Shown piece after piece: positions 1 through 64,000 of a stretch of 64,000 bases of DNA. A model generated the notes under the pieces. That model saw only the letters and a list, made by a program, of their open reading frames with translations. It was not told the origin of the DNA and did no database searches. The DNA lies in assembly GCA_009780345.1 (NCBI GenBank), contig WRAG01000001.1:7267-71266 (forward strand). The letters run 5' to 3'. The stretch comes from Oscillospiraceae bacterium (GTDB lineage: Bacteria; Bacillota; Clostridia; Monoglobales; WRAG01). Each line of letters starts with the position of its first letter. Positions within the stretch are counted from its first letter, which is position 1. The position numbers were made by a program, and so were the translations under genes.

Positions 1-136
1 ACGGCTCGTTTGCCGTAACATTTTTAATCCCCACCGCGCTCTTCTCATCCATTTCAACAATTTTATCCACCAGCAAAAACGGGTACCTATGCGGAATAAT
101 TTCTTGAATCTGTTCGTTCGTAAGTATTGTTTCCAT
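1..136 (-). CDS. fabZ: 3-hydroxyacyl-ACP dehydratase FabZ, N-terminal fragment (gene continues past window start)
   Basis: Reverse translation from ATG at 136-134 gives [45 protein letters not shown], which carries the Fab[12 protein letters not shown] signature. AAGGA RBS lies upstream. Too short for the ORF track. Confidence 0.8.
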
Positions 137-169
137 ATTTTCAAATCCTTTAATAATAATTTATTTTTA

Positions 170-684
170 ATATGTCAAGGACTAGCCCTTGACAATCCCA
201 CAAGTTTTTGCGCGGGAAAAACTTGACTAAAACCGTCGCCCTCCCCGTCGCGACCCTTCCCGACAAAAAGCGTCGGGCGGGTGCCCCGCTGACGGAACCG
301 CGGGCGAAAGTTACTGCAAACATAGCGCGTTCTGTACAAACAACATCTCGCGCTTTCAGGCGCGGGTCAGTTTCGAACGAGCGCGGCGTTATATCTCGGT
401 ACTTTTTCCGCGAACGCGGCTAGCTAACCCAGCTTTTATGTCGCCGCTTGCGGCACAAATCGCGGGGTTTGCGTTTGTGACCGCCAGGCGACCGGGATTG
501 GCAAGGGCAGAGCCCTTGTCGCCCGTCCGGCAGGACACAATGCCCACAGAGCCCCGCTCTGAATAATGGGTTCAAGGGCAAAGCCCTAAAACCCCCGCGC
601 CCATAGGGCGCACATATGCGCTTGTCAGCGCAAGACAACCTATGCGTCTATCGACGCAAAACGGTCTAAAGGCGCGTCGCGCCT
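170..684 (+). repeat. Family C long composite palindromic repeat, copy C1 (most diverged)
   Basis: Chain of short perfect hairpins (GTCAAGGACTAGCCCTTGAC, CAAGGGCAGAGCCCTTG, GCGCCCATAGGGCGC). Shares the 53-nt block GGCGACCGGGATTGGCAAGGGCAGAGCCCTTGTCGCCCGTCCGGCAGGACACA (487-539) with C2 and C3. Fills the mreB-fabZ gap. Confidence 0.75.
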
Positions 685-1692
685 TTACTTCCTCTTCGCA
701 ATCGAATTCGACTGCAACATCGCGATATTCTCAAGCGCTTTCCCTGTCCCCATCGCAACCCGCTCAACAGCGTTGTCCACAACGATACAAGAAATTCCGG
801 TTTCCTGCTCCAAAAGTTTATCCATTCCCCAAATCATCGCGCCGCCGCCGGTCATAATCATTCCCGATTCGCTTATATCACACACAAGTTCGGGCGGCGT
901 CTTTTCAAGAACAAACTTCACCGCGTCCACAATTTGATTCGCGGTTTCCTCAAACGCCTCCAAAATTTCAGTGCTTGTCATCACAATGGTTTGCGGCAAC
1001 CCTGTTACCAAGCTTCGTCCGCGAATTTCCATGGTCTCTTCGGTCGGCTTTGGAAATACGCAGCCAACTTTAACTTTCATCTCCTCCGCGGTTCGCTCGC
1101 CGATTAAAACGTTATATTTCTTTCGTATGTATCTTATAATCGCCTCGTCAAATTTATCTCCCGCCGTCTTAATCGAACGGCTGACAACAATACTTCCAAG
1201 CGAAATAACAGCAACATCGGTCGTTCCGCCGCCGATATCAACAACCATACAACCGCACGGCTTTCCGATGTCGATTCCAACGCCGATTGCCGCGGCGATA
1301 GGTTCCTCAATCAAATACGCGCGGCTTGCGCCCGCTTGAATCGCCGCATCGATAACCGCCCGCTCTTCAACCTCGGTAACGCCGCTCGGAACGCATATAA
1401 TAATTCGCGGCTTGAAAAACCCGCGCTTCACAACCTTATTGATAAAATATTTAAGCATACGTTCGGTCATTTGATAATCTGATATAACTCCGTCACGAAG
1501 CGGCCGCACCGCGACAATATTGCCCGGCGTTCGCCCAAGCATACGCTGCGCCTCATACCCAACCGCCAAAAGCTTGTTGCTGGAGTTATCCATAGCAACA
1601 ACCGACGGTTCGTTTAAAACAATCCCTTTTCCTTTCACATAGACAAGAACGGATGCCGTTCCCAAATCAATTCCAATATCCTGACCGAACAT
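685..1692 (-). CDS. mreB: Rod shape-determining protein MreB
   Basis: MFGQDIGIDLGTASVLVYVKGKGIVLNEPSVVA..., actin-like ATPase motifs. Start moved to the internal ATG at 1692, which is preceded by GAAGGGA. Confidence 0.95.
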   Translation of the reverse strand: MFGQDIGIDLGTASVLVYVKGKGIVLNEPSVVAMDNSSNKLLAVGYEAQRMLGRTPGNIVAVRPLRDGVISDYQMTERMLKYFINKVVKRGFFKPRIIICVPSGVTEVEERAVIDAAIQAGASRAYLIEEPIAAAIGVGIDIGKPCGCMVVDIGGGTTDVAVISLGSIVVSRSIKTAGDKFDEAIIRYIRKKYNVLIGERTAEEMKVKVGCVFPKPTEETMEIRGRSLVTGLPQTIVMTSTEILEAFEETANQIVDAVKFVLEKTPPELVCDISESGMIMTGGGAMIWGMDKLLEQETGISCIVVDNAVERVAMGTGKALENIAMLQSNSIAKRK

Positions 1693-1748
1693 AATACATC
1701 GTTTCCCTTCGTTTAAATTTACAATTTTCCAATATAAATATATCACTA

Positions 1749-4700
1749 CTATTCAACGTTGTCAACATTTATCAACATATTATTTTCAAAAAAGTAAAGA
1801 TATTTCTCCCCAACTTCCATCTCCAATATCTCCGCCAACCCGCGCGCGTAGTATTCAAGCGCGGTTTTATACTCCTTCGCCCGCGCAAAAACGCTGTTAT
1901 CACTCACTTTGTCAGTCTTATAATCAATGATAACCAACTTCCCATTTTCAACGAAATAGCAGTCCACAACCCCCTGAACCAATATCTCTTCCCCGCTATG
2001 AACATAGTTCGATAACTCCGGCAAAATCTCCGCCGCCGGAACTTTCATGTAAAACTTGACTTCCTTCTGAATCTCCCGCGCCGCTCGAACGCGCAACCCG
2101 AGCGGCGACTCAAAAAACCTCGCAACCGCCGCAACATCCACCGCGCCCGCCTGCTCGTTCGTCAACATTTCAGACCGAACCATTTTCGCAAGCTGCTCTC
2201 GAATCTCCTCAACACTTCCGACATTCCGCTCGTCCAAATGCTGCATAACAAAGTGAGTGATAACTCCCCGCTGAACTCCCGACAGTTCAGCGGTTTGATA
2301 CTCAAGTTTGGGCGGTGTATAACCGCTCTGCCGGGTGCTCAACACCAAATCTTGACGGTCATTTTGATGCATAGCGGCGTCATCGTCACTTGAAGTACAT
2401 AAAGTACATCTGCGCTCCTCTTCCTTGCTCTGCATTCCAAATGCCTCGCCAATATTTTGGCGTTGAGCACCCGGCAGAGCGGTAAAATACGGCACAGAAA
2501 CATCGTCCTCCGCCATCTGTTGCCGCTTAATCTCGCTAACCGATAGCTTTACAGGGATTTTATTCAAATGTCCGTAAGGATATACGAAATCTTCGTAGTT
2601 TTCCTCAACCGCTTCATCTGATTGCGGGGCGTCGAGGACGCCGCCCCCTACAACCACCGCAAATTCCGCGGAATCATTGATGTTAACCTCTCGAAACTCC
2701 GCAAACGGGCAACTCTCAACCACAGGAACAATCCAATCCAAGTGCGACTTCGCCGTCGCCGCGGAATACGGCGAGAGTTTATCGTCAATTGTAAAGCTTA
2801 TTTTCGCCTGCCGTGACTCGAAATGCCGATCCGGCGTGCCGATAATAAGTAACTTCTCCTTCGCCCGCGTAATCGCGACATACAAAAGCCGCATTTCCTC
2901 CGAAATCATATCTTTCCGCTTCCAAAACGCGACAACGTCCCGCGCAACCGACGGATACTGCACGCGCCGCGCCGGGTCGATATAATACCCGCCGATTCCG
3001 CAATCAGCATGCCATAAAAACTTCGGATGCGTAATATCCTGCGTAAAAAACGTCTTGCCGGCGCTAAGCATAATAACGATAGGGAATTCCAGCCCCTTTG
3101 ACGTATGTATGCTCATAATCCGCGCCACGTTTTCGCTCTCCGACACAATTTTCGCCAGCGACAAATCCCGCCCTTCCGCAATCAGCGTATTTATAAAGTG
3201 ATTAAAGCTGAACAACCCTTTAAACCGCGACTGTTGAAACTCCCCCGCCCGCTCGAACAAAAGCCGCAAGTTCGCTTGCATTCTCTCGCCGCCCTGCAAT
3301 GTTTTTACGTGCTCGTAAAATCCGAACCTCTCATAGATATGCCAAATCAGCTGGTCAACGCCAAGCTCGGCGGACAAGTCACGCAACTGCTCAAGCTCCG
3401 CTATAAATTCCATACATCGAACGCTTCCGCCGTCAGCCGCCTCGGTCAAAGCGATATAGAACGGCATATTTTTCCGCTTGTTACACAAGCGAATCTCCGC
3501 AAGCTCGTCCGGCTCAAACCCGAACATCACACTCCGCAAAACTGCGATCAGCGGAATATCCTGCAACGGATTGTCGATAATTTGCAAGAACGATAGAATC
3601 GTCGCGACTTCCCACTTATCAAGATAACTCTCGCCCACGTCGGCGTAGGCGGGGATGTTTGCCGCAAACAATTGCTGTTCAATGGATTTGGCGATTCCGC
3701 CTTTGACCGAGCGAGAGAGAATCGCGAAATCACGATACGTCGCGGGGCGCAATTCGCCGCTTACTTTGTCGGTGACAAGCACTTCTTTGTTGTCAATAAT
3801 TTCGCGAATCCGTTTCGCGGCAAAAATCGCCTCTCTATCGATTTTTTCTAAATCCTCGTCAGAGTTTTTTGTTGCTTCGGTTGACATAATTGATTCGTCT
3901 CTGTTTACATAATTTTCGCCGTCATTTTTTTCGGTTTTTATGTCAACCATCGTGTAAACTTCGGTGGTAAGATTGTTATTTCGATCGTCAGAAAGCGGAT
4001 ATTCCGCGCCGCGAATAAGTTCCTCATCGGCGGTATAGTTAACATCCCCCACCGTCGCCGACATCGCCGCGCGGAATATAAAATTGGCGAAATCGATAAT
4101 ATTATCACGACTTCGAAAGTTTTTGTAAAGCTTGATTAGGCGCCCTTGCGAATCTTCATGCTTATACGCGTGATACCGTTCCAAAAACAGCGTCGGAACC
4201 GCGCCGCGGAACTGGTATATACTTTGCTTAATATCGCCGACCATGAAAATATTGCGATCATCCCGCGAAATCGCTGTAAATATCTCGTTTTGCAGCGAGT
4301 TTATATCCTGATACTCGTCTATCAAAATTTCGCAATATCGTTTAGAAAGCTGCGCCGCCAGCGGCGTGCGCTCGCCCGATTTGCGAAGCAGCAGGCGCAG
4401 CATTTCATGCTCCAAGTCGTTGAAATCCAGCATGTTGCGCTCCAGCTTTTTCCGCTTATATCGCCGCTCGAACGCGATTACAAGTTTAACCAGCGCAGAT
4501 AGCGCGGGAACGGTTTTGGAGATATATCCAACCGAAGATTCCGCGTCGAAAGAGGTAAGGTCGTAAAGTTCGCCGAATTTTGCCTTTGGCATAACTTTCG
4601 AACGCCCGTTTTTCAGCTCTTTTAGCGCATTTATGCTATTGATTATCTCGCCGTAACTATCGTTCGGCATATCTTCATACATCAAGAGCAAATCCGAATC

Positions 4701-5381
4701 ACCGGAGAGGTAAAACCGCACCATTTCCTTGAATTGTTCAAGCATATTGGCGTCCAACTCGCCCGTTTCGGCAGTCTTTTTGTAAGTTTGCAATGATTCG
4801 ATCAACCATCGATTCGGGCGCGGCAAATTCCGTGAAAACCTATGCAAATCAAGGATAATTTTGCGAATATCCTTATCGTCCCGCCCGTTTCCGTAGCCGT
4901 CAAATAGCGCGGCAACGTCCGCCCTGCGCGATACCGCCCCAAACGCCTTATCCAACGTCTCGGTCAACGCCTCGCCTTTGAGAATGTCGCACTCGTTTTC
5001 CGAGCCGATTGCGAATCCGGCGGGAATATTGGTCAAGTGGATGTTGTTTTTGATAATTTCGAGACAGAACGAGTGAATGGTGGAAATATTCGCGCGGTTG
5101 ATATGTATGGCTTGCCGCCGAAGGTGCGCGTTACCGGGTTCATCAAGCAACACCTTGTTAATCTTCTCCGAAATTTTGGCTTTCATTTCGGCGGCGGTTT
5201 TTTCGGTGAATGTTAGGATAAGAAGTTCGTCGATATTTACGTTTTGGGTAAGGATTTTCTGTATCACCCGTTCGGAAAGCACGGCGGTTTTGCCTGATCC
5301 CGCGGCGGCAGCAAGCAAAATGTTTTCTCCGGTATATGTGATTCCCTCTTGCTGCTCCGGCGTCCATTTCATTGCCGACAT
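1749..5381 (-). CDS. addA: ATP-dependent helicase/nuclease AddA (UvrD-like helicase with C-terminal PD-(D/E)xK nuclease)
   Basis: 1210 aa. Walker A AAAGSGKTAVL, UvrD motifs (DEYQD, FMVGDIKQSIYQFRGA), C-terminal nuclease motif VQGVVDCYF...IIDYKTD. Confidence 0.9.
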   Translation of the reverse strand: MSAMKWTPEQQEGITYTGENILLAAAAGSGKTAVLSERVIQKILTQNVNIDELLILTFTEKTAAEMKAKISEKINKVLLDEPGNAHLRRQAIHINRANISTIHSFCLEIIKNNIHLTNIPAGFAIGSENECDILKGEALTETLDKAFGAVSRRADVAALFDGYGNGRDDKDIRKIILDLHRFSRNLPRPNRWLIESLQTYKKTAETGELDANMLEQFKEMVRFYLSGDSDLLLMYEDMPNDSYGEIINSINALKELKNGRSKVMPKAKFGELYDLTSFDAESSVGYISKTVPALSALVKLVIAFERRYKRKKLERNMLDFNDLEHEMLRLLLRKSGERTPLAAQLSKRYCEILIDEYQDINSLQNEIFTAISRDDRNIFMVGDIKQSIYQFRGAVPTLFLERYHAYKHEDSQGRLIKLYKNFRSRDNIIDFANFIFRAAMSATVGDVNYTADEELIRGAEYPLSDDRNNNLTTEVYTMVDIKTEKNDGENYVNRDESIMSTEATKNSDEDLEKIDREAIFAAKRIREIIDNKEVLVTDKVSGELRPATYRDFAILSRSVKGGIAKSIEQQLFAANIPAYADVGESYLDKWEVATILSFLQIIDNPLQDIPLIAVLRSVMFGFEPDELAEIRLCNKRKNMPFYIALTEAADGGSVRCMEFIAELEQLRDLSAELGVDQLIWHIYERFGFYEHVKTLQGGERMQANLRLLFERAGEFQQSRFKGLFSFNHFINTLIAEGRDLSLAKIVSESENVARIMSIHTSKGLEFPIVIMLSAGKTFFTQDITHPKFLWHADCGIGGYYIDPARRVQYPSVARDVVAFWKRKDMISEEMRLLYVAITRAKEKLLIIGTPDRHFESRQAKISFTIDDKLSPYSAATAKSHLDWIVPVVESCPFAEFREVNINDSAEFAVVVGGGVLDAPQSDEAVEENYEDFVYPYGHLNKIPVKLSVSEIKRQQMAEDDVSVPYFTALPGAQRQNIGEAFGMQSKEEERRCTLCTSSDDDAAMHQNDRQDLVLSTRQSGYTPPKLEYQTAELSGVQRGVITHFVMQHLDERNVGSVEEIREQLAKMVRSEMLTNEQAGAVDVAAVARFFESPLGLRVRAAREIQKEVKFYMKVPAAEILPELSNYVHSGEEILVQGVVDCYFVENGKLVIIDYKTDKVSDNSVFARAKEYKTALEYYARGLAEILEMEVGEKYLYFFENNMLINVDNVE

Positions 5382-6311
5382 CTATTTCACCTCGATTATC
5401 GTTCCTTTTAGATACTCCAACTCACCCGCGGGAGTGGTAAAGTTGAAAATAAGCTTGTATGCTTGCAACTCTTGATGTTTCTGCGTTTTATCGTTGTATC
5501 GCACGTTGCTGTTGTACTTGCCGTCGCCGACAAGGGGATGCCCTATATGCGCAAATTGCGCGCGGATTTGGTGGGTTCGCCCGCTGATCAATTGCACTTC
5601 AATCAGCGTGTCATTGCCGTCAAAGCTGATCGTTTTGTAGCGGCTAACCGCTTTCGATGTGCCGATTTTCGGCTTGTCGTAAGCGTATACGCGGTTTTGC
5701 TTGCTGTCTTTAAACAGATAGTGTACCAGCTCGCCGCTTTGCGGCGCGATTTTGCCGCGAACCTTGGCGAGATAGAATTTGTCGATCTCGCGGTGTTTGA
5801 TTTTATCGTTTATAACCCGCAACGCCTCGGCGGTTTTCGCGGTGATTACAAGTCCGGCGGTGTTTCGGTCGATTCGATGGCATAGCGCCGGCGCGAACGA
5901 CTGCTCCGCCTCGGGGTGATACTCGCCCTTTTGATAGAGATACGCTTGCACGTAGTTGATCAGCGTGTGACGCCGCTCGTTTGCGTCTTCGTGGCAAAGC
6001 AAGCCCGCAGGCTTGTTGGCGACGAGTATATAATCGTCCTCGTATACGATGTCTAGTGAAAATTTTATGTTTAAAATACCTATATTATTTTCGGTTTCGA
6101 AGAATTCGTCGTTGATGTAAAGCTGTAGCTTGTCGTCAAGCTGAAGCTTGTAGGAGATGTCTGATTTTTTGCCGTTGACTTTGATACGCCCTTTGCGGAT
6201 TCCTTTGTATATCAGACTTTGCGGGGCGCTTTCAAGATATTTGAACAGAAACTTGTCAAGCCGCTGGTTCGCGTCGTTTTTTTGGATAATTATTTCCCGC
6301 AAAGTATTCAC
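5382..6311 (-). CDS. RluA-family 23S rRNA pseudouridine synthase with N-terminal S4 domain
   Basis: S4-like N-terminus (RLDKFL...), catalytic HRIDRNTAGL motif, GRTHQIRAQ motif. Confidence 0.9.
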   Translation of the reverse strand: MNTLREIIIQKNDANQRLDKFLFKYLESAPQSLIYKGIRKGRIKVNGKKSDISYKLQLDDKLQLYINDEFFETENNIGILNIKFSLDIVYEDDYILVANKPAGLLCHEDANERRHTLINYVQAYLYQKGEYHPEAEQSFAPALCHRIDRNTAGLVITAKTAEALRVINDKIKHREIDKFYLAKVRGKIAPQSGELVHYLFKDSKQNRVYAYDKPKIGTSKAVSRYKTISFDGNDTLIEVQLISGRTHQIRAQFAHIGHPLVGDGKYNSNVRYNDKTQKHQELQAYKLIFNFTTPAGELEYLKGTIIEVK

Positions 6312-6383
6312 CCCTTTGGTTTGTGCTATTTACGGGCGGCCAATGACCGCCCCTACAAGATATTGTAACATATGAAGTAATAA

Positions 6384-6413
6384 TTGACAATAGGATTGTG
6401 GGAATGGTATAAT
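6384..6413 (+). promoter_or_regulatory. Sigma-70-type promoter (TTGACA, 18-nt spacer, TGgTATAAT)
   Basis: TTGACA at 6384-6389 and TATAAT at 6408-6413 with a TG extension, upstream of the 6438 CDS. Confidence 0.55.
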
Positions 6414-6437
6414 TGGTTTGTTAAAGGAGGAGATATC

Positions 6438-6620
6438 ATGTCTTGTGTGAAAACGTGCGCATGCCCTAAAACGACTTGCCCGAATCACGGCAAATGTTGC
6501 GAATGTGTTGCAAATCATAGAGAAAAGGATAGTTTGACGTTTTGCTTATTCCCCGACAATGGCGGGGATAAAAGCGTGAAAAATTATTATAAGAAGCTGA
6601 AAGAACGGTTTGAAGGATAA
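6438..6620 (+). CDS. Small cysteine-rich protein, unknown function
   Basis: MSCVKTCACPKTTCPNHGKCCECVANHREKD... AGGAGG RBS precedes ATG 6438. The ORF-track N-terminal extension was discarded. Confidence 0.7.
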   Translation: MSCVKTCACPKTTCPNHGKCCECVANHREKDSLTFCLFPDNGGDKSVKNYYKKLKERFEG

Positions 6621-6649
6621 TAGTATCAAATAGAGGGAGGACTTTACAT

Positions 6650-7639
6650 ATGAAAATTCGAATCGGCATTTGCGGTTACGGCAATTTGGGCAGGGGCGCG
6701 GAGGCGGGAATCGCGCAAAACCCCGACATGGAACTTGTCGCGGTTTTTACCCGCAGAAAGCCTGTCGAATCGCTGAAAATCAACTCTGACGTGCCTGTGG
6801 TTCATGTTAGTGATGTTGAATATTGGAAAGATAAAATCGACGTGATGATTCTGTGCGGCGGAAGCGCGAATGATTTGCCCGAACAGACGCCGACGTTTGC
6901 GAAAATCTTTAATACGGTGGATAGTTTCGACACGCATGCCAAAATTCCCGAATATTTCAAAACAGTAGACGCCGCGGCGGTTGCGGGCGGCAAAATTTCG
7001 ATTATATCTATCGGCTGGGATCCCGGATTGTTTTCGGTAATGAGATTGTACGCCGGAGCGGTGCTTCCGAGCGGCAATACCTATACATTTTGGGGGCCCG
7101 GCGTAAGTCAGGGGCATTCGGACGCGATTCGGCGAATTGACGGCGTGGCTGACGCGATTCAGTATACGATTCCCGTTGACGAAGCGGTTGAGCGAGTTAA
7201 AAGCGGCAAAAAAGTTGAGTTCGAAACCCGAGAAAAACACAAAAGAGTGTGTTATGTGGCTGTGGATTCTATATGTGGCGATGAGGACAAGGCAAGGATT
7301 GAAAAAGAGATTAAGGAAATGCCGAATTATTTTGCGGATTATGATACGACGGTTAATTTTATTTCGCAAGATGAGCTTAGAACGAATCACGGCAAGCTTA
7401 TGCACGGCGGGCAGGTGATACACGCCGGCAAGACGAGGGATAATAACAATCAGGTTATCGAATTTTCGCTTAAACTGGACTCGAATCCGGAATTTACGGC
7501 GTCGGTGCTTTTAGCCTATGCGCGGGCGGCATATAGGCTGTCGGCTACGGGCGAGAAAGGCGCGCGAACGATATTCGATATACCACCGATATTACTCTCG
7601 GGCAGGGATAGGGACGATGTGGTTAGGGATTTGTTGTAG
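6650..7639 (+). CDS. ddh: meso-Diaminopimelate D-dehydrogenase
   Basis: MKIRIGICGYGNLGRGAEAGIAQNPDMELVAVFTRR...GWDPGLFS...WGPGVSQGHSDA, typical Ddh sequence. GGAGG RBS. Confidence 0.9.
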   Translation: MKIRIGICGYGNLGRGAEAGIAQNPDMELVAVFTRRKPVESLKINSDVPVVHVSDVEYWKDKIDVMILCGGSANDLPEQTPTFAKIFNTVDSFDTHAKIPEYFKTVDAAAVAGGKISIISIGWDPGLFSVMRLYAGAVLPSGNTYTFWGPGVSQGHSDAIRRIDGVADAIQYTIPVDEAVERVKSGKKVEFETREKHKRVCYVAVDSICGDEDKARIEKEIKEMPNYFADYDTTVNFISQDELRTNHGKLMHGGQVIHAGKTRDNNNQVIEFSLKLDSNPEFTASVLLAYARAAYRLSATGEKGARTIFDIPPILLSGRDRDDVVRDLL

Positions 7640-7644
7640 AAATT

Positions 7645-7672
7645 AAAAAAAGAGCCGAAAGGCTCTTTTTTT
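7645..7672. terminator. Bidirectional intrinsic terminator
   Basis: AAAAAAAGAGCC-GAAA-GGCTCTTTTTTT between convergent genes. Confidence 0.85.
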
Positions 7673-7682
7673 GATTTTGCGC

Positions 7683-8234
7683 TTAACTCTTAGTAAAAAA
7701 TTTCTCCAAATCTACCCACTCGCTTGCTAACACATACAAAAGCGCGTAAACCATAAGGTTATCCCCGTCCTCCTCGCTGTCGAGGAAGATAAGAATCATT
7801 GCGATAAGAAGCAAATCTTCCGCCGATAGAAATCCTAAAATTTTTCCGCTTTCCGGATTGTAAATTGATGAAGGAATAAAGGAAAGTATAGGGTTTTTAT
7901 TATTTTTCGACGGCGGCAAAGGTTCATGCTCATGCTCGTTTTCACGCTCATGTTCGTGTTCATGGTGGTGCGTTTGCTCATGTTCGTGACGCCGCGCGTG
8001 TTCGCTTTCGCGGCGCGGACGCTCGTATCGATGATTTGCATGATGATAACCGTCGTGGCGGCGGTCGCTACGACGGTTGGTTGTATGATGATGTCTGTTT
8101 TCGCCGGAACCTGACCGCGTTGGCTCGGACGATCTTTTTATTGTTCTTTGCTCTTTGTTCTCTGCGCTATTTGCGTATCGTCTATACATTGTTGTTTCAT
8201 CTACTTTCATGCTTACAAATCTTTCATCTTTCAT
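7683..8234 (-). CDS. His/Arg/Glu-rich protein with hydrophobic C-terminal segment, unknown function
   Basis: Contains HEHEQTHHHEHEHERENEHEHE and a C-terminal LLLIAMILIFL segment. The start is ambiguous because a 24-bp tandem duplication spans it (alternative start MKVDETT). Confidence 0.6.
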   Translation of the reverse strand: MKDERFVSMKVDETTMYRRYANSAENKEQRTIKRSSEPTRSGSGENRHHHTTNRRSDRRHDGYHHANHRYERPRRESEHARRHEHEQTHHHEHEHERENEHEHEPLPPSKNNKNPILSFIPSSIYNPESGKILGFLSAEDLLLIAMILIFLDSEEDGDNLMVYALLYVLASEWVDLEKFFTKS

Positions 8235-8236
8235 GC

Positions 8237-8623
8237 TTACAAATCTTTCATCAACGGCGCGAATTTGGCAAGACTCATAAGCTTCGCCGCCATATCAAGC
8301 TTTCCTTTTCGCCCGTCGCTTAAATACGGTTTAAGCGAGTGTAGCATAGAGGCATGGCGGCTATTTCCGCCGACGCTGCCGCCTGTTGAATTCATTTTCG
8401 AAAAGGCTTTCTGCATTTTCATTACCATATCCATATCTATATTGCCGAAAGGTGAAGAACTATCGCTATTGTCGGAAGTTTCTGTATCGGAAACCTCCGC
8501 GCTGTCAGGCGATTCGGCATTATTTAAGCTGAAATTGGATATGATATTTTGAATATTCGCTTGCCCTTCTTCTGTTGCCATCATTTGTTTAAGTTTTTCC
8601 ACCGCTCCGCTTAGATCAGCCAA
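8237..8623 (-). CDS. Hypothetical protein
   Basis: ORF of 128 aa in an operon-like array with its neighbours. C-terminal LKPYLSDGRKGKLDMAAKLMSLAKFAPLMKDL. Family not recognised. Confidence 0.6.
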   Translation of the reverse strand: MADLSGAVEKLKQMMATEEGQANIQNIISNFSLNNAESPDSAEVSDTETSDNSDSSSPFGNIDMDMVMKMQKAFSKMNSTGGSVGGNSRHASMLHSLKPYLSDGRKGKLDMAAKLMSLAKFAPLMKDL

Positions 8624-8682
8624 GTCGTCGCACCCCCTTCGTCAAAATTTTTACAAACCCTATTTATACTACTATATGAGCT

Positions 8683-8919
8683 CTACTTCCCGAATATCTC
8701 ACTAATCTTATTCAGCATATTAGCCTGTTTCAGCTGTTTTTCAAGATTCGGGTTCTTTTTAAGAACTTCGTTAACCTCGTTCATATTAATATTATCCGTG
8801 CTTCCTCCGTTTGCAACGTTCTTCACCTGGTTCATCTGCTCGGGGGTAAGCCCCAACTGCTTCATACCTTGCTGCAACTGCTCCGGACTAATTTGAGATA
8901 GCATTTTTTGCAGGTCCAT
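8683..8919 (-). CDS. Hypothetical small protein
   Basis: 78-aa ORF with a GGAGCGATAG-type RBS region. Q/N/K-rich. Family not recognised. Confidence 0.5.
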   Translation of the reverse strand: MDLQKMLSQISPEQLQQGMKQLGLTPEQMNQVKNVANGGSTDNINMNEVNEVLKKNPNLEKQLKQANMLNKISEIFGK

Positions 8920-9027
8920 ACTATCGCTCCTTTCACTAGATTATCCTACTACACTATAGTATGAATTTTCAAAAAAATAGTGCAAAAAAAAGAAAAGTAT
9001 GGTATAATCCTTTTGGGAAGTGATAAT

Positions 9028-9792
9028 ATGCTTTTAGCAATTGACGTTGGAAATACAAATATTGTCGCGGGAATTTTTCAAAACGACAAATTAATCGCAA
9101 ATTTTCGCATGGCAACCGATAAGCAGAAGTCGTCAGACGAAATCGGCTTGCTTATGACGCAGCTTCTCTCTCTTGAGGGAATCGACAAATCCAACATAGA
9201 AGATATTATAATATCGTCGGTTGTGCCGCCGGTTATGTATTCGCTGACCAACGCTTGCCGCCGATATATCGGGCGAGAGCCGCTTATCGTCGGGCAGGAT
9301 ATTTTACCCGATATCAACGTGAGATACGATAATCCGAAAGAAGTCGGCGCGGACAGAATCGTAAACGCGGTTGCCGCGCGGGCGAAGTACGACTCGCCCC
9401 TCGTTATCGTCGATTTCGGAACGGCGACAACGTTTTGCGCTATCGACAAGAACGGCGACTATCTCGGTGGCGTGATTGCGTCGGGAATAAAAATTTCGAT
9501 GGATGCGCTTTTCGAAAAAGCCGCGAAGTTGCCACGGATTGAGATAGTTAAGCCAAATAAAGTGATTGGAACGAACACGGTCGAGTCTATGCAATCGGGC
9601 GCGGTTTACGGATATGTAGGGCAGGTTGAGTATATCGTCGGGCGGATTAAGGAAGAACTCGACGCGCCGAATAGTAAGGTTGTCGCCACAGGCGGACTTG
9701 CGGCGCTAATCGCCCAACATACCGACAGCATTGATTTTGTGGATAGACTACTGACGCTTGAGGGGCTGAGGATGATATATTCGGGGGTTTAG
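9028..9792 (+). CDS. coaX: Type III pantothenate kinase
   Basis: MLLAIDVGNTNIVAGIF...GADRIVNAVAA...VDFGTATTF, CoaX motifs. Extended -10 TGgTATAAT at 9000-9008 argues against the upstream GTG of the ORF track. Confidence 0.9.
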   Translation: MLLAIDVGNTNIVAGIFQNDKLIANFRMATDKQKSSDEIGLLMTQLLSLEGIDKSNIEDIIISSVVPPVMYSLTNACRRYIGREPLIVGQDILPDINVRYDNPKEVGADRIVNAVAARAKYDSPLVIVDFGTATTFCAIDKNGDYLGGVIASGIKISMDALFEKAAKLPRIEIVKPNKVIGTNTVESMQSGAVYGYVGQVEYIVGRIKEELDAPNSKVVATGGLAALIAQHTDSIDFVDRLLTLEGLRMIYSGV

Positions 9793-9819
9793 GGCGGATG
9801 CCCTAAAAAGGAGAAAATC

Positions 9820-10659
9820 ATGTTCGACAACATCAAAGGACAGGAAAAAGCCAAAGAATTACTGACGCGCGCGTTGAACGACGGAAAAGTCGGGCACGCT
9901 TATATTTTCGAGGGCGCGAGCGGAACCGGAAAGCTTGATATGGCGCTTGCGTTCGCCGCCGCGATTACGGGGGTAGACGATGTAACTTCCAGCCCCGATA
10001 TACGCATTATCACCAACGAATTATACGACTCATCGAAAGCGGAGCAGAAGCAGTTGTCGGTCGATACCGTGCGGCACATGAAAGCGGAGGTTTATATCAA
10101 ACCATACGGCGAGCGGAAAGTTTATATTATCCCAAACGCGGACACGAAAACGACCGCGTCGGCGTTTATAGCGATGCAAAACAGCTTGCTGAAAGTGTTT
10201 GAAGAGCCGCCGGGATATTGTACCATAATACTTCTTGCCGAGAACGCGAACATGTTTTTGCCGACAATTTTGTCCCGCGCGGTGGTTATAAAATTTTCGC
10301 CTCTTGACAAAGATGAATATATGCGGTATCTTTTAACTGATGAAGGCGTTTCAACTCTGCGTGAGGATACGATAAAATATATGGGGCAACTGATGGGCGG
10401 AAGTTACGCCGCGGCATACGATTTTATTGCGTATGCAAAGAAGAATAAGAAGAGCAGCGGTGCGATTCTTGAAATTATAGGCTTATATTTGAACGATTTG
10501 CTTCATGAACGGAAGATAGACGCACAAACGGCGGTCGGAATGCTTGATGTATACTTGAAATATCACAAAATGATCGCCGCGAACGGGAATTATAACGCGT
10601 GTATTGAATGTATGCTGTTAGGAATTTTAGATGAAGTTAAGCAAAACTACAATAAATAA
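9820..10659 (+). CDS. holB: DNA polymerase III subunit delta prime
   Basis: GHAYIFEGASGTGK... and SRAVVIKF motifs. The holB-ricT order is typical of Firmicutes. Confidence 0.85.
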   Translation: MFDNIKGQEKAKELLTRALNDGKVGHAYIFEGASGTGKLDMALAFAAAITGVDDVTSSPDIRIITNELYDSSKAEQKQLSVDTVRHMKAEVYIKPYGERKVYIIPNADTKTTASAFIAMQNSLLKVFEEPPGYCTIILLAENANMFLPTILSRAVVIKFSPLDKDEYMRYLLTDEGVSTLREDTIKYMGQLMGGSYAAAYDFIAYAKKNKKSSGAILEIIGLYLNDLLHERKIDAQTAVGMLDVYLKYHKMIAANGNYNACIECMLLGILDEVKQNYNK

Positions 10660-10667
10660 GTTTTCGC

Positions 10668-10753
10668 AAAATTGAGTGCAGTTTGGGTTTTGGACTGATT
10701 GCCGCGTATCTTGTATACGCAAGTGAGGGAAAAACCCGAAATGTGCCAATTTT
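10668..10753 (-). repeat. Family B repeat, short form, inverted orientation
   Basis: AAAATTGAGTGCAGTTTGGGTTTT...CCGCGTATCTTGTATACGCAAGTGAGGG...CGAAATGTGCCAATTTT. Mirror image of the forward copies at 45303 and 53527. Confidence 0.8.
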
Positions 10754-10781
10754 ATGAAAACACTAGGAAAGAGGAAAAAAC

Positions 10782-11642
10782 ATGGAGATTATTGGGGTGC
10801 GCTTTAATAAGGCGGGGAAAGTTTATTACTTCACGCCGAAAGGCGAGCAGTTTAAAACCGGTGATAAGGCGGTTGTTGAAACAACGCGCGGGCTTGAAAT
10901 GGGGAACGTTGTGTTCGGAAACAAATCGACCGACGGTATGAAGATTGAAAAGCAACTTAAGTCGGTTACGCGAAAGGCGACGGCGGAAGACATTTCAAAA
11001 TCCGAACATTTTAAGAAAAAGGAAGCCGAAACGTTTAAAACCGCGTCGGAGAAGATCGCCGAGCATAATCTTGAAATGAAACTTGTCGATGTGGAATATA
11101 CATTTGACGGTTCGAAAATCTTGTTTTACTTTACCGCCGAGGGGCGAGTTGACTTCCGTGAACTTGTGCGAACCCTTGCGGGTGTGTTCCGTACGCGGAT
11201 CGAATTCCGCCAAATCGGGGTTCGCGACGAATCCAAGCATATGGGCGGCTACGGCGTATGCGGACGGAACTTGTGCTGCTCGTCTTTCCTTGACGAATTC
11301 CATCCCGTTTCCATCAAAATGGCGAAAGAGCAGGGGCTAAGCCTTAACCCCGTAAAAATTTCCGGCGTTTGCGGGCGGCTTATGTGCTGCTTGCAGTACG
11401 AGCATGAAGTGTATGAGGAATTGTTGAAAGTTACGCCGAATTTCGGTTCGATTGTGAAAACTCCTGACGGTGAGGGAATGGTTGTCGATGTGCAAGTCTT
11501 AAAGGGTATGGTTCGAGTGAAGTTTGTTGACGGCGATGCGGTGTCGTTTAAACCTTATGAGATAAAGGATTTGAAAGTTATCAAAAGAGGCGCGGTCAAA
11601 AAAGAGAAACCCGAAAAGGTTGATAAGAAAAATTCAGATTAA
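10782..11642 (+). CDS. ricT: PSP1-domain protein RicT/YaaT (stage 0 sporulation protein-like)
   Basis: GCGRNLCCSSFL...CGRLMCCLQYE cysteine motifs of the PSP1/YaaT family. Located downstream of holB. Confidence 0.9.
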   Translation: MEIIGVRFNKAGKVYYFTPKGEQFKTGDKAVVETTRGLEMGNVVFGNKSTDGMKIEKQLKSVTRKATAEDISKSEHFKKKEAETFKTASEKIAEHNLEMKLVDVEYTFDGSKILFYFTAEGRVDFRELVRTLAGVFRTRIEFRQIGVRDESKHMGGYGVCGRNLCCSSFLDEFHPVSIKMAKEQGLSLNPVKISGVCGRLMCCLQYEHEVYEELLKVTPNFGSIVKTPDGEGMVVDVQVLKGMVRVKFVDGDAVSFKPYEIKDLKVIKRGAVKKEKPEKVDKKNSD

Positions 11643-11719
11643 GTGTTGACAGCTGTTGAATTTTAGTATAAAATGAAGATAACGAATTATATTTAAGATA
11701 CGAGGAGGTTGTGACGAAA

Positions 11720-11887
11720 ATGGCATATACAATTAACGATGATTGCATCAGCTGTGGCGTGTGCGAACCTACATGCCCGACTGACGCTATATCTGCAGGT
11801 GACAGCATATATCAAATCGACGCTGAAAAGTGCATAGACTGTGGAGTTTGCGCTCCGGCTTGCCCGGTTGACGCGATAAAAGCGTAA
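11720..11887 (+). CDS. fdx: Clostridial-type 2x[4Fe-4S] ferredoxin (55 aa)
   Basis: Hand translation: [55 protein letters not shown]. Two CxxCxxCxxxCP motifs and a GAGGAGG RBS. Below the ORF-track cutoff. Confidence 0.9.
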
Positions 11888-11925
11888 TAAAAGGGTAAGT
11901 CCGTTAGGGCTTGCCTTTTTTGTAT

Positions 11926-12452
11926 GTTTTTGCCGCCTGCGGCGGCGGGCTTAAAACTTTTTCAGCGAAGTCGCTGTAGCATTTGCGCTTGTCAGCGCAG
12001 GACGACAAGGGTGTGTTGACACCCTTGTCAAGCCCCAAAAATTTTTTAACAAAAAATTTAGTAAAACTGGCGGCGCAAACGCGCTATGGCGCTATTAAAA
12101 GCGCGCCGCTTATTGAGGACTGCAAACAATATCCTCTCAACGAAGTATCTACGGCGGCAAAAGCCGCATGCTCGACTGAAACGGCGTTTTATCTTGCTAG
12201 TCTTTCCGCGAATGCGGTTCGCTAACCCTGTTTTTTCGTCGCCGGCTTTGGCGTTTGTGTCCATAGGCGACCGGGATTGGCAAGGGCAGAGCCCTTGTCG
12301 CCCGTCCGGCAGGACACACGCCCTCGGGACGGATCCGAAAAAGCACGCGCCCGCAGGCGCAAAAGCCTGCCGTCGCAGCGGCAAAAATGGGTTTTAGGGC
12401 AGCGTCCTACATCCCCGCGCCGTGGCGCAAAAACTAGGCCAAAGCCCTAAAG
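11926..12452 (+). repeat. Family C long composite palindromic repeat, copy C2
   Basis: Colinear with C3 (inverted) and C4 over several hundred nt (…GACAAGGGTGTGTTGACACCCTTGTC…GGCGGCAAAAGCCGC…GGCGACCGGGATTGGCAAGGGCAGAGCCCTTGTCGCC…). Ends in GCCCTAAAGGAGC, which provides the next gene's RBS. Confidence 0.85.
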
Positions 12453-12463
12453 GAGCAAATCAC

Positions 12464-13276
12464 ATGAAAGTATACGCCTTAGTCGGCGCGAGCGGAACCG
12501 GCAAAAGTCATCACAGCATGTTTGCCGCCAAGCAATTGGGCGCGGAATGTATGATTGATGACGGTCTTCTAATCGCCAATCATCAAATTGTCGCGGGAAA
12601 ATCCGCCAAACAAGAGCCGACCAAGATGGCGTCGGTTCGCCGCGCTATATTTTCAAGTCAAACTCACCGTGACGAAGTGCGCCTTGCGATTGAAAAACAT
12701 AAATTTCGGTCTATTCTAATTATCGGAACGTCGGACAGAATGGTTTCGCAAATCGCGAGCGGTATCGGAGTCGGCGAAATTGACGAAATCATCCGAATCG
12801 AAGATATCCGAACCGAAGATGAGATCGAGCGGGCAAAAAATATTAGGTTTAAGCAGGGAAAGCACGTAATTCCCGTTCCAACTTTCGAGGTGAAGAAGCA
12901 TTTTTCGGGATATTTTATGCACCCGCTCGCGATGTTGAGCAAAAACAAATCTACTTATCGAGTGGAAGAAAAAACGGTAATGCGCCCGACTTACAGCTAT
13001 CTCGGGCATTTCGAGATCTCGGATAAGGCGATTATCGACATCTGCGCGTATAAAGCGCGGCAGAATTCGGAAATTACACGAGTTTTAAGGGTTGGCGTCC
13101 ATATGCTCAGCGATAAAAGCGTCGTGATTGACGTTGACGTTGTAATGAAATTTCCGAATAAGATTCATATTGTGGGGCGAGAGCTTGCGGATGTAATCCG
13201 CACCGATGTGGAGGAGCATACTTCCATCAATGTTAGAAAAATCAGAATAAACGTAAAGGGACTGCGGTTTGAGTGA
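12464..13276 (+). CDS. P-loop NTPase fused to a C-terminal Asp23/Gls24-like domain
   Basis: N-terminal Walker A VGASGTGKSH. The C-terminal ~110 aa follow the Asp23 pattern (ISDKAIIDICAYKA...VIDVDVVMKFPNKIHIVGRELADVIRTDVEEHTSINVRKIRINVKGL). Start set at ATG 12464 after AAAGGAGC. Confidence 0.8.
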   Translation: MKVYALVGASGTGKSHHSMFAAKQLGAECMIDDGLLIANHQIVAGKSAKQEPTKMASVRRAIFSSQTHRDEVRLAIEKHKFRSILIIGTSDRMVSQIASGIGVGEIDEIIRIEDIRTEDEIERAKNIRFKQGKHVIPVPTFEVKKHFSGYFMHPLAMLSKNKSTYRVEEKTVMRPTYSYLGHFEISDKAIIDICAYKARQNSEITRVLRVGVHMLSDKSVVIDVDVVMKFPNKIHIVGRELADVIRTDVEEHTSINVRKIRINVKGLRFE

Positions 13277-13390
13277 AATCACGCAATCTTCCGCCGAAAC
13301 TTCGCCTGCAAAAAGTCCTCAACGTATAGCCCATACGCCTGCGGCTTTTCGAGGCTCGTTTCGACGAAATATTACGCAATTTGACACAAA
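13268..13390 (+). repeat. Family A repeat (A1 core), forward
   Basis: TTTGAGTGAAATCACGCAAT...GTCCTCAACGTATAGCCCATACGCCTGCGG...TTACGCAATTTGACACAAA. The left end contains the upstream gene's last codons and its TGA stop. Confidence 0.9.
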
Positions 13391-13404
13391 CCGGAGGAAT
13401 AAAA

Positions 13405-14235
13405 ATGGTAGAAATTGATTTAGGATTTGCGCCGAATTTGGAGCATATTTTCGAGTGCGGGCAGTGCTTTCGCTGGAATATGCAGCCGGACGGCTCGTAT
13501 ATCGGAGTTGCCGGCGGCGAAGCGGTTCGCGCAAGCGTATGCGGAAGCAAACTAACGTTAGACGGCACCGATAACACCGAATTTTGGTCGAACTACTTTG
13601 ATACGGCGTTCGATTACGAGGGCGCGAAAACCAAGTTCAGCAAAGATAAAATTTTGAAAAAATGTATCGAATACGGTTATGGAATCAGAATTTTGCGGCA
13701 AGATTTGTTTGAGACGATTATTTCCTTTATTATTTCAGCGAATAATAATATTCCAAGGATTAAAAAGATTATCGAAAATTTATGCCGCATTTGCGGCGAG
13801 AGAATTGAGTTTGATGGTAATGAATACTACACTTTCCCGACGGCGGAGGCGATTGTAAACGCGGGTTTAGAGAAACTTTCGACAATTCATGCCGGTTATA
13901 GGGATAAGTACATACTTGGCGCGGCGCAAGCGGTGCTGAATGGAGATGTAAACTTAAATGAAATTGTCGCGCTTCCTACCGACGCGGCACGACGGGAATT
14001 ATTGAAAATTATCGGAGTTGGCCCGAAAGTCGCGGATTGCGTTTTGCTGTTTGGAATGTCACGGTTTGACGTGTTTCCGTCCGACGTTTGGATTAAGCGG
14101 ATTTTGGATGAGGCGTATAACGTTCCGCCGAAAGAAATTTGTGAATTTGCGGAGAATAAGTTCGGCAAGTATCGCGGATTGGCGCAGCAGTACCTATTCT
14201 ACTACTATCGAGATAATATGAAAAAGCTTGCGTAA
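13405..14235 (+). CDS. ogg: 8-oxoguanine DNA glycosylase / HhH-GPD family (Ogg-type)
   Basis: CGQCFRW near the N-terminus, ISANNNIPRIKKII, HhH-GPD GVGPKVADCVLLFG...FPSDVWIKRI. ATG 13405 follows GGAGG. Confidence 0.85.
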   Translation: MVEIDLGFAPNLEHIFECGQCFRWNMQPDGSYIGVAGGEAVRASVCGSKLTLDGTDNTEFWSNYFDTAFDYEGAKTKFSKDKILKKCIEYGYGIRILRQDLFETIISFIISANNNIPRIKKIIENLCRICGERIEFDGNEYYTFPTAEAIVNAGLEKLSTIHAGYRDKYILGAAQAVLNGDVNLNEIVALPTDAARRELLKIIGVGPKVADCVLLFGMSRFDVFPSDVWIKRILDEAYNVPPKEICEFAENKFGKYRGLAQQYLFYYYRDNMKKLA

Positions 14236-14278
14236 AAATTATTTGAGTAATTTATAAAAACATATATATCATAAATAA

Positions 14279-14383
14279 ATTTGCATCAAATTGCGTGAGG
14301 TTTTGCAGAAAACGCACGGGAGCGTGTATATAAGATACCCGACCGGGCGTTTTCGGCGAAAGATTGCGTAATTTCATGCAAAT
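14279..14383 (-). repeat. Family A repeat (A2 core), inverted
   Basis: TTTGCATCAAATTGCGTGAGG...GGGAGCGTGTATATAAGATACCCGACC...TTGCGTAATTTCATGCAAA. Confidence 0.85.
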
Positions 14384-14404
14384 ACCAAAGGAGAGGTATA
14401 AATT

Positions 14405-15256
14405 ATGTTAGTTACTGGTAATGAGATACTACAACACGCGCATAAGAATAGGTATGCGGCACCCGCGTTTAACGTGGTAAACATGGAAATGCTTCAAGCG
14501 GTAATCGCCGCGGCGGAAGCGGAGAAAGCGCCGGTTTTGGTGCAAACTACCGAGGGCGCGCTGAAGTACGCGGGAATCAAATATTTAAGTTTGATGATTC
14601 GCTATGCGGCGGAGAACGCGAAAGTTCCGGTTGCGTTTCACTTAGATCATGGAACGACTTTCGAGACGGCGATTCAATGTGTTCGCAACGGTTGGACATC
14701 GGTTATGATTGACGGATCGCACCATTCGTTGGAGGAAAATATCGCGTTGACAAAAAGTGTGACAAAAGTTGCGCACGCTTGCGGAGTGTCGGTTGAGGCG
14801 GAACTTGGACGACTTGGCGGCGTTGAGGATAATATCGTCGTTGACGAGAAAGACGCAATGCACACCAATCCTGCCGAGGCAAAGCAGTTTGTCGCTGAAA
14901 CTAAGGTGGATTATCTTGCAATCGCTATCGGAACGGCGCACGGAAAGTATAATGGAGTTCCGAAACTTGACTTTGACAGACTTGATACGATTAAGAAAAT
15001 GCTTGATATGCCGATCGTTCTTCACGGCGCGTCGGGTGTCGCGGAAGATGATATCAAAAAAGCGATCTCGCTTGGAGTTAACAAAATCAATATCGACACA
15101 GATTTGCGGGTTGCGTTTACCGACGCGGTAAAAGACGTGTTCGCTAAAACGCCGGACGAATTTGACTTGCGCAAAATTTGCGGCCCCGGTCGGGACGCGG
15201 TAAAAGAAGTTGTCGCGGCGAAAATGAGGTTATTTGGGGCGTCTAATAAAGCATAA
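14405..15256 (+). CDS. fba: Class II fructose-1,6-bisphosphate aldolase
   Basis: YAAPAFNVVNME...HLDHG...MIDGSH...AIGTAHG...LHGASG motifs. Confidence 0.95.
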   Translation: MLVTGNEILQHAHKNRYAAPAFNVVNMEMLQAVIAAAEAEKAPVLVQTTEGALKYAGIKYLSLMIRYAAENAKVPVAFHLDHGTTFETAIQCVRNGWTSVMIDGSHHSLEENIALTKSVTKVAHACGVSVEAELGRLGGVEDNIVVDEKDAMHTNPAEAKQFVAETKVDYLAIAIGTAHGKYNGVPKLDFDRLDTIKKMLDMPIVLHGASGVAEDDIKKAISLGVNKINIDTDLRVAFTDAVKDVFAKTPDEFDLRKICGPGRDAVKEVVAAKMRLFGASNKA

Positions 15257-15826
15257 ATGTTTTTGAGCCGCCACGGCGGCGGGTTTTTAGGGCTTTGCCC
15301 TAAAAACCCATTTGTTCGGGTCAGACCCAGAAGCTTGTGTCCTGCCGGACGGGCGGTAAGGGCTCTGCCCTTACCAATCCCGGTCGCCTATGGACGCAAA
15401 CGCCAAAAAGCGGCGATTTGCGCCAAAGCCGGCGACGATAAAAGCATTGGTTAGCGAACCGCGTTCGCGGAAAGACTAGCGAGATATAGCACTGTTTCGA
15501 TCGAGCATGCGGCTTTTGCCGCCGTAGTTATTTGACTAATACCGTATATGTTTGCACTATTTTAGCGGCGCGTTTACAATAGCGCGAAAGCGCGTGTGCG
15601 CTGCAAGTTTGGTAAAACTTTTTAAAGTTTTTTGGGGATTGACAAGGGTTTCAATAAACCCTTGTCGTCCTGCCCTGACAAGGGCAAAAAGCTGCAGAGC
15701 CTCGCTCTGAAAAAGGGTTTTTAGGGCATTCGCCCTAAAAAAACCCGCGCCCATTGGGCGCAAGAATTTTGATAAAACTTTTTCCAAAAGTTTTTAGGTT
15801 TTTAGGGCAAGGCCCTAAAAAAGGAG
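15257..15826 (-). repeat. Family C long composite palindromic repeat, copy C3 (inverted relative to C2/C4)
   Basis: Reverse complement is colinear with C2. Hairpins include GGGTTTTTAGGGCTTTGCCCTAAAAACCC, GACAAGGGTTTCAATAAACCCTTGTC and GCGCCCATTGGGCGC. Ends in GCCCTAAAAAAGGAGG just before ATG 15834. Confidence 0.85.
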
Positions 15827-15833
15827 GATTCCT

Positions 15834-16427
15834 ATGACATTACAAGAACTACTCGCTAACGCAAAAACCGAAAAAGAAGCAAGATACGAAATATTGCTAA
15901 AGCACATCAACAACGGCGTAAAAATTGTGGACATCGACACCACATATATTGACGCGGCGGTTGAAATCGGCGAGGGAACCACAATTTATCCCTGCACATA
16001 CATACATAAGGACGTTAAAATCGGCAAAAGTTGCTCTGTCGGGCCGTTTGCTTATATTCGCCCGGGAAGCACGATTGGCGATAATGTTAAAATCGGCGAT
16101 TTTGTTGAGGTGAAGAACGCGAATATCGGCGACGGAACGAAAATATCGCATCTTACCTATATCGGTGACGCCGACGTCGGAAAACGTGTTAACTTCGGTT
16201 GCGGAACGGTGATTGTCAACTATGACGGCAAATCGAAATATCGAAGCACCGTTGAAGATGACGCGTTTGTAGGGTGTAACACGAATTTGGTGTCGCCGGT
16301 TACTGTGAAAAAGGGCGCATACATCGCGGCGGGTTCGACTATTACAGACGAGGTTCCCGAAGGCGCGCTTGCAATCGCTCGCGAGCGGCAGATTACCAAA
16401 GAGGGCTGGATTGATAAGAGGAAGTAG
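15834..16427 (+). CDS. GlmU-like left-handed beta-helix acetyltransferase domain only (no uridyltransferase domain)
   Basis: 197 aa with hexapeptide repeats ([45 protein letters not shown]...), matching the C-terminal half of GlmU. Sits at the canonical glmU position upstream of prs. Confidence 0.75.
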
Positions 16428-16436
16428 GAAAAGCCA

Positions 16437-17048
16437 ATGACGTTGAATCTAGAAATTATCGAATTGCTGAAAAAAGAGGGTTGCAATATCGTTGGGTTTG
16501 CAGATTTGCGGATTTTTCCCGAAGATGTGCGGAAAGGCTCGGATGTCGGCATTATAATGGGAATACCTTATACGCCGAAAGCCGTGCAAGATAAAATAAA
16601 AGATGTGAAGATTCCCCACGGTTCTTTGGAAAGATATAACGAAGCGGTTTCGTCGTTTCTAAAGGAAAAAGGATATAAAAGAAATAAAACTTACTCAAAA
16701 ATGACAATAACATACAAAATGTTGGCAGCATTGGCAGGGATCGGTTGGGTCGGCAGGTGCGCTCTTTTGACTACAAAAGATTTAGGTCCGGCGCTACGCT
16801 TTACTGCTTTGCTGACAAACGCGCCACTTGAATGCGGAACCCCGATTACAAAATCGTTGTGTCCTCCGGATTGTAGTGCGTGCGCTGACATTTGTCCGGC
16901 AAATGCGGTAAAGACAGGGTTATGGGAGCGAGGGGTTCATCGTGACGAGTTTTTCGATGTCAACGCCTGTAAAAAAGGCAGAAGTCAATGCCACGGATTG
17001 TGCATTTCAATCTGCCCGTACACTCAAAAAGGATTTGGTTATGTGTAG
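16437..17048 (+). CDS. 4Fe-4S cluster protein, epoxyqueuosine-reductase (QueG)-like
   Basis: GIGWVGRCALLTTKDLGPALRFTALLTNAPL and CPPDCSACADICP motifs. Confidence 0.65.
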   Translation: MTLNLEIIELLKKEGCNIVGFADLRIFPEDVRKGSDVGIIMGIPYTPKAVQDKIKDVKIPHGSLERYNEAVSSFLKEKGYKRNKTYSKMTITYKMLAALAGIGWVGRCALLTTKDLGPALRFTALLTNAPLECGTPITKSLCPPDCSACADICPANAVKTGLWERGVHRDEFFDVNACKKGRSQCHGLCISICPYTQKGFGYV

Positions 17049-17134
17049 GCGTATAATATGTTTTAATACGGCAGTTTTTGGTAGAGTAAATCACATAAAA
17101 AGATAATACATAAGAAAAAGGGGCGAGAAAATCC

Positions 17135-18094
17135 ATGCAAGTACACGGAAAAGACATAAAAGTTTTTTCGGGAAACGCTAACGAGCCGCTGGCTCGCAAA
17201 ATCGCAGACCGGCTTGGCGTTCCGCTGGGCGAATGCAAAGTTTCGCAGTTTAGCGATGGTGAGATAAGGCTTGATATTTACGAAACGGTGCGGGGCAGCG
17301 ATGTGTTTGTGGTGCAATCCACAAGTGAGCCGGTGAACCATAACCTTATGGAACTTTTGATTATGATTGACGCGTTTAAGCGCGCGTCGGCGGGGCGAAT
17401 TACGGCGGTAATTCCGTATTACGGCTATGCGCGGCAGGATAGAAAGGCGAAAGCGCGCGATCCAATTTCGGCGAAGTTGGTTGCCGATCTTATTACTGTC
17501 GCGGGCGCCGACCGAGTGCTTACAATGGATTTGCACGTTGCGCAGATACAAGGATTTTTCGATATGCCTGTTGATCATCTTTTGGGAATCCCGCCGATTA
17601 TCGCGCCTTACTACTCCGAGAAATTCCAAGACTCGAAAGATGAGATTGTGGTTGTGTCGCCCGACTTAGGGTCGGTTACAAGGGTTCGAAGTTTCGCCGA
17701 GCGGCTTGATATTCCTCTGGCAATAGTGGACAAACGCCGCCCGAAAGCGAATGTTTCGGAAGTTATGAATATTATCGGCGATATTCAGGATAAGAAGGTA
17801 ATTTTGGTGGACGATTTGATTGACACAGCCGGAACTATTGTGAACAGCGCGCAAGCGCTTATGGAACGCGGCGCGAAAGAGATATATGCGTGTTGTACGC
17901 ACGGAGTTTTATCCGGTCCTGCGATTGAGCGGATTGCCAAGTCGGAGATAAAGGAACTTGTTGTGCTTGACACAATTAATCTTCCGGAGACAAAGCGGAT
18001 TGATAAAATTAAGATATTATCGGTCGCGCCTGTTTTCGCCGACGCGATACAACGGATATACGACGATGTTTCGGTCAGTACGTTGTTTATATAG
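17135..18094 (+). CDS. prs: Ribose-phosphate pyrophosphokinase
   Basis: [16 protein letters not shown]...[10 protein letters not shown]...[10 protein letters not shown]...[11 protein letters not shown] motifs. Confidence 0.97.
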
Positions 18095-18095
18095 A

Positions 18096-18122
18096 AAAAA
18101 CCGCCTTTCGGCGGTTTTTTAT
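18096..18122. terminator. Bidirectional intrinsic terminator
   Basis: AAAAAACCGCC-TTTC-GGCGGTTTTTT between convergent prs and tex. Confidence 0.85.
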
Positions 18123-18160
18123 ATTTTAAAGCACAAAAGGCACAGACCGCAGAGCGCAAC

Positions 18161-20461
18161 CTACACATCCTTCATCGTCAGCGAAATCCTCATCTTCGCG
18201 ACATCAACATCAAGAACTTTCACTTTCACTATATCACCGACGGCGACAACGTCCATCGGGTGTTTTACAAATTTGTCCGCCAACTGCGAGATATGGACAA
18301 GCCCGTCTTGGTGAACGCCAACATCCACGAACGCGCCGAAGTCAATAACGTTGCGCACCGTACCTGTCATAATCATTCCGGGTTTCAAATCCTTGATATC
18401 CATAACATCGTCGCGCAAAACCGGCTGTTCAATATCATCGCGCGGATCTCGTCCCGGTTTTTGCAGCGATTCGACAATGTCACGTAAAGTGGGAACGCCG
18501 ACTTCGATTTCTTCTGCAAGCTTTGTCATATCAGCGCGTTCAGCCTTTTCTTTTAGCAGCACAAGCTTGCCGGCGTTCACGTCGTCCATCGTATATTCCA
18601 ATTTTTCAAGCAACTTTTCTGCCGCGGCGTATGACTCGGGGTGAACCGACGTGTTGTCGAGTATATTTTTCCCTGCGGAGATTCGCATAAATCCCGCGCA
18701 CTGCAAAAACGCTTTCGCGCCAAGCTTTGCAACCTTTAAAAGCTCTTTTCGCGTCTTAAATGCGCCAACTTCCTCGCGGTATGCCACAATATTTTTCGCC
18801 ACCGTTAAATTTATCCCGGAAATATAGCTCATAAGCGCGTAGGACGCGGTGTTTAGGTCAACTCCGACATCGTTTACGCAATCTTCGACAACGCCACCCA
18901 ACGCCTCGCCCAACCGTTTCTGATTTACGTCATGCTGATACTGCCCGACGCCCACGTTTTGCGCGTCGATCTTTACAAGCTCGGCAAGCGGATCTTGCAA
19001 CCGCCGACCGATTGAAATCGCGCCACGGATTGTTACGTCAAAATCGGGGAACTCCTCCGCGCCCTGCTTTGATGCCGAATAAATTGACGCGCCTGCCTCG
19101 TTGACAATTGCGTATTTCACGTCGCTAAAACCGAACTCTCGAATCGTTTCGGCAATAAAAATTTCGCTCTCTTTCGACGCCGTGCCGTTGCCGATTGCGA
19201 TTAGCGTTACGCCATGTTTGTCTACCATTCGTTTAACGAACTTCTTCGCCTCAGCGATGCGGGCGTCTGATTGTGTTGGATAAATCACGCCGCTATCAAG
19301 CACTTTCCCCGTTTCGTCCACAACCGCCATTTTGCAGCCCGTTCGATATCCCGGGTCAAGCGCAAGCACAACTTTCCCTTTGATTGGCGGCTGCATAAGC
19401 AGGTTTTTCAAGTTTTCCTTGAATACCTTTATCGCTTGCTCTTCCGCAACAACCGACAGTTCCCCGCGGATTTCGTTGGCGATGGAAGGTTCAATCAGCC
19501 GTTTATAGCTATCCTCGACGGCAGCTTCGACATAGCTCGTGGTGATCGAAAATGTTTCACGTGAAACATCGTCACGACAAACTGCGCTTTGCTCGTTTTC
19601 GGACACAAACCGTCCGAAAAGCTCACTCGCTTCGTTGTCGCTCCTCTTTCCCAAAACGTCCACTTCGTTGGGGCGTTTTGGGAGCTCTTTTAAAATCTTC
19701 CTTTTCAAATATGCCAAAATTTTATCAATCGGCGGATCAATTTTGACGTTTAGAAATTCTTCTTTCTCACCGCGGTTGATCGCCAAAACTCTGTGCGGCT
19801 GCACTTTGCAAACCGGCTCGGAATATTCATAATACAGCCGATAAACGCTGTCCTCCTCTTTTGCTGCTTTCGATTCAAGCGTTCCGTCACGGAAAGTTAC
19901 ATCGCGGATAGCCTTTCTAAACTCCGCGTTATCCGAAACGTCCTCGGCGATAATATCGCACGCTCCCGCAAGCGCGTCCTCGGCGGTTTTGACTTCAAGC
20001 CCCTCTTTTACATCGTCGCCTACGTTAATATATTCGCTTGCGATTTCTAAAATGTCGCCGTCGACAAGTTCCTGCGCCATCAAAATTTCAGCAAGCGGCT
20101 CAAGCCCGCGTTCCCGCGCAATCATTGCGCGTGTGCGACGTTTGGGTTTGTACGGACGATAAATATCTTCGATTTCGGCAAGTTTCTCCGCTTTATCGAG
20201 GGCGGCGTTGATTTCGTCGGTCATTTTGCCTTGTTCGTCGATTAGGCGGCGAACTTCCTCGCGGCGATCGTTGAGATTGCGTAAGTAAGTAAGCCTGTCG
20301 AATACGTCGCGAAGCGTAACATCGTCAAGTTCGCCGGTTGCCTCCTTTCGATAGCGGGCAATGAACGGAATGGTGTTTCCGTCGTCGATAAGCTCGACAA
20401 ACGCCTCTATTTGCTGGCGTTTTAGATTGAATTCTTGCGTTAAAATTTGTATGATATCCAT
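18161..20461 (-). CDS. tex: Transcription accessory protein Tex (S1 RNA-binding domain protein)
   Basis: 766 aa. N-terminal Tex domain (IPFIARYRKE), YqgF-like and HhH domains, C-terminal S1 domain (GTVRNVIDFGAFVDVG). Confidence 0.93.
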   Translation of the reverse strand: MDIIQILTQEFNLKRQQIEAFVELIDDGNTIPFIARYRKEATGELDDVTLRDVFDRLTYLRNLNDRREEVRRLIDEQGKMTDEINAALDKAEKLAEIEDIYRPYKPKRRTRAMIARERGLEPLAEILMAQELVDGDILEIASEYINVGDDVKEGLEVKTAEDALAGACDIIAEDVSDNAEFRKAIRDVTFRDGTLESKAAKEEDSVYRLYYEYSEPVCKVQPHRVLAINRGEKEEFLNVKIDPPIDKILAYLKRKILKELPKRPNEVDVLGKRSDNEASELFGRFVSENEQSAVCRDDVSRETFSITTSYVEAAVEDSYKRLIEPSIANEIRGELSVVAEEQAIKVFKENLKNLLMQPPIKGKVVLALDPGYRTGCKMAVVDETGKVLDSGVIYPTQSDARIAEAKKFVKRMVDKHGVTLIAIGNGTASKESEIFIAETIREFGFSDVKYAIVNEAGASIYSASKQGAEEFPDFDVTIRGAISIGRRLQDPLAELVKIDAQNVGVGQYQHDVNQKRLGEALGGVVEDCVNDVGVDLNTASYALMSYISGINLTVAKNIVAYREEVGAFKTRKELLKVAKLGAKAFLQCAGFMRISAGKNILDNTSVHPESYAAAEKLLEKLEYTMDDVNAGKLVLLKEKAERADMTKLAEEIEVGVPTLRDIVESLQKPGRDPRDDIEQPVLRDDVMDIKDLKPGMIMTGTVRNVIDFGAFVDVGVHQDGLVHISQLADKFVKHPMDVVAVGDIVKVKVLDVDVAKMRISLTMKDV
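19553..19568. promoter_or_regulatory. parS: parS site (inside tex coding sequence)
   Basis: TGTTTCACGTGAAACA, a perfect 16-bp palindrome matching the Firmicutes parS consensus tGTTNCACGTGAAACa. Confidence 0.8.
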
Positions 20462-20488
20462 ATTTTCTCTCCTTTGTTCGTTAGAAAA

Positions 20489-20504
20489 TGTTTCACGTGA
20501 AACA
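20489..20504. promoter_or_regulatory. parS: parS site in the tex/parA divergent intergenic region
   Basis: TGTTTCACGTGAAACA lies 6 nt upstream of the parA -35 box. Confidence 0.85.
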
Positions 20505-20510
20505 TTTTGC

Positions 20511-20539
20511 TTGACATTTTTCTACACATTCATTATAAT
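20511..20539 (+). promoter_or_regulatory. Sigma-70-type promoter of parAB
   Basis: TTGACA (20511-20516), 17-nt spacer, TATAAT (20534-20539). Confidence 0.65.
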
Positions 20540-20562
20540 AATAACTATATCATATTATAGGA

Positions 20563-21354
20563 ATGGTGTCAATTATGAAAAATGGAAAGGTTTTCGCGAT
20601 AGCTAATCAGAAGGGCGGAGTGGGGAAAACTACTACCGCTGTTAATCTTAGCGCGTGTTTGGGCGCGGCAGGGAAGCAAGTTCTTCTTATCGATTTGGAT
20701 CCGCAGGGCAACTCTACCAGTGGCGTTGGAATTGAAAAAACAAGCGTCGAATCAAGCATTTATGACGTACTTATAAACGACACGCCAATGGTTTCGTCGA
20801 TTTTGAAAACTGAATTTGACGGGCTTTGGCTTTGCCCGTCCGGCATTGATTTGGCGGGCGCGGAAATTGAGTTGGTTATGCAGGAGGCGCGCGAAAACAA
20901 GCTAAAGCGCGCAATCGCGGACGTTGCGGCGAATTATGATTATATTCTTATCGACTGCCCGCCGTCGTTAGGGTTGCTTACGCTGAACGCGTTTACTGCT
21001 GCGAACGGGGTAATCGTTCCTATTCAGTGCGAGTATTACGCGTTGGAGGGATTGAGTCAGCTTACCGCAACAATTCGGCGCGTTAAGTCGGTTTACAACC
21101 ACGCGCTCGACATCGAAGGCGTGGTTCTTACCATGTTCGACGGGCGCACGAATTTGTCCATTCAGGTTGTGGACGAGGTTAAGAAATTTTTCGGAAATAA
21201 GGTTTACGCAACCATTATTCCGCGGAACGTGCGTTTGTCGGAAGCGCCGAGCTTCGGGCAACCCATTATCACATACGATATTAATTCACGGGGCGCGGAA
21301 GTATATATTGAACTTGCAAAGGAAATTATCGAAGCGAACGAGGGGAGGAAATAG
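20563..21354 (+). CDS. parA: Chromosome partitioning ATPase ParA/Soj
   Basis: KVFAIANQKGGVGKTTT deviant Walker A. Start could instead be ATG 20575. Confidence 0.95.
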   Translation: MVSIMKNGKVFAIANQKGGVGKTTTAVNLSACLGAAGKQVLLIDLDPQGNSTSGVGIEKTSVESSIYDVLINDTPMVSSILKTEFDGLWLCPSGIDLAGAEIELVMQEARENKLKRAIADVAANYDYILIDCPPSLGLLTLNAFTAANGVIVPIQCEYYALEGLSQLTATIRRVKSVYNHALDIEGVVLTMFDGRTNLSIQVVDEVKKFFGNKVYATIIPRNVRLSEAPSFGQPIITYDINSRGAEVYIELAKEIIEANEGRK

Positions 21355-21356
21355 AT

Positions 21357-22271
21357 ATGCCAGGTAAAAAAGGATTGGGAAAAGGGTTAGGAGCATTGTT
21401 CGTTGACGCGGGCGAGACGGCAAGCGCGGAGCGTGGAACGGTTGATTTCGGACATAGTGAACCGTTGCCCGGCGAGTGGATTTCTACCATTAAACTGATA
21501 GATATTGAGCCGAACCGCAATCAACCGCGGCAACATTTCGACGCCGATGCGTTGGAAACGCTTGCACAGTCCATTAAGGAATACGGCGTTATGCAGCCGA
21601 TTTTGGTGCAAAAAACCGAGAACGACACTTACAGAATCATTGCCGGCGAGCGGCGGTGGCGCGCGTCAAAGGTGGCGGGACTTAAAGAAATTCCGTGTAT
21701 TATCAAGGATTACGACGAACTTGCGCGGATGTCGGTGAGTTTGATTGAGAATTTGCAGCGGGAGAATTTGAATCCTATCGAAGAAGCGGAGGGTTATCGG
21801 CTGCTAATGGACACTTTCGGGTTAAGCCAAGAAGCAGTTTCCGAGCGGATGGGGAAAAGTCGTTCGGCGATTGCGAACTCGCTACGACTTTGCGGACTTT
21901 CGGATGAGATTAAGGAGTTGGTCAAGTCGGACAAGCTTTCGGCGGGACACGCGCGGACGTTGCTTGGTGTTCCCGGCAAGGCGAATCAGCTTGAAATCGC
22001 GAAAAAGGTGATCAAAGACGGGTTAAGCGTTCGGCAGTTGGAGGCGTTGATTAAATCTTTGAACAAGCCGACCGAGAAAAAGGCGAATAAGGATAACAAC
22101 AAGGCAAGCCCGTTTGAATTGGCGCGACAAGATATGGAACGACGAATTTCGTCGAAGCTTGGTGCGGATGTAAAAATCACTCAAAAGAAGTCGAAAATGA
22201 AAATTGAGATTAATTGCGCGCAAGAACCTGAATTGGAAAGAATTATCCAAATTTTGCTAGATTTAAGATGA
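21357..22271 (+). CDS. parB: Chromosome partitioning protein ParB/Spo0J
   Basis: PNRNQPRQHF, IIAGERRWRA and ENLQRENLNPIEEA ParB boxes, plus HTH. Confidence 0.95.
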   Translation: MPGKKGLGKGLGALFVDAGETASAERGTVDFGHSEPLPGEWISTIKLIDIEPNRNQPRQHFDADALETLAQSIKEYGVMQPILVQKTENDTYRIIAGERRWRASKVAGLKEIPCIIKDYDELARMSVSLIENLQRENLNPIEEAEGYRLLMDTFGLSQEAVSERMGKSRSAIANSLRLCGLSDEIKELVKSDKLSAGHARTLLGVPGKANQLEIAKKVIKDGLSVRQLEALIKSLNKPTEKKANKDNNKASPFELARQDMERRISSKLGADVKITQKKSKMKIEINCAQEPELERIIQILLDLR

Positions 22272-22291
22272 TTTTTACAAAATATGGGGTT

Positions 22292-22392
22292 AAAATTTGC
22301 GGGATAATTTGGAAAAATTCGAAATCGGCAATATAGTTAATCGTTTTCAATCAAAATTTCAAATTTGAGCCGTTTTTTGCGCAAATTTGACA
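22292..22392. repeat. Degenerate family B-like remnant
   Basis: GGAAAAATTCGAAATCGGCAAT resembles the inverted B left end (AAAAATTCAAAATGTGCCAAT). AAAATTTCAAATTTGAGCC and GCGCAAATTTGACA resemble B/A right ends. Decayed copy. Confidence 0.4.
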
Positions 22393-22446
22393 TTGTATGA
22401 TTTTTCCATAATATGTTCATACTAATTTCAGAGGTGCAAATTACGT

Positions 22447-22749
22447 ATGAAACGATTTTTTACTATATTGATTGTTTTGCTGATGATCGCGGGCGGATTG
22501 TACGGCGCGTGGACGGCGTTGGAATTTTTTGACAATGTTCGGTTGAATTATCGTGAGGAGTTGGCGCGAAGTCAGTTGCTTAATCAAAACGCGCAGCAGC
22601 GGATTACCGATTTGATTGCGGAGAATACCGAACTTCGGTCAGAGTTAGAAGAGCTACGAAATCTGCCCGCTTTCGCGGCGCAGGTAATGAATATTGAAGT
22701 TTTAGAGGAGGACGAGGAATATGTTGGATATCAAACTGATACGGAGTGA
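22447..22749 (+). CDS. Small membrane-anchored coiled-coil protein, unknown function
   Basis: N-terminal TM segment [19 protein letters not shown] followed by a coiled-coil-like stretch. Its 3' end overlaps the serS start. Confidence 0.6.
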
Positions 22750-23992
22750 GCCGGAGGTTGTGAAAGCCGGGCTTTCGCGGCGCAGGGAAGATACCGGGCG
22801 GATAGATGAAATTATAGCATTAGACGGCAGACGGCGGGAAATTTTGTTTGAAGTTGAGCAAATGAAAGCGCGGCAAAATACCGTGTCGAAAGAGATTCCG
22901 CAGTTGAAGAAAGCGGGCGAAGACACAACAGCAATTTTTGCCGAAATGAAAGATCTGTCCGATAAAATTAAGCAATTTGATGAACAGTTGCGTGAGATTG
23001 ATGGTGAGATTGAGGCGATTGCGCTGCAACTTCCGAATTTGCCACATGAAAGCGTTCCCGACGGAACGAGCGACGAGGATAATGTTGAGGTTCGCAAGTG
23101 GGGCGAGGCGCCAAAGTTTGATTTCGAGCCGAAAGCGCATTGGGATATTGGCGAGGGATTGAATATTCTTGATTTTGCTTGCGGGGCAAAGGTTACGGGG
23201 GCGCGGTTTACGGTGTATCGCGGGCTTGGGGCGCGGTTGGAGCGCGCGTTGATTAATTTCTTTCTTGACACGCACACCGAAAACGGCTATACCGAGGTTT
23301 TACCGCCATTTATGGTACATAGAGCGAGTATGATGGGGACGGGGCAGTTGCCGAAGTTTGAGGAGGACGCGTTTAAAATTTCCGGCAGCGATTATTTTCT
23401 TGTTCCGACGGCGGAAGTGCCTGTTACCAACATGTTGCGGGATGAGATTGTTGCGGGTGACGAGCTTCCTATTAAATATACCGCGTATTCGGCGTGTTTC
23501 CGAAGCGAAGCGGGAAGCGCGGGGCGAGATACGCGCGGGCTTATTCGGCAGCATCAATTTAATAAAGTCGAGCTTGTGAAGTTCGCGAAACCGGAGCAGT
23601 CGCCGGACGAACTTGAGCGGTTAACCGCCGACGCGGAGCGGATTTTGCAGTTGTTAGGATTGCCGTATCGTACGGTTAAGCTTTGCACCGGAGATTTGGG
23701 ATTCAGCTCGGCGATGACATATGATATTGAAGTTTGGATGCCGAGTTATGGGCGGTATGTCGAGATTTCGTCGTGCAGCAACTTTTTGGACTTCCAAGCG
23801 AGGCGCGCGAATATCAAGTTTAAGGAAAATCCCGCCGATAAGGCGCAGTTTGTGCACACATTGAATGGTTCGGGCGTTGCGGTCGGGCGCTCTGTCGCTG
23901 CGATTTTGGAGAATTATCAGAATGAGGACGGAAGTGTGGTTGTGCCTGAAGTTTTGCGGAAGTATATGAGTGTAGAGGTGATAGGGCGGTAG
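22721..23992 (+). CDS. serS: Seryl-tRNA synthetase
   Basis: MLDIKLIR... N-terminal coiled coil. Class II motifs ([32 protein letters not shown]). Confidence 0.97.
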
Positions 23993-24478
23993 CCCTAAAA
24001 CCGCGAGGTTGTCTTACGCTGACAAGCGCATATGTGCGGCTGCTGCCGCAGAGCGATAAGGACTTGTCGAAGCCCTTGTCAAGCCCCGAAAAACTTTAAA
24101 AAGTTTTATCAAACAGGCGGCGCAAACGCGCTTTCGCGCTATTAAAAGCGCGCCGCTACAAAAGGACTGCAAACAAATTGCACATCAATTAAGTAACTAC
24201 GGCGGCAAAAGCCGCCATCTTGAGCAAAAATTCGTCCCGCGCCTAGAAGCGCGAGATATTGTTTGGTTAGGAGTGAGTTGATTGCACTTGCTTCCGCGCC
24301 ACGTGCGCTCGGTTTTTGAGCGTGTTCGTGAGCGCGGCGCTTTTGATCAAACTTTTGGCGCACAAAAGTTTGCTGGATTGTCAAGGACTGGTCCTTGCCG
24401 CGTCTGCGCGTGCCCGCGCAAAGCCTGCCGCCGTAGCGGCAAAAACTCGCGCCCGTTGGGCGCAAAAAGGAGCAATCT
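23982..24478 (+). repeat. Family C long composite palindromic repeat, copy C4
   Basis: Begins with hairpin TAGGGC-GGTA-GCCCTA, which contains the serS stop codon. Colinear with C2 (…CCCTTGTCAAGCCCC…GGCGGCGCAAACGCGCT…GGCGGCAAAAGCCGCC…). Ends GCGCCCGTTGGGCGCAAAAAGGAGC before the thyA ATG. Confidence 0.85.
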
Positions 24479-24479
24479 T

Positions 24480-25310
24480 ATGAGCATCGCAGATAAAATT
24501 TTCATCGATATGTGCCGCGACATTCTCGACAACGGCTACACTTCCGAGGGTGAGGAAATCCGCCCGAAGTGGGAGGACGGCACCGACGCGCATTATATTA
24601 AGAAGTTTGGCGTGGTGAATCGGTATGATTTGTCGAAAGAGTTTCCGATTTTGACGTTGCGCCCGACTTATTTGAAGAGCTGTATTGACGAGCTTTTGTG
24701 GATTTGGCAGAAGAAGTCGAACAATATCGGTGAGTTGAACAGTAAAATTTGGAATCAGTGGGCGGATGAGGACGGCAGTATCGGCAAGGCTTACGGCTAT
24801 CAGCTTGCGCAGAAGCACAAGTATAAAGAGGGCGAGTTTGACCAAGTTGACCGCGCGTTGTATGATTTGAAACACACGCCGTATAGTCGGCGGATTATGA
24901 CGAACATCTACAACCATGCCGACTTGCACGCCATGAATCTTTATCCTTGCGCGTACAGCGTGACGTTTAATGTGACCGGCGATCGTCTGAACGCCATACT
25001 GAATCAGCGATCGCAAGACATTTTGGCGGCGAACAATTGGAATGTTTGCCAGTATGCGATTTTGGTACATATGTTTGCGCAAGTTTCGGGATTGAAAGTT
25101 GGCGAGCTTATTCACGTTATCGCGGATGCGCATATATATGATCGGCATGTGCCGATTATTGAAGAATTGATTACACGCGCGCCGTATCTGGCGCCGAAGT
25201 TGGTTGTAAATCCGGAAGTTAAGGATTTTTATGATTTTACAGTAGATGATTTTGTGCTAGAGAACTATCAGGCGGGCGAGCAGGTTCGTAACATTCCAAT
25301 AGCTGAGTAG
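24480..25310 (+). CDS. thyA: Thymidylate synthase (ThyA type)
   Basis: Starts MSIADKIFIDMCRDIL. Motifs include ELLWIW, RRIMTNIYN, LYPCAY and QRSQDILAANNWNVCQYAILVHM. ATG 24480 follows AAGGAGC. The ORF-track N-terminal extension lies in repeat C4. Confidence 0.95.
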   Translation: MSIADKIFIDMCRDILDNGYTSEGEEIRPKWEDGTDAHYIKKFGVVNRYDLSKEFPILTLRPTYLKSCIDELLWIWQKKSNNIGELNSKIWNQWADEDGSIGKAYGYQLAQKHKYKEGEFDQVDRALYDLKHTPYSRRIMTNIYNHADLHAMNLYPCAYSVTFNVTGDRLNAILNQRSQDILAANNWNVCQYAILVHMFAQVSGLKVGELIHVIADAHIYDRHVPIIEELITRAPYLAPKLVVNPEVKDFYDFTVDDFVLENYQAGEQVRNIPIAE

Positions 25311-25611
25311 TTTGCGTGAAATCACGCAATCTTCCGCCGAAACTTCACCCACGAAAAATCCTCAACGTACCATTTGTACGCCTGCGGAAACAAGACGCCA
25401 TTAAAAGTTTTGTGAAACAAAACATACATAAATGGCGTTTCAACGGCGGTTTTTGCCGTTCTTTTTCGGGGCTCGTTTCGGCGGAATCTGGGAGAGTTGT
25501 CAAAAACTTGTTTTTGCTAACAACTCCCCTGTGAAAACTGCCCAAGAGAGCAAGGCGATTTTTGCCGCCGCTTAATTGGCTGCAGTTGACCACCACGCAA
25601 TTTGACGCAAA
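25311..25611 (+). repeat. Family A repeat, composite (A1 core with nested insertions including module F)
   Basis: Starts TTTGCGTGAAATCACGCAAT directly after the thyA TAG and ends CACGCAATTTGACGCAAA before the folA RBS. The interior carries GGGAGAGTTGTCAAAAACTTGTTTTTGCTAACAACTCCCC, which is also seen at 40426 and 54117. Confidence 0.85.
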
Positions 25612-25628
25612 CTAAGGAGCGAAATAAT

Positions 25629-26099
25629 ATGAATCTAATTGTGGCAGTAGACAAAAACTGGGGAATCGGTTGCGATAACAAGCTTCTCGCCCATATTCCC
25701 GAGGATATGAAATTTTTTCGCGTAATGACGACTGACAAAACCGTCGTTATGGGGCGGAAGACGTTTGATAGCTTGCCGAACGGAGCGTTGCCAAATCGGA
25801 ATAACATTGTATTATCCCGAGATGAAAATTTCAAGGCAGATAACGTTAGAGTTCATAACTCCATAGGTATTGGCGATGATAGCGTTTTCGTAATCGGCGG
25901 TGAATCAATTTATAAGCAATATCTTCCGCTTTGCACGCGTGCATACGTCACTAAAATTGACGCCGAATTTGAGGCGGATCGATATATGGAAAATTTGGAT
26001 AAAGATCCTGACTGGGCGGTTGAAAGTTCAAAAAAAATGTCTACGCAAAGCGGCATAAACATTGAGTTTGTTACGTATGTGAATACTAAATTGGTTTAG
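25629..26099 (+). CDS. folA: Dihydrofolate reductase
   Basis: MNLIVAVDKNWGIG...MGRKTFDSLP...LPNRNNIVLSR. Located downstream of thyA. Confidence 0.93.
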   Translation: MNLIVAVDKNWGIGCDNKLLAHIPEDMKFFRVMTTDKTVVMGRKTFDSLPNGALPNRNNIVLSRDENFKADNVRVHNSIGIGDDSVFVIGGESIYKQYLPLCTRAYVTKIDAEFEADRYMENLDKDPDWAVESSKKMSTQSGINIEFVTYVNTKLV

Positions 26100-26569
26100 T
26101 CGGCTTTCATTGCTTGCGCAAAGTGCGCGATTTTATCGTTATCGATAGTGTCTTTATAATCGGTTTGCTTCGTTACTAACTTGTATATAAATCGCTCGGC
26201 ACCGCCGACCTTTTTCGGATCAAATATTCCGCCCGCGAAAAACTTCGCCTTGGCAGCTTGCAAAAGTTGCGGCGGGAAGTTTTGGTTGAACACTTCGGCT
26301 TCCTTTTCGGTTTCAAATCCGGAAAGAAATAAGCCCACTCTTTTTTTGCATAATTCATCGGCGTTTTGAGAGATGAAAGTTTTCGCTTCCTTGCGAATTG
26401 CGCCCGCGTAAATCGAACTTCCGATAATTACGCAGTCAAACTGCGACAACTTTGGAATGTCTTTTTGCTTTAGGTCACAAACAACTGCAACCTCTATGTT
26501 TTTTGCGATACGCCGCGCGATTTCTTCCGCGGCGCCGTATTTTGACGCATAAAGAATCAAAGTTTTCAT
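26096..26569 (-). CDS. Flavodoxin-domain protein
   Basis: MKTLILYASKYGAAEEIARRIA..., flavodoxin-like fold signature. Confidence 0.8.
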   Translation of the reverse strand: MKTLILYASKYGAAEEIARRIAKNIEVAVVCDLKQKDIPKLSQFDCVIIGSSIYAGAIRKEAKTFISQNADELCKKRVGLFLSGFETEKEAEVFNQNFPPQLLQAAKAKFFAGGIFDPKKVGGAERFIYKLVTKQTDYKDTIDNDKIAHFAQAMKAD

Positions 26570-26592
26570 GGTTTTATGCCCTCTTACTAAAT

Positions 26593-27696
26593 CTAAAAAT
26601 TAATTACCTTATAACGATAGCGTACGTTTAGCACCAGCCCGACCGCCATCATATTTGCCAGCATCGATGAGCCGCCATAGCTTATAAACGGCAATGGAAC
26701 GCCGGTTACCGGCATTAGACCGATTGCCATTCCGATACTTTGAATAGTTTGGAACATCAACATTCCTGAAACTCCGAGGGCGATATATTTGCCTAGGGAG
26801 TTTTTTGCTTTATTCGCGATATAAAGGCAGCGCAAGGTTATTCCGAGTAGAAGAAGTAACACAACCATGCTTCCGATAAATCCGAATTCTTCGCTTATTA
26901 CCGAAAATATGAAGTCGTTATGCCGTTCGGGCAGGAAGCCGAATTGGGTGGAACCGCGGAGGTAGCCTCTGCCGAATATTTGTCCCGAGCCGACCGCGAT
27001 TCTTGACTGCAACACTTGAAATCCGGCGCCGGCGGGGTCAAGGTAAGGGTTGAAAAAACTTATAATACGCAACTGTTGATAATCTCGCAACACAAAGAAC
27101 CATATTATCGGAAGCGCCGCAACAAAGCCGCCGATTGCTGCCAAAATATACTTATAATTTATCCCCGCGAACCAAATCATCATCAACGCGATAGAAACAA
27201 ATACAAGGGTCGTTCCCAAATCCGGTTGCATTAGTGTAAGTGCGATGATCGGTGCGGCGTGCAATGCTAAAAACCCTATATTTTTCGGCTTGTTGATATC
27301 CTCATCTATCAAAGATAGATGCTTCGCGAATGTGATGATAAATCCGATTTTTACAAATTCGGTCGGCTGGAATCCGATAGGGCCGATTCGAATCCATCTT
27401 TGTCCGCCTAGTTGCGCGTGCCCGATTTGGGGAATCAGAACTAGAATTAAAAGTAGCAAACACAAACCGTATATAGCGTAAGATAAGCCGCACAAATATT
27501 CGTAATCTATTTTGATAATAACAGCTATTACCACAAGTCCGACGACAAGTGAGACAATTTGGGTTATTACAAATTGCGATGGATTTATAAACGTGCTTAC
27601 GGCGCTTGAAATTGCAATAATACCTATGGTTCCGGCGATCAGAACCATAGATAATAGAAAGAAATCAATATTCTTAAAGAGTTTTCGGTTTAACAT
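26593..27696 (-). CDS. FtsW/RodA/SpoVE family peptidoglycan glycosyltransferase
   Basis: Polytopic membrane protein with the C-terminal motif PVTGVPLPFISYGGSS. Start set at MLNRKLF (27696) after GGAGAAGA. Confidence 0.9.
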   Translation of the reverse strand: MLNRKLFKNIDFFLLSMVLIAGTIGIIAISSAVSTFINPSQFVITQIVSLVVGLVVIAVIIKIDYEYLCGLSYAIYGLCLLLLILVLIPQIGHAQLGGQRWIRIGPIGFQPTEFVKIGFIITFAKHLSLIDEDINKPKNIGFLALHAAPIIALTLMQPDLGTTLVFVSIALMMIWFAGINYKYILAAIGGFVAALPIIWFFVLRDYQQLRIISFFNPYLDPAGAGFQVLQSRIAVGSGQIFGRGYLRGSTQFGFLPERHNDFIFSVISEEFGFIGSMVVLLLLLGITLRCLYIANKAKNSLGKYIALGVSGMLMFQTIQSIGMAIGLMPVTGVPLPFISYGGSSMLANMMAVGLVLNVRYRYKVINF

Positions 27697-27710
27697 AGTA
27701 TCTTCTCCAG

Positions 27711-27740
27711 CTTGCGTGAAATCACGCAATTTGACGCAAG
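27711..27740 (+). repeat. Minimal family A unit (both ends, no core)
   Basis: CTTGCGTGAAATCACGCAATTTGACGCAAG is the left end joined directly to the right end. Confidence 0.75.
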
Positions 27741-27744
27741 CTTA

Positions 27745-28389
27745 CTAAATTTTTTTATATGAGATAGCGACACCGTCGCCTAATGGTAATATTGAAGTGT
27801 CTAGTTTATCATTATCCATAATTTCCGTAATATATTCGCGCAAATTGCGGATAATTGTACATTTTCGTTTTACCCAAAGTTCGTCGGTCGCGACCATTCC
27901 TTGATAAAGTATATTATCGCTTATCAAAATTCCGCCGTTTCGCAAAATTCTGATGCAATGCGGCAGAAATTGAAGATATTGCCCTTTCGCGGCGTCCATA
28001 AAGATTAAATCGAAACTGCTATCCGAAAACTCGGATAAAACATCCTTCGCGTCGCCGGTTATAACTTCAATTTGGTTATCTAACTTCGCGGCGGAGATAT
28101 TTTCCCGGGCAATAGTTGCCATACTTTCGGATTTTTCTATCGATTTAATGTCAATTTCGCTTGACAGTTCAGCAATGGCGATTGCGGAATATCCGATTGC
28201 CGTTCCGATTTCGAGAATTTTTTTAGGTTTTGCGATGGAACATATCACTTCGATAAAACGTAACGTTTCGGGCTGTGAAATTGGAACATTGTTCTTCTCG
28301 GCGTAAGTTTCAAGTTCCTTTAGAAGTCCGGTTTTCTGCGGCGTGCTTTTTTGAATATATTCATTAATATAAGGATAGTTGATATTCAT
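27745..28389 (-). CDS. Class I SAM-dependent O-methyltransferase (YrrM/caffeoyl-CoA OMT-like)
   Basis: ILEIGTAIGYSA SAM motif and DLIFMDAAKGQY. Start at MNINYPY (28389) overlaps the mltG stop by 1 nt. Confidence 0.85.
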   Translation of the reverse strand: MNINYPYINEYIQKSTPQKTGLLKELETYAEKNNVPISQPETLRFIEVICSIAKPKKILEIGTAIGYSAIAIAELSSEIDIKSIEKSESMATIARENISAAKLDNQIEVITGDAKDVLSEFSDSSFDLIFMDAAKGQYLQFLPHCIRILRNGGILISDNILYQGMVATDELWVKRKCTIIRNLREYITEIMDNDKLDTSILPLGDGVAISYKKI

Positions 28390-29420
28390 TATTGCCCTCT
28401 GTTTCTGTGCGCTTGCTCTCGTTCGCGTGAAGCGGCGTTGTGCTCTGCCAATGTTCGGCTGAACACGTGTCCGGTTCCGTCGATATTGGCAGTAAAGTAT
28501 ATGTAATCGTGGGTTTCCCACTCCATTGCCGCTTGAAGCGAAAGAAGTCCGGGTGAAGCGATTGGACCTACCGGAAGCCCTGCGTGCATATAAGTATTGT
28601 ACGGTGAATCCATTCGTGTTTGCGCGATTGACAAAACCGCGGGACGTGTTCCTAAATCGAAAGTATACTTAACAGTTGCGCAGGATTGAAGCAACATTCC
28701 GATTCTGATTCTATTATAGAATACTCCGGCGATTGTAGGTCGTTCGGCATTGTTTACCGCTTCGCGCTCGACTATCGACGCCATGATTACGATTTCGTCG
28801 AGCGTTTGAGTCGGATTTATTCGATTGTAAACCGGTATAACGTTGCTTTCGAACGCTTGAAGCATCATATTTATGATATCCCATTCGGTGTGTGTCGGTA
28901 GAATATCATACGTTGCGGGGAAAAGATAACCCTCTAAACGATGGATTCGATTTGCCGTCGGGATTGCTCTTACAAAGTCGAAATCGAACACGCCGTTTTC
29001 CACTTCGCGCATAAATCGATCACGGTCGATTAAGCCACGGCTATACAGCCTGTCCACTATATTGCGAAGCTCGAAACCTTCGGGAATTGTAACTCGCTCG
29101 GTTCCGTCCGGAATAATAGGTTGCGGGATTCTTTGCAAAACTTCAATTATTTCGGCATAGCTCATATTGCCGTTTAGAACATGGTCGCCTTGCTGAAACA
29201 TTATATTATTCTGATTTGAAGCGTATCTTCTGAAGCTTCTCGCGCTTGATACGATGTTTTCCCGGCTCAAAATTTCAGAAATTTGGTTAAGTCCGGCGCC
29301 GGCAGGAATGGTAATCACTACGTCTTCTCCGCTTCCGCCGCGGCAACTGACGAAAAATACAATCGTCGCAACTGCTATGATAACAACAATTATAATAAGT
29401 AAAGTCAATAATTTTTTCAT
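28389..29420 (-). CDS. mltG: Endolytic murein transglycosylase MltG (YceG-like)
   Basis: N-terminal TM segment. IMASIVEREA, AGVFYNRIRIGMLLQSCATV and SPYNTY motifs. Confidence 0.92.
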   Translation of the reverse strand: MKKLLTLLIIIVVIIAVATIVFFVSCRGGSGEDVVITIPAGAGLNQISEILSRENIVSSARSFRRYASNQNNIMFQQGDHVLNGNMSYAEIIEVLQRIPQPIIPDGTERVTIPEGFELRNIVDRLYSRGLIDRDRFMREVENGVFDFDFVRAIPTANRIHRLEGYLFPATYDILPTHTEWDIINMMLQAFESNVIPVYNRINPTQTLDEIVIMASIVEREAVNNAERPTIAGVFYNRIRIGMLLQSCATVKYTFDLGTRPAVLSIAQTRMDSPYNTYMHAGLPVGPIASPGLLSLQAAMEWETHDYIYFTANIDGTGHVFSRTLAEHNAASREREQAHRNRGQ

Positions 29421-29450
29421 GATAATTCCTCCTTGAATTAAAGATACATC

Positions 29451-30392
29451 CTAACGAAAAAATACAAAATATTGTACGGCAACCGTTATTACCATACACA
29501 GTATAATGGGTACACTGAAGATATTGCGAAGTAAAAGCGGCGCGGCTTTTTTATCTTTATACTTCGGCGCGTTTGGAGTTATAATTCTAAATATAAATAT
29601 TGAAACGATAAACACAACAATCGCGCCTAAAATCATAAATACCGTAAGCGGAACGTTTATATAGCCCGCGGAATGGGAAAGCTGAAAAAACAAAAACGCC
29701 GTTAGATTATTTATAAAATGATAAAGTATTGCGGCGTAAATCGAATTTGTGCGCAGCATTACCATCACCGTCATAAGTCCTAAGAATATTAGCCCTGCGA
29801 AGTTGAATATATTCGGGTGAACCAACGCAAACACGAATGTTGAAAATAAAACCGCGAATATCGTTGATTGCCGCTCGGTTCCGCCGAATATAACGCCACG
29901 GAATAGAATTTCTTCAAGTATCGCGGGAATGATCGCCATTACGGCGACTCCCACAATAAATTCTATAGAATTGCTCGAAATTATGATACTTTCCGCCATC
30001 TCTATTTGAAAAACGTTCGTCTGTAATAATACCATAGGTACGTTTAATATTGCCATTATAAACTGCCCCGCGGCGGCGAGAATTACGATCATTAATCCTT
30101 GCATAAATGAAAATTTGTTTAATCGAAGCGATATTTTTTGAGATTCAGGCTCTCTGACCGTCTTGAAGTAAATAACCAAAGGTATCAAAACCGCCAAAAT
30201 GTGTATTATCAACATTCGCGCGTAGTTTAGAAGTGTTGTGGTTTCTATAAAACTGAAAATCGCGTCAATTGAAAGGGTTACTACATTTAGAGATATAAGC
30301 ACCCAAAAAATTAGCCATCGAATTTGGCGCATACTTTTCTTTTGTTCGTGAATCAATATTTTGTCGTTTTTTAAGCTTTGTCTATCTTCCAA
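29451..30392 (-). CDS. CPBP family intramembrane glutamic endopeptidase
   Basis: Multi-pass membrane protein with EEILFRG, FALVH and HFINN motifs. Confidence 0.85.
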   Translation of the reverse strand: MEDRQSLKNDKILIHEQKKSMRQIRWLIFWVLISLNVVTLSIDAIFSFIETTTLLNYARMLIIHILAVLIPLVIYFKTVREPESQKISLRLNKFSFMQGLMIVILAAAGQFIMAILNVPMVLLQTNVFQIEMAESIIISSNSIEFIVGVAVMAIIPAILEEILFRGVIFGGTERQSTIFAVLFSTFVFALVHPNIFNFAGLIFLGLMTVMVMLRTNSIYAAILYHFINNLTAFLFFQLSHSAGYINVPLTVFMILGAIVVFIVSIFIFRIITPNAPKYKDKKAAPLLLRNIFSVPIILCMVITVAVQYFVFFR

Positions 30393-31116
30393 TTTTCTTA
30401 CTCCTCATTACTGTAATCATAAATTTCGGAAGTGCCATAAACCTACCTATTCTTGACGGTTGTTTTAGTAAACGGTAGAACCATTCAAGATTTAGTTTTA
30501 TAAATATCTTCGGCGCGCGTTTTACGTTGCCGGCAAATACGTCAAGCGCGCCGCCGAGACCTAGCGCTAATTTTACATTTAATTTATCGCGATTCTCGTA
30601 TATCCATTTTTCCTGTTTCGGCGCGCCGAGGCAGGCGAATAAGATGTCAGCGTTTGATTGATTGATTTGTTCGATAATTTCCGGTGTTTCTTCGTCTTTG
30701 AAATATCCGTTTCGGGTTCCGGCGATTTTTAAGGTTGAATGTTTTTCGATCAACTTTTCCGCCGCGGTATCGGCGATATTTGGAGCGGCGCCGAATAAGA
30801 ATATTGATTTTCCGGCTTGCGACGCGTATTCTATTAAAGCGGTTGCCAAATCAAAGCCGGCGACACGCTCGACAAGCGGCGTTTTTAATATTTTCGCGCC
30901 GTAAACAACCCCGATTCCGTCAGGCGTACAGATTGACGCGGAATTTAGGATATTTTCGAAGGTTTCGTCGTTACGCGCAAGCATAATGATTTCGGGATTT
31001 GGGGTAAATATCATGTCCGTTTCATTCGTTTCAATCAATGATTTTGCTTTTTCAAAAGTATCGTTAAAACTTAGATTATCAATATTTACGCCCAGTATGT
31101 TTATCTTATTATTCAT
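30382..31116 (-). CDS. tagA: WecB/TagA/CpsF family glycosyltransferase
   Basis: ILGVNIDNLSF...TPNPEI...CLGAPKQEKW...LEWFYRL motifs. Confidence 0.88.
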   Translation of the reverse strand: MNNKINILGVNIDNLSFNDTFEKAKSLIETNETDMIFTPNPEIIMLARNDETFENILNSASICTPDGIGVVYGAKILKTPLVERVAGFDLATALIEYASQAGKSIFLFGAAPNIADTAAEKLIEKHSTLKIAGTRNGYFKDEETPEIIEQINQSNADILFACLGAPKQEKWIYENRDKLNVKLALGLGGALDVFAGNVKRAPKIFIKLNLEWFYRLLKQPSRIGRFMALPKFMITVMRSKKIGR

Positions 31117-31461
31117 ATAGTTTCACCGTTTAACATTGTAGCACATTATTTCAGAAAATTCAACATATTATTATATAAAATAAATATAAACTTTTATAGT
31201 TGTAGTAGTAATAATGGTGTTAAAAATGTTGATAAGTGTATGAATGTGTTTTAAAGTATGAAAAAATTATGTATAAAACTTGTGGATTGTTTGTAAAAGA
31301 TATAAACATCATAGATATAGTATTTTTGTAAAAAGTTATGCACAAGTTATTGAGGTTGATAGTGTTCATTGTGTGCAGTAAAAAATTTAAAAAATGTTAT
31401 TGTATTTTGTAGAATTATATGATAAACTTAAATGAATACAAATAAAAAAGGAAGTGGACAT
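31117..31461. other. oriC: Putative chromosomal origin region (oriC-like AT-rich gap upstream of dnaN)
   Basis: 345-bp non-coding gap at a divergent gene-orientation switch. It is very AT-rich (9 G/C in nt 31141-31200). DnaA-box-like 9-mers are TTATGCACA (31336-31344), TGTTGATAA (31227-31235) and TGTGGATTG (31281-31289). Confidence 0.55.
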
Positions 31462-32568
31462 ATGAAATTAAGATGTACGAAGGAAAGTTTGATTGACGCT
31501 ATAAATATCGTATCTAAGGCGGTGTCGGCGAGGTCGACTATCGCCGTTATTGAGGGGATTCATATTAAAGCGATTGAAGGGAATACGCTTCGACTTACTG
31601 GAAACGATTTTGAGATTGGAATTGAGTGTGTTATTGACGCGCAGGTGGAAACTCCGGGTGAAATTGTTGTAAACGCGAAGATGTTTGGAGATATTGTGCG
31701 CAAACTTCCGGAAGATGCTGTGGACGTTGAACTTTTGGAGAATAATTTGACGAGGATTAAAAGCGGGAAGTCGAAATTCGAGATTCCCGGAATTGTTGCG
31801 ACCGAATTTCCGGAATTGCCGGCGTTTGACTCGGAATATAGTATCAGCATAAGCAAAACAAATATCAAAAAGATGATTAATAATACAATATTTTCGGTTG
31901 GAACGAGCGAGAATAAGATTGTGCTGACCGGATGTTTGCTTGAAACGCTTGGCGAGAAGATTCGAATGGTTGCGGTTGACGGATATCGTCTTGCTATGAG
32001 AGATGAGAAGTTGCCGAAAGAGTATGAAGAGAGAAGCGTTATTATTCCGTCGAAGGCGCTTTCGGAGTTGAATAAAATTTTGAAAGACGGCGACGAGGAA
32101 ATTGAGATTAACTATACGCAGAAGCATGCGGTGTTTTTGTTTGATAATTGTAAGATGGTGACGCGGTTGATCGAGGGCGAGTATATAAACTATCGTCAGA
32201 TTATGCCGACGGATAGCGGGATTGAGATTAAGTGCGATGTTCGCGCTTTGGTGGATTCGATTGAGCGGGCGGCGCTTGTGAATACCAGCGATATCAATAA
32301 AAGTCCGATTAAGATGAAAATTGGCGGCGATAATATTAATATCAGTTGTCAGACCAGCGTTGGAACGGTTGATGATAATCTTGCGGCGGAGACGGGCGAC
32401 GCCGATTTGGAAATTGGGTTTAATCATAAGTTTTTGCTTGACGCGCTTCACGCTTGCGAGGGTGAGGAAGTTGTTTTGAAGATGAAAGCGGCTAACTTGC
32501 CGTGCGTTATCGAGCCGGCGGAGGGAAATGACTATTATTATTTGATATTGCCTGTTAGGTTGGGATAA
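31462..32568 (+). CDS. dnaN: DNA polymerase III beta sliding clamp
   Basis: MKLRCTKESLIDAINIVSKAVS... 368 aa of typical DnaN sequence. Start at ATG 31462 after AAAGGAAGTGG. Confidence 0.95.
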   Translation: MKLRCTKESLIDAINIVSKAVSARSTIAVIEGIHIKAIEGNTLRLTGNDFEIGIECVIDAQVETPGEIVVNAKMFGDIVRKLPEDAVDVELLENNLTRIKSGKSKFEIPGIVATEFPELPAFDSEYSISISKTNIKKMINNTIFSVGTSENKIVLTGCLLETLGEKIRMVAVDGYRLAMRDEKLPKEYEERSVIIPSKALSELNKILKDGDEEIEINYTQKHAVFLFDNCKMVTRLIEGEYINYRQIMPTDSGIEIKCDVRALVDSIERAALVNTSDINKSPIKMKIGGDNINISCQTSVGTVDDNLAAETGDADLEIGFNHKFLLDALHACEGEEVVLKMKAANLPCVIEPAEGNDYYYLILPVRLG

Positions 32569-32592
32569 AAACATTAATTAGGAGGCGTTATC

Positions 32593-33504
32593 GTGGAAAA
32601 TACTACTATAGCTATCATCGTTATTGCTTCTATTGTTGGATTTATTTTGCTGACCGGGATATTTACCGTGCGGCAACAGTCGGTCGCGATTATTGAGCGA
32701 TTCGGTAAATTCAGAAGAACGGCGAACGCGGGTTTACATTATCGTGTGCCGCTTGGTATTGATCGCGTGGTTTATCGAGTGCAGTTGCGCGTGCAACAAA
32801 ATCATATGGTTATCGAAACGAAAACGCAGGATAATGTTTTCGTGCATATGAACGTCGCGGTTCATTATCAAGTTGACCCTGTTAAAGTGAAAGAGGCGTA
32901 TTATTCGTTGGTTGATCCTGTTCGGCAGCTAACTTCATATGTTGAGGACGCAATTCGTTCGTCGTTGCCGAAATATACGTTGGATGAATCTTTTGAGCGT
33001 GAGGGCGATATTGCGAGGGACGTTCACAAACAACTTAGCGAAGAGATGGCGAAGTTTGGTTATGTTATTATTCGTACTTTGATCACTTCGATTGAGCCTG
33101 CGAAAGAAGTTAGAGAGGCGATGAACGCCATCAACGCGGCGCAACGTCAAAAAATGGCGGCGCAGGAATTGGCGAACGCCGATAAAATTCGTGTGGTGAC
33201 TGCGGCGGAAGCCGAAGCGGATCGTAACCGATTGCACGGCGAGGGTATTGCAAATCAGCGTAAGGCTATTATTGACGGGTTGAATAGTTCGTTTGGCGAG
33301 TTAAAATCAACAGGATTGAACGAAAAAGATGTTATGAGCATTTTGCTGACCGAGCAATATCTTGATATGTTAGGTTCGTTTGCGAAACAAGGTACGCATA
33401 CGATTTTGCTACCCAATAATGCGACGGGATCGGAAGATATACGCGCTCAAATTTTGAGCGCGCTTGCGGTGAATGAGAAGCGGCGAAATGAGGATGAAAA
33501 ATAA
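32593..33504 (+). CDS. SPFH/band 7 domain membrane protein
   Basis: N-terminal TM segment then an SPFH domain (VRQQSVAIIERFGKF...). GTG start after AGGAGG. Confidence 0.85.
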   Translation: MENTTIAIIVIASIVGFILLTGIFTVRQQSVAIIERFGKFRRTANAGLHYRVPLGIDRVVYRVQLRVQQNHMVIETKTQDNVFVHMNVAVHYQVDPVKVKEAYYSLVDPVRQLTSYVEDAIRSSLPKYTLDESFEREGDIARDVHKQLSEEMAKFGYVIIRTLITSIEPAKEVREAMNAINAAQRQKMAAQELANADKIRVVTAAEAEADRNRLHGEGIANQRKAIIDGLNSSFGELKSTGLNEKDVMSILLTEQYLDMLGSFAKQGTHTILLPNNATGSEDIRAQILSALAVNEKRRNEDEK

Positions 33505-34295
33505 TGTTGAGGAACTTAAATGCGTGTAAGTTGAAGTGGATTGCGATTATCGGAATGGTTCTTAGCCACATGACCTATGCATGGTGGGATATTATGCCTT
33601 TTTGGTTAAGCATGGTGCTTAATGGTCTTGGAGGGCTTACATTTGCCATTATGGCTTACTTTGTGGTTGAAGGATATCGGCATACCTCTAATCTTTTGAA
33701 ATATATAGGGCGATTACTTTTGTTTGGATTAATTGCGGCACCTTTTCATTTTTTAGTTATAGGATTTCCGTCTTTAAACATCATGTTTACCATAGCTTTG
33801 GGATTGGTTGTTTTATTGCTGTATGATAAGATAAAAATTAAGGCGCTGTTTTGGGTACTGTATGTGATAGTGATAGTTCCGGTTTCGCTGATTTTTGAAA
33901 TGTATTTTATCGGAGTTACGATGATATTGCTGTTTCATATTATTAAGAACGAAAATGCGAGACGAATTGTGCCGCCGATTTTTGCGGGCGTGTGCTGGCT
34001 TGGACTTGCAGGGCTTACATTATGGAGCTTATCTATGCTCGGAGGAGCGGTAGATCCGGCTTATGGCGGATTATTCCGTAATGCGCATCTTCAAATGGAT
34101 TTCCATTTTATGATGACGTTGATACCTTTTGGTGTTGTTTGCGCTCTTACTTCGGTTTTGCTTAAAAACTATAACGGAGAGCGCGGAAAGCGGATGAAGT
34201 GGACATTTTATGTTATTTATCCGTTACATTTTGCTGTGCTTGCGGCGATTGGTATTGCGATAGGGACGATAAGTTTAAGTATGTTTGGATTTTAG
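33504..34295 (+). CDS. TraX family membrane protein
   Basis: LKWIAIIGMVLSHM N-terminal motif in a polytopic membrane protein. Confidence 0.75.
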   Translation: MLRNLNACKLKWIAIIGMVLSHMTYAWWDIMPFWLSMVLNGLGGLTFAIMAYFVVEGYRHTSNLLKYIGRLLLFGLIAAPFHFLVIGFPSLNIMFTIALGLVVLLLYDKIKIKALFWVLYVIVIVPVSLIFEMYFIGVTMILLFHIIKNENARRIVPPIFAGVCWLGLAGLTLWSLSMLGGAVDPAYGGLFRNAHLQMDFHFMMTLIPFGVVCALTSVLLKNYNGERGKRMKWTFYVIYPLHFAVLAAIGIAIGTISLSMFGF

Positions 34296-34324
34296 GATTT
34301 TAAGTTGAAATAGGAGGAATTACT

Positions 34325-34627
34325 GTGGCTAACGCGGTTTATTATGTTTCTTTTAAGCTTAAAAAGGGGACTGTTGTAGAGGATTTTTTGGCTGCGGCGG
34401 AGAATTTGAATAACGAGTTTATATCCAAGCAGAGAGGATATGTTTCGTGGAAGCAAATGGTTGACGGCGACACTTGGGCAGATGTTTTAACTTTTGAAAC
34501 GATGGACGATCTTGAGAATTTTCAGGTTGTGTCGAGCAATCCAAGCGAAGTGGCGAAAAAGTTTTATTCGTTTATCAATTTGCCCAGCTGTAAGAGTCAC
34601 TTTTTCTCGGTTGAGAGAAGTTATTAA
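34325..34627 (+). CDS. Hypothetical protein (possible dimeric alpha/beta-barrel fold)
   Basis: 100-aa ORF with a GTG start after AGGAGG. Family not confidently recognised. Confidence 0.55.
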   Translation: MANAVYYVSFKLKKGTVVEDFLAAAENLNNEFISKQRGYVSWKQMVDGDTWADVLTFETMDDLENFQVVSSNPSEVAKKFYSFINLPSCKSHFFSVERSY

Positions 34628-34661
34628 TAAGATGATATTAATAAAAGAGGAGTTTTTAATT

Positions 34662-35204
34662 ATGAGAAAAATATTGATGATTATATTAGCAGTATTTGCA
34701 ATGATGATATTTGTGGGCTGTGGTGGAAATGGCGGAGGACGAGCAAGCGATCTTGGGTTTGGGGAATTTCGTGATACTCAAACGGGTACAACCATGTCCA
34801 TTGGGGATTTAAAATCAGATTTTGAACAAGCGTTTGGCGTAGGGCAATTATATGATTCAGGGCGAACAAGAGATACTTATGAATATTTTGACGGTCTTAT
34901 GCGAGCAACTTTTGAGCGTTCAAGCGGAGAGCTAGTACTTATTCGTTTTTATGCACCGGAAAGGGCTCCGCAAGAGGGCAGATTTGAAATTTTGGACATC
35001 TGGCTTGGTATGACACGGGAAGAGTTGATTGAAGTTGAAGGCACTATGGCTTTCCAACTTGAAACCGCCGGTATGACAGGGCGGAGTATCAGCCCTGAGG
35101 GCGAGATACGTTCTGTAACAGGTCCTCGAAGGAACACATATGGCGCTTTGGCAACGGTTGAAGGCGATTATGTTGTGATGATACAGCTTTCTTGGGAAGA
35201 TTAG
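34662..35204 (+). CDS. Putative lipoprotein
   Basis: MRKILMIILAVFAMMIFVGCGGNGGG has a signal peptide plus lipobox (FVGC). AAGAGGAG RBS. The ORF-track upstream extension was discarded. Confidence 0.75.
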   Translation: MRKILMIILAVFAMMIFVGCGGNGGGRASDLGFGEFRDTQTGTTMSIGDLKSDFEQAFGVGQLYDSGRTRDTYEYFDGLMRATFERSSGELVLIRFYAPERAPQEGRFEILDIWLGMTREELIEVEGTMAFQLETAGMTGRSISPEGEIRSVTGPRRNTYGALATVEGDYVVMIQLSWED

Positions 35205-35232
35205 CATTTAAGCAGTAAGAGGAAATGGGTTT

Positions 35233-36336
35233 ATGCAGATAAAGAGATTATCACTCAAGAGTTTTCGTAACTATGAGAGTGAAGAGTTTGAATTTAATAG
35301 CGGCGTGACCGTGATATATGGAAATAATGCACAGGGCAAGACGAATGTTCTTGAAGCTGTGCATTTATTTTCTATGGGGAAATCTCATCGCACACATAAA
35401 GATAAGGAAATGATTTTGTTCGGCAATGATACCTCGACTGCGGTGCTGGATTTTGTATCGTGCGGGATGGAAAATCGGTCGGAAATTGTGATTAACAAGG
35501 ATGCGCGAAAGCTTATCAAAGTGAATGGGATTTTGATTCCGAAAATCAGCGTTCTTATGGGGCGGTTTAACGTTGTTTTGTTTTGTCCCGAGCATTTGGC
35601 GTTGGTGAAAGACCAGCCGCGCGGGCGGCGGAAGAATTTGGACGCGTTTATCAGTCAGTTGCGTCCGAATTATTTTTCTGCGCTTTTGCAATACCAGAAG
35701 ATTGTCGCGGGGAAGAATATGTTGCTTGGAAAATCAGGGAATTTCGCATTTGACGGCGTACTTGATGTTTGGAACGAGAAGCTTGTGAGCGTTGCGGCGG
35801 AGATTTTGAAGTATCGGCATGAGTATATCAAGCGATTGGAAGTCGTTATGGCGGAGGTTTTGCGGGATATATCCGGTGGAGCGGAAGAATTTTCGATGAA
35901 GTATAACTCTTGCGTCGGTGATATTGACGGCAAGAGTTCGGAGGAGATTCGGGAGCTGCTGTCCGACAAGCTTGCGCGGTCAGCCGGGCGGGAGCGGGAG
36001 TTGCAGAAATGTGTCGTGGGGCCGCATAGGGATGATATTACTTTCTATATTAATGGGAAGGAAGCGAGGGCGTTTGGGTCGCAGGGGCAACAGAAAACGG
36101 TCGCGCTTGCGTTGAAGCTTGCGGAAGTTAGGATTATTCGGGAGGAGATTGGGGAATTTCCGGTGCTTTTGCTTGACGATATTATGAGTGAGTTGGACGG
36201 GAGTCGGCGCGGGTACATATTGAGTGAGATTAGAGATATGCAGGTGATTATCACCGCGACGGACAGAGATATGTTTGAGGGGTTGGGCGAAGATGTTTGC
36301 TACATTAGGGTGGAGAGCGGAAGGGTTGCGGACTAA
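35233..36336 (+). CDS. recF: DNA replication and repair protein RecF
   Basis: GNNAQGKTNVLEA Walker A, the SQGQQKT signature and LLLDDIMSELD Walker B. Confidence 0.95.
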   Translation: MQIKRLSLKSFRNYESEEFEFNSGVTVIYGNNAQGKTNVLEAVHLFSMGKSHRTHKDKEMILFGNDTSTAVLDFVSCGMENRSEIVINKDARKLIKVNGILIPKISVLMGRFNVVLFCPEHLALVKDQPRGRRKNLDAFISQLRPNYFSALLQYQKIVAGKNMLLGKSGNFAFDGVLDVWNEKLVSVAAEILKYRHEYIKRLEVVMAEVLRDISGGAEEFSMKYNSCVGDIDGKSSEEIRELLSDKLARSAGRERELQKCVVGPHRDDITFYINGKEARAFGSQGQQKTVALALKLAEVRIIREEIGEFPVLLLDDIMSELDGSRRGYILSEIRDMQVIITATDRDMFEGLGEDVCYIRVESGRVAD

Positions 36337-36512
36337 TCCTCCCGCTCTAAAATAATTTCACCTTTTTCGGCTTCATATTCTTCTATGCAATTTTGGGTTA
36401 TGAATTCTAGCTGTGCATTTAACGAGCGGCGATTTTTCTTAGCGATATAAGTTATTTTTTTCAGCATTTCTTCTTTAAATCTTATACCTGTTTGAATCTT
36501 TTCAGTAGGCAT
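36333..36512 (-). CDS. Ribbon-helix-helix (Arc/CopG-like) DNA-binding protein, 59 aa
   Basis: Hand translation: MPTEKIQTGIRFKEEMLKKITYIAKKNRRSLNAQLEFITQNCIEEYEAEKGEIILERED. Shows the RHH pattern (beta strand, then RSLNAQLE helix). Its stop overlaps the recF stop. Below the ORF-track cutoff. Confidence 0.7.
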   Translation of the reverse strand: MPTEKIQTGIRFKEEMLKKITYIAKKNRRSLNAQLEFITQNCIEEYEAEKGEIILERED

Positions 36513-36597
36513 GATAACACTCCTCTGTCATTTTGATAACATTTTATTATAAAAAACCTTGACTGTCTACAAACAATGTGTTATCATATTGTTATCA
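36512..36597. promoter_or_regulatory. Divergent control region with four 8-bp operator-like repeats and a TTGACT-17-TATCAT promoter
   Basis: TGATAACA at 36512 and 36534. The inverted form TGTTATCA at 36579 and 36590. Plus-strand -35 at 36559-36564 and -10 at 36582-36587. Confidence 0.5.
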
Positions 36598-36608
36598 GAG
36601 GTGAAAAT

Positions 36609-36749
36609 ATGAAGAGGAAAATATACTTAATAAAATGGATAATACTTCATTTTTGTATGCAGAGAAGCATAAAAATGTCACATTGGTTTGCTGATAAGTT
36701 TTTCAATTTAGTGGAAAAAGAGATGAATTGCCGAAAAACTGTAAAATAA
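36609..36749 (+). CDS. Possible small basic/hydrophobic peptide (46 aa), speculative
   Basis: GAGGTG RBS 5 nt before the ATG. MKRKIYLIKWIILHFCMQRSIKMSHWFADKFFNLVEKEMNCRKTVK. Divergent from the RHH gene. No homology recognised. Confidence 0.3.
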   Translation: MKRKIYLIKWIILHFCMQRSIKMSHWFADKFFNLVEKEMNCRKTVK

Positions 36750-36752
36750 TGC

Positions 36753-36781
36753 TTGACATATGGGGTTAGATGTTGTATACT
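36753..36781 (+). promoter_or_regulatory. Strong sigma-70-type promoter, likely the S10 operon promoter
   Basis: TTGACA (36753-36758), 17-nt spacer, TATACT (36776-36781), about 430 nt upstream of rpsJ. Confidence 0.65.
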
Positions 36782-37057
36782 ATTCAAGCACGTCTAAGAC
36801 AGACGATGATTTCAGAGATGGCAAACACTTGATATTCAAGGGGTTTGGGAACTTTGGAGGAGATTGTCCGGTTTCAAAAAAGCGGGCGTTTGCGTGCGAG
36901 GTAGTATCGAAAATTCAGATTTTATTGAAAAGTGGGCAGTTTTTAAGGTTGTCTATGTTTCGAAGTCTGTTTTGCCCGAAATCGTTATGCCGTAAGGCTT
37001 AGCGGTGCTTCGGGAAATTTTATAGTAATATAAAGTACGCCCGGCACAGTGTGAAAT

Positions 37058-37180
37058 TTTGCGTGAAATTACGCAATATTCCGTCGAAACATCGCCCACA
37101 GAAAATCCTCAACGTATAACCCATACGTCTGCGGTTTTCCGGGACTCGTTTCGACGAAATATTACGCAATTTGACGCAAA
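37058..37180 (+). repeat. Family A repeat (A1 core), forward, in the rpsJ leader
   Basis: TTTGCGTGAAATTACGCAAT...AATCCTCAACGTATAACCCATACGTCTGCGG...TTACGCAATTTGACGCAAA. Confidence 0.9.
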
Positions 37181-37210
37181 ATTAAGAATTTTATTAAGGA
37201 GGGCTATTTT

Positions 37211-37519
37211 ATGGCGGCAGAAAAAATTAGAATCAGACTTAAATCTTACGATCACAATTTGGTTGATCAATCGGCGGCGAAGATCGTGGATACCGCAACG
37301 AGAACGGGGGCGAAAATTTCGGGTCCTATTCCGTTGCCGACGAAGAAGGAGATTATCACTATCCTTCGCGCGGTGCATAAGTACAAAGACAGCCGTGAGC
37401 AGTTTGAACTGAGAACGCACAAACGTTTGATTGATGTTTTGGGTCCGACGGCGAAAACGATTGACGCGCTGAAGAACTTGGATTTACCGGCGGGCGTTGA
37501 TATTGAAATTAAGATATAA
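37211..37519 (+). CDS. rpsJ: 30S ribosomal protein S10
   Basis: [18 protein letters not shown]...GPIPLPT...[14 protein letters not shown]-like sequence. Confidence 0.98.
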
Positions 37520-37521
37520 AA

Positions 37522-37644
37522 TTTGCGTGAAATCACGCAATCTTTCGTCGAAACTGCAATGACGAAAAATCCTCAACGTATCACATATACGCCTGCGGTT
37601 TTTCGCATCTTGTTTCAACGAAATCTCACGCAATTTGACGCAAA
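37522..37644 (+). repeat. Family A repeat (A1 core), forward
   Basis: Starts 2 nt after the rpsJ TAA. Central hairpin CGTAT-CACAT-ATACG. Ends CACGCAATTTGACGCAAA. Confidence 0.9.
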
Positions 37645-37716
37645 TTTGGGTATATGTGTTGCGTGAAGGTCATGTCGGTGGAATGTGCCGACCAATAACC
37701 GAAAGGAGAAGTATTA

Positions 37717-38349
37717 ATGAAGAAAGCGATTTTAGGTAAGAAAATCGGAATGACGCAGATATTTGGCGAAAACGGCGTGGTAATTCCGATCACTGTTGTT
37801 GAAGCGGGGCCGTGTCCTATCGTTCAAAAGAAAGATATGGAAAAAGACGGTTACGAAAGCGTGCAAATGGCTTTTATGGACAAAAAAGAAAAGCATACCA
37901 CTAAGCCGTTGCAAGGACATTACAAAAAAGCGGGTGTCGGGCTTAAAAGATTTCTAAAAGAATTTAAACTTGACAATTACGCGGATTTGAATGTCGGAGA
38001 CGAAATTAAAGTTGATATATTCGAGGACGGAGAAGTTATTGACGTTACCGGAACCAGCAAAGGTCACGGATTCCAGGGTACGGTTAAGCGTCACGGAACG
38101 CACAGAGGTCCGATGAGTCACGGTTCGCATTATCACAGAGGACCGGGTTCAATGGGCGGATGTTCTACTCCGTCGAGAGTATTTAAAGGTAAAAGGTTGC
38201 CCGGACACATGGGTGTGGATACCGTTACCATTCAAAATTTAGAACTTGTTAAAGTTGATACGGAACGGAACTTGCTTCTTATTAAAGGCGCGGTTCCGGG
38301 ACCTAAGGGCGGACTGGTTGTTGTTCGGAACGCGGTTAAAGGAGGATAA
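37717..38349 (+). CDS. rplC: 50S ribosomal protein L3
   Basis: [12 protein letters not shown]...[11 protein letters not shown]. Confidence 0.98.
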
Positions 38350-38595
38350 TTTGCGTGAAATCACGCAATCTTTCGCAGAAACTGCGAGGACAAAAAGTCC
38401 TCGACGTATAACTCATACGCCTGTGGCTTTTATATGGAGGGCTCCCAAAAAACGAGAGCCATTGCTCGAAATTTTTTGGGAAAGAGGAGCCGCCGCACGC
38501 AAGGCGAAGCTTTTGCCACGATTTTTGTGGCAAAACGAGCAACGAGTGCGAGTGGGGACGATGTTTCGACGAAATCTCACGTAATTTGACGCAAA
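38350..38595 (+). repeat. Family A repeat, composite (A1 core with a nested ~120-bp module E)
   Basis: Starts immediately after the rplC TAA. The insert GGAGGGCTCCCAAAAAACGAG...TTTTTTGGGAAAGAGGAGCC... (from 38437) is related to modules at 45697, 48040, 52305 and 56175. Ends TCACGTAATTTGACGCAAA. Confidence 0.88.
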
Positions 38596-38620
38596 TTTAG
38601 TTTGGAAGGGAGTAATAAAA

Positions 38621-39244
38621 ATGCCTAAAGTACCATTAATGGATAAGACAGGTAAGAACATTGGAGATATTGAGCTTAGCGAAAACGTGTTCGGAGTTGA
38701 CGTTAACACTGATGTAATGCACGAAGTTGTTGTAAACTATCTTGCGAATCAGCGTCAAGGAACACAAAGCACGAAAACGCGCGCGGAAGTTCGAGGCGGC
38801 GGTAAGAAGCCGTGGAGACAAAAAGGTACGGGTCGTGCTCGTCACGGTAGTACTCGTTCTCCGATATGGACAGGCGGTGGCGTAACGTTTGCGCCGAAAC
38901 CGAGAGATTACAGTTATACGGTTAACAAAAAAGTGAAGCGTCTTGCTTTGAAATCGGCGTTGTCAAGTAAAGTTTTGGCTGAGAACGTTATCGTGCTTGA
39001 CGGATTCAAGATGGACGAGATTAAGACGAAAGAAGTTGCTACGGTTTTGAAAAACATGGGAATCGTGGGGAAAGCGTTGATCGTTCTTCCCGAAAACGAC
39101 CAAACAGTCGTGCGCAGCGCGAGAAATATTCGCGGCGTTGACGCTACATTCGTTGGACAGATCAATACTTATGAAGTTTTGAACCATACGAAATGTATCA
39201 TTCTAAAAGACGCGGTGGCTAAGCTTGAGGAGGTGTACGCATAA
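38621..39244 (+). CDS. rplD: 50S ribosomal protein L4
   Basis: [30 protein letters not shown]. Confidence 0.98.
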
Positions 39245-39531
39245 TGAAAACGGCTTATGACATTATTAGAAAGCCTATCATTACCGAGCAGAGTATGGAA
39301 GGCGTTCAAGACAAGAAGTACACGTTCGAAGTTGCGGTTGGCGCAAACAAGATTGAAATTAAAAAGGCGATTGAAGAAATATTTAAGGTGAAAGTTGACA
39401 AAGTTACCACCATGAATATGAAAGGCAAGCCGAAAAGAATGGGAGTTCACGCAGGATTTCGTCCGGATTGGAAGAAAGCAATGGTGAAGTTGACTCCTGA
39501 TAGTAAATCTATCGAATTATTTGAGGGTTAA
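39244..39531 (+). CDS. rplW: 50S ribosomal protein L23
   Basis: [12 protein letters not shown]...[17 protein letters not shown]. Start overlaps the rplD stop. Confidence 0.97.
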
Positions 39532-39557
39532 TATCGAGTTGAAGGGAGAAAGAGCTA

Positions 39558-40391
39558 ATGGCTATTAAAAAGTATAGACCTATTACGCCTTCGTTGCGTC
39601 AGATGACATGTTCGGCTTTTGCTGAGATTGATAAAGTAAAGCCGGAGAAGTCGCTTCTTAGAAAACTTAAGAAGAATGCAGGACGAAACGCGCATGGTAA
39701 AATTACGGTTCGTCACCGCGGAGGCGGCGCGAAACGTAAGTACAGAATTATTGATTTTAAACGTAACAAAGATGGAATGAAAGCAACTGTTTTATCAATC
39801 GAGTATGATCCGAACAGAACGTCTAACATTGCGCTTTTGGAATATCCGGATGGTGAAAGAACATACATCATCGCGCCGGTTGGACTTAAAAAAGGTCATA
39901 TCATTGAGTCGGGCGTGCAAGCCGACATCTTGCCGGGTAACGCGAAAGAGCTTAAAGACATTCCGGTTGGTACGATGATTTACAACATCGAGTTGAAGCC
40001 CGGTAAAGGCGGACAACTTGTTAGATCGGCGGGGAACACGGCGCAGCTTATGGCTCTTGAGGGACTTTACGCGCAAATCAGACTTCCGTCGGGCGAGATG
40101 AGATTGGTTCGAAACAACTGCCGCGCGACAATCGGGCAGGTTGGAAACACCGATCACGAGAACATAAACATCGGTAAAGCGGGACGTAAACGACATATGG
40201 GATGGCGTCCTACCGTTCGTGGTGTTGTTATGAATCCGTGTGATCACCCTCACGGTGGTGGTGAAGGTAAGTCGCCTATCGGACGGCCGAGCCCTGTTAC
40301 TCCTTGGGGTAAGCCGGCGTTGGGATATAAAACGCGGAATAAGAAGAAGCATTCTAGCAAGTATATAGTTAAAGGCAGAAATTCTCGATAA
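39558..40391 (+). CDS. rplB: 50S ribosomal protein L2
   Basis: [14 protein letters not shown]...[18 protein letters not shown]. Confidence 0.98.
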
Positions 40392-40403
40392 TTATTTTCG
40401 TCA

Positions 40404-40792
40404 AATTGGCACATTTTGAATTTTTGGGAGAGTTGTCGAAAACTTGTTTTCGCTAACAGCTCCCCTGCAAGGCTTTCCAAAGAGCATGAGTCGTTTGTTG
40501 ACGAAGTGCGATTTGCTGAAAGCTACTGCCGCCCACTTGCGTACTTTGTGTACGCGGCGTGGCAGGGCGCGCAAAAGCGGCGCGGCTTTAAATGAGACTT
40601 GGCTTTGCTGATTTTTGCAAAGTCATAGCCGAATTATGCAGGGGCGTAACATTTTGTAAAACAAAATGCACAGCCATCTGCCAAAATTCAAACTGCACGC
40701 AATTTGACGAAAATATGAGATTTGGTTTCACGCAATTTGACGCAAATTTTAGGAATTTGACAAAAATGTGGAATTTGGGTTTATGCAATTGA
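40404..40792 (+). repeat. Family B repeat, large composite (B core with nested modules F and G, plus extra A-type right-end half-sites)
   Basis: AATTGGCACATTTTGAATTTTT, then module F (GGGAGAGTTGTCGAAAAC...), CCCACTTGCGTACTTTGTGTACGCGGCGTGG, then module G (TTTAAATGAGACTTGGC...), AAAATTCAAACTGCACGCAATTTGACGAAAA, TCACGCAATTTGACGCAAA. Confidence 0.88.
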
Positions 40793-40829
40793 GAAGTATA
40801 GAAGTATAATGGAAAGAGAGGTAAACTTT

Positions 40830-41111
40830 ATGGGACGTAGTGTTAAAAAAGGACCTTTTATTGAAGAAAGTTTGATGAAAAAGATAGTTGCGCAAAATGC
40901 GGCGGGGACGAAGAACGTTATCAAGTCTTGGTCGCGCGCGTCTACTATATTCCCTGAAATGGTTGGACATACAATCGCGATTCATGACGGACGTAAGCAT
41001 GTTCCTGTTTATGTGAGCGAGGATATGGTTGGACATAAACTTGGTGAGTTCGCGCCGACCAGAACATATCGTGGTCATTCGGGATCGAAAACGTCAAACA
41101 CCGGTAAATAA
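40830..41111 (+). CDS. rpsS: 30S ribosomal protein S19
   Basis: [15 protein letters not shown]...[15 protein letters not shown]. Start at ATG 40830 after GAGAGG. Confidence 0.97.
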
Positions 41112-41115
41112 CCGG

Positions 41116-41238
41116 TTTGCGTGAAATCACGCAATCTTTCGCCGAAACTTCACCTGCGAAAAATCCTCAACGTATAACCCATACGCCTGCGGTTTTTCGA
41201 GACTTGTTTCGCCGAAATCTTACGCAATTTGACGCAAA
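41116..41238 (+). repeat. Family A repeat (A1 core), forward, near-consensus copy
   Basis: TTTGCGTGAAATCACGCAATCTTTCGCCGAAAC...AATCCTCAACGTATAACCCATACGCCTGCGG...GTTTCGCCGAAATCTTACGCAATTTGACGCAAA. Confidence 0.92.
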
Positions 41239-41289
41239 CCGTGTTTGTGTCTTGAATAAAATGTATTTTACAAAATAGAGGTGAAAGTT

Positions 41290-41628
41290 ATGGAAGCTAA
41301 GGCAAAAGTTACACATATTCGTATTGCGCCGCGAAAAGTTCGAATTGTTATCGACCTTATTCGCAACAAGCCGGTCGGGCACGCCATTGCGATATTGAAA
41401 AATACGCCGAAAGTGGCAAGTCCTGTTGTGGAAAAGCTTTTGAATTCCGCAATCGCTAACGCGCAAAACAATCATAACATGAATGTAGACAACTTGTACA
41501 TTTCACAAGTTTATGCAGATCAAGGGCCGACCTTGAAGCGGATTATTCCGCGGGCGAAAGGTATGGCTAACAGAATCCAAAAGAAGACCAGCCATATTAC
41601 GTTGGTGCTTGCGGAAAGGGAGGTTTAA
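41290..41628 (+). CDS. rplV: 50S ribosomal protein L22
   Basis: [25 protein letters not shown]. Confidence 0.97.
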
Positions 41629-41631
41629 AGC

Positions 41632-42429
41632 ATGGGACAAAAAGTGCATCCTCACGGACTTAGAGTCGGAGTTATCAAAGGCTGGGACTCACGCTGGATT
41701 GCGTCGGACAGCGACTTTGGCGATAATATCGTGGAAGATTACAATATTCGCAAAATGCTGAAGAAAAAGCTTTACGCTGCCGGTGTTGCTAAGATTGAAA
41801 TTGAAAAAGCGGCGGGGAAAATCCGTTTGTTTATTCATGCGGCGAAACCGGGTATCATTATCGGTAAAGGCGGAACCGAGATTGAAAAAATCAAGCAATC
41901 GGTTGAAAAGCTTACTGGCAAAAGCGTTGCTTTGAACATCGTTGATGTTAAAGTTGCGGATATGAACGCGCAACTTGTTGCGGAAAATATCGCGGCGCAG
42001 CTTGAAAAACGTATTTCGTTCCGTAAAGCTATGAAGCAATCTATGGGACGTACCATGAAAATGGGCGCGAGAGGGATTAAAACGCAAGTTTCAGGACGTT
42101 TGGGCGGCGCGGAAATCGCGAGATCTGAGCATTATCACGAAGGAACTATTCCGCTTCAAACTTTGCGAGCGGATATTGACTATGGATTCGCGGAAGCGGA
42201 TACAACTTACGGAAAAATCGGCGTTAAAGTTTGGATTTACAAAGGCGAAATATTGCCGGAGGGCAAAAGAGGCGTGGATTTGAATAAACCTATCCCGCAA
42301 CCGACCGCTCCGCCAAGACCGCCGAGACCTGCTCGTCCTGCGGGAGATCGTCCTGCACGACCTGCCGGAAACAGACCTGCGGGCAATCGTCCGCCGAGAA
42401 AACCCTCCACGGAAGGAGGAAACAGATAA
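41632..42429 (+). CDS. rpsC: 30S ribosomal protein S3 (with Pro/Arg-rich C-terminal tail)
   Basis: [13 protein letters not shown]... KH domain. Tail is [46 protein letters not shown]. Confidence 0.97.
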
Positions 42430-43049
42430 TGTTATTACCAAAAAGAGTGAAACGCAGAAGAGTTATGCGTGGCAAAATGAAAGGCAAAGCGCAACGCGGC
42501 ACGAAAATCGCTTACGGTGATTTCGGTCTTGTGGCGACTACGCCGGCTTGGGTTAGAAGTAACCAAATAGAAGCGGCGCGTATCGCGATGACTCGTTATA
42601 TCAAGCGTGGCGGTAAAGTTTGGATTAAAATTTTCCCGGATAAGCCGGTTACCGAAAAGCCTGCTGAAACCCGTATGGGTAGCGGTAAAGGTTCGCCTGA
42701 GTATTGGGTAGCGGTTGTTAAACCCGGACGCGTGCTTTTTGAGATTTCAGGGGTGCCGGAAGACACTGCTCGCGAAGCTATGAGACGCGGAATGCACAAA
42801 CTTCCGCTTAAATGTAAGTTTGTCACCCGCGCCGAGCAAGAGAAAGAAGCGGAACTTGAAAAAGCGGCGGAGGCGGCAAAAGCGGCTCCTAAAAAGCCTG
42901 CCGAAACTAAAGCTAAAAAAGCGGCGGCTCCTAAAAAAGCCGCGAAAAAAGAAGAAGCGGTTGAAGTTGCCGAAATTAAAGTTGATGTTGCCGAAGAGGT
43001 TGTTGAAAAAGCGGCTGACGTTGGCGGTAAGGAGGGCGGCGAAGAATGA
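42429..43049 (+). CDS. rplP: 50S ribosomal protein L16 (with ~65-aa Lys/Ala/Glu-rich C-terminal extension)
   Basis: [19 protein letters not shown]...[24 protein letters not shown]. At 206 aa it is longer than the usual ~140-145 aa. Confidence 0.95.
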
Positions 43050-43252
43050 AAATAAGAGATATTCGTGATATGACATCAAATGAGTTGACCGGAAAATTGA
43101 AAGAGTTAAAAGAAGAAATGTTTAATCTTCGGTTCCAAAACGCGACGAATCAATTGGAAAATCCGATGAGAATTGCTGTCGTTAGGAAAGATATTGCGAA
43201 GGTTATGACTGTACTAAAAGAGCAGGAGCTCGGACTAAGGGTGGAGGGATAA
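43046..43252 (+). CDS. rpmC: 50S ribosomal protein L29
   Basis: [32 protein letters not shown] overlap with rplP. Confidence 0.97.
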
Positions 43253-43256
43253 TATT

Positions 43257-43523
43257 ATGACTGAAACTATGCAAAGAAATTATCGTAAAACCCGTACGGG
43301 CAAGGTTGTAAGCGATAAAATGGACAAAACCATCGTTGTTGCTATTGAAAACCGGGTAAAGCACGGACTTTACGGTAAAATCGTAAAAAGAACATACAAA
43401 CTTAAAGCCCATGACGAGCAAAATACTTGCGGCGTAGGTGATACGGTTAAAGTTATGGAATGCCGTCCGTTATCTCGGGATAAAAGATGGCGTTTGGTTG
43501 AAGTAGTAGAAAAAGCGAAGTAA
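43257..43523 (+). CDS. rpsQ: 30S ribosomal protein S17
   Basis: [22 protein letters not shown]...[29 protein letters not shown]. Confidence 0.97.
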
Positions 43524-43524
43524 A

Positions 43525-43645
43525 CTTGTAAATTTTCCGCTATTTTTTCCGAAACTGCAAGACAGAAAATGCTCAACGTATAACCCATACGCCTGTGCTT
43601 TTCCGCTTTTGTTTCGAAAATCTAGCAAAAAATTTACTGCGTTTA
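43525..43645 (+). repeat. Family A repeat (A1 core), decayed ends
   Basis: Core AATGCTCAACGTATAACCCATACGCCTGTGC is retained. The ends have degenerated (CTTGTAAATTTTCCGCTA / TAGCAAAAAATTTACTGCG). Confidence 0.7.
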
Positions 43646-43674
43646 TTCATTGAAGGATAGGAGGCTGGAACGTT

Positions 43675-44043
43675 ATGGTACAGCAACAGTCAATTTTAAA
43701 GATTGCCGATAATAGCGGAGCGAAAGAAATTATGTGTATCCGTGTTTTGGGCGGTTCGGTTCGACGATATGGCAATGTTGGCGACGTTATTGTTGCGTCG
43801 GTTAAGAAAGCCGCGCCGGGCGGAGGAGTTAAAAAAGGTGAAGTTATCAGAGCCGTTATCGTGCGCACCGTTAAAGGTGTTAAGCGAAAAGATGGTTCGG
43901 TTATTAAATTTGACGAAAACGCGGCGGTTATTATCAGAGAAGATAAAAACCCGAGAGGTACGCGTATATTCGGACCTGTGGCACGTGAGTTAAGAGACAA
44001 GGAGTATATGAAAATTATATCCTTGGCGCCTGAGGTTTTATAA
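43675..44043 (+). CDS. rplN: 50S ribosomal protein L14
   Basis: [28 protein letters not shown]. Confidence 0.98.
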
Positions 44044-44045
44044 AA

Positions 44046-44244
44046 TTTTGGCACATTTCGGATTTTTCGCCCACTTGCGTACTTTATGTACGCGGCGTGG
44101 CAGGGCACACAAAAGCGGTGTGGCTTTAAATGAGACTTGACTTTGTTGGATTTTGCAAAGTCATAGCCGAATTATGCAGGGGCGTAACATTTTGTAAAAC
44201 AAAATGCACAGCCATCTGCCAAAATCCAAACTGTACTCAAAATT
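44046..44244 (+). repeat. Family B repeat with nested module G
   Basis: TTTTGGCACATTTCGGATTTTTCGCCCACTTGCGTACTTTATGTACGCGGCGTGG, then module G (near-identical to 40583-40682), then AAAATCCAAACTGTACTCAAAAT. Confidence 0.88.
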
Positions 44245-44279
44245 TTATAAAACAAATTAGTGGTTTAGGAGGAAAAAAC

Positions 44280-44609
44280 ATGGCTATAGCAAAGATGCAT
44301 GTTAAAAGCGGGGACAATGTTATTGTTCTCTCGGGCAAGGATAAAGGCAAAAAAGGCAAAGTTCTTGCGGTTATGCCGGAAAAACGCATGGTTATTGTTG
44401 AAGGCGTTAGTGTGGCAAGCAAGCACAAAAAGCCTCGCAAACAAGGTGAGGTTGGCGGAATCATTAAACAAGAAACGCCGATTTACGCTTGCAAAGTTAT
44501 GAATATTTGTTCTAAATGCTCTTCGCCGGCGAGAGTCGGACGCAAAATCCTGAACGACGGAGAACACGTTCGATATTGTAAGAAGTGCGGAGAAACTTTC
44601 AGTAAGTAA
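44280..44609 (+). CDS. rplX: 50S ribosomal protein L24
   Basis: MHVKSGDNVIVLSGKDKGKKGKVL KOW motif. Start at ATG 44280 after AGGAGG. The ORF-track extension lies in the repeat. Confidence 0.96.
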   Translation: MAIAKMHVKSGDNVIVLSGKDKGKKGKVLAVMPEKRMVIVEGVSVASKHKKPRKQGEVGGIIKQETPIYACKVMNICSKCSSPARVGRKILNDGEHVRYCKKCGETFSK

Positions 44610-44628
44610 GACGCATCTGAAATTTTAG

Positions 44629-44729
44629 TTTGTGTCAAATTGCGTGAGATTTCGGCGAAAACGCAAGGAGCGTGTATACAGATACCCGACGAAGCGGTTT
44701 CGGCGGAAGGTCGCGTAATTTCACGCAAA
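44629..44729 (-). repeat. Family A repeat (A2 core), inverted
   Basis: TTTGTGTCAAATTGCGTGAGAT...GGAGCGTGTATACAGATACCCGAC...CGCGTAATTTCACGCAAA. Confidence 0.88.
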
Positions 44730-44756
44730 CCCTATAATAAAGAGGTGAATTGAACA

Positions 44757-45293
44757 ATGAGATTGCAAGAGAAATATAAAAGCGAAGTTGCGCCGGCGAT
44801 AATGAAAAAATTTGGATATAAAAGCGTTATGCAAATTCCGAAGCTTGAAAAAGTCGTTATCAACATGGGCGTAGGGGACGCGAAAGATAATGCTAAAGCA
44901 ATTGAAAGCGCCGTTGCGGACTTGGCGGCAATTACCGGACAAAAGCCTGTTATCACTAGGGCGAAAAAGTCGGTTGCGACGTTTAAAGTTCGTGAAGGCA
45001 TGAACATTGGTTGCAAAGTTACTTTGCGCGGAGAGATGATGTACGATTTTGTGCAACGGCTGTTTAACGCTGCTTTGCCGCGCGTGCGTGACTTCCGCGG
45101 AATCAGCGCGGACGCTTTTGACGGACGCGGTAACTATTCTATGGGAATTAAAGAGCAGTTGATTTTCCCGGAGATATCTTATGATAAGATTGATAAAATC
45201 AGAGGTATGGATATTATATTCGTTACCACAGCTAATACGGACGAAGAGGCGAAAGAGTTGTTAACTCTTATGGGAGCACCGTTTAAGAGCTAA
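44757..45293 (+). CDS. rplE: 50S ribosomal protein L5
   Basis: [40 protein letters not shown]. Confidence 0.98.
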
Positions 45294-45302
45294 TTTATTT
45301 TT

Positions 45303-45405
45303 AATTGGCACATTTTGAATTTTTCGCCCCCTTGCGTACCTATGTACGCGGCAGGGCAAGGCGCGCAAAAGCCGCGCGGCGCCAAAATCCAAACTGCGCT
45401 CAATT
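45303..45405 (+). repeat. Family B repeat, short form, forward
   Basis: AATTGGCACATTTTGAATTTTTCGCCCCCTTGCGTACCTATGTACGCGGCAGGG...GCGCGCAAAAGCCGCGCGGCGCCAAAATCCAAACTGCGCTCAATT. Confidence 0.88.
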
Positions 45406-45463
45406 AAAAATAAATTATGAAAATTATGTTTTTAATTAGCAAGGAAGGAGTGGTTGTTAGACT

Positions 45464-45649
45464 ATGGCAAAATTAGCGATGAAATTAAAGCAGCAAAGAC
45501 CGCAAAAATATTCTACGCGTGAGTACAATCGCTGCAAAATTTGCGGCAGACCGCACGCGTATTTGAGAAAGTTCGGAATATGCCGTATATGTTTTAGAGA
45601 ACTTGCGTATCGCGGGTATATACCCGGCGTTAAAAAAGCAAGCTGGTAA
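45464..45649 (+). CDS. rpsN: 30S ribosomal protein S14, short zinc-ribbon (type Z) form
   Basis: 61 aa. [23 protein letters not shown]. Confidence 0.97.
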
Positions 45650-45881
45650 TTTGCGTGAAACTACGCACATTTTGGATTTTTCGCTCCCTTGCGTGCAAGG
45701 GCTCCCGCAAAGTCGGTTTGTGACTTTGTGGGAAAAAGGAGCAACAGCGCAATATGCGAAATTTTCGGACGGTTTTTGTCCGAAAACGAGTAAGGTGGAG
45801 CTTGTTGTGACGGCGGCGGGACACAGCGCGCCCAAAATCGGCGCGGCATCAAAATCCAAACTGCACGCAGTTTAACACAAA
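45650..45881 (+). repeat. Long family B variant framed by family A-type ends (B ends plus module E core)
   Basis: Starts directly after the rpsN TAA with TTTGCGTGAAACTACGCA fused to CATTTTGGATTTTT. The core is ...CAAGGGCTCCCGCAAAG...GGGAAAAAGGAGCAAC... It ends AAAATCCAAACTGCACGCAGTTTAACACAAA. Confidence 0.88.
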
Positions 45882-45946
45882 TTAAATTATGGAGGCAAGT
45901 GGCTAATCGAAAAGTCAAACTGCCTTTTAGAAGGAGGAAACTATAA

Positions 45947-46345
45947 ATGCAAATAACAGATCCAATTGCGGATATGCTTACCAGGATACGGAACGCAAAC
46001 ACGGAGAGACACGAAAAAGTAAGTATTCCTGCATCGAACATGAAAAAATCGATTGCGAATATCCTTTTGAAAGAAGGATATATCAAAAATGTTGAAACTG
46101 CTGACGACGGCGGACAAGGTGTTATCAAACTTACCTTGAAATACGGCGCGGATAAGCAAAAAGTTTTGACGGGCTTGAAAAGAGTTAGCAAACCGGGTCT
46201 TAGAGTTTACGCGGCGAAAGATGAGTTGCCGCGCGTTCTTAAAGGACTTGGAATCGCTATTATATCTACATCTAAAGGGATTATGACTGATAAAGAAGCG
46301 AGAAAAGAGAATGTTGGCGGAGAAGTATTAGCTTTCATTTGGTAG
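45947..46345 (+). CDS. rpsH: 30S ribosomal protein S8
   Basis: [18 protein letters not shown]. Confidence 0.98.
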
Positions 46346-46352
46346 GACCAGG

Positions 46353-46545
46353 GAAATTAGATTAAAAAGTTGGGCGAATACGCAAAATTAGGTCAGATTT
46401 TGTGAAACACGAGCGTCGCTGTATAAATATACAGCAGTCGAAGTGTTTCACAAAAAACAAAAATGCAAAATCTAATGGCTTGCAAAGCAAGCCTACCCGA
46501 AATATAAATGCTTTGCATTTTTGTGGTGTGACCAATTTTGAGGAT
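46353..46545. repeat. Structured intergenic element (A2-like hairpin core plus conserved block D)
   Basis: Hairpin GTGAAACACGAGCGTCGCTGTATAAATATACAGCAGTCGAAGTGTTTCAC, hairpin GGCTTGCAAAGCAAGCC, and the 35-nt block AAATGCTTTGCATTTTTGTGGTGTGACCAATTTTG (46506-46540), which is identical to 56400-56434. Confidence 0.75.
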
Positions 46546-46571
46546 TCGTAATATAAGGAGGATAAGAAATT

Positions 46572-47117
46572 ATGTCCAGGATAGGTAGAAAACCTATTGA
46601 AGTACCGGCGGGCGTTGATGTTACTATTGGCGCGGGTAATGAAATTACCACAAAAGGGCCGCTTGGAACTTTAAATATGACAATGCATACCGATATGGTT
46701 ATCAAAAAAGACGGGAATGTAATCACGGTTGAACGACCAAGCGAGAACAAAATGCACAAATCGTTGCATGGCTTGACTCGTACATTGGTTTCGAACATGG
46801 TGGAAGGCGTTTCCGCAGGGTACAAAAAAGAACTTGAAATTAACGGCGTAGGTTACAGAGCGGCGTTACAAGGTAGCACGCTTGTTTTGAACTTGGGATA
46901 TTCACATCCGGTTGAGATGGAAGCGCCCGAAGGAATTAAAATCGAAGTGCCTAGCAATACCCAAATTATTATTTCGGGTATTAACAAACAGATGGTTGGC
47001 GAGTTCGCTGCGAAAGTCAGAGAAAAACGCCCGCCTGAGCCTTACAAAGGTAAGGGAATAAAATATACAACTGAGAGAATTAGACGTAAAGAAGGAAAGG
47101 CAGGTGCGAAGAAATGA
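46572..47117 (+). CDS. rplF: 50S ribosomal protein L6
   Basis: [17 protein letters not shown]. Confidence 0.98.
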
Positions 47118-47476
47118 TTAAAAAGCAGAGCAGTAATATATCGCGCCTTGCGCGGCATCAAAGAGTTCGCAAAAAAATCAGCGGAACGCCTGAATGTCCC
47201 AGACTTTGCGTTTTCAGAAGCTTGTCTCACATTTATGCGCAAGTGATTGACGATGTAAGCGGCAAAACGCTTGTTTCCGCGTCTACATTGGATGCTGATT
47301 TAAAAGGCAGCTATGGCGGCAACAAAGACGCGGCGAAAAAAGTGGGATTAAGTATAGCGAAAAAGGCAACCGACGCGGGAATCAAAGATGTTGTGTTTGA
47401 CCGCGGCGGATATGTATATCATGGGCGGGTTGCTGAATTAGCGGCCGGCGCGCGCGAAGGAGGTTTGAATTTCTAA
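47114..47476 (+). CDS. rplR: 50S ribosomal protein L18
   Basis: [34 protein letters not shown]. Confidence 0.97.
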
Positions 47477-47994
47477 TGGCTGAAAAAGGTGAAAGAACCA
47501 GAAAACAGGAGCGCGTTGACGCTTCGGTGCTTGATATAAAAGAAAAAGTGGTATCTCTTAACCGCGTTGCGAAGGTTGTTAAAGGTGGACGAACTTTTAG
47601 GTTCAGCGCGCTTGTGGTTGTTGGCGACGAGAACGGACATGTGGGATTCGGAAGCGGAAAGGCCGCTGAAATTCCGGAGGCGATTCGCAAAGGGATTGAA
47701 GACGCGAAGAAAAACATGATTACCGTGCCGATTGTGAACACTACTATACCTCACGAGGTTATTGGCGTTTACGGCGCGGGCAAAGTTCTTCTTAAACCGG
47801 CGGCGGAAGGTACCGGCGTTATCGCCGGCGGCGCGGCGCGTGCGGTACTTGAGCTTAGCGGAATTCGCGATATTCGTACGAAATGTTTGCGCAGTAATAA
47901 TCCGCGCAACGTTGTCGCGGCGACTATCGAAGGATTGGCGAGTTTGAAAAGTTTGGAAGAAGTTGAAAAGCTTAGAGGTATCAAGTTATCATAA
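47476..47994 (+). CDS. rpsE: 30S ribosomal protein S5
   Basis: [27 protein letters not shown]. Confidence 0.98.
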
Positions 47995-47995
47995 G

Positions 47996-48228
47996 TTTGT
48001 CTGAACTTGGCATATTTTGAATTTTTCGCCCTCTTGCGTACAAGGGTTCCCGAAACGCCCCAACGAAGTGGACGTTTTGGGAAAAAGGAACAACAAACGA
48101 AGTGTTCGAGCTTTTCAGACGGTGTTTGTCTGAAAACGAGTGAAGCGAAGTTTGTTGTGACGGCGGCGAGGCACAGCGCGCAAAGACAGCGCGGCTCCAA
48201 AATTCAAACTATGCTCAATTTCAAACAA
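47996..48228 (+). repeat. Long family B variant (B ends plus module E core)
   Basis: TTTGTCTGAACTTGGCATATTTTGAATTTTTCGCCCTCTTGCGTACAAGGGTTCCCG...GGGAAAAAGGAACAAC...CCAAAATTCAAACTATGCTCAATTTCAAAC. Colinear with 45650 and 56130. Confidence 0.85.
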
Positions 48229-48284
48229 ACTGTCAGCATAATGCTAATGCTAATTTAGTTTGGCATTGAAAGGAAGAGTTAAAA

Positions 48285-48467
48285 ATGGCTAAAGTGTTAA
48301 AAATTACGCTTATGAGAAGCACAGCGGGACGCAAGAAAGACCAAATCGCGACCGTTCAAGCGCTCGGGCTTAGAAAAATCAGACATACGGTAGAGCAAAA
48401 AGACAATCCGGCGATTCGAGGTATGATTAATAGAGTTTCGCATCTTGTATCGGTGGAAGAAGTCTAA
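48285..48467 (+). CDS. rpmD: 50S ribosomal protein L30
   Basis: [28 protein letters not shown]. Confidence 0.97.
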
Positions 48468-48561
48468 AAATTTTGAGCTATCAACAATTTGCCGCAAATT
48501 AAGCGAGCGGCACGCCGAAGAAACATCACGGCGGAGTATGTTTTGCCGAAAATTCGGCAAA
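48466..48561. repeat. Orphan B/A right-end remnant plus hairpin
   Basis: AAAAATTTTGAGCTATCAACAATTTGCCGCAAA resembles AAAATTCAAACTGCACGCAATTTGACGCAAA. It is followed by hairpin TTTTGCCGAAAATTCGGCAAA. Confidence 0.5.
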
Positions 48562-48582
48562 GCAAGATTAGGAGAGATTGAT

Positions 48583-49017
48583 ATGAACTTAAACGAACTA
48601 TCTCCGAGTATTGGTCGTAAGAAAAAATTCCGTGTTGGTCGCGGTCACGCGAGCGGAAACGGAAAGACCTGCGGAAAAGGACATAAAGGACAAAATTCAA
48701 GATCGGGCGGCGGAGTTCGTCCCGGATTTGAGGGCGGACAAATGCCGCTTCACAGAAGGCTTCCGAAACGCGGATTTACCAATATATTCGCGAAAGAATA
48801 TGTGGAAGTGAACGTTTCTGACCTTAACAGATTTGAGGGTAACGAAGTTACCGCCGAAGCTTTGAAAGCGGCGGGAATTATCTCGAAAATTAAGGATGGA
48901 ATCGTTATCTTAGGGCGCGGCGAGCTTGAAAAAGGCTTGACTGTTAAAGCGAAAAGATTCAGTAAATCAGCAAGCGAAAAAATAACAAAAGCCGGCGGCA
49001 AAACAGAAATAGTTTAG
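48583..49017 (+). CDS. rplO: 50S ribosomal protein L15
   Basis: [37 protein letters not shown]. Start at ATG 48583 after AGGAGAG. Confidence 0.97.
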
Positions 49018-49102
49018 TTTAATCGAGTGCAGTTTGGTGTTTGGACTGACCGACGTGTACATTGGGTACATGAGGGAGGGAAAACGCCAAAATGTGCCGA
49101 GT
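49018..49102 (-). repeat. Family B repeat, short form, inverted
   Basis: TTTAATCGAGTGCAGTTTGGTGTTTGGACTGACCGACGTGTACATTGGGTACATGAGGGAGGGAAAACGCCAAAATGTGCCGAG. Confidence 0.8.
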
Positions 49103-49128
49103 AAACTAAACCGCTTAGGAGGATTACT

Positions 49129-50436
49129 ATGTTTTCTACTATTAGAAACGCGTGGGCTATACCTGATTTAAGAAAAAAACTTCTTTATACAATCGGACTG
49201 TTGATTGTATTTAGATTGGGAAGTTATATACCTGTTCCCGGGTTTGATTATAACCTTTTGGGAAGCTGGGTAGGAGAAGGAACTTTGCTAAGCCTTTTGG
49301 ACACGATGTCCGGGGGCGCGCTTAATAACGCGACCATATTCGCTATGGGAATTGCGCCGTACATTAACGCATCTATTATTATGCAACTTTTGACTGTTGC
49401 GGTTCCCGCGTTTGAAAGAATGCAGCGTGAGGGCGAAGAAGGCAGAAAGAAGCTTGCGCAATATCAAAGATACGGAACGGTTTTACTTGCAATTGTTCAA
49501 GCGTTCGGGCTTTACACTTTGCTTAGCCGTCCGGGATTTGCGGGCGATGTAAGCCTTGTTGCTAACCCGGGTTGGCAGTCTATGCTTATAATAGTTATCT
49601 CGCTTACCGCAGGAACCGCGTTTCTTATGTGGTTGGGTGAGCAGATTACCGAAAAAGGAATTGGGAACGGGATATCCTTGATAATCTTCGCAGGTATTGT
49701 TTCGCAAGTTCCGAACATGTTTATGGGCACGGTTCATAACTTGAGAGATGGAAATCTTTCTTATCCGCTACTTATAGGTATTTTGGCGGTCGGACTTGCG
49801 GTTATCGGGCTTATCGTTATGATGAATGAGGCGGAACGCCGAATTCCGGTGCAATACGCGAAGCGTGTTGTCGGTCGGAAGATGTACGGCGGTCAAAGCA
49901 CGCATATTCCGATTAAAGTTGCGAGCGCAGGAGTTATCCCAATCATCTTCGCGATGTCTATCATCATGTTCCCGGCAACTATTGCGGCTATGTTCGGCGT
50001 GCCGATTGACGGAACGGGAACAGGATTTTGGCCAATGGTTCTTAGTTGGTTAACGCCGCAACATTGGGCGTATGCGGTCTTGGTATTCTTGCTTATTATA
50101 TTCTTTACCTACTTCTACACGGCGATACAGTTTAATCCGGTTGAGATGTCTAATAACATGAAGAAAAACGGCGGATTTATTCCGGGAATCAGACCGGGGC
50201 GTCCGACGGCGGAGTACATTCAACGAGTTCTTGGAAAAATTACCATGGCGGGCGCGATATTTATTGCATTTATCGCGGTATTCCCGATTGTAATGGGATT
50301 AGGATTCATTGACGGAATGGGTGCGTTCGCTATCGGTGGCGCGGGACTTTTGATCGTTGTCGGTGTTGCGCTTGAAACAGTAAGACAGCTTGAATCTCAA
50401 ATGTTGATGAGGCATTATAAGGGCTTTCTTGAATAG
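49129..50436 (+). CDS. secY: Preprotein translocase subunit SecY
   Basis: 435 aa, 10-TM SecY pattern. Contains GIAPYINASIIMQLL. Confidence 0.98.
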   Translation: MFSTIRNAWAIPDLRKKLLYTIGLLIVFRLGSYIPVPGFDYNLLGSWVGEGTLLSLLDTMSGGALNNATIFAMGIAPYINASIIMQLLTVAVPAFERMQREGEEGRKKLAQYQRYGTVLLAIVQAFGLYTLLSRPGFAGDVSLVANPGWQSMLIIVISLTAGTAFLMWLGEQITEKGIGNGISLIIFAGIVSQVPNMFMGTVHNLRDGNLSYPLLIGILAVGLAVIGLIVMMNEAERRIPVQYAKRVVGRKMYGGQSTHIPIKVASAGVIPIIFAMSIIMFPATIAAMFGVPIDGTGTGFWPMVLSWLTPQHWAYAVLVFLLIIFFTYFYTAIQFNPVEMSNNMKKNGGFIPGIRPGRPTAEYIQRVLGKITMAGAIFIAFIAVFPIVMGLGFIDGMGAFAIGGAGLLIVVGVALETVRQLESQMLMRHYKGFLE

Positions 50437-50444
50437 ATTGTAAA

Positions 50445-50567
50445 TTTGCGTGAAATCACGCAATCTTTTGTCGAAATTACGTGGTCGGAAAATCCTCAAC
50501 GTATAACCCATACGCCTGCGGTTTTCCGCCACTTATTTCAACAAAATCTCACGCGATTTGACGCAAA
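50445..50567 (+). repeat. Family A repeat (A1 core), forward
   Basis: TTTGCGTGAAATCACGCAAT...AATCCTCAACGTATAACCCATACGCCTGCGG...TCACGCGATTTGACGCAAA. Confidence 0.9.
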
Positions 50568-50593
50568 TTTTGAATAAAAGGTGGTGGGGACTT

Positions 50594-51238
50594 GTGAAGC
50601 TAGTTATTTTAGGCGCTCCGGGTGCGGGCAAAGGCACGCAGGCGGAACAACTTGAGGCTTATCTAAGAGTTCCCACCATTTCAACAGGAATGATGGTAAG
50701 AAAAGCGATTCGAGAGCAAACCGAGTTCGGCAAGCTCTCGAAAGCATATATTGATGACGGGCAGCTTGTTCCCGACGACGCGATGATCAAAGTTCTTGAC
50801 GAACGGTTGCGGAAAAAGGATTGCCGGCATGGATTTATTCTTGACGGATATCCTCGAACCGTACATCAAGCGAAAGATTTGGAAAATAAGGGAATAATTA
50901 TCGATAAAGTTTTATCGGTTGAGGTTCCTGACGAGCTGATTGTCGAACGGTTATCAGGGCGGCTTGAATGTGGGAATTGCGGCGCGTCTTACCACGTTAA
51001 GTATCGCGCGCCGATGGAAGAGGGAATTTGCGACGTTTGCGACAGCCCGCTTATTCGCCGGGACGATGACATTCCCGAGATTATCCTAAAAAGATTGGCC
51101 GCTTACCACGAAAAAACGGCGCCGCTTAAAGAATATTATGCAAAACAAGGCAAACTTTGCGTCGCTGAGGGGCAAGGAGATATCAAAGACACCATTAATG
51201 AGGTATTTAAGGTGCTTGAACTGGGCGTGACGGATTAA
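50594..51238 (+). CDS. adk: Adenylate kinase (zinc-lid type)
   Basis: (V/M)KLVILGAPGAGKGTQ. Lid is CGNCGASYH...CDVCDS. GTG 50594 was chosen because the ORF-track N-terminus lies in the repeat. The start is uncertain by a few codons. Confidence 0.93.
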   Translation: MKLVILGAPGAGKGTQAEQLEAYLRVPTISTGMMVRKAIREQTEFGKLSKAYIDDGQLVPDDAMIKVLDERLRKKDCRHGFILDGYPRTVHQAKDLENKGIIIDKVLSVEVPDELIVERLSGRLECGNCGASYHVKYRAPMEEGICDVCDSPLIRRDDDIPEIILKRLAAYHEKTAPLKEYYAKQGKLCVAEGQGDIKDTINEVFKVLELGVTD

Positions 51239-52011
51239 TGGTAACGATTAAATCAAAACTTGAAATTGAGAAAATGCGGCGTGCAGGCAAGATTGTTTAT
51301 GAGACGTTAAGCCTTATCAAACAGCACACTAAGCCGGGAGTTACCACATTGGAGCTTGACGCGCTTGCCGAGAAGTATATCAGAAAATGCGGCGCGATTC
51401 CGAGCTTTAAAGGGTACAACGGATTTCCGAAAAGTGTTTGTATTAGCGTGAACGAAGAAGTTATTCACGGAATTCCGTCTAAGCGAGTGCTTTTGGACGG
51501 AGATATCATTTCGGTGGATGTTGGCGCTTGCGTTGACGGATACCACGGCGACGCGGCGAGGACGTTTGCGGTTGGCAATATCAGCCGCGAGGCGAAAAAG
51601 TTGATTTCGGTGACGAGGCAAAGCTTTTTCGATGCTCTTCTGTTTATGAAAGAGGGACATCGGGTGTCAGACATATCTGCGGCGGTGCAAAATTGCGTCG
51701 AAGAAAACGGATTTTCGGTTGTTCGCGCGTATTGCGGTCACGGAATCGGGAAAGACTTGCATGAAGCGCCCGAAGTTCCGAACTATGTAAGAGATGACGG
51801 TTCTAATCCGGCTAAAAATGTTTCACGTGGAACACGGCTGTATGCCGGAATGACGCTGGCGGTTGAGCCTATGGTAAACATGGGGACATCGGAGATATAC
51901 GTTAAGCCGGACAAGTGGACGGTTGTGACGAAAGACGGAAAGTTGTCGGCGCATTATGAGAATACTGTGTTGATTACCAAAAATGAGCCGATAGTGCTGA
52001 CGCGTGGGTAG
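51238..52011 (+). CDS. map: Type I methionine aminopeptidase
   Basis: Sequence includes VCISVNEEVIHGIP, VDGYHGDAARTF, GHGIG and HYENTVLIT. Confidence 0.96.
   Translation: MVTIKSKLEIEKMRRAGKIVYETLSLIKQHTKPGVTTLELDALAEKYIRKCGAIPSFKGYNGFPKSVCISVNEEVIHGIPSKRVLLDGDIISVDVGACVDGYHGDAARTFAVGNISREAKKLISVTRQSFFDALLFMKEGHRVSDISAAVQNCVEENGFSVVRAYCGHGIGKDLHEAPEVPNYVRDDGSNPAKNVSRGTRLYAGMTLAVEPMVNMGTSEIYVKPDKWTVVTKDGKLSAHYENTVLITKNEPIVLTRG
51819..51834. promoter_or_regulatory. parS: parS site inside the map coding sequence
   Basis: TGTTTCACGTGGAACA is the reverse complement of the B. subtilis consensus TGTTCCACGTGAAACA. It encodes NVSRGT in frame. Confidence 0.75.
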
Positions 52012-52022
52012 AGAGGTAAGTT

Positions 52023-52316
52023 ATGGAAGATATAACCTTAAAATTAGGAGATATTGTTTTTTCCAAGGCGGGGCGGGATATGAATCGCCATTACATTGTG
52101 ATGAGGATTGCTGAGCCTTATATTTGGACTTGTGACGGAGATTTACACAAGGTTGAGAAATTCAAGAAAAAGAAGATCAAACATACCAAATATATGGGTT
52201 GTCAATCTGAATATATAAAAAACAAGCTGACCGGCGGTGAAAAGGTTACAAACAGCGAGATTCGCCGAGCTATTTCGGAGTTTGTTGAGAGTGAACAAGA
52301 GGGAGAGGGCTCCTGA
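52023..52316 (+). CDS. KOW-domain RNA-binding protein (map-infA linked)
   Basis: LGDIVFSKAGRDMNRHYIVMRI KOW-like motif. The last codons and stop lie in repeat module E. Confidence 0.8.
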   Translation: MEDITLKLGDIVFSKAGRDMNRHYIVMRIAEPYIWTCDGDLHKVEKFKKKKIKHTKYMGCQSEYIKNKLTGGEKVTNSEIRRAISEFVESEQEGEGS

Positions 52317-52470
52317 AAAATGAGGACCTAAGTCCGAAATTTTTTGGGAAAAAGGAGCAACCCCGGAGCGCATGAGCTTTTGGGGTAGGTAATGATGGTT
52401 GGCATTTATGCCAACAATTACATTGCATCATTTCAACACGATTTGTGTGTTCTTTTTGCCACAAAACGAA
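52305..52470. repeat. Module E-related structured element
   Basis: GAGGGCTCCTGAAAAATGAGG...GAAATTTTTTGGGAAAAAGGAGCAACC... parallels 38437-38490. It is followed by hairpin GGTTGGCATTTATGCCAACAA. Confidence 0.65.
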
Positions 52471-52492
52471 TTAAGTGAAGGAGGTTGTGACG

Positions 52493-52711
52493 ATGCCGAA
52501 AGAAGATATGTTGGAAATAGAAGGTACGGTGCTGGAGGCGTTGCCTAACGCCACGTTTCAGGTAGAGCTTGAGAACGGGCATCAAATTTTGGCGCATATA
52601 TCCGGAAAGCTTCGTATGCACTATATTCGAATACTTCCGGGAGACAAAGTTACGGTGGAAATTTCGCCGTATGACCTAACAAAAGGTAGAATTACATGGA
52701 GAGGAAAGTAG
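52493..52711 (+). CDS. infA: Translation initiation factor IF-1
   Basis: [53 protein letters not shown]. Confidence 0.98.
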
Positions 52712-52726
52712 CGTTCGAGGGAATAA

Positions 52727-52845
52727 AATTTGCAACGAATAAATTTGTAAAAGAATGCGTGCATTGCGGTGAAAATCGTGAGGAAGCGTGTATAAATATA
52801 CCCGACTGAGGGATTTTCGCCGCAAGGTGCGTATTCTCTTACAAA
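52727..52845 (-). repeat. Family A repeat (A2 core), inverted, degenerate ends
   Basis: Core GAGGAAGCGTGTATAAATATACCCGACTGAGGG is flanked by GCGGTGAAAATC / GATTTTCGCCGC arms. Confidence 0.65.
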
Positions 52846-52868
52846 TAGTAATATAGGAGGAAAATTTA

Positions 52869-52982
52869 ATGAAAGTACAACCATCAGTAAAACCAATTTG
52901 CGAGAAATGCAAAATCATAAAACGAAAAGGCCGGGTTATGGTTATTTGTGAGAATCCGAAGCATAAGCAGAAACAAGGTTAG
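52869..52982 (+). CDS. rpmJ: 50S ribosomal protein L36
   Basis: Hand translation: [46 protein letters not shown]. Below the ORF-track cutoff. Confidence 0.97.
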
Positions 52983-53093
52983 TTATCAAAATATCTATCG
53001 GGCTGAATTCGGGCGTGGTTTAGCACAATCGATTATTTTTGTGCGGAAATTATGCGCTGTAATCCGATAGATGTGTGATATATAAAATTTAGA

Positions 53094-53122
53094 TTTGCGT
53101 CAAATTGTATAATTTCATGCAA
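53094..53122 (-). repeat. Minimal family A unit (both ends, no core), inverted
   Basis: TTTGCGTCAAATTGTATAATTTCATGCAAA is the mirror of the 27711 minimal unit. Confidence 0.65.
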
Positions 53123-53145
53123 ATGTTATGGAAGGAGGAGAATTT

Positions 53146-53514
53146 ATGGCACGTATCGCCGGTGTTGACTTACCGAAAGAAAAACGAGTGGAAATTGGTC
53201 TTACTTATATTTTTGGAATCGGGCTTTCCACTTCAAAAAAGCTTTTGGCGACAACAAGCATAAGCCCTGACGTTCGAGTTAAAGATTTGACCGAGGAAGA
53301 AGTTTCTAAACTTCGTGAAGCGATTGACCGCGACTGCAAAGTTGAGGGTGATCTAAGACGGGATGTTGCGCTTGATATAAAGCGGCTTATTGAGATTAAT
53401 TGCTATCGCGGAATGAGGCACAGAAAGAACTTGCCGGTTCGCGGGCAAAGGTCTAAAACCAACGCGCGAACGCGTAAGGGGCCTAAGCGTACAGTAGCAA
53501 ACAAGAAGAAATAG
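53146..53514 (+). CDS. rpsM: 30S ribosomal protein S13
   Basis: [26 protein letters not shown]. Confidence 0.98.
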
Positions 53515-53526
53515 TATTTGATAATT

Positions 53527-53626
53527 TTTGGCACATTTTGAATTTTTCGCCCACTTGCGTACCTTTGTACGCGGCGTGGCACAGTGCGCAAAAGCAGCGC
53601 AGCTCCAAAATTCAAACTGCACTCAA
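53527..53626 (+). repeat. Family B repeat, short form, forward
   Basis: TTTTGGCACATTTTGAATTTTTCGCCCACTTGCGTACCTTTGTACGCGGCGTGGCACAGTGCGCAAAAGCAGCGCAGCTCCAAAATTCAAACTGCACTCAAAA. Confidence 0.88.
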
Positions 53627-53684
53627 AATTTATCAAATATAGCAGAAGTTAATTGATTTTATTCGAATTGAGAGGTGAGCAAAA

Positions 53685-54083
53685 ATGCCGAAAGCAGTAG
53701 CTAAAAGAGGTACAAGGCGAAGAAGAGAGAAGAAGAATATCGAGCGTGGCGCGGCGCATATCAAGTCCACGTTTAATAATACAATCGTTACATTAACCGA
53801 TGTATCAGGCAATGCGTTGTCGTGGGCGAGCGCGGGCGGAATGGGATTCCGTGGCTCGAAGAAAAGCACACCATTTGCGGCGCAAATGGCGGCGGAAACA
53901 GCGGCGAAAGCGGCTATGGAGCATGGGCTAAAAACCGTTGAGGTTTATGTTAAAGGTCCCGGCGCGGGACGCGAGGCGGCAATTCGCGCGCTTCAAGGCG
54001 CAGGGTTGGAAGTTAATATGATTAAAGACGTTACGCCGATACCGCATAATGGGTGTAGGCCGCCGAAGAGACGTAGAGTTTAA
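53685..54083 (+). CDS. rpsK: 30S ribosomal protein S11
   Basis: [30 protein letters not shown]. Confidence 0.98.
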
Positions 54084-54086
54084 CAA

Positions 54087-54294
54087 TTTTCGCGAAATTG
54101 GCACATTTTGAATTTTTTGGCGAGTTGTCGAAAACGAGTTTTCGCTAACAACTTCCCTGCAAGGCTTTCTAAAGAGTACGAGTCGTTTGTTGACGAAGTG
54201 CGATTTGCTGAAAGCTACTGCCGCCCTCTTGCGTACTTTTGTACGCGGCGTGGCATAGCGGGCAAAAAATCCAAACTGCGCTCAATTTCACAAA
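54087..54294 (+). repeat. Family B repeat with nested module F
   Basis: TTTCGCGAAATTGGCACATTTTGAATTTTTT, then module F (GGCGAGTTGTCGAAAACGAG..., colinear with 40426-40527), CCCTCTTGCGTACTTTTGTACGCGGCGTGG, AAAAAATCCAAACTGCGCTCAATTTCAC. Confidence 0.88.
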
Positions 54295-54342
54295 AATCAT
54301 GTTTGTGAATTTTAAAATTTTTCGTATTGATAAGATTTTAAA

Positions 54343-54464
54343 TTTGCGTCAAATTGCGTGAGATTTCGTTGAAACAAGAGTCGGAAAACCGCAGGCGTAC
54401 ATCAAGTACGTTGAGGATTTTGCGGCTCGCAGGTTCGGCGAAAGGTTGCGTGATTTCACGCAAA
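54343..54464 (-). repeat. Family A repeat (A1 core), inverted
   Basis: TTTGCGTCAAATTGCGTGAGAT...CCGCAGGCGTACATCAAGTACGTTGAGGATT...TTGCGTGATTTCACGCAAA. Confidence 0.9.
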
Positions 54465-54486
54465 TGCTGAGAAAGGAGAGATAACT

Positions 54487-55110
54487 ATGGCTAGATATAC
54501 AGGTTCGGTATGTCGCTTGTGTCGTCGCGAGGGCGAGAAGTTGTTCCTAAAAGGCGATAGATGTTATACCGGAAAATGTGGCGTTGTTCGTCGCGCATAT
54601 GCGCCGGGGCAACACGGACAAGGACGTAAAAAATTGTCGCAGCATGGAGTTCAGCTTCGTGAAAAGCAAAAAACTAAACGCTATTACGGCGTATTAGAGG
54701 GGCAATTTAGAAAATATTTTGGAATGGCTGTTAAAAAACAAGGAATTACAGGTGAAAACTTGCTTCAAATTTTGGAAAGCCGGTTGGATAATGTAATTTA
54801 CAGAGTAGGGCTTGCAAGTTCGCGCGCTGAGGCGAGGCAGCTTGTGAATCACGGACATTTTACCATTAACGGTAAAAAGGTGAACATACCGTCTTACTTG
54901 GTGAAAGCGGGAGAAGTTATATCTGTTCGTGAAAAGTCGCGTGGCAGTAGCCGTATCAAAGATTTGATGGACGGTCGCGGTCGGGCGGTTCCGAAATGGC
55001 TTGATATGGACAGAAATACTATGACTGCAAGAGTTGTGGCATTGGCAAGTCGTGAGGATATTGATCTTCCGATACAAGAACACTTGATAGTTGAGTTGTA
55101 TTCTAAGTAG
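54487..55110 (+). CDS. rpsD: 30S ribosomal protein S4
   Basis: [27 protein letters not shown]4 domain present. Confidence 0.98.
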
Positions 55111-55178
55111 TATATAGCCCGATGGTGATATATACTGGATTATAGCAGTGTATTATAATTAAAAAAGGGGGCTAGGTT

Positions 55179-56129
55179 TTGATTGAGATAGAAAGACCGA
55201 GAGTAGAACGGGTGAATTCCGATTCGGATAACGTGCATGGCGTATTTGTGGTCGAGCCGTTAGAGCGTGGATACGGAATTACCCTTGGGAACTCACTTCG
55301 CAGGATACTTTTGTCGTCACTTCCCGGTGTTGCGGTTACTTCCATCAAGATTGAGGGAGTTTTGCACGAATTTTCTACCATTCCGGGAGTGAAGGAAGAT
55401 GTTACCGAGATTGTGCTTAATATCAAAGGGTTGCTTGCGAAACTTCATTCGGAAGGTATGAAAACTCTTTACATTGACGCGCAAGGCGAGGGAGCGATTA
55501 CCGCCGGAGATATTAAAAAGGACGCGGATGTTGAAATCCTAAATCCTGAGCATCACATCGCGACATTGACGTCGGACGCGCGGCTTTACATGGAAATTAC
55601 CATAGACAAAGGGCGCGGATACGTTGCGAGCGAAACGAATAAGCAGATGATGCAACCTGTGATTGGCGTTATTCCGACCGACAGTATTTACACGCCGGTA
55701 AGGAAAGTGAATTACACGGTTGAAAATACGCGCGTTGGAAACGTTACCGACTTTGATAAGTTGACAATTGATGTTTGGACAGACGGAACAATTGATCCGT
55801 CGGACGCGATAAGTCTTGGCGCGAAAATTATGAACGAGCACCTTAACTTGTTTATCGACCTTTCGGAAAATGCGAAAAACGCTGAAATTATGGTCGAAAA
55901 GGAAGAGAACAAGAAAGAAAAAGTGCTTGAAACCACAATCGAAGAGCTTGATTTGTCGGTTCGTTCGTATAATTGCTTGAAGCGCGCGGGAATTAATACG
56001 GTTCAAGATTTGACGACCAGATCGGAAAACGACATGATGAAAGTTCGGAATCTTGGGCGAAAATCGCTTGAGGAAGTTATCCATAAGTTGTTGGGGATGG
56101 GACTTTCGCTGGCGAAAGACGAAGAGTAG
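55179..56129 (+). CDS. rpoA: DNA-directed RNA polymerase subunit alpha
   Basis: [18 protein letters not shown] and C-terminal domain [19 protein letters not shown] start. Confidence 0.97.
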
Positions 56130-56358
56130 TTGCGCCAAATTACGCACATTTTGGATTTTTCCGCCCCCTTGTGTACAAGGGCTCCCGCAAAGTCGGTTTG
56201 TGACTTTGTGGGAAAAAGGAGCAACAACGGAACATGCGAGGTTTTCGGACGGGTTTTGTCCGAAAACGAGCAAAGTGGAATTTGTTGTGACGACGGCGGT
56301 GCATGGCGCCCAAAAGCGGCGCGGCGTTAAAATCCAAACTGCACGCAATTTGACACAA
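56130..56358 (+). repeat. Long family B variant framed by family A-type ends
   Basis: Starts directly after the rpoA TAG with TTGCGCCAAATTACGCACATTTTGGATTTTT. Contains ...GTACAAGGGCTCCCGCAAAGTCGG...GGGAAAAAGGAGCAAC... and ends AAAATCCAAACTGCACGCAATTTGACACAA. Colinear with 45650-45881. Confidence 0.88.
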
Positions 56359-56388
56359 CTACAAGAATAACAGTGATATAAAATTTTG

Positions 56389-56434
56389 TCAAAAATACAA
56401 AATGCTTTGCATTTTTGTGGTGTGACCAATTTTG
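56389..56434. repeat. Conserved block D upstream of rplQ
   Basis: Hairpin CAAAAATACAAA-ATGC-TTTGCATTTTTG. The 35 nt AAATGCTTTGCATTTTTGTGGTGTGACCAATTTTG (56400-56434) are identical to 46506-46540. Confidence 0.75.
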
Positions 56435-56463
56435 GCGAAATTACTGAGATAGGAGGATTAACA

Positions 56464-56805
56464 ATGGCTCATCAAAGAAAGCTTGGCAAAACTACCGACC
56501 AAAGATTGGCGATGTTGCGTCAGCTTACCACGTCGGTTTTAGAGCATGGAAGAATTGAGACTACCACAACGCGCGCGAAAGAAGTTCGCAAACTTGTGGA
56601 TAAGATGATTACGCTTGGAAAGACTAACACGCTTCATACCAGGCGGCAAGCACTTTCGTGGATGACACAGGAAGATACTGTTACGAAACTGTTTGAAGAA
56701 ATCGCGCCGAAGTACGCTGAGCGTAACGGCGGATATACGAGAATCATCAAAATCGGACCTCGACGCGGAGACGCGGCGGAGATTTCGGTATTGGAATTGG
56801 TGTAA
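56464..56805 (+). CDS. rplQ: 50S ribosomal protein L17
   Basis: [34 protein letters not shown]. Confidence 0.98.
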
Positions 56806-56808
56806 ATT

Positions 56809-56832
56809 AAAAGAGCCGCAAGGCTCTTTTTT
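56809..56832 (+). terminator. Intrinsic terminator ending the alpha operon
   Basis: AAAAGAGCC-GCAA-GGCTCTTTTTTG. Confidence 0.85.
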
Positions 56833-56860
56833 GTTAAATTTCTTAAATAGGTGAAGTTTT

Positions 56861-57997
56861 ATGAAAATTGTCGGAATTATTGCGGAATATAATCCGTTTC
56901 ATAACGGACACAAATTTCATATTGAAGAAGCGAAGCGATTGACAGGCGCGGATGCCGCCGTTGTTGTGATGAGCGGAAACTATGTGCAGCGCGGCGATGT
57001 TGCGGTTTTCGATAAGCAAACGCGTGCGCGCGCCGCCATTGCGTTCGGCGCGGACTTGGTGATTGAACTTCCGACCGTTTGCGCGGCGCAGTCGGCCGAG
57101 ATTTTCGCAAGGTCAAGCGTGTGCTTGATGGACGCGCTTAATTGCGTTGACTATCTTGCGTTCGGCGCGGAGGCGAGCGATATCGGGGATATTACGGAAG
57201 TTGCAAAATTTTTATCGGTTGAGAATGATGAATTTGACGGTGCGATTCGCGCGAAACTCAAAACCGGAATATCATACGCGTCCGCGCGAGCCGAAGCGGT
57301 TGCGGAGCTTTGCGGAGCGAAACAAGCGGAAATCTTGCAAGAGCCGAACAATATTTTGGCTGTGGAGTATTTGAAGGCGTTGTATACGTTAAAATCCGAT
57401 ATACAGCCGGTTTTGATTAAGCGTCGAGCGGTCGGGCATGACGATTCGAATGTGTGTGAAAATTTTGCGTCGGCAAGTTTAATTCGGAAGAAAATAAAAA
57501 CGGAAGGGCTTCAAAGCGTTGAGGCGCTTGTGCCGACGGAGTGTATAGAGCTTTACAAAACGGCGGAATTTCATACGATAGAGGCGGTTCAAGTCGCCAT
57601 TTTGGCGAACTTGCGGCGAATGACGCCGAATGATATTGCTAAAATTGCTGATGTTTCGGAAGGATTGGAAAATCGGATATCCGCGTTTGCGAAAGAGTAT
57701 AAAACGTTGGACGAACTGATTGACGCGGTGAAAACCAAGCGATATACGCACGCGCGAATGCGGCGAATTATGCTTCATTCATATCTCGGCATAACGCGAG
57801 AAGATATAATGCTGCCGCAATATCTGAAAATATTGGATTTCAGCCCAAAGGGGCAGGAGATCTTAAATAACTTAAAGCGGACAAAGCCCGCTCTGGCACT
57901 TGCGAAGAATTTTAGGCAGATTGAATCCGCGGACGCCGTCCGCATGTGGCAGGATGAGTTAAAATTCGACAGTTTATACGAACTTTGTGTACGTTAG
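56861..57997 (+). CDS. tmcAL: tRNA(Met) cytidine acetate ligase / YlbM-type nucleotidyltransferase
   Basis: MKIVGIIAEYNPFHNGHKFHIEEAK...VVVMSGNYVQRGD. Confidence 0.85.
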   Translation: MKIVGIIAEYNPFHNGHKFHIEEAKRLTGADAAVVVMSGNYVQRGDVAVFDKQTRARAAIAFGADLVIELPTVCAAQSAEIFARSSVCLMDALNCVDYLAFGAEASDIGDITEVAKFLSVENDEFDGAIRAKLKTGISYASARAEAVAELCGAKQAEILQEPNNILAVEYLKALYTLKSDIQPVLIKRRAVGHDDSNVCENFASASLIRKKIKTEGLQSVEALVPTECIELYKTAEFHTIEAVQVAILANLRRMTPNDIAKIADVSEGLENRISAFAKEYKTLDELIDAVKTKRYTHARMRRIMLHSYLGITREDIMLPQYLKILDFSPKGQEILNNLKRTKPALALAKNFRQIESADAVRMWQDELKFDSLYELCVR

Positions 57998-58191
57998 TTC
58001 TTGTTTTGACACTGTGATGCAATTAAGCTGTTCATGCTAATAGTATCGCCGAGCGCGGTAAAAAACGATCCGAGAAGCGCCAACTCGTCGCTGTCAAATT
58101 TTTCGGTTAAGATATTCGCTATGCCGAATACTGCGGCGGATAGGTTTGTCGGGCAGCAGACTTTGCTATTATTCAAAAAATCACCTCGCAA
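57994..58191 (-). CDS. Hypothetical small protein
   Basis: 65-aa ORF (…DELALLGSFFTALGDTISMNSLIASQ…). Family not recognised. Confidence 0.45.
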   Translation of the reverse strand: MRGDFLNNSKVCCPTNLSAAVFGIANILTEKFDSDELALLGSFFTALGDTISMNSLIASQCQNKN

Positions 58192-58269
58192 TTATATGGT
58201 TTTTATAGTTATTAATATGTCCGGTAGGATATATATGTGTGAAAAAAGATAGATTTTGTAAAATAATGG

Positions 58270-58298
58270 TTGACAAAACGGGAAACAAGATGTATAAT
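58270..58298 (+). promoter_or_regulatory. Sigma-70-type consensus promoter
   Basis: TTGACA (58270-58275), 17-nt spacer, TATAAT (58293-58298). A ~140-nt structured leader follows before ATG 58441. Confidence 0.65.
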
Positions 58299-58440
58299 GA
58301 ATGCATAATGAAATGGCAAGCAAAATCGCTTGCCTGCATTCATTGCGACGAGCAAGGAAATTGCCGCCATAAGCGCGGCACTCGTCTAAATGGATGAGGC
58401 TATACATAGCAAAAGTTAAAAGGACGAGGAGATGTAGAAA

Positions 58441-58713
58441 ATGTACGAGGATAAAACGCTTCAATGCAAGGACTGCAGCGCGGATTTTGTGTTTGAGGCA
58501 GGCGAACAACAGTTTTACGCGGAAAAAGGATTTGAAAACGAGCCTACAAGGTGCCGTGATTGCCGAAACGCGAAAAAATCCGCACGACGTAACAGAGAAA
58601 TGTTCAATGTTACTTGCGACGGATGTGGCGGCGAGGCTACGGTTCCTTTTAAGCCGACTAACGAGAAGCCGGTATACTGTAGCGAATGCTTCGCTAACCA
58701 ATCAGCGAACTAA
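58441..58713 (+). CDS. Zinc-ribbon protein (CxxC-x17-CxxC type repeats)
   Basis: LQCKDCSADFVFEAGEQQFYAEKGFENEPTRCRDCR...CDGCGGEATVPFKPTNEKPVYCSEC. Confidence 0.8.
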   Translation: MYEDKTLQCKDCSADFVFEAGEQQFYAEKGFENEPTRCRDCRNAKKSARRNREMFNVTCDGCGGEATVPFKPTNEKPVYCSECFANQSAN

Positions 58714-58738
58714 AAAAGAGCCGAAAGGCTCTTTTTTT
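58714..58738. terminator. Bidirectional intrinsic terminator
   Basis: AAAAAAGAGCC-GAAA-GGCTCTTTTTTT between convergent genes. Confidence 0.85.
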
Positions 58739-58755
58739 ATAATAAATTCACTTTT

Positions 58756-59028
58756 TTACTTTACGGCGTCTTTTAGGGCTTTGCCCGCTTTAAACGCGGG
58801 AACTTTACTTGCGGGGATTTTGATTTCTTTTCCCGTTGCCGGATTTCTTCTGATTCTGCCTGCGCGGTTACGAACTTCGAACGTTCCGAAGCCTATCAAT
58901 TGAATTTTGTCGCCCTTTTTAAGCGTGTTTGTTACAGAAGATGTAAAAGCGTTAAGCGCGTTTTCAGAGTCCTTCTTGGAAAGTCCGGTTTGGGTTGCGA
59001 TTGAAGTGATGAGTTCTTGTTTGTTCAT
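58756..59028 (-). CDS. hup: DNA-binding protein HU
   Basis: [11 protein letters not shown]...[28 protein letters not shown]. Confidence 0.97.
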
Positions 59029-59071
59029 TTTAATTCTCCTTTATATTTGTATTATGAAAAATTTGTGATTA

Positions 59072-61738
59072 TCACCAGCCATTTGCGCCGCACATTTCCA
59101 AAAATTCCTCTTTAGAAATTAATACTTGGCGTGGCTTTGTTCCCTCATACGGGCCGATAATGCCGCGTTCTTCCATTTGGTCGATGATTCGGGCGGCGCG
59201 CTGATATCCGATTTTGAAGCGGCGCTGCAACATCGCAACCGATGCTTGGGATAACTCTACCGCCATTTCGATTGCTTTTGGCAGAAGTTCGTCCGCGTTG
59301 CCGGGTTTGTCTTCCTCGTCCTCTTGTTTTTGCGTTTCATTTATGTTTTCGATTTGTTGAATAATTTCTTCGCTGTATTCCATCACGTTTTGAGATTTCA
59401 CATACTCTACAACGTTTTCGACATCGGCATCGGAGACGAAATTCCCTTGTATTCGCAGGGGTTTTGACGCTCCGTACGGATAGTAAAGCATATCTCCGCG
59501 CCCGAGAAGTTTTTCCGCGCCTTGCGTGTCGATTATCGTTCGGCTATCAATATGACTTGACACGGCGAAGGAAATTCGGGACGGAACGTTGGCCTTGATA
59601 ACGCCGGTGATAACGTCAACCGATGGACGCTGTGTCGCGATAACAAGATACATTCCCGCGGCGCGCGCCTTTGCGGCAAGGCGGCTGATAGAACTTTCCA
59701 CGTCTTGCTTCGCGACCATCATAAGGTCGGCAAGCTCGTCGATGATTATAATAATCTCGGGCAGTTTTGCCGACTCGTCTTCGCCGTTTCGCTCGACGAG
59801 CTCGTTGTAAGATGTGAGGTTGCGGCATTTGTTTGCCTCGAACAGCTTATAGCGGTTTTCCATCTCGAGAACCGCCCAGTTCAGCGCGCTTGCCGCTTTT
59901 TTCGAGTCGGTGACGACAGGGATAAACAGATGCGGAATTCCGTTGTATATTGTAAGTTCAACCATTTTCGGGTCGATCATGATCATTTTAACTTCGTTGG
60001 GCTTGGCTTTGTATAAAATACTGGTGACAAGCGAGTTGATACATACTGATTTTCCCGAGCCCGTCGCGCCGGCGACAAGTAAGTGAGGCATTTTCGCGAT
60101 GTCCGCGATAACTATGTTGCCCGCGATGTCTTTGCCTAGCGCGAACGCGGTTTTCGAGCGGAAATTCATAAAATCGTCGGTGTCGATAACCTCTTTTACC
60201 GATACGGTTTCGGGAACTTCGTTCGGAATTTCGATTCCGATTGCCGATTTTCCCGCGATTGGAGCGATTATAACTCCTGTCGCCGCGAGGGCGAGCGCGA
60301 TATCGTCGGTGAGGTTAGTGATTTTGTTGACTTTCACGCCCGAGCCGGGGATTACTTCGAATCGGGTAACGGTCGGGCCTTGCACCACCGTTTCGATTGT
60401 CGCTTCCACGCCGAAGCTTGCCAATGTGTCAAGCAGTTTGTTCGCCTTGGCGTTCAGCTCGTGCTTTAACTGCGTTGCGGTTTGCTTGCGAGGCGGCGGC
60501 TTGGAAAGCAGGCTAAGCGGCGGCGGTTTGTAGTTCGGAAGCGGCGCGTTTTCAAAACTCGGCATTGCGGTAAGCTTTTCGATTTCTTCAACGTTCCCGC
60601 TTTTCGCGCGTGAGATTGCCTCGTCCATTGGAACGCCCGCGTTAAGCGCGGCTTGAACGTCGGGATTCAAATTTTGGTCTTCCAGTTTTTGCGTTAGGCT
60701 TGGAGGCGCAAATTCGGCGGTGTTGTCTATTCCGGGCAGTTTTTGCGGCAAACTTGGCGGCTTAAATTCAGAGGTGTCGCTCGGGGGAGCGTCCGCGTCG
60801 GTTGGAATTTCCGCCTCGGTTTCAACTTCGATATTGTTTACCAATTCTTCTATATTGTCTATGGTTAGCTTAAATTGACGTTCGGGGGCAGTGGGTTGAG
60901 GTTCTTCTTTCGGAGCGTCATTTTCATTAAAATATTCGTCAAAGTATGTTTTTTCAATCGGGCCGTAACGCTCGCCGTTTGATGGGCGGATTACGCTTGC
61001 GGCGGGTTCAGATGGCTTCTGTTGTTGCGGAATTTCAAGCTGTTTGCGCTCGTTTTCTTGCGCTAATTGTTCCTGCCGTTCTAAACGCTCCTGCTCGGCG
61101 ATATAGCGTGCTTCTTTATTTTTCGCGCGCCATGCTTTAATTTTTTCGCCGAATTTTGAAAGTATTATTTGGATGGATATGCCGGTAATCAGCACAAATG
61201 TTACGATAATTCCGGTGATTGCCACGATCCACGCGCCAAAAACGCCGATAAGAGAAATCAGCGCATTTCCGATTAAACCGCCGACTAAACCGCCGTAAAC
61301 TCCGTATTGCCCCCACGCGTAAAGTCCCGACGGAAGGTTGTACGGGTCGGGTTGCTCGACCAAATGCCGAATAAGCGCGATAAATATCAGCGCCAAGATT
61401 GAAAGCAAATATTTGTGAGAGGTTTTTGTTTTAGGCGCGAGAAATGAGCTTATGCCAATCCACGCGAGCATAAAGCAAATGGTATACGCGGCGTTGGAGA
61501 ACAATCCGCGCAAAAGACCATTGATAAAATTGCCTATAATTCCCGAACTTTCCATAAATAGCGCGACAAACAGGTAAACAGCAAGCGCGAGAGTGATAAG
61601 TCCTATCACACCCGTTTTGATTTGAGCGCCGCGCGCCTCAGTTTCCGGCACATTTTTTGGCGACGAAGCGGTGCGCTTTGAGTTGCCGCTTGCGCGGGAT
61701 ACATTTTTTTGATTATTTGTATTTTTCTTTGGTGGCAT
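59072..61738 (-). CDS. ftsK: DNA translocase FtsK/SpoIIIE
   Basis: N-terminal TM segments, a Pro/Gln-rich linker, the motor domain ([24 protein letters not shown]) and a C-terminal gamma winged helix. Confidence 0.95.
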
Positions 61739-61753
61739 ATGTTCAATTTCCTC

Positions 61754-62668
61754 CTACGTTAAAAAGAAATTTGCGATTATGGCAAATGTTCCGACAGCCC
61801 AGCAATAGTACGCAAAATAATGGAATTTTCCTTTATCGATCAGCCTTAGCATATATTTGATTGCAATTATTCCCGAAATTGCCGCGGCGATTATGCCTGC
61901 TATGTAAGCGGCGGGGGAAAGAGCAAGCGCGTTGGTTATCATAGTGTCGGCGGCATAACCGCTCAACGTACTTAACGGGTCGGAGATTACGATGTATTCT
62001 GCCGCGCGTTCTTCAATTACGCCGGGAATTTGAACGACGGTCGCGCCAAGTATGGCAAGTATCGACATTAGGAACGAAAACTTTGCCGCGAATTTGCGGG
62101 TGAAGCCGGTTGCCTCGCCTGCGACAATGGTTGAGCCGGAGCGGGAAATTCCGGGGATTACAGCGAACATTTGCACAAATCCCACGAACAATGCTGAGCG
62201 GAACTTTGCGTTGCTTGCGTCTTTTCGACCTTGCGGAATTTTGACCGATAGGAATAGAAATGTTCCGGTAACGAGAAGAGCGATTCCGACAATTAATAAG
62301 CTTTGGAACAGGCGGTCTATCACACCAACAAACGGAACCATCAAAAACATCGGAAGCGTTGCGATAATCAGCATGATCAACATTCGTCGATATGGCTTAC
62401 CTTCGATTGGGTTTTTCTTTCTTTTGATTAAGTCGCGGATTAGGCCGAAAAATTCTACGACCAATTCTTTGATATCTTTAAAGAATATAATGAAAACCGA
62501 TACCAAAGTTCCTATATGAAGCAGCGTATCGAAAAACAGGCCGCCCGCGTATGTGCCTTGAAATCCGAACACCTCTCTGAAAATTACCAGATGCCCCGAA
62601 CTGCTGACCGGCAAAAATTCGGTAAGACCTTGAATTATGCCGAGAAAAATCGAAAATAATATATCCAT
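61754..62668 (-). CDS. uppP: Undecaprenyl-diphosphate phosphatase
   Basis: IIQGLTEFLPVSSSGHL and PGISRSGSTI motifs. Confidence 0.93.
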   Translation of the reverse strand: MDILFSIFLGIIQGLTEFLPVSSSGHLVIFREVFGFQGTYAGGLFFDTLLHIGTLVSVFIIFFKDIKELVVEFFGLIRDLIKRKKNPIEGKPYRRMLIMLIIATLPMFLMVPFVGVIDRLFQSLLIVGIALLVTGTFLFLSVKIPQGRKDASNAKFRSALFVGFVQMFAVIPGISRSGSTIVAGEATGFTRKFAAKFSFLMSILAILGATVVQIPGVIEERAAEYIVISDPLSTLSGYAADTMITNALALSPAAYIAGIIAAAISGIIAIKYMLRLIDKGKFHYFAYYCWAVGTFAIIANFFLT

Positions 62669-62684
62669 TTTGTACTCCTTTCGG

Positions 62685-62787
62685 TTTGCGTGAAATTACG
62701 CAATCTTCCGCCGAAAACGCTCGTTCGGGTATCATTTATACACGCTCCCTCCCGTTTTCGCCGAAATATCACGCAATTTGCCGCAAA
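62685..62787 (+). repeat. Family A repeat (A2 core), forward
   Basis: TTTGCGTGAAATTACGCAAT...CGTTCGGGTATCATTTATACACGCTCCC...TCACGCAATTTGCCGCAAA. Confidence 0.88.
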
Positions 62788-62938
62788 CTTGTTTGTGCTA
62801 ATTTGAAATTATTCGAGATTGAAAAAATGCTTGCTTGCAAGGGCATTTTTTCTTCGACAGCCGGGCAAATACCGCGAGGCTTGCCTCGCAATGCGCCGTA
62901 AAGCGCAAATCCAGGGATTGTCCTGGGGTAGATGCCCG

Positions 62939-63286
62939 TCATTTCAACCGATTGCTCTCGTCCACGAACACAACGGTTGGCTTGTGGGTTTTTGCGGCTT
63001 CGTAGTCTATCGAGCCGTATGCGATAATAATTACCGTGTCTTTCGGCGAAAACAAGTGCGCCGCCGCGCCGTTTAGGCAGATTTGACCGCTGTTTGCAGC
63101 GCCTTCGATGGCGTATGTTACGATTCGCGCGCCGTTGGTTAGATTAAGTACGTGTACTTTTTGGTTCGGCAAGATTTTTGCCGCCGTAAGCAAAGCTTTA
63201 TCTATAGTTATGCTTCCGATGTAGTCAAGATTCGCGTCGGTTACGGTTGCACGATGGATTTTGGAACACATTACTTCAATAATCAT
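62939..63286 (-). CDS. panD: Aspartate 1-decarboxylase
   Basis: [22 protein letters not shown] (self-cleavage G-S site). Confidence 0.95.
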
Positions 63287-64000
63287 GGTTTTTGCACCTC
63301 GTTTATGATTAAATTATCTATCAACCGCGTATTTCCGAATTTTACGGCTAACGCGATTAGAGTTGGCGGTTTTATGGTTTCGATTTCGTGGAATGTGGCG
63401 AAATCAACGATTTCCACATAATCAATTGTTGCCAAGTTTTTAGTATTTAATATGGAAGCTATTTTTTCTTTTATTATCGCTGCGTCGGTTTCGCCTGCGG
63501 TGATTAAAATTTGCGCGGCGGTTAAAGCTTCATATAATATCGTTGCCTGTTCACGTTCGGCGGGAGTGAGATACATGTTGCGGGAACTCATCGCGAGTCC
63601 GTCCAGTTCGCGGACGATTGGGCAAGGGATTATTTCCACCGACATATTTAGGTCAGCGACCATTTTGGATATAACCGCCAATTGTTGCGCGTCTTTTTGC
63701 CCGAAATACGCGCGGCGTGGTGAGACAATGTTAAACAGTTTCGCAACCACCGTTGTAACGCCGCGAAAGTGCGTTGGTCGTGATTTGCCGCATAAGCCTT
63801 GCGTTAAACTTTCGACGTTGATGTAGGTTGCGTAATTGGCGCCATACATTTCGGCGGCGGTTGGAGCGAAGATTACGTCCGCGCCTGATTCCGCCGAAAG
63901 TTCGGTGTCGCGATCTAACGTGCGCGGATATTTATCCAAATCTTCGTTCGCGCCGAACTGGGTTGGGTTTACGAAGATGCTGACGATTGTTATATCATTT
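63283..64000 (-). CDS. panC: Pantoate-beta-alanine ligase, C-terminal part (gene continues past window end)
   Basis: The reading frame stays open to nt 64000 (…[29 protein letters not shown]…). Typical PanC sequence. Confidence 0.92.

Follow-up and report, generated by a model that had tools for sequence, protein, structure and literature searches.

Repeat systems of the REP/BIME and REPIN-RAYT type are mostly proteobacterial. REP/BIME sequences are described, in the passage of PMC2817692 that defines them, as extragenic palindromic units arranged in mosaics, and the features of MITEs have been set out in two reviews (PMC10969869, PMC2229807). In Streptococcus pneumoniae, the BOX, RUP and SPRITE repeats become sparser in the sister species, are absent beyond it and have been judged parasitic; their turnover is slow, and no cognate transposase is known for BOX (PMC3049150). 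Here we describe family C, a previously undescribed repeat of an uncultured Clostridia lineage, with four copies in the 64,000-nucleotide stretch of DNA analysed in this work (the window). These are probably lineage-specific, large, non-coding, palindrome-rich interspersed repeats that form a non-autonomous mosaic of the MITE, BIME and pneumococcal BOX kind, and family C looks like an oversized mosaic relative of such repeats rather than a new RNA gene.

An initial annotation had described four related, non-coding and hairpin-dense regions located between housekeeping genes, and self-BLAST (down to E 1e-81) agreed with this description. The copies entirely fill the spacers between MreB and the next gene, ferredoxin and an Asp23-like gene, FBA aldolase and a hexapeptide transferase, and SerRS and ThyA, and the flanks are unrelated housekeeping genes. 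C1 (170-684, + strand, A'+B subtype) occupies the whole spacer 3' of MreB, with its core at 174-539 and a series of short GC palindromes after it; the copy was recognised by an nhmmer match to model positions 20-351 (154 bits) and by BLAST matches to C3 and C2, and the same locus is present in L016 (7436-7916) with 99.8% identity. C2 (11926-12452, + strand, A+B subtype; core 11985-12319, nhmmer 350 bits, positions 1-351) is bordered by the ferredoxin terminator on one side and by the ribosome-binding site of the Asp23-like gene on the other, and is missing about 20 nt that form the 5' half of hairpin H9. C3 (15257-15826, - strand, inverted A+B subtype; core 15335-15685, nhmmer 381 bits) is near-palindromic when the extended element is considered, being bounded by hairpins GGGTTTTTAGGGC-N3/6-GCCCTAAAAACCC at 15281-15309 and about 15715-15744. 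C4 (23982-24478, no strand assigned) is a composite foldback, identified by nhmmer, BLAST and arm alignment, in which an A arm (24036-24227, +; model positions 1-192, 168 bits) and an inverted A' arm (24269-24399, -; model positions 20-151) stand head to head, without the B half. In the self-BLAST of the window C2 matched C3 with 76.4% identity over 420 nt (inverted, E 1e-81), C1 matched C3 with 71% over 321 nt, C4 matched C2 and C3 with 77-79% over about 185 nt, and the right part of C4 matched the left part of C1 with 63% over 191 nt (inverted). The proposed colinearity is therefore true of C2 and C3, over the whole core, but not of C1, whose left arm has diverged, nor of the composite C4, and the four copies are better described as mosaics of arms A or A', half B and short palindromic units. 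No additional copy was found by self-BLAST or nhmmer in the 26-64 kb part of the window. Family C measures 350-570 nt including its ~350-nt core and has no coding capacity, as indicated by indels of 1 and 2 nt that break the frame from one copy to another. The repeats give rise to spurious ORFs of 80-108 aa.

The unit of the family is the ~350-nt core, with about 12 local hairpins and a very uneven conservation along its length. At least two versions of the left arm exist, different in sequence but equal in architecture (A in C2 and C3, A' in C1), and the right half B terminates in a nearly invariant block of ~55 nt, the most conserved one, located by pattern matches at 12265-12319 (+) in C2 and also at 486-540 (+) and 15335-15389 (-). 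This block consists of aGGCGACCGGGATTGG, hairpin H10 (GGYAAGGG CAGAG CCCTTRYC), GCCC, hairpin H11 (GTCC GGCA GGAC) and ACA, and a 43-nt pattern within it occurred 3 times in the window vs 0 in 100 shuffles. Hairpin variants in 32 copies included GGCAAGGG/CCCTTGTC, GGTAAGGG/CCCTTACC, .../CCCTTGCC, .../CCCTTATC and ATTAAGGG/CCCTTAAT, and in L031 the H11 stem GTCC/GGAC is replaced by GACC/GGTC. In the arm, hairpin H1 (12004-12029, + strand) is formed by GACAAGGG-loop-CCCTTGTC followed by AAGCCCC, with perfect 11-bp stems; it is found at 15641-15666 (-) in C3 and, as H1', at 173-194 in C1. H1 (GACAAGGG..CCCTTGTCAAKCCC) is the inverted counterpart of H10, so that the core carries terminal inverted repeats, although imperfect ones, in which H1 (GGACGACAAGGG..CCCTTGTCAAKCCC) mirrors the reverse complement of H10 (GGACGGGCGACAAGGG..CCCTTGCCAATCCC). 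The core ends pair at long range, the outer units are mirrored too, and in a B'' variant the end is formed by an inverted H2-H1 arm of about 75 nt. Short GC palindromes (TAGGGC-N3-GCCCTA, GCCGCC-N3/4-GGCGGC, GCGCC-N-GGCGC and CAGAGC-N-GCTCTG) surround the core; their number varies and their order is mirrored. Some invariant blocks, such as TACGGCGGCAAAAGCCGC and TCTTTCCGCGAAYGCGG, lie outside the stems. All the shared blocks and the inverted outer arms listed by the initial annotation were present, as was the compensatory stem change that it reported (CAAGGG/CCCTTG vs TAAGGG/CCCTTA). The heptamer GCAGGAC, which flanks the core on both sides, was considered as a target-site duplication and rejected because its right copy is constant and its left copy variable.

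Family C extends beyond the window, and the flanking genes were not duplicated along with the copies. With a strict 24-base pattern, 27 additional metagenome contigs of the same and sister species were recovered, all of them true loci, and nhmmer gave 76 matches, about 25 of them near full length. Altogether, roughly 35-40 distinct sites between housekeeping genes were found in contigs of these species, in addition to the four in the window. The occupied spacers mostly lie between co-directional genes, and with respect to the flanking genes 8 copies were sense, 9 antisense, 2 divergent and 1 convergent, in agreement with the two orientations noted previously. The proposal of a dispersed repeat instead of a single-orientation ncRNA gene is thus supported; its mobility part is something that we infer. 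Regarding known families, the search against Rfam 15, including OLE, GOLLD, ROOL, HEARO, raiA and IS605-orfB, gave zero matches at the gathering score across the window, and within the copies none at E<=10 (window 1-26 kb) and none at E<=5 (six copies at five loci, a search in which a TPP riboswitch and a tRNA were recovered as positive controls). A BLAST of C3 against plasmids and phages gave no match, and viral contigs scanned with the pattern CCGGGATTGG-N14-22-GCCCGTCCGGCAGG gave 0 matches. The same pattern gave four matches in genome contigs; the two whose surroundings were read (L001 and L002, the latter in a reading frame) lie in unrelated sequence that lacks a family C context, and the other two fall in Alphaproteobacteria. 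No transposase, RAYT, invertase or RT was found in the window or among the checked ORFs, and no repeated coding sequence among about 400 kb of lineage contigs. As candidates for an autonomous partner, the ORFs between inverted copy pairs (L007, L018, L031) turned out to be ordinary genes, and those checked elsewhere in the window encode housekeeping functions (DnaN, RecF, the ribosomal operon, SecY, FtsK).

Comparison with relatives, which the initial annotation had proposed, revealed presence/absence differences at orthologous sites. The spacer between the ferredoxin and Asp23-like genes is an empty site of 68 nt in L043 but has a length of 577 nt in the window and of 1070 nt in L042, where the orthologue of C2 lies at 6345-7124, and the FBA spacer measures 81-120 nt in L045 and L046. 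No direct repeat was found at the filled/empty junctions (window or L042 vs L043, and L045) nor in the L008/L012 pair, and a fixed outer boundary was undefinable at every site compared. C2 is 95.1% identical between the window and L042 vs 72-75% at four-fold sites of the flanking genes, and the L020 and L026 copies are 95.9% identical vs 70-74%, whereas paralogous copies differ by 15-25%. Conservation above four-fold sites would not be expected for a decaying selfish insertion, and it leaves standing a minority reading in which family C is not junk: it would be a host-maintained multi-hairpin cassette, under purifying selection at each locus and working in either orientation, as an RNA processing, termination or stability module, as a DNA structural or recombination site or as an invertible switch, and it would also serve as a landing pad for site-specific mini-elements. 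We consider this reading unlikely. Purifying selection as read from orthologue identity is weakened because the same two genomes are also 89-98% identical in other short spacers.

A more specific version of host maintenance, which we regard as doubtful, is that family C is a structured RNA module, either a multi-copy ncRNA or a cis-acting element in operon transcripts, whose fold is under purifying selection at each locus. Counting non-overlapping perfect stem-loops with stems of >=5 bp, and using dinucleotide shuffles and equal-length coding DNA as controls, we found 10-14 per region (13 in C1 vs 3.8±1.5 in its shuffles), compared with means of 3.8-5.0 (±1.5-1.8) in shuffles and 2-7 in coding DNA, which supports the hairpin chain described initially. 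Folding z-scores reached -9.2 for C3 (DNA parameters) and -7.6 for C2 (RNA parameters). Covariation in the local helices is strong, which counts for the interspersed-repeat reading as well as for an RNA module: double changes affect 20 of the 97 predicted pairs vs 8.6±1.9 in shuffles (0/500), 95.4% of cells at predicted pairs are paired (36-40%, with 1-2 pairs, in slid controls), and H1 shows compensatory changes in 8 of its 12 pairs across 8 copies. Compensatory differences were also found between the orthologous arms upstream of thyA in L037 and L039. The architecture shared by arms A and A' despite their different sequences, the invariant unpaired blocks and the conservation of two independent orthologous pairs point in the same direction. 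Against an RNA function, sense and antisense copies are equally frequent, and no conserved sigma-70-like promoter was found in the core on either strand, nor any conserved terminator framing the copies. Moreover, neither strand folds better than the other (-117.3 vs -119.0 kcal/mol by RNAalifold) and G-U vs A-C counts are symmetrical in well-supported helices, so no strand of function can be assigned. Truncations, arm swaps, foldbacks and insertions of 65-170 nt inside the core are tolerated, the conservation contrast is shared with other spacers, and the family has no Rfam relative. One long-range helix predicted by RNAalifold (52-55/318-321) was dropped because it lacks covariation.

Family C copies also host four smaller repeat families (D, E, F and G), nested at fixed positions. 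Element E was found in at least 11 copies at the same site (TCTTTCC^GCGAA) and in the same relative orientation; it is absent from C2 in the window and present in its L042 orthologue. A recurrent breakpoint at model position 216, initially a candidate recombination hotspot, is explained by this insertion. At least six repeat families have colonised spacers of the lineage, among them spacers within the ribosomal-protein operon. Insertion at a fixed position and orientation with minimal duplication is typical of single-stranded DNA transposition that targets hairpins, and the nested mini-elements, with at most 1-2 nt duplicated, conform to it. Family C itself could be moved as single-stranded DNA by an HUH/Y1 enzyme acting on its hairpin ends, in which case the copies would be REPIN- or PATE-like derivatives, of unusual size, of an IS200/IS605- or RAYT-type system. 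The same conserved stem (CAAGGG/CCCTTG) at both ends while other stems drift, the lack of target-site duplication at the sites compared and the REP-resembling GC palindromes around the core are in accordance with this explanation, which we nevertheless judge rather unlikely. The ends match best as inverted rather than direct repeats, and the orientation of the copies is unbiased with respect to the flanking genes; at 11.9-24.5 kb, a segment that lies on one side of the GC-skew switch, copies point both ways. In addition, the DNA examined yielded neither a Y1 nor a TnpB gene, nothing matched the HEARO or IS605-orfB RNA families, and known REPINs are several times shorter than the core.

Orthologous spacers further differ in what they contain. 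Inverted or different occupants were found in L008/L012, L014/L031, L023/L030, L020/L026 and window C3 vs L042, and sister species carry truncated or solo arms and swapped arm types; for instance, only an inverted arm is found upstream of thyA in L037-L039, with an HTH_3 ORF to its left. In the first three pairs the occupant has the opposite orientation between colinear flanking genes, which, together with the inverted repeats that bound the core and the location of copies directly upstream of ribosome-binding sites, could indicate invertons, in which a site-specific invertase would flip the core and change expression of the downstream gene. This is quite improbable. Two of the three inverted pairs are not simple flips because their arm subtype differs too, and L008/L012 also show a rearrangement of the outer palindromic units. 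Furthermore, no promoter inside the core nor any nearby invertase gene was found, and window-strain contigs from four samples all had a single orientation. Contigs retrieved through the hexapeptide-transferase protein were 100% identical to the window, a search for within-strain polymorphism through MreB found nothing, and same-strain contigs break inside C3. Lastly, an origin by chance hairpins or by local segmental duplication of four spacers, to which the position of all window copies within 25 kb could have pointed, is practically negligible, being refuted by E-values down to 1e-81, unrelated flanks and dozens of copies dispersed at other loci.

The best reading of these data is that both the action and the rearrangement of family C take place at the DNA level, and that its transcription is passive. 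As a non-autonomous interspersed repeat, it may spread as DNA through a putative trans-acting enzyme that would recognise the hairpin ends shared by H1 and H10. Recombination or template switching between the palindromic units, which are both direct and inverted repeats, could then reshuffle the copies, producing inversions, exchanges of arms and foldbacks of the C4 type. Without a promoter of its own, the element would be transcribed together with its neighbours, and its hairpins in either orientation might act in transcripts as terminator-like, stabiliser-like or processing structures. Selection for hairpins that serve mobility or tolerance, correction within palindromes, or both would keep the stems paired. 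Since neither a target-site duplication nor a sharp boundary nor a transposase was found, we can only infer this mobility mechanism. The same negative results weigh against the interspersed-repeat reading, as do the high identity of orthologous copies, the uneven conservation along the core with its invariant non-stem blocks and the length of the conserved core, which at ~350 nt greatly exceeds that of REP/BIME units.

Nested insertions that are specific in position and orientation, such as element E, constitute a natural system for hairpin-targeted insertion, and the inverted or swapped occupants of orthologous spacers one for palindrome-driven rearrangement. On the practical side, repeats like family C break short-read assemblies. 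If the above-neutral conservation reflects selection, family C is a candidate functional structured element, and if the host-maintained cassette were the true explanation it would represent a new class of large structured intergenic element.

With respect to known systems, family C shares with the IS200/IS605 PATEs and the TnpB/IscB omega-RNA ends the subterminal hairpins at both ends, the lack of target-site duplication and structured non-coding DNA that is hundreds of nt long, but it differs in having inverted instead of direct ends, no HEARO or IS605-orfB match, no tnpA or tnpB nearby and no strand bias (8 sense vs 9 antisense), which speaks against PATE-type strand-specific insertion. It resembles REP/BIME and REPIN sequences in its GC-rich extragenic palindromes, alternating-orientation mosaics, high copy number and stems kept by compensatory change; however, REP units measure 20-40 nt and BIMEs are regular REP pairs, whereas here the short palindromes decorate a long core, which is the defining repeated unit. 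As in MITEs (Correia, ERIC, RUP, Nezha), the copies are small, multi-copy, non-autonomous, ORF-free and intergenic, have terminal inverted repeats, occur in both orientations and fold into long hairpins, although target-site duplication, sharp termini and a parent IS were not found and their length and complexity are at or beyond the upper end described for prokaryotic MITEs. As regards the earlier alternatives of a large non-autonomous element or a BIME-like cluster, family C combines features of MITE and BIME and falls outside the strict definition of each. BOX is similar in being a non-coding, modular, structured and intergenic repeat of a Firmicute that is co-transcribed with its neighbours, and in the way its density falls in the sister species and drops to nothing beyond it (PMC3049150). 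There is no apparent sequence relationship, and BOX is built as boxA-boxB(n)-boxC from modules of 45-60 nt, whereas family C has a fixed core, alternative arms, foldback derivatives and nested smaller repeats. With family C, the short list of interspersed repeats known from Firmicutes gains a very large member with a complex internal structure.

Self-BLAST, a conserved 43-nt pattern, stem-loop counts and folding z-scores all bear out the proposal of the initial annotation that family C comprises four related, hairpin-rich spacer elements. Each copy makes up an entire spacer: C1 (170-684, +) between MreB and the next minus-strand gene, C2 (11926-12452, +) between the ferredoxin and the Asp23-like ATPase gene, C3 (15257-15826, -) between the class-II FBA aldolase and the hexapeptide transferase, and C4 (23982-24478) between SerRS and ThyA. 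C2 aligned with inverted C3 at 76.4% over 420 nt (E 1e-81), C1 with C3 at 71% over 321 nt, C4 with C2/C3 at 77-79% over about 185 nt, and the right part of C4 with the inverted left part of C1 at 63% over 191 nt. The colinearity claimed for all four copies is complete for C2 and C3 and incomplete for C1 and C4, which is the one correction to the observation; the interpretation given there was largely right. The 43-nt pattern occurred three times in the window and never in 100 shuffles; the regions held 10-14 non-overlapping perfect stem-loops each (3.8-5.0±1.5-1.8 in shuffles, 2-7 in coding controls of equal length), and z-scores were -9.2 for C3 (as DNA) and -7.6 for C2 (as RNA). Self-BLAST and nhmmer found no family C relative at 26-64 kb of the window.

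The host is uncultured and belongs to Clostridia; the best named relatives of its SerRS are Ruminococcaceae/Oscillospiraceae MAGs (72-75% identity), and an ENA metagenome contig is identical to window 4405-25256. A strict pattern gave four matches among 185,579 representative genomes, two of them in Alphaproteobacteria; the two that were read, L001 and L002, are set in unrelated sequence and have nothing of family C around them. The same pattern had no match in viral contigs and found 30 metagenome loci, 27 of them true members, which come from three JGI samples; only one of these loci, L016, overlaps the window (1-2725, 99.9%). With nhmmer, the window and metagenome loci yielded 76 hits, about 25 near full length, and BLAST clustering gave 43 element-bearing sites, roughly 35-40 once orthologous duplicates were removed. 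Family C is thus the dispersed multi-copy repeat that had been suspected, set among ordinary genes (ABC transporters, TyrRS, TruB, Asd and others). In other samples, short-read contigs of the window strain break off within C3, as expected for such a repeat. BLASTN with C3 found no match among 72,556 plasmids or 50,697 phage records.

Two MAFFT alignments, one of twelve copies including their flanks and one of eight clean copies (A2), defined a core of ~350 nt, made up of arm A (C2, C3) or A' (C1) and a right half, B. It opens with H0, a variable GC hairpin, followed by H1 (GACAAGGG-loop-CCCTTGTC) and AAKCCCCGAAAA, the A/T hairpin H2, the long GC hairpin H3 with an inner hairpin, TGCAAACA, H4 with invariant GGCGGCAAAAGCCGC at its top, H5, H6 (CCGCGAAYGCGG) and TTCGCTAACC, H8 and H9 inside a GTCGCC...GGCGAC stem, H10 (GGYAAGGGCAGAGCCCTTRYC) and finally H11 (GTCCGGCAGGAC). 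The core ends in imperfect terminal inverted repeats, since H1 with AAKCCC corresponds in inverted form to H10 with GGGATT. Units outside it are also mirrored (CAGAGCGAGGCTCTG, then GGGTTTTTAGGGC-N-GCCCTAAAAACCC, then GCCGCC-N-GGCGGC), and the far ends of C2 pair together in the minimum-free-energy fold. Because the A2 HMM aligns C1-type copies across positions 11-351 with 150-200 bits, A' is a diverged arm A, its hairpin order kept and its stem sequences different. A third right-half variant, B'' (10220-10380 in the syntenic relative L042; 7850-7935 in the metagenome locus L026), has at its end an inverted H2-H1 arm about 75 nt long, and in C4 an arm A meets an inverted A' arm head to head. 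ORFs of 80-108 aa cross the copies on both strands (window 11983-12225, 12058-12384, 12086-12397 and 24142-24465) and could be called by an annotation pipeline; frame-breaking indels between copies show that they are not genes.

RNAalifold predicted 97 pairs on A2, with 95.4% of cells paired. Changes on both sides affected 20 pairs, compared with 8.6±1.9 in shuffles (0/500 reached the observed value), and slid controls gave 36-40% pairing and 1-2 double-change pairs. Covariation support is located in the local hairpins H0, H1, H2, H9, H10 and H11, and the predicted long-range helix had none. In both subfamilies homologous hairpins hold the same position with different sequences, GGCGGCAAAAGCCGC being for example the counterpart of CGCGCTTTTAGGCGCG. 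The reverse complement of the alignment folds at -119.0 kcal/mol versus -117.3 for the forward strand, and G-U and A-C mismatches are about equally frequent in well-supported helices. This pattern is that of palindromic DNA repeats and gives no evidence for a single functional RNA strand. Among 20 near-full-length copies whose neighbours could be called, 8 lie sense and 9 antisense to co-directional flanking genes; the neighbours are divergent for two copies and convergent for one. A consensus scan found no conserved promoter within copies, and terminator-like hairpins were in excess on both strands (18 vs 7.4±2.7). A covariance search to exclude known RNAs (Rfam 15) gave no match at gathering score anywhere in the window, nothing at E<=10 within its family C copies and nothing at E<=5 within six further copies, in a run that detected a TPP riboswitch and a tRNA as positive controls. 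With covarying hairpins on one side and this strand symmetry on the other, a structured RNA module maintained by the host appears unlikely.

Orthologous copies are conserved above the synonymous level. Over 489 aligned nt, with nested insertions removed, the C2 orthologue in L042 shares 95.1% identity with the window copy, versus 65-85% (mean 72%; Asp23-like gene 75.5%) at four-fold degenerate sites of the flanking genes, and in the pair L020/L026 the B half is 95.9% identical versus 70-74% at such sites. Since paralogues within one genome differ by 15-25%, concerted evolution does not explain this contrast, which hints at constraint. Three other short spacers are likewise 89-98% identical between the window and L042, and recombination tracts may be the source, so we do not treat conservation as proof of function; a functional, selectively maintained structured cassette is a doubtful proposition.

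Syntenic contigs, fetched via SerRS and OGG homologues, revealed the insertion polymorphism sought in relatives. The ferredoxin/Asp23 spacer measures 577 nt in the window, 1070 nt in L042 (OGG 85-92% identical), 68 nt in L043/L044, where a terminator abuts the ribosome-binding site (OGG 73%), and 235 nt of other sequence in L045; downstream of FBA, L045/L046 have 81-120 nt without the element. No family C sequence turned up in 10.7 kb of L043 or in 20 kb of a more distant MAG. An inverted arm stands alone upstream of thyA in L037-L039, and likewise upstream of holB in L045. In the sister species L037-L039 an HTH_3 (XRE-type) ORF of 71-86 aa stands between SerRS and the arm upstream of thyA (L037 6667-6927; L038 2668-2907; L039 6696-6911); the window has no such ORF, and the left arm of C4 occupies its place. 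Six orthologous spacers could be compared. Orientation is unchanged in two, window C2/L042, where the subtype is also identical, and L020/L026, where one genome has arm A and the other A'. In L008/L012 the entire ~650-nt hairpin cluster is flipped between colinear genes, and in L014/L031 and L023/L030 arm type and orientation both differ. The FBA site is occupied in L042 by A'(+), the 5' half of B, B'' and an inverted start of A, and in the window by a complete inverted A+B. No junction examined showed a target-site duplication or a fixed outer boundary. Downstream of its FBA gene L042 has a perfect hairpin, GTCTAATAAAGCATAAA-tgttt-TTTATGCTTTATTAGAC (9850-9890); at window 15240-15265 only its 5' half is left and family C begins in the former loop, which places this junction inside a terminator-like hairpin.

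The L042 orthologue of C2 also contains insertions absent from the window copy, assigned by BLAST to four small repeat families nested in or near family C copies (L042 6477-6547, 6692-6759, 6804-6872, 6953-7021 and 6161-6330): D (about 71 nt, 8 copies), E (about 68 nt, 16 copies), F (about 69 nt, 6 copies) and G (about 105-145 nt, 16 copies, including three window copies that lie outside family C, at 25489-25593, 40409-40513 and 54101-54205). E is missing from window C2 and present in its L042 orthologue. At least 11 family C copies, with all subtypes represented, carry E at a constant site (TCTTTCC^GCGAA, the 5' foot of H6) and in constant relative orientation, with a duplication of at most 1-2 nt; insertion of E accounts for the recurrent break at model position 216. 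E provides direct evidence that site-specific insertion or excision has occurred recently in the lineage.

Other features of the window were recorded alongside. A ~77-nt repeat opening with the perfect palindrome TTGCGTGAAATCACGCAA has at least eight full copies (13268, 25311, 37058, 37522, 38350, 41116, 50445 and 54464(-)) and partial ones at 14351, 44697 and 62685; several lie in spacers of the ribosomal-protein (S10/spc/alpha) cluster, directly 3' of stop codons (L3, SecY, ThyA). The hairpin TTTTCGGAC-N7-GTCCGAAAA, possibly another small repeat or terminator type, occurs four times (19596-19620, 45762-45786, 48112-48136, 56241-56267), twice preceded by CAAAGTCGGTTTGTGACTTTG (45708, 56188). 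The Firmicute parS consensus TGTTTCACGTGAAACA has two perfect matches, one within the Tex gene (19553-19568) and one in the Tex/ParA spacer (20489-20504), adjoining parA-parB. GC skew switches sign, with a cumulative minimum, near 5-6 kb at the divergent RluD/DAPDH genes, and both orientations of family C are represented on the same side of this switch within the window. No dnaA lies directly upstream of dnaN (31432) and recF (35233); the spacer before dnaN (31116-31432) is preceded by minus-strand genes.

Family C is a non-coding repeat, dispersed and rich in palindromes, whose ends are inverted repeats. It lies in spacers in either orientation; sister species differ by its gain or loss, orthologous sites show it rearranged, and smaller repeats have colonised it. 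We favour, with moderate confidence, a reading in which it would spread as DNA through a trans-supplied enzyme recognising the hairpin shared by H1 and H10. Later reshuffling would come from recombination or template switching between its palindromic units, which, being self-complementary, act as direct and inverted repeats alike. Transcription would be passive, occurring only within neighbouring transcripts, where hairpins in either orientation may terminate, stabilise or be processed. A REPIN/PATE-like element mobilised by HUH/Y1 is really a specific mechanism within this reading, and rather improbable as such; elements of the IS200/IS605 type should show a strand bias, and family C has none. 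We consider an inverton family very unlikely. Chance or segmental duplication is refuted.

Given its comparisons with BOX, REP/BIME, MITEs, Rfam and IS200/IS605, we file family C as an interspersed repeat outside every named family. No Rfam family matches it. As MITEs do, it has inverted-repeat ends, is non-coding and is present in multiple copies, but it shows no target-site duplication. Its unusual size and conserved multi-hairpin architecture are notable, as are its nested site-specific mini-elements and the conservation of its orthologous copies beyond the synonymous level, and no evidence lifts it above selfish or tolerated intergenic repeats. REP/BIME mosaics (PMC2817692) are also close to it; it resembles BIMEs in combining short GC palindromes as a mosaic, but its defining unit is the 350-nt core, roughly tenfold a REP. 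Closest in behaviour are the pneumococcal BOX/RUP/SPRITE elements, which are modular, highly structured and co-transcribed with their neighbours. One species has them in abundance, its sister species has fewer, and they are missing outside these two; they have been judged parasitic with slow turnover (PMC3049150).

Follow-up and report, generated by a model that had tools for sequence, protein, structure and literature searches.

Stop-abutting hairpin repeats in an uncultured gut Clostridium are real interspersed elements that resemble the REP and MITE repeats of other bacteria

In the 64-kb stretch of DNA analysed here (the window), the P-loop/Asp23-family gene upstream of ogg, referred to below as the Asp23 fusion, ends CGG TTT GAG TGA, and its final two codons and stop (13268-13276, TTTGAGTGA) are at the same time the first 9 nt of a copy of a repeat, family A. 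The locus therefore raises the question of whether repeats supply the ends of genes in this genome, and how such an arrangement is tolerated. The host is an uncultured gut Clostridium whose genome contains several families of small, hairpin-forming, non-coding repeats. The initial annotation had placed the end of the Asp23 fusion inside the left end of family A, and this placement holds: the TGA in the consensus left end, TTTGCGTGA, is fixed in all nine aligned copies, and the protein terminates RFE* in the window versus RFND* in element-free relatives, the nearest element-free sequences among 120 homologues ending GL[RK]FND*. The copy, which folds end to end into a hairpin of -30.7 kcal/mol, is absent from the same junction in the sister (L083) and in the relatives L085 and L087. 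In the relatives, the stop and start at this junction overlap, with the ATG of ogg, whose product carries Pfam OGG_N and HhH-GPD domains, lying inside the upstream gene.

The KOW protein, SerS, and CoaX had likewise been annotated as ending in repeats, and in all four proteins, the Asp23 fusion included, the C-termini differ from those of repeat-free orthologues exactly at the repeat-covered residues, so that coincidental similarity to element ends fails as an explanation for these four. The KOW ORF (52023-52316) closes with GAG GGC TCC TGA (52305-52316) inside a repeat copy, 52305-52358 matching 38437-38490, and its product ends ...EQEGE followed by GS*, versus ...EKGEASPLKEGSVE* in the empty sister allele; the ancestral 3' end of the gene persists at 52471-52492 as the ribosome-binding-site region of infA. 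The last codons of serS, ATA GGG CGG TAG (23981-23992), run into the hairpin TAGGGCGGTAGCCCTA (23982-23997) and give VEVIGR* versus VEVIK* in relatives, one of which (L092) reads ATA AAA TGA. The end of coaX, GGG GTT TAG (9784-9792, with TAG at 9790-9792), falls in a hairpin that lies one base from the position first assigned to it and whose 3' arm, as had been noticed, continues into AAAGGAG, 7 nt ahead of the holB ATG. CoaX consequently ends IYSGV* versus IYEGR* or IYEGK* in relatives, the element-free gene of L093 closing with TAT GAG GGC AGA TAG; the sister coaX contains the identical hairpin one base out of frame and reads 34 codons further. HolB joins them as a further protein with an element-derived stop and tail: it ends DEVKQNYNK*, versus DEVRRDR*, RR*, or RRAK* in relatives where holB and PSP1 overlap or adjoin. 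Gene callers had translated repeat copies as ORFs of 49-117 aa and extended genes through repeats, and the sister coaX had been called as 294 aa (327 aa in the JGI copy) versus 255 aa for the window protein.

Table 1. Repeat copies and associated gene features in the window. SD, Shine-Dalgarno sequence.
Feature	Position	Strand	Basis or remark
Hairpin unit TTTAGGGC-GGAT-GCCCTAAA containing coaX stop	9788-9807	.	Whole hairpin is TTTAGGGCGGATGCCCTAAA
Short family B element, inverted, directly after holB stop	10660-10761	-
P-loop/Asp23-family CDS ending in element (...KGLRFE*)	12464-13276	+	Pfam Asp23 match, residues 210-267
Family A foldback element, class 1, 123 nt	13268-13390	+	Copy list, termini, end-to-end fold
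SD GGAGG and ogg ATG	13393-13407	+	Junction comparison; GGAGG 2 nt past element right end
Module E/F copy in frame within Tex gene, about 41 residues added	19569-19692	-
serS-stop hairpin TAGGGCGGTAGCCCTA (23982-23997) and ~470-nt mosaic of small GC-rich hairpin modules up to thyA ribosome-binding site	23982-24468	.
Long family A element, 301 nt, 0 nt after thyA TAG, 3 nt before folA SD	25311-25611	+
Minimal unit of 30 nt, two A termini fused, between two minus-strand genes, 4 nt after upstream stop	27711-27740	.
Family A element, 2 nt after rpsJ stop	37522-37644	+	Also in sister L090
Family A element with nested E/F module, 0 nt after rplC stop	38350-38595	+	Site empty in sister, where rplC/rplD overlap by 8 nt
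Composite family B element, 3 nt after rplB stop	40395-40746	+
Family A element, 4 nt after rpsS stop	41116-41238	+
Family B element; 16-nt perfect arms (44035-44050, 44238-44253) enclose native last two codons and stop of rplN (GTT TTA TAA)	44035-44253	+
Family A class 2 element, inverted, 19 nt after rplX stop, 11 nt before rplE SD	44629-44729	-
Family B element; 17-nt perfect arms include rplE stop TAA	45291-45417	+
A/B hybrid element with E/F module, 0 nt after rpsN stop	45650-45881	+
Family B element with E/F module, 1 nt after rpsE stop	47996-48229	+
Short inverted family B element; arms (49012-49025, 49098-49111) enclose last codon and stop of rplO (GTT TAG)	49012-49111	-
Family A element, 8 nt after secY stop	50445-50567	+	Sister site empty (34-nt spacer)
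Inserted segment (module E and further hairpin) giving KOW codons GS and TGA stop	52308-52470	+	Filled/empty comparison with sister
Family B element, 2 nt after rpsM stop	53517-53637	+
Family B element (54087-54296, 3 nt after rpsK stop) and inverted family A element (54343-54464, 8 nt before rpsD SD)	54087-54464	.
A/B hybrid element; 40-nt arms begin G TAG, enclosing rpoA stop	56126-56362	+

Family A copies run from RTTTGCGTGAAAT to ATTTGACGCAAAY and are accompanied by family B, an inner module E/F, and a hairpin unit of 20-30 nt (TTTAGGGC/GCCCTAAA), all nested within one another. More than 20 copies of 100-350 nt carry the terminal inverted repeats TTTGCGTSAAAT.../...ATTTSACGCAAA, whose ends pair together; the termini are RTTTGCG. 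The end-to-end hairpins have z-scores of -4.4 to -5.1 and are conserved through compensatory double changes, found at 9 of 39 stem pairs in a comparison of nine copies, with internal stems included. Read from its G-end, family A gives TTT GCG TGA in frame 0, 41 open codons in frame 1, and a stop at codon 20 in frame 2, and both stops supplied by an A terminus, those of the Asp23 fusion in the window and of adk in the sister, use the frame with the stop at codon 3. No family of Rfam 15 matched the window at gathering thresholds, and the matches obtained permissively (E <= 1), among them one of an A copy to a plant microRNA model and one to Alpha_RBS with 27 bits against a threshold of 38, were dismissed as chance-level. 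A role as Rho-independent terminators or as promoters was also rejected: TTTAGGGC...GCCCTAAAA carries a T run on its upstream side and an A run on its downstream side, terminator-like sites numbered 26 versus 25 ± 5.6 in shuffled sequences, and promoter-like sites were not in excess.

Comparison with the sister provides filled and empty alleles in both directions. At Asp23 fusion/ogg, holB/PSP1, rplC/rplD, KOW/infA, and secY/adk, the window carries an element and the sister does not; at rplW/rplB, adk/map, rpmD/rplO, and one site inside ogg, the reverse holds. Because the two genomes are ~90% identical, the elements must be mobile now or have been so recently, and the presence or absence of copies at the same sites supports the view that the repeats are real interspersed elements. 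Copies also occur within conserved genes: the sequence of the Pseudomonas aeruginosa Tex structure aligns to residues 13-240 and 319-764 of the window protein, leaving ~36 extra residues between them, and an in-frame B element gives the sister ogg product 23-26 extra residues relative to the window and two outgroups. Among the GTDB relatives that served as element-free controls, found by a scan with L6 (best match 73% identical), the repeats are absent except for a few isolated motif matches; the sole real copies are B-like ones in L013 and L018, and no internal repeats were found in the closest relatives, L003-L005. B-like elements are conserved in sequence in distant gut Clostridia.

Target-site duplication was looked for and not found: the longest direct match between flanks of 16 nt averages 3.8 nt, versus 3.9 nt in shuffled pairings. 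The TA...TA and CG...CG flanks considered as duplications are palindromic dinucleotides, and AA...TT flanks stand in an inverted, not a direct, relation; duplications of 13-15 nt at the rplC/rplD and Asp23 fusion/ogg junctions were considered but are too diverged to call. The idea that the outer arms of family B are copied from the target was rejected at the rplW/rplB copy, where the empty window allele lacks that sequence. No partner element encoding a transposase between the same termini was found in the window, the sister contigs, or 13 metagenome stretches, no RAYT (Y1 transposase) gene flanked by the repeats was seen within the 64 kb, and the element flanks yielded no consistent target motif. 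The 13 stretches were retrieved by searching metagenome contigs for exact matches to the 20-nt A terminus, and most come from the sample series of the sister contigs; four of the matches, in DNA of 48-55% GC, look unrelated, and the number is too small for a genome-wide distance test. Distant BLAST searches of a plasmid collection with A and A/B copies gave no match, and a literature search on the terminal sequences returned no papers.

The position of the elements relative to stop codons is non-random. Starts 0-4 nt after the stops of rpsJ, rplC, rpsS, thyA, rpsN, and rpoA had been proposed, and the measured distances agree: 2 nt for rpsJ, 0 nt for rplC, thyA, and rpsN, 4 nt for rpsS, and -1 to 0 nt for rpoA. 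The companion proposal, that right ends stop a few nucleotides before the next Shine-Dalgarno sequence, stands for ogg (2 nt), folA (3 nt), and rplD (about 9 nt) but not for rpsJ (about 16 nt). Among 20 curated junctions of the window, 15 have an element no more than 4 nt from the stop, where 4.5-5.6 are expected if position is uniform outside a ribosome-binding-site footprint of 12-15 nt, and 15 was never attained in 200,000 simulations. Elements lie a median of 2 nt from the stop and 28.5 nt from the next start. These statistics describe a single 64-kb window, the comparisons with the sister draw on a few short contigs, and the extra copies on other contigs lie 0-45 nt and more, up to 187 nt, from stops. 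Insertion has left the C-termini of most ribosomal proteins unaltered. S10, S14, L14, S11, S13, S17, and SecY have C-termini identical to those of element-free relatives and terminate at native stop codons, the elements simply starting 0-4 nt past the stop in such ribosomal protein genes and secY, and where C-termini are changed, the change amounts to 1-10 residues. The initial annotation had gone further in stating that the elements remodelled the 3' ends of essential genes, which is thus not general, and in suggesting that selection trimmed them, which finds no support because the copies have complete termini and it is their position that varies.

The bias in placement probably reflects, in the main, the survivorship of insertions that gave an immediate in-frame stop and retained a Shine-Dalgarno sequence, and coupling at the base of the hairpin may be what keeps the elements tolerated. 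Elements are retained almost exclusively in the gap that separates a stop codon from the Shine-Dalgarno sequence after it. Where the ancestor had a spacer, the element lies 0-4 nt past the native stop and leaves the protein unchanged. Where the ancestral genes overlapped or abutted, as at Asp23 fusion/ogg, holB/PSP1, KOW/infA, and rplO/secY, and at adk/map in the sister, insertion struck the last codons of the upstream gene, and in the surviving copies the reading frame meets a stop within about three codons of the element end and a Shine-Dalgarno sequence was kept, or re-formed, just past the other arm. At rplO/secY, where the gap in relatives is 0-3 nt, secY has a new Shine-Dalgarno sequence 4 nt past the element. 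Such survivorship would amount to purifying selection on insertion position and frame. The end-to-end hairpin may in addition bring the stop codon and the Shine-Dalgarno sequence together at its base, so that translational coupling within the operon would be kept. Several observations run against survivorship as the whole account: elements hug the stop even where a downstream spacer of 50-100 nt remains (rpsJ/rplC, rplB/rpsS, rpsN/rpsH, and rpoA/rplQ), inverted class 2 family A copies lie 18-45 nt from it, and the flanks and enclosed gene ends show the features described next.

Another explanation, which we consider unlikely though the best placed of the rivals, is that insertion is actively directed to stop-adjacent sequence, either through microhomology of GTTT/TTTG to Val-stop or T-rich TAA-adjacent DNA or through a preference for short palindromes such as TAA|TTA, GTAG|CTAC, or CGG|CCG. 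In 16 of 17 copies, the bases immediately flanking the two termini (-1/+1) are complementary to each other, and positions -3/+3 are complementary in 10 of 17 (P = 0.02), although the complementarity generally fades past 3 nt. At five junctions, the arms enclose native codons and stop, the enclosed sequence including GTT TAA at the sister rpmD as well as the rplN, rplO, and rpoA ends listed in Table 1; the native GTTTTATAA of rplN is also present in element-free L003. These enclosed ends point to some interaction with the target at the level of sequence. In the Asp23 fusion, the native Phe codon is TTT and falls where the element has its own TTT, four of the ~6 copies that do not adjoin gene stops are still preceded by TAAA, TAGA, or TAG, and the B-like elements of other genera also directly follow TAA. 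Against directed insertion, the left flanks share no common consensus, inverted copies place the same terminus beside the Shine-Dalgarno sequence instead, additional copies lie 18-187 nt from stops, and the empty alleles lack the predicted palindromic target.

The enclosed ends have a further feature in that the distal arm mirrors the last codons and stop of the gene itself at rplN (16 nt), rplO (14 nt), rplE (17 nt), rpoA, and the sister rpmD, the last with a joint change of three terminal base pairs. A further reading, which we regard as doubtful, is that the elements are no passive fillers but insertions that preserve translational coupling, the hairpin staying intact even where one arm overlaps native codons, with the distal arm rewritten to mirror those codons and the stop. 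The mirrored arms might arise by intra-palindrome correction or homology-guided integration, or selection might favour stems with the stop codon inside them. If selection is responsible, a ribosome terminating there would open the stem and so be brought to the Shine-Dalgarno sequence on the other side of the hairpin base.

It is no more probable than this that the elements persist because they benefit the host in the manner of REP sequences, their stop-proximal RNA hairpins tuning upstream translation, stabilising segments of polycistronic mRNA, or setting the stoichiometry of ribosomal proteins. In Escherichia coli, a REP closer than 16 nt to a stop makes ribosomes stall and reduces translation (Liang et al. 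2015, summarised in PMC12306157). Family B copies are oriented in the sense of transcription by ~10:1, and the B-like elements of distant gut Clostridia occupy comparable positions. The compensatory changes that keep the hairpins, internal stems too, would suit such a benefit but are equally expected if mobility demands matching termini. The differences in occupancy between the window and its sister argue against an indispensable role at any single junction, the scarcity of copies among the relatives counts against such a benefit, and the in-frame copies in Tex and the sister ogg look like selfish spread.

That the placement is a mere by-product of compact operons, in which spacers of 15-25 nt force insertions near both stop and ribosome-binding site and the overlaps are coincidental, is highly improbable and already largely refuted by the placement test and the filled and empty alleles: spacers are ~12-30 nt at many junctions in relatives, and a residual spacer of just 17-25 nt at thyA/folA, rplC/rplD, rplN/rplX, and holB/PSP1 means that geometry alone nearly forces the placement there, but the excess of stop-adjacent elements persists when the footprint is excluded, nine junctions with an element 0-4 nt from the stop keep 42-104 nt downstream, and the sequence holding the stops of the Asp23 fusion, KOW, SerS, and CoaX is shared by homology among repeat copies but missing from relatives.

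The stop-abutting repeats, real as they are, resemble repeats known from other bacteria. Like the REP, BIME, and REPIN sequences (PMC3733652), they consist of short palindromic units in mosaics, mostly downstream of coding regions within operons, and their inverted paired units form a long hairpin without target-site duplication. The termini of GTAG-REPs can supply TAG stops (Di Nocera et al. 2013, PMC3733652), and, according to the summary in PMC12306157, many REPs of E. coli are found no more than 15-20 nt from a stop and influence translation. The present elements differ in having RTTTGCG termini rather than GTAG or CGTC, in being longer (100-350 nt) and nested, and in residing in a Clostridium, not a proteobacterium; neither tetranucleotide was found at the unit ends, GTAG occurring only where a TAG stop precedes the element (thyA and rpoA). 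Copies of QMITE1 and QMITE2 in Coxiella burnetii share 1-50 bp with the 3' ends of functional genes, and enhC takes its C-terminus from a MITE in one strain but, owing to an indel, stops earlier in a second (Wachter et al. 2018, PMC5896051), a strain difference that matches that between the window and sister coaX. QMITEs are bounded by direct repeats, of which none was detected around the present elements, and differ in sequence family and host; saturation of ribosomal protein operons, seen here, is not reported in PMC5896051. The palindromic repeats RPE of Rickettsia, ERIC, and Correia have one open frame and are fused in frame inside conserved protein genes (Delihas 2008, PMC2229807), as are module E/F in Tex and the B element in the sister ogg, copies that orthologues lack. 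Their sequences are, however, unrelated, and the present elements are mainly intergenic and flush with stops, not intragenic.

Classical MITEs are non-autonomous and derive from insertion sequences with DDE transposases, while REP and REPIN sequences are mobilised by RAYT transposases. The elements described here share with classical MITEs their small size, terminal inverted repeats, high copy number, lack of coding capacity, and filled and empty sites between close genomes. They differ from them in that target-site duplication was not detected, nor a partner insertion sequence in the window, sister contigs, or 13 metagenome stretches, nor a match in the plasmid collection.

Repeats of these kinds (REP, ERIC, Correia, RPE, QMITE) have been documented mostly in Proteobacteria, and the present findings extend the phenomenon to gut Clostridia. 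They also call for caution in the annotation of metagenome-assembled genomes, in which such repeats may be called as ORFs or gene extensions. The filled and empty alleles form a natural series in which landing in an overlapping stop and start leads to a new element-supplied stop and a tail change of 1-10 residues, with the Shine-Dalgarno sequence kept or re-formed past the other arm. If insertion does preserve coupling, this would be a previously undescribed interplay of a selfish repeat and operon translation. In the S10-spc-alpha operon, 20 of 31 junctions exceed 100 nt in the window, and in 15 related genomes most of the corresponding junctions measure ~12-60 nt; small selfish hairpin repeats can thus invade the most conserved and tightly packed of bacterial operons without breaking them.

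Comparison was possible at two levels, with distant element-free relatives and with a close sister carrying a different insertion set, because the sister organism (DNA about 90% identical, found in ERZ27257300 and JGI 3300009826) is close and the nearest GTDB species are distant (at most 73% identity in L6), with ribosomal operons devoid of the repeats save for a few isolated matches. The window has about 45% GC and comes from a Clostridia chromosome; it is identical across the range in common to ENA metagenome contig ERZ27257297 k141_1483450 and carries coaX-holB, the Asp23-fusion gene, ogg, serS, thyA-folA, and the entire S10-spc-alpha ribosomal protein operon. The Asp23-fusion protein, whose translated sequence shows a Walker A motif (GASGTGKS) towards the N-terminus and matches Pfam Asp23 at the C-terminus, is encoded by a gene ending CTG CGG TTT GAG TGA, and the family A copy overlapping this end begins with TTTGAGTGA. 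In element-free relatives (75–78% identical), the gene ends AGG TTT AAT GAT TGA (GLRFND) and contains the ATG of ogg in an overlap of 8 nt, while the sister protein ends GLTMNGRN and the overlap is 14 nt. In the window, 128 nt separate the two genes, the upstream protein ends RFE, and GGAGG follows the element's right end after 2 nt. The element therefore holds the Glu codon and the stop, as the initial annotation had proposed, and the Phe codon coincides with the native TTT. Of the three frames into this A end, the one used here stops at once, another is open for 41 codons, and the third stops at codon 20.

Repeat-derived stops, likewise proposed from the sequence, were borne out at the genes for the KOW protein, SerS, and CoaX. 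The empty sister KOW allele encodes 103 aa ending in AEFESEKGEASPLKEGSVE and overlaps infA by TAATG, whereas the window allele continues from EQEGE into a segment of about 160 nt starting GGCTCCTGA, so that the 10-residue tail is replaced by GS and the former 3' end is retained as the non-coding infA ribosome-binding-site region. SerS in the window ends VEVIGR, with ATA GGG CGG TAG within a hairpin, as against V[ED][VIM]I[KSM] in 11 close relatives (codons ATA AAA TGA in the relative L092), and CoaX ends IYSGV, with GGG GTT TAG in a hairpin 5' arm, as against IYEGR or IYEGK in relatives. In sister coaX this hairpin is shifted by one base relative to the reading frame, and the predicted ORF runs 34 codons further, into the mosaic. 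Two more junctions can be added: HolB ends DEVKQNYNK with an inverted B element directly after, while in relatives it ends DEVRRDR, RR, or RRAK and holB overlaps or abuts PSP1; and sister adk ends GGA ATT GCG TAA inside an A/B terminus (GLGIA versus ELGVTD), sister map having gained a new start region there. Separately, about 920 nt between sister coaX and holB, absent from the window, comprise a mosaic of hairpins together with an ORF of 135 aa, for which a zinc-ribbon-like N-terminus and hydrophobic segments are predicted.

The broader claim that the elements have remodelled the 3' ends of essential genes stands only in part. S10, S14, L14, S11, S13, S17, and SecY have C-termini and stop positions exactly as in 15 element-free relatives, with elements starting 0–8 nt past the native stop, and remodelling is therefore confined to overlapping or nearly overlapping junctions, where 1–10 residues are concerned. 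S5, followed after 1 nt by a B element in the window, ends GIKLS in window and sister, 4 residues shorter than the GKKPEEILG of all relatives. S3 (265 aa) has a Pro/Arg-rich and L16 (206 aa) an Ala/Lys/Glu-rich low-complexity extension at the C-terminus, both far beyond the usual length. Elements also lie within genes: an E/F copy adds about 41 residues (ELPKRPNEVDVLGKRSDNEASELFGRFVSENEQSAVCRDDV) in frame to Tex, the sequence of the P. aeruginosa Tex structure aligning on both sides of about 36 extra residues, and a B-type element in frame within sister ogg leaves the ORF intact with 23–26 residues more than in the window and two outgroups. Throughout the window, spurious ORFs recur where repeat copies are translated (LREITQS...FRRNLTQFDA, LAHFEFF...), and automatic gene calling, both on the same contig and in the sister, runs real genes through repeats (thyA from 24282; sister coaX, 294–327 aa).

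Self-comparison of the window showed that nearly all long intergenic regions hold repeat-covered DNA. Family A, with termini TTTGCGTGAAATCACGCAA and ACGCAATTTGACGCAAA, occurs as 123-nt and 103-nt classes and longer nested forms, and two fused A ends make a 30-nt minimal unit; family B has the outermost motif in common with A, with 13-nt outer arms plus GGCACATTTTGAATTTT / AAAATYCAAACTGCRCTCAA. Module E/F occurs nested in both A and B, in the Tex gene, and by itself at the KOW 3' end, and the hairpin unit GGGTTTTTAGGGC-N3-4-GCCCTAAAAACCC combines with further small GC-rich hairpins in mosaics of about 470 nt. Both A and B form end-to-end hairpins (z-scores −4.4 to −5.1), with compensatory double changes at 9 of 39 stem pairs among nine A copies. 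The base just outside TTTG...CAAA pairs with its opposite partner in 16 of 17 copies (6.7 expected), and the true termini are therefore R-TTTGCG...CGCAAA-Y. Nothing in the window matched Rfam at gathering thresholds, the repeats had no match in a plasmid collection, terminator-like or promoter-like sites were not in excess, and no transposase was found in the window and related contigs. A second hairpin unit runs by its 3' arm directly into a Shine-Dalgarno sequence (GGTTTTTAGGGCAAGGCCCTAAAAA/AGGAGGATTCCTATG), an arrangement as at coaX/holB; a 35-nt repeat, AATGCTTTGCATTTTTGTGGTGTGACCAATTTTG, unrelated to A/B, lies upstream of rplF and rplQ; and a sub-threshold Rfam match to the alpha-operon ribosome binding site upstream of rpsM (27.3 bits versus a threshold of 38), overlapping a 30-nt minimal A unit, is probably due to chance.

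Coordinates of elements, affected genes, and side features (window positions unless a contig is named)
Feature	DNA	Positions	Remark
Asp23-fusion CDS	window	12464-13276
A copy at its 3' end	window	13268-13390
Tex gene	window	18161-20461	minus strand
E/F copy in Tex	window	19569-19692
B-type element in ogg	L083 (sister)	6334-6474
S5 gene	window	47476-47994
S3 and L16 extensions	window	41632-43049
coaX-holB segment	L083 (sister)	1024-1964
Arms enclosing native stop/codons, rplN	window	44035-44253	16 nt
Same, rplO	window	49012-49111	14 nt
Same, rplE	window	45291-45417	17 nt
Same, rpoA	window	56126-56362
Same, rpmD	L110 (sister)	515-622
B-like elements	L013 (related genome)	about 15640-15740, and secY end	L013 and L018: directly after rpmJ, secY, rpsS stops
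B-like elements	L018 (related genome)	about 5390-5500
Spurious repeat ORFs	window	13269-13418, 37059-37412, 41117-41278, 50446-50577	examples
Second hairpin unit	window	15797-15833
35-nt repeat	window	46506-46540, 56400-56434
Alpha-operon site match	window	53091-53178

The test of stop distance, proposed for the whole genome, was run on 20 junctions of the window, whose spacers in relatives measure about 12–60 nt. With the non-element remainder of each spacer taken as available space and 12–15 nt reserved for the ribosome-binding site, 15 of the 20 elements are no more than 4 nt from the stop, where 4.5–5.6 would be expected, as many as 15 occurring in 0 of 200,000 simulations. Median distances are 2 nt (to the stop) and 28.5 nt (to the next start). 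This bias weakens or disappears for inverted class 2 A copies (18–45 nt from the stop, 4–11 nt from the next Shine-Dalgarno sequence) and also weaker among the few extra copies on other contigs. B-like elements with the core GGCACATATCGGATTTTT...AAAATCCGAWCTGCACTCAA in two more distant Clostridia bins, from rabbit and mouse gut and about 70% identical in L6, likewise stand directly after TAA.

Presence-absence differences between window and sister show that elements were inserted or lost within a short time. Element placement is best accounted for by survivorship, by which only insertions between the stop and the Shine-Dalgarno sequence would persist; at overlapping junctions, an insertion would be kept only if the element end gave an immediate in-frame stop and the Shine-Dalgarno sequence were retained or re-formed past the other arm. 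Because the element is an end-to-end hairpin, the two signals lie on either side of the stem base, which could keep the cistrons translationally coupled. Selection alone does not explain five junctions at which the native stop, with up to two native codons, falls within the arms, the distal arm being their exact complement; in sister rpmD, whose window allele is empty, the terminus has changed from GCG/CGC to AAA/TTT on both arms. Either microhomology to GTTT-like ends steered integration, or correction or selection made the distal arm match. Such enclosure is the basis for reading the elements as insertions that preserve translational coupling, a reading that seems rather improbable.

The elements are not classical MITEs, no target-site duplication having been found flanking the copies, nor GTAG/CGTC REPs, from which they differ in the tag. 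REPs lie mostly downstream of ORFs, and Liang et al. 2015, by the account in PMC12306157, put roughly half of the E. coli REPs studied no more than 15 nt from a stop, with translation reduced. In Coxiella, QMITEs extend 1–50 bp into the 3' ends of genes, and one strain has its EnhC C-terminus encoded by such an element (PMC5896051), and in-frame fusions have been found for RPE, ERIC, and Correia elements (PMC2229807). The window elements behave like these. The repeat family is new and undescribed; the phenomenon itself is known, and its host and density are unusual.

Follow-up and report, generated by a model that had tools for sequence, protein, structure and literature searches.

Thirty-base-pair units in an uncultured Oscillospiraceae lineage are probably core-less derivatives of full-length foldback repeats

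The window, i.e. the whole 64,000-nucleotide stretch of DNA analysed here, contains two units of 30 bp that are probably core-less derivatives of full-length family A elements, and not empty docking sites. The members of family A are intergenic repeats of 100-120 bp that fold back on themselves, are non-coding and resemble MITEs; they belong to an uncultured Oscillospiraceae lineage. A sequence-only reading of the window had put forward three origins for the units: landing pads into which cores integrate, which was its leading idea, excision footprints, or internally deleted copies. The last of these is the one we favour. An excision footprint would be the same product, and the landing pad came out as the least supported of the three, as empty sites are padless, pads are rare, and none was found for the B-type elements. 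The coordinates of the units, of the full-length copies and of the genes next to the first unit are collected in Table 1; sequences compared with the window are designated by L numbers.

Table 1. Minimal units, full-length and composite family A copies, and the genes flanking the first unit (positions in the window)
Feature	Position	Strand	Remark
Minimal unit 1	27711..27740	+	antisense to flanking genes
Unit 1, left arm CTTGCGTGAAAT	27711-27722		
Unit 1, end repeat, one copy, CACGCAAT	27723-27730		last AT common with right arm
Unit 1, right arm ATTTGACGCAAG	27729-27740		
rodA (FTSW_RODA_SPOVE)	26593..27696	-	ribosome-binding (Shine-Dalgarno, SD) site GGAGAAG starts 1 nt past unit 1, in mRNA sense
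O-methyltransferase gene	27745..28389	-	stop TAG at 27745-27747, 4 nt from unit 1
Minimal unit 2	53094..53123	-	decayed reverse copy, between the conserved (probable) L36-S13 leader and the SD of rpsM
A1, full, 121 bp, long foldback	37059..37179	+	reference for end anatomy
A1, full, S10-L3 spacer	37523..37643	+	
A1, full, S19-L22 spacer	41117..41237	+	
A1, full, SecY-Adk spacer	50446..50566	+	site empty in L042, L046
A1, full	13269..13389	+	
A1, full, S11-S4 spacer	54344..54463	-	spacer empty in L043, L046
A2, full, 101 bp	62686..62786	+	left end abuts SD of opposite-strand gene
A2, full, L24-L5 spacer	44630..44728	-	
A2, full	14281..14381	-	compensatory G:C to A:T change, outer stem
Composite, A1 with nested ~95-bp module C (GGGAGAGTTGTC...)	25312..25610	+	thyA-folA junction, empty in L039
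Composite A1, 244 bp, L3-L4 spacer	38351..38594	+	

The consensus of family A, drawn from 29 full-length copies, reads (nnT)TTGCGTGAAAT-YACGCAAT-CTTYCGCCGAAAC ... GTTTCGNCGAAATCT-YACGCAAT-TTGACGCAA(Ann). Apart from one conserved G/G mismatch, the outer arms are inverted repeats of each other. YACGCAAT is a direct repeat found at both ends of full copies, led by GAAAT on the left and by GAAATCT on the right; the direct repeats are short (8-9 nt exact, 13/15 with the GAAAT lead), and the two copies bracket an inner inverted repeat and the core, which together make a strong hairpin. Because the end repeat is a near-palindrome (ATTACGCAAT versus ATTGCGTAAT), the bottom strand of the copy at 37059 folds without an internal loop. 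Folding energies of A1 range from -32 to -41 kcal/mol as DNA (z -6.8 to -9.3) and reach -51 as RNA.

Family A elements are non-coding and measure 99-122 bp, with composites of up to 299 bp. In the window, 11 full-length A-type copies were found (9 of 99-121 bp and 2 composites), together with about eight B-type elements and, in the spacers S17-L14 and IF1-L36, two decayed A-like copies. The end motif TTGCGTSAAAT, with at most one mismatch, occurs 44 times, against 6.3 expected and a maximum of 15 in shuffles. A candidate solo core at 43530-43640 was rejected, being a decayed full copy. At gathering score no Rfam family was detected in the window, and at an E-value threshold the search returned only long-hairpin miRNA-precursor noise and a sub-threshold Alpha_RBS match. 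The composites of 250-300 bp arise where a ~95-bp module (GGGAGAGTTGTC...GCTAACAACTCCCC...) is nested in A1 and B elements; it is present in the window at 25475-25590, 40420-40520 and 54110-54210, as well as in L021, L031 and L042 (2669-2832), and in A1 copies it adjoins an ...AATCT junction.

The first minimal unit reads CTTGCGTGAAATCACGCAATTTGACGCAAG, and its arms match the arm consensus perfectly. It lies in a 48-nt spacer leading from an O-methyltransferase (OMT) gene to rodA, both on the minus strand. It occurs once in the window when up to 3 mismatches are allowed (0 expected from shuffles), and it was reproduced in L001, an independent assembly of the same organism. Its stem is 2-3 bp longer than the ends first described (AGC...GCT, 27709-27742). 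Two features pointed out from the sequence alone were confirmed. The hexamer TTGCGT/ACGCAA is present three times, once forward (TTGCGT at 27712) and twice inverted (ACGCAA at 27724 and 27734), and two alternative hairpins are indeed predicted. The outer stem is the minimum-free-energy fold of the DNA, with -11.7 kcal/mol as single strand (z -4.8, equalled by 0/200 shuffles), and the RNA fold of the rodA leader uses the inner TTGCGTG/CACGCAA hairpin in place of it.

All four minimal units (those at 27712 and 53095 in the window, and those in L024 and L026) consist of a left arm, one YACGCAAT and a right arm, which amounts to a full element minus its core and one repeat copy. The description of the unit as two ends joined with no core is right in that the left and right arms are joined, but one YACGCAAT, found at both ends of full copies, stands between them. 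The junction is identical in the four units (28-30 bp). Their variable termini are of four different kinds, and for this reason the units look like independent events, not like a propagating minimal lineage.

Direct repeats flanking a hairpin are a classical substrate for slippage deletion (PMC4134008), and in family A the GAAAT-led YACGCAAT repeats sit at the base of the inner hairpin. The likeliest route to a minimal unit would be polymerase slippage across the hairpin between these direct repeats, recombination between them being the alternative; with the hairpin and one repeat copy lost, left arm, one YACGCAAT and right arm would remain. The model of Canceill and Ehrlich likewise has direct repeats at the base of an inverted repeat, of which one copy is kept while the hairpin is lost (PMC4134008); compared with that model, the repeats are short here, and slippage is deduced from sequence. 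A slippage product, an enzymatic excision product, and a minimal unit that had yet to receive a core with an 8-bp duplication would be identical in sequence; the junction by itself gives no direction. We infer slippage as the mechanism and, at each individual locus, a passage from full to minimal; among the orthologous loci compared, no locus was found with minimal and full alleles demonstrably from one insertion. The unit is presumably a remnant, with no role of its own beyond that of a stable hairpin in a transcribed spacer just upstream of the SD.

Counting minimal against filled units, a check proposed together with the landing-pad idea, was done on a non-redundant 241 kb, a small sample from several related organisms, in which 4 minimal units stood against 29 full A-type copies; minimal units make up ~10% of A-type copies and are about 7 times rarer than filled ones. 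Two further short variants were counted in the same 241 kb, as were 2 units made of a left end only. For the metagenome sample, contigs were picked with a left-end 19-mer that occurs in minimal and full copies alike; the sample is unbiased for unit type. This 19-mer matches 33 metagenome contigs, about two thirds of them with true family members (~20 further copies). Of the copies in this sample, 17 are full or composite and 2 minimal; 2 more are short in other ways, and 1 consists of a left end only. Among the incomplete copies, L010 is 41 bp long with CTTTC of the core still present, L032 has both repeat copies, separated by 6 nt, and L009 has the left end and CTT only. The breakpoints of all three differ from the minimal junction, and minimal units are rare: the sequence-only reading had itself held that rare deletions with heterogeneous breakpoints would speak against landing pads.

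Searches further afield returned no relatives of the family. In GTDB representative genomes the left-end 19-mer had 2 chance hits only, in unrelated MAGs; the left-end and right-end patterns gave only chance matches in coding sequence when run on viral contigs; and literature searches brought up nothing on this repeat family or these metagenome samples. Some of the metagenome contigs (L013 2447-2495, L015 1855-1903, L025 842-890) are unrelated and higher in GC; directly before an ORF that begins MNNLYYGDNL they carry a palindrome, TTGCGTGAAATCACGCAA, which overlaps the family left end by chance and is possibly an operator. A search for stems of at least 9 bp around YACGCA[AC] recovered only two A-type minimal units, at the background of control heptamers. 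As this search finds A-type units alone, and B-type elements have other arms, the latter are left without candidate pads.

A further shortening was found at the OMT-rodA site itself. In a relative with 97% RodA identity (89% at the nucleotide level), the site holds a 20-bp form, CTTGCGTGAAATTACGCAAG, with the same rare C:G termini as in the window. This form lacks the 10 bp TTTGACGCAA, lost between two copies of ACGCAA that are spaced 10 bp apart. The 30-bp form is ancestral to the 20-bp form, because the window 30-mer fits the family right-end consensus at 17/17 positions, and a second slip, between the two ACGCAA copies, would produce the form seen in the close relative. Further away, two relatives (about 70% identity) have a 4-nt spacer at this site, and one (73%) an unrelated repeat. 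On the other side of rodA, a flavodoxin gene (window 26096-26569) separates it from folA; it is missing in L039 (97% RodA), where rodA abuts folA.

The second minimal unit had been presented as the mirror of the first. This holds in part: its reverse complement agrees with unit 1 at 24/30 positions, and it ends at 53123, not 53122. It differs from the arm consensus at 7/28 positions, two of its three hexamers are mutated and the outermost alone is intact, and its single-stranded DNA fold reaches only -5 to -6 kcal/mol. It was reproduced in the independent assemblies L002 and L003. The L36-S13 site where it lies is minimal in the window and empty in five lineages (L042/L047, L045, L046, L048/L049 and L050/L051); in L043/L044 a full A1 of 121 bp occupies it, at the same position and in the same orientation. 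The sister of each occupied lineage is empty, and so is the closest relative of the window. Orthologous loci that are minimal in one strain and filled in another had been proposed as the sign of landing pads. Formally, L36-S13 is such a locus, but the alleles look like separate insertions and no interconversion is shown. At each of the four variable terminal positions the minimal allele has another base than the filled one (CAT..AT versus CGC..GC), and we therefore dropped L36-S13 as proof of interconversion; separate insertions into one short permissive interval are at least as likely.

Next to unit 2, a segment of ~95 nt between rpmJ (L36) and rpsM (S13), at 52985-53083 in the window (GTTATC...TTTAGCACAATTGATTA...GATATA), is kept in all relatives L042-L051. 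It is probably a ribosomal-protein leader, and had no Rfam match at gathering score.

Occupancy also varies at five more junctions, thyA-folA, SecY-Adk, S11-S4, RpoA-L17 and Adk-Map: an element is present there in the window or in one relative, and other relatives have none. No minimal unit was present in the empty orthologous sites, whether at these five junctions or in the five lineages at L36-S13. Because the empty sites hold no minimal unit, we conclude that arms and cores arrive together; relative to the empty orthologous alleles, the filled ones also carry about 6 extra terminal nt.

Within the S10-spc-alpha cluster (window 37200-56800), almost every spacer contains a foldback repeat. 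In relatives (L042, L043, L046, L048) the same junctions are 0-40 nt long, with different junctions filled in different relatives, from which it follows that elements are gained and lost very rapidly within an essential operon. The L15-SecY element (window 49018-49128) is conserved in the window, L042 and L043, and is present as the reverse complement, between the same flanks, in L048 (472-584), either by an in-place flip or by re-insertion; in 1/4 sequences two of its stem pairs are changed on both sides and still paired. At the IF1-L36 spacer, the window (52712-52868) has a reversed A2-like core and L042 (4149-4287) a B-like core, within similar outer arms TTTGTAA.AGA(A)T / A(T)TCT.TTACAAA; the spacer holds an A1-like copy with other arms in L043, and is empty in L046. 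A separate family of short GC-rich palindromes, GGTTTTTAGGGCnnnGCCCTAAAAA, was observed in the window at 568-592, 9785-9809, 15282-15306, 15716-15740, 15797-15821 and 58768-58792. These repeats sit in longer GC-rich intergenic blocks, which give rise to spurious Gly/Arg/Pro-rich ORFs.

The termini of the elements vary from copy to copy at three pairs, even within A1, yet stay complementary. Over 37 copies, the pair just outside TTGCGT..ACGCAA is complementary in all 37 (U:A 31, C:G 4, G:C 2) and the next pair outward in 35 (G:C 16, A:U 15 and some others); most third pairs are A:U or G.U, with G.T wobbles on the top strand only (GU 10, UG 0). Paired stem cells amount to 86.7%, compared with 36-42% when the structure was slid by 1-2 columns and 12-40% when slid by 3. 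Every measure of covariation except 'further pair types' beats 500/500 shuffles, and all of them beat every slid control. We could explain these copy-specific complementary termini neither by a direct target duplication nor by a fixed terminal repeat. Flanks of the type TA...TA fit three of the empty/filled comparisons and 5/37 copies; most copies, A2 especially, show none. The C/T variants of the left and right end repeats, counted by eye, are concordant in 12/26 copies, which is the chance level, and therefore carry no signature of a duplication.

The left end lies 3-9 nt (up to about 15) from an opposite-strand SD in 10/11 A2 copies, in 3/4 minimal units and in L010. The 11 A2 copies counted here are those of the window (62686-62786, 14281-14381, 44630-44728) and those in L011, L016, L017, L027, L029, L030, L033 and L038. 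In A2 cores, a TGTATAAAT-like motif is directed at the opposite-strand SD, and would be a possible outward promoter. This A2 promoter, like a promoter or terminator reading of the unit, found no support in consensus scans.

Several other explanations of the units have to be weighed. One is that two arms suffice for mobilisation, so that the 30-bp unit transposes by itself and the units of the window arrived minimal. The units do retain both complete arms and complementary termini, unit 1 has perfect arms, and the ancestral state at L36-S13 was empty, as it still is in the closest relative of the window. However, no diagnostic variants or termini are common to the four units, the minimal form is a small minority of copies, and the mismatches of unit 2 would be surprising in a recently active copy. 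We consider this account unlikely.

Hardly a better candidate is excision by an enzyme, in which a strand-specific nuclease or transposase, for example HUH/Y1-like, would cut at both YACGCAAT, remove the core with one repeat, and reseal the donor. An asymmetric motif in direct orientation at both ends of a palindromic element (YACGCAAT in A types, the looser GCAC/CACGCA in B types) would suit such an enzyme, as would the common junction of the four units and the strand bias of the third-pair wobbles. Yet no transposase or nuclease was recognised among the window ORFs, read by eye, or by Pfam on 10 of them, of which 4 matched nothing; the 64 kb and the short contigs showed no gene for a Y1 transposase or RAYT, and no autonomous partner IS with the same ends was present in the window. 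Site-specific cleavage should not give breakpoints as heterogeneous as those of L010, L032 and L009, and no free cores were seen outside arms. The ends also speak against it: at the right end there is no separate hairpin, and the terminal inverted repeats are long, unlike the ends of the IS200/IS605 type. The likeness to recognition sites of single-strand transposases suggested in the sequence-only reading was not supported: the ends are inverted repeats of 12-15 bp, with a local hairpin on the left only and two direct ACGCAA on the right, and on the target side the empty orthologous sites contain neither YACGCAAT nor arms.

A bolder version, which we hold to be improbable, would make YACGCAAT at the hairpin top the cleavage and target site of a strand-specific, HUH-like enzyme, core plus one YACGCAAT the mobile part, which is peeled out and pasted into loops of this kind, and the 30-bp unit both a resealed donor and a re-usable target. 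If true, it would mean that hairpin-loop-targeting single-strand transposition with interchangeable cores exists in Clostridia, with the YACGCAAT loop as the defined target of a novel type of single-strand mobile element.

The landing pad proper, a 30-bp ancestral hairpin into whose YACGCAAT loop the cores A1, A2 and B would enter with an 8-bp duplication, appears more improbable still. Arithmetically it works, a filled element being a minimal unit plus core and YACGCAAT, and since module C is found nested inside other elements of this genome, an element already in place could in principle receive an insertion. L36-S13 exhibits the three states, empty, minimal and filled, and IF1-L36 similar arms around different cores. 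Against this, no pad was present in the empty orthologous sites at any polymorphic junction examined, the arms come with the cores and with the extra terminal nucleotides, and pads are several times rarer than filled copies, with none for B-type arms. Moreover, the concordance of the repeat variants is at chance, the 'duplication' flanking B-type elements is only GCAC, and L010 contains core bases.

Finally, an independent cis-acting element, i.e. a regulatory hairpin or operator (terminator, S4/alpha-operon leader helix, or transcription-factor palindrome), is very improbable: both units of the window do lie 14-23 nt upstream of a start codon, beside the SD, and Alpha_RBS (RF00140) has a sub-threshold match over unit 2, but this match scores 27.3 bits against a gathering score of 38 and is driven by the SD and coding sequence, since L042, which lacks the unit and has a different upstream hairpin, scores 28.3, while there are 0 terminator-like sites in 27400-28000, the hairpin in mRNA sense being followed by GCUGGAGAAG with no T tract, and the unit is missing in the five lineages at L36-S13 and in distant relatives at OMT-rodA.

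We therefore keep internal deletion of full-length copies as the preferred reading, and compared family A with known systems. It has terminal inverted repeats (TTTGCGTGAAAT / ATTTGACGCAAA) and folds back over its whole length, it is small, non-coding and dispersed in many copies, and it shows insertion polymorphism at six orthologous sites; it fits a MITE in all but two respects, the target duplication, which is not clear, and the partner transposase, of which none is known. REPINs propagate in the longer form, a hairpin doublet, and their singlets are remnants left by decay. REP/REPIN sequences (mobilised with RAYT, Y1) and family A are both short, hairpin-forming intergenic repeats, and by analogy doublet and singlet would correspond to full and minimal forms; in contrast, family A has no 5' tetranucleotide of the GTAG type, its ends are not inverted copies of one hairpin, and no RAYT gene was seen here in the 64 kb and the fragments. 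Its termini, TTTGCGT...ACGCAAA without GTTRRRY, are not those of integron attC sites, whose core sites read RYYYAAC ... GTTRRRY. PATEs, derived from IS200/IS605, resemble family A by a motif in direct orientation at both ends, a left-end hairpin and no consistent target duplication; they differ in having no terminal inverted repeats and subterminal hairpins at both ends, whereas family A is a foldback whose right end is hairpinless.

In its behaviour family A is like MITE-type repeats such as ERIC and Correia. The enterobacterial ERIC/IRU sequences have deletion and insertion variants, and their size classes differ by internal segments. As in family A, they are imperfect palindromes in transcribed spacers, with size classes set by internal segments; they differ in sequence and host phylum, and family A is far denser, with a faster turnover between close relatives. 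One account of RU-1, RU-2 and RU-3 describes them as imperfect palindromes of ~100-170 bp in transcribed intergenic regions (PMC2759123). The Correia elements (CREE/nemis) of Neisseria include an 'internal deletion' class of ~105 bp, versus ~150 bp for the complete form (PMC2649163). CREE and family A are both non-coding, measure ~100-150 bp and have terminal inverted repeats as well as a conserved core; both are intergenic, often co-transcribed, and present or absent according to the strain. There is no sequence similarity between them, and the TA duplication typical of CREE is only occasionally compatible with the data here. In family A, moreover, the deletion derivative loses all but the arms, and the terminal 3 bp vary and yet remain complementary.

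Taken alone, the 30-bp unit is a minor object. It shows how a foldback repeat decays, from the full element to 30 bp and from there to 20 bp, by repeat-mediated loss. The family to which it belongs is undescribed and restricted to one uncultured lineage, where it fills nearly every spacer of the ribosomal-protein cluster, with an occupancy that differs between relatives at 89-96% nucleotide identity, and where it keeps its stem closed by means of copy-specific complementary termini.

Follow-up and report, generated by a model that had tools for sequence, protein, structure and literature searches.

The long gene junctions in the ribosomal supercluster of an uncultured termite-gut bacterium are occupied by hairpin repeats, which are probably lineage-specific, non-autonomous interspersed repeats that spread in trans by an ssDNA- or RNA-type route, persist only where a slot is available and are read through by polymerase. 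Small mobile hairpin repeats are known in bacteria, and what is extreme here is that 20 of the 31 gaps between ribosomal protein genes are occupied. As such, the repeats resemble REPINs and MITEs and take an already familiar type of bacterial repeat to an extreme, without being a new system.

The window, that is, the whole stretch of 64,000 nt that was analysed (Oscillospiraceae bacterium, GCA_009780345.1 WRAG01000001.1:7267-71266), contains translated genes in the canonical order from rpsJ (37211) to rplQ (56805), all on the + strand. Genes were labelled from their translations and from the Pfam labels on identical genes of contigs L001 and L102, and nine start codons were shifted to conserved N-termini before the junctions were measured. 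With these starts, 20 of the 31 junctions were long (111-438 bp each) and added up to 4384 bp of the 19595 bp cluster (22%), and the remaining 11 measured -4 to 68 bp. An earlier note on this DNA had claimed the canonical order, the same 20 junctions in the same range, a hand sum of about 4.4 kb or roughly a fifth of the cluster, and 11 tight or overlapping junctions, all of which were borne out. Among 80 GTDB relatives, the maximum in any genome was 8 junctions of at least 100 bp. Self-BLAST of the window showed that ~3.6 kb of the junction DNA has repeats elsewhere in the window, and in 18-19 of the 20 long junctions there is sequence that recurs in the window or in related contigs, the two exceptions being rpmD/rplO and rpmJ/rpsM. 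The description of the gaps as filled from stop codon to Shine-Dalgarno (SD) sequence by families A and B in both orientations was also correct. The elements adjoin stop codons and leave every SD free, and the SD was kept by 20/20 genes downstream of long junctions.

The repeats make up two hairpin families that are related to each other, A with a length of 123 or 103 nt and B with one of ~100-125 nt, in whose loops the modules C, D, E and F are nested; A2 denotes a short-core subfamily of A. Both families have ends of the TTTGYGTSAAA...TTTSACRCAAA type, and the highly conserved left end of family A, TTGCGTG-AAAT-CACGCAA, is a perfect 7+4+7 palindrome, in contrast with its right end, which is not palindromic. 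The fold z-scores of the elements against shuffles ranged from -4.4 to -9.6, and both A and B are symmetric elements of ~100 nt that form a single long hairpin, conserved at its ends and kept paired inside by compensatory changes. Stem pairs were changed on both sides in 14 of 31 cases, compared with 5.1 +/- 1.2 in shuffles and at most 5 in slid controls. The outer stems of family B are copy-specific yet self-complementary, pairing at -7.2 kcal/mol between arms of the same copy and at -1.6 kcal/mol between arms of mixed copies, an advantage that 0 of 5000 permutations reached. The reverse-complement strand was the more stable one in 25/25 copies of family A (-52.5 versus -33.2 kcal/mol) and in 12 of the 15 copies of family B. 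The consistently better fold of one strand is due to G-U pairs, which number 7 on one strand of the family-A consensus and 0 on the other. The mRNA mostly has the weaker-folding strand of family A. The orientation bias of the elements relative to transcription was 16:8 and not significant (p = 0.15). No target-site duplication was seen, since only 2 of 23 family-A-type regex matches had direct flank repeats, of 2 nt each. The flanks tend to lengthen the palindrome instead, with at least 3 complementary nt in 8 of the 23 (1.8 expected; 0/5000 shuffles). We found no conserved GTAG-like motif at the element ends and saw no conserved ORF in the elements.

Between the rpsJ leader and rplF, A1 copies on the + strand are found in the leader itself (37058-37180, 123 nt; covariance-model match of 136 bits), in rpsJ/rplC (37522-37644; 149 bits), where the copy begins 2 nt past the stop codon, and in rpsS/rplV (41116-41238), with a degenerate A1 in rpsQ/rplN (43527-43638, +; 73 bits with the covariance model). 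The A1 copy in rplC/rplD (38350-38595, +) begins directly at the 3' side of the stop codon and is split by a nested, module D-related insert of ~125 nt (38437-38560; repeat D19). The composite family-B element in rplB/rpsS (40392-40753, +; repeats D8, D7 and D9) consists of an outer stem and a B core in which modules C and E are nested at 40425-40525 and 40578-40702, respectively, plus a stray A-type end at 40726-40753. The rplN stop codon lies inside the outer stem of the rplN/rplX element, which is family B with a nested module E (44036-44266, +; D7, 93% identical to 40530-40702). A simple family-B copy begins directly past the stop codon in rplE/rpsN (45294-45416, +; D14), and rpsN/rpsH contains family B with A-type outer ends and a nested module D (45650-45891, +; D10 and D4). 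The 101-nt A2 copy in rplX/rplE (44629-44729) is on the - strand, an orientation that puts the better-folding strand in the mRNA. Other repeats, with no strand assigned, occupy rpsH/rplF (46382-46570), namely a hairpin element with a 72% identical copy in the termite-gut contig L096, and module F (46500-46570), which is repeated at 56393-56465.

From rpsE to rplQ, many of the occupied junctions are short in sister contigs. Family B with a nested module D (47996-48240, +) is present in rpsE/rpmD, which is only 16 nt in L083, L084, L086 and L087. The 112-bp rpmD/rplO junction (48468-48579, +) has a unique hairpin set, which did not recur in the window or among the termite-gut and relative sequences compared, and is 5 nt in L083. 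The inverted family-B copy in rplO/secY (49018-49118, -; D15) has an 81% identical copy at the same site in L085, and this site is empty (30-38 nt) in L083, L084, L086 and L087. In secY/adk, the window has A1 (50445-50567, +) and L085 has family B, and the site is empty (28-31 nt) in L083 and L086. The KOW/infA repeat (52305-52492, +; D19 and D12) comprises a module D fragment (52305-52384) and a further hairpin, and the last codons and stop codon of the KOW gene lie within it. An A2-like copy (52756-52845, -) lies in infA/rpmJ, which is 1 nt in L083. The rpmJ/rpsM junction is mostly a conserved, non-repeat native leader upstream of rpsM (52990-53090, +; 74-78% identical in L083 and L085), adjoined by a sub-threshold Alpha_RBS match (53091-53178), plus a 30-nt mini-palindrome built only from family-A ends (TTTGCGTCAAATTG...CATGCAAA; 53094-53123, -). 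The simple family-B copy in rpsM/rpsK (53517-53640, +) is 85% identical to its orthologue in L083. Two elements, family B with a nested module C (54084-54300, +; D8 and D9) and an inverted A1 (54343-54464, -), lie in rpsK/rpsD, which is 18-29 nt in L083 and L085. Finally, in rpoA/rplQ (56130-56465, +; D10), which is 11 nt in L085, family B with A-type ends and a nested module D occupies 56130-56370 and module F occupies 56393-56465.

The sister contigs (~75% SecY identity) differ in which junctions hold A and B and have many clean empty sites, so that an alignment of relatives' clusters, as the earlier note had proposed, found empty and filled junctions both. At the end of L001, a diverged haplotype carries A2 in place of a B+C composite of the window. 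Orthologous copies are 81-91% identical, and the third codon positions of flanking genes are 56-79% identical. No family copies were found in 80 GTDB relatives by BLAST or in 35 of them by covariance model, and the viral contig and plasmid collections that were searched had no match to the repeats. A metagenome scan with the family-A end returned 14 contigs, all of them from the JGI samples Ga0123355 and Ga0136643, the former being the termite-gut sample Emb289 (PMC7024585). In these sequence comparisons, the repeats were confined to a small clade of termite-gut Oscillospiraceae. The same families are present at holB/PSP1, Asp23/ogg/fba, thyA/folA, bacA/panD, ilvN/ilvC, ssb and rnhB in this genome and its sisters; elements also lie between divergent and convergent genes, and a module D copy lies in frame inside the coding gene for Tex, the one intragenic case among ~40 copies. 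Occupancy per junction was 18/31 in the cluster and 9/36 elsewhere, a ~2.3-fold difference (Fisher p = 0.012). With other operons occupied, one copy intragenic and an enrichment of only this size, the view of the repeats as a feature of the ribosomal cluster did not hold; they behave as a mobile, lineage-restricted population of the REPIN/MITE/BOX-like kind.

An intrinsic terminator or attenuator is a GC-rich hairpin followed by a U run. The ends of the elements are AU-rich stems without T tracts and terminator-like sites were not enriched (26 versus 25.4 +/- 5.1 expected), so we rejected this assignment. Promoter-like sites were not enriched either (39 versus 31.6 +/- 5.4 expected), which, together with the terminator count, agrees with read-through transcription but falls short of proof. 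The whole window had 0 Rfam matches at gathering thresholds, and a permissive search gave only chance-level or native matches, the sole relevant one being the Alpha_RBS match described above. Known r-protein leaders and other Rfam families were therefore rejected, and with nothing in the plasmid and viral collections these searches agree with the earlier note, which recognised no named element in the repeats. To our knowledge, the consensi of BOX/RUP/SPRITE, Correia and ERIC do not resemble these repeats. Neither the window nor a further ~16 kb of flanking sequence of this genome contained a transposase of any type, and a crude HUH/Y motif screen of the termite-gut sequences revealed none. A RAYT was likewise not found in the window, in the ~16 kb flank, in the motif screen or in the ORFs adjoining copies in termite-gut contigs. 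As no transposase was found in the sequences searched, a mobilising enzyme is purely inferred.

In the mechanism that we favour, new copies would arise by a structure-dependent process on single-stranded nucleic acid, driven by an enzyme acting in trans, as REPINs are with a HUH/RAYT-type transposase. Copies would persist only in the few nucleotides between an upstream stop codon and a downstream SD, and the ribosomal cluster may be so full because it offers 31 short co-directional junctions. Polymerase probably reads through the elements, because they have no terminator tail, and translation would start separately at each downstream gene, which has its own strong SD. If the elements affect mRNA processing or stability, this would be a by-product or a later co-option. 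The slow divergence and the covariation of the stems could also result from host selection on RNA function or from gene conversion between copies.

Host selection leads to an alternative in which the hairpins were adopted as operon punctuation, acting within a 20-kb polycistronic RNA either as 5'/3' stabilisers or as places where RNase III or RNase Y cuts, so that stability and translation of neighbouring cistrons are uncoupled and the elements are selected for that role. Maintenance of the stems through compensatory change, divergence slower than at synonymous sites, the placement next to stop codons with SDs left free, the missing terminator tails and the ~2.3-fold enrichment all agree with it. 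However, most of these junctions are element-free in sister lineages, one junction can hold different families, the same elements occur in unrelated operons, between divergent or convergent genes and inside Tex, and the family-A strand in the mRNA is usually the weaker-folding one, which makes such adoption unlikely. tRNAs punctuate mitochondrial transcripts. There is only a small chance that the repeats punctuate the ribosomal super-operon in a similar way, as RNase or stability boundaries of 20 cistron pairs, that an undescribed single-strand-specific enzyme of Clostridia spreads them, or both; if true, this would account for the slower-than-synonymous divergence, the covarying stems and the asymmetry of the strands in G-U pairs.

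It is similarly improbable that the repeats are ordinary MITEs, that is, deletion derivatives of a DDE-type IS moved by cut-and-paste through a parent transposase recognising their TIRs. Classical MITEs derive from DDE transposons and have fixed TIRs, with target-site duplications on their flanks that do not vary in length. The conserved inverted ends (TTTGCGTG...GACGCAAA), the small size of 100-125 nt and the differing occupancy among lineages fit this origin, but consistent target-site duplications are missing, and in place of a constant TIR sequence there are covarying stems, above all the family-B outer stems, which differ between copies. The systematic G-U strand asymmetry is not predicted by a double-stranded mechanism, and no full-length parent IS with matching ends was found among the 14 metagenome matches to the family-A end, all of which are short elements. 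The perfect and highly conserved left-end palindrome of family A would suit arrays bound as dsDNA, for example by a nucleoid-associated protein or a dimeric regulator on the TTGCGTGAAATCACGCAA palindrome, with binding maintaining the repeats. We consider this very unlikely, since long-range stem covariation and strand asymmetry point to single-strand pairing and not to a duplex motif, the family-B ends vary in sequence, and no candidate binding protein was identified. That the long junctions are artefacts of assembly or binning, such as collapsed or chimeric repeats, can practically be dismissed: although the source is a metagenome-assembled genome and L001 ends within the rpsK/rpsD repeat region, three independent assemblies agree exactly over 15 kb and 16 junctions (0 mismatches of ENA contig L001 to 39129-53998; 100% identity of Logan contig L002 to 48055-50514), the same bacA/panD copy is present in a further JGI sample (L103), and diverged copies lie in junctions of the same genes in sister lineages, so the artefact that the earlier note had named as refuting is not the case.

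Among known systems, each half of a REPIN is a REP, in which a conserved GT[A/G]G tetranucleotide precedes a short palindrome that is imperfect, and the REP-RAYT system has a single-copy RAYT (HUH Y1 transposase) gene, typically flanked by repeats. REPINs or REP-BIMEs with RAYT transposases occur in Pseudomonas and Enterobacteria (PMC3116915, PMC5581495), and REPIN-RAYT systems were described mainly in Proteobacteria (PMC5581495). The repeats share with REPINs a symmetric, long-hairpin form of ~100-120 nt, conserved ends around a variable interior held paired by compensatory change, an extragenic location, often within one operon, without target-site duplication, and vertical, lineage-restricted inheritance in which the consensus far outlasts neutral sequence. 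In contrast with REPINs, they have no RAYT or other HUH transposase in the available sequence, no GTAG-like tetranucleotide and heavy nesting of other modules in their loops, and their host belongs to Clostridia, whereas RAYT groups 2 and 3, which are the REP-associated ones, belong to enterobacteria and pseudomonads. The BOX, RUP and SPRITE repeats of Streptococcus pneumoniae (PMC3049150) are likewise modular, small and extensively structured in a Firmicute host; they are co-transcribed with neighbours, nearly species-restricted, judged parasitic, slow to transpose and sometimes alter gene ends (PMC3049150). They are not known to have sequence similarity to the present repeats, and saturation of a ribosomal supercluster is unreported for them; BOX elements are linear, arranged as boxA-boxB(n)-boxC and not as nested hairpins, and RUP has IS630-type ends and TA duplications.

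The Correia (Neisseria) and ERIC/IRU (Yersinia, Enterobacteria) MITEs are also hairpin repeats of 100-150 nt within operons, and when transcribed into mRNA their cutting by RNase III or RNase E can alter the stability of flanking cistrons. However, both are proteobacterial, gave no Rfam match here and are not known to be similar in sequence, and Correia elements have TA target duplications and fixed TIRs. Rickettsia RPEs resemble the Tex copy of module D in that they insert in frame within coding sequence, but they are mostly intragenic, unlike the ~40 copies here. Mycobacterial MIRUs occupy intercistronic operon gaps next to stop and start codons; they differ in being tandem minisatellites that encode coupled mini-ORFs. 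PATEs derived from IS200/IS605 insert 3' of a fixed tetra- or pentanucleotide and have subterminal hairpins without TIRs; this assignment was rejected, as the left flanks have no conserved tetranucleotide and the whole element is an inverted repeat.

Upstream of the ~430-nt rpsJ leader lies a promoter-like 40-mer (36740-36779, +) with its TTGACA box at 36753, and the start coordinate of the earlier note (36753) falls in it. A 78% identical copy of this 40-mer (repeat family D20) is present at 58257-58296.

The S10-spc-alpha cluster lies on the + strand (37211-56805) in the order rpsJ-rplC-rplD-rplW-rplB-rpsS-rplV-rpsC-rplP-rpmC-rpsQ-rplN-rplX-rplE-rpsN-rpsH, continuing as rplF-rplR-rpsE-rpmD-rplO-secY-adk-map-KOW-infA-rpmJ-rpsM-rpsK-rpsD-rpoA-rplQ. 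This canonical order, proposed in the earlier note, is borne out by the translations and by the precomputed Pfam annotation of two related contigs, L001 and L102, whose genes here are identical. When junction lengths were measured after shifting nine start codons to conserved N-termini, 20 of the 31 junctions were 111-438 bp long, amounting to 4384 bp of 19595 bp (22%), and the remaining 11 measured -4 to 68 bp. The division into long and tight junctions is exactly the one listed previously, and the estimate of about 4.4 kb, roughly a fifth of the cluster, agrees with it. Self-BLAST of the window, a comparison also suggested in that note, detected 6.3 kb of repeated DNA, of which ~3.6 kb is in the 20 long junctions. 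The claim that repeats fill these junctions holds for 18-19 of the 20, which hold sequence that recurs elsewhere in the window or in related contigs. It fails for rpmD/rplO, whose set of hairpins is unique, and for most of rpmJ/rpsM, which is largely a native leader kept in sister lineages together with a 30-nt palindrome from family A ends. A twenty-first repeat site, an A1 copy at 37058-37180, lies in the rpsJ leader of roughly 430 nt. The native rpmJ/rpsM segment (~100 nt within 52990-53178; 74-78% conserved in sister lineages) adjoins a sub-threshold Rfam match to Alpha_RBS (27.3 bits against a gathering threshold of 38, E = 0.009), and together they are probably the S4-binding leader of the alpha operon.

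The long junctions are not assembly artefacts, since L001, an ENA contig from a different assembly, matches window 39129-53998 with 0 mismatches and 0 gaps and the Logan contig L002 is 100% identical to 48055-50514, reproducing the junctions exactly. A repeat copy at bacA/panD is likewise present in a JGI sample contig (L103). Beyond 53998, L001 diverges from the window (L001 14871-15114): the final 85 nt of rpsK differ at 15 positions, and an A2 element follows rpsK where the window has B+C. At this repeat, the assembly seems to have passed over to a related strain. In practical terms, such repeats break metagenome assemblies in the marker-gene clusters used for phylogenomics and binning.

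Two families account for the repeats. A1 is a 123-nt element with sharp ends (TTTGCGTGAAATYACGCAAT ... TCACGCAATTTGACGCAAA), and A2 is a 103-nt subfamily of family A that has the ends of A1 and another core; family A folds as a single long hairpin (z-scores -5.8 to -9.6). In family B (~100-125 nt), the arms GGCACATTTTGRATTTTT / AAAATYCAAACTGCRCTCAA are accompanied by a pair of small internal hairpins and by an outer stem that often resembles the family A ends. The longer junctions are B or A1 copies with modules C, D, E and F nested in their loops, a nesting that yields a long closing stem enclosing a multibranch interior. Small ORFs in modules D and E were rejected as coding, as they are not conserved among copies and the differences alter amino acids.

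The hairpin of family A is kept through compensatory change. Among 17 copies, 95.8% of cells were paired, and both sides had changed in 14 of 31 pairs, compared with 5.1 +/- 1.2 in shuffles and at most 5 in slid controls. The outer stems of family B (14 copies) vary in sequence, each fitting its own partner: arms paired within a copy gave -7.2 kcal/mol and with those of other copies -1.6 kcal/mol, a difference that none of 5000 permutations reached. Read as the reverse complement of the canonical orientation, all 25 A copies folded better (-52.5 vs -33.2 kcal/mol) and 12 of 15 B copies were more stable. In the family A consensus, the better-folding strand contains 7 G-U pairs and the other strand 0. 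Direct target-site duplications were looked for and not found. The flanks, moreover, extend the palindrome by at least 3 complementary nt in 8 of 23 copies, where 1.8 were expected (0 of 5000 shuffles). Considering the conserved ends, the covarying stems, the lack of target-site duplication and the favoured strand, these sequence features point to spread via a single-stranded intermediate recognized by its shape, the terms in which REPINs and RAYT transposases have been described (PMC3116915). Pfam searches for a transposase returned only housekeeping genes among 40 ORFs of the window and 10 ORFs adjoining copies in termite-gut contigs, none was found in ~16 kb of added flank from the same genome, and no candidates emerged from a crude screen for HUH/Y motifs. 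Since this search yielded no mobilizing enzyme and the REP tetranucleotide is absent from the repeats, we suggest that they work like REPINs and do not claim membership of that family.

Comparison of empty with filled junctions in close relatives, as had been advised, revealed both states, differing by lineage. Five sister contigs (~75% SecY identity) carry the same families at other junctions. At rpsE/rpmD, four of them have a 16-nt gap, L085 a family B copy and the window a B+D composite. At rpmD/rplO, the gap is 5 nt in L083, and L086 has a B-like copy; at secY/adk, L083 and L086 have 28-31 nt, the window A1 and L085 B. L083 also has a gap of 1 nt at infA/rpmJ. The 403-nt rpsK/rpsD junction of the window corresponds to 18-29 nt in L083 and L085, and its 334-nt rpoA/rplQ junction to 11 nt in L085. 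This variable occupancy may be taken as evidence for mobility. Some insertions are shared with the window, namely B at rpsM/rpsK (L083), inverted B at rplO/secY (L085) and A2 at bacA/panD (the related contig L089). Since L085 also has another, unrelated palindromic repeat (ACAATTGACAATTGACAATGCACAATGG...) at 5964-6140 (rpsM/rpsK) and 530-606 (rpmD/rplO), the clade hosts further repeat families.

The shared copies diverge more slowly than synonymous sites. The A2 copy at 62685 is identical to that of L089 at 94 of 103 positions, compared with 388 of 510 third codon positions (p = 3e-4), and the B copies at rpsM/rpsK and rplO/secY are identical at 105/123 and 81/100 positions, compared with 59-60% and 56-59% at third codon positions, respectively. 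Selection for transposability, gene conversion among copies, re-insertion or host function could each produce this slow divergence.

Alignment of filled and empty sites placed the inserts between the stop codon and the ancestral SD, the extent of fill that the earlier note had described. Elements start 0-8 nt past the stop codon, three overlap gene ends (the rplN stop, the last codons of KOW and the Asp23-family stop at 13274-13276), and every downstream gene retains a strong SD. With spacers of 15-40 nt, such placement would be the expected residue of purifying selection. Repeat copies enclose the last codons and stop of KOW (52305-52316) and the Asp23-family stop (13268-13276), so insertions rewrote these gene ends. 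A 120-nt module D copy also lies in frame in the Tex coding sequence (19570-19689, - strand; gene 18161-20461), and, aligned with structure 2oce, Tex is longer by ~36-40 residues at precisely this point, which falls between its central and YqgF domains. The copy resembles an RPE-type insertion, RPEs being the precedent for in-frame insertions.

As noted beforehand, copies occur in both orientations, 16:8 relative to transcription; as this ratio is not significant (p = 0.15), the idea that orientation is selected in mRNA was dropped. Neither terminator-like nor promoter-like sites were enriched, which disfavors intrinsic terminators or a separate promoter for each gene, so that the simplest expectation would be that transcription continues through the junctions and that each cistron uses its own SD for translation. 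The same families also occur outside the cluster at holB/PSP1, around Asp23-ogg-fba, at thyA/folA and adjoining panD; termite-gut contigs have them at ilvN/ilvC, around ssb and adjoining rnhB. Among the gene pairs at all these sites are divergent and convergent ones. With 18 of 31 junctions occupied in the cluster and about 9 of 36 elsewhere in the window (p = 0.012), the ribosomal cluster is only moderately special as a repeat site.

Every related contig traces to one of two JGI samples (Ga0123355 and Ga0136643) or to the ENA assemblies ERZ272572xx. The SecY of the window is 100% identical to an NCBI protein assigned to an Oscillospiraceae MAG, and the next relatives are only 72-76% identical in SecY. 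Ga0123355 is the Emb289 P1 sample from the gut of the humus-feeding termite Embiratermes neotenicus (PMC7024585). When 241 million metagenome records were scanned for exact matches to a pattern of the family A end, 14 contigs were retrieved, all from Ga0123355 or Ga0136643. By BLAST, the junction sequences were absent from 80 r-protein loci of GTDB species representatives (mean amino-acid identity 77% or less), where at most 8 junctions per locus reach 100 bp, and a family A covariance model had no match in the 35 of these loci searched with it. Nor did database searches link the repeats to a named element or RNA family, as the earlier note had supposed: Rfam gave nothing at gathering thresholds across the window and nothing relevant in a permissive search of the cluster, BLAST of elements A and B against plasmids found nothing, and neither did pattern scans of viral contigs.

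Correia and ERIC elements provide precedent for operon-internal hairpins that alter mRNA fate. In behavior the nearest known elements are REPINs/BIMEs and, among repeats of Firmicute hosts, pneumococcal BOX, RUP and SPRITE, the latter being structured, co-transcribed, species-restricted and judged parasitic (PMC3049150). The repeat-filled cluster is real and striking by degree, and by kind it is a new family within an already familiar class. That the repeats serve as domesticated punctuation, or that a new enzyme mobilizes them as single strands in Clostridia, seems improbable. Few stretches of bacterial DNA are as compact, conserved and highly expressed as the S10-spc-alpha cluster, and 20 of its translationally coupled or tight junctions are now structured spacers of 111-438 nt. 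Given that these long junctions make up 22% of it, even this locus can absorb massive repeat invasion, provided that the inserts spare the SD and bring no terminator with them. The cluster can serve as a natural experiment on translational coupling and on how ribosomal-protein amounts are balanced, and it extends REPIN-like, structure-selected repeat populations to an uncultured termite-gut lineage of Clostridia.

Upstream of the cluster, recF (~1 kb) and dnaN (5 kb) are found (31432-37210), fusA and tuf are absent upstream of rpsJ, and parA/parB and serS lie at 20-24 kb. Based on this neighborhood, the replication origin, which GC skew did not place with confidence, probably lies near the window. 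Two promoter-like 40-mers, at 36740-36779 before the rpsJ leader and at 58257-58296, are 78% identical with a TTGACA box and an A/T-rich upstream part, and are likely strong promoters of a shared type. Three ribosomal proteins have unusual C-termini: S3 (rpsC, 41632-42429) has an extension ending in a Pro/Arg-rich repeat, L16 (rplP, 42429-43049) an Ala/Lys/Glu-rich tail of ~65 residues, and L24 (rplX, 44280-44609) an extension with a four-cysteine ribbon-like segment. Finally, composite intergenic repeats of 400-650 bp, 65-80% alike, form a separate class upstream of several genes (window 176-641, 11926-12388, 15262-15768 and 24006-24486; related contigs L102 8498-9105 and L105 17335-17994).
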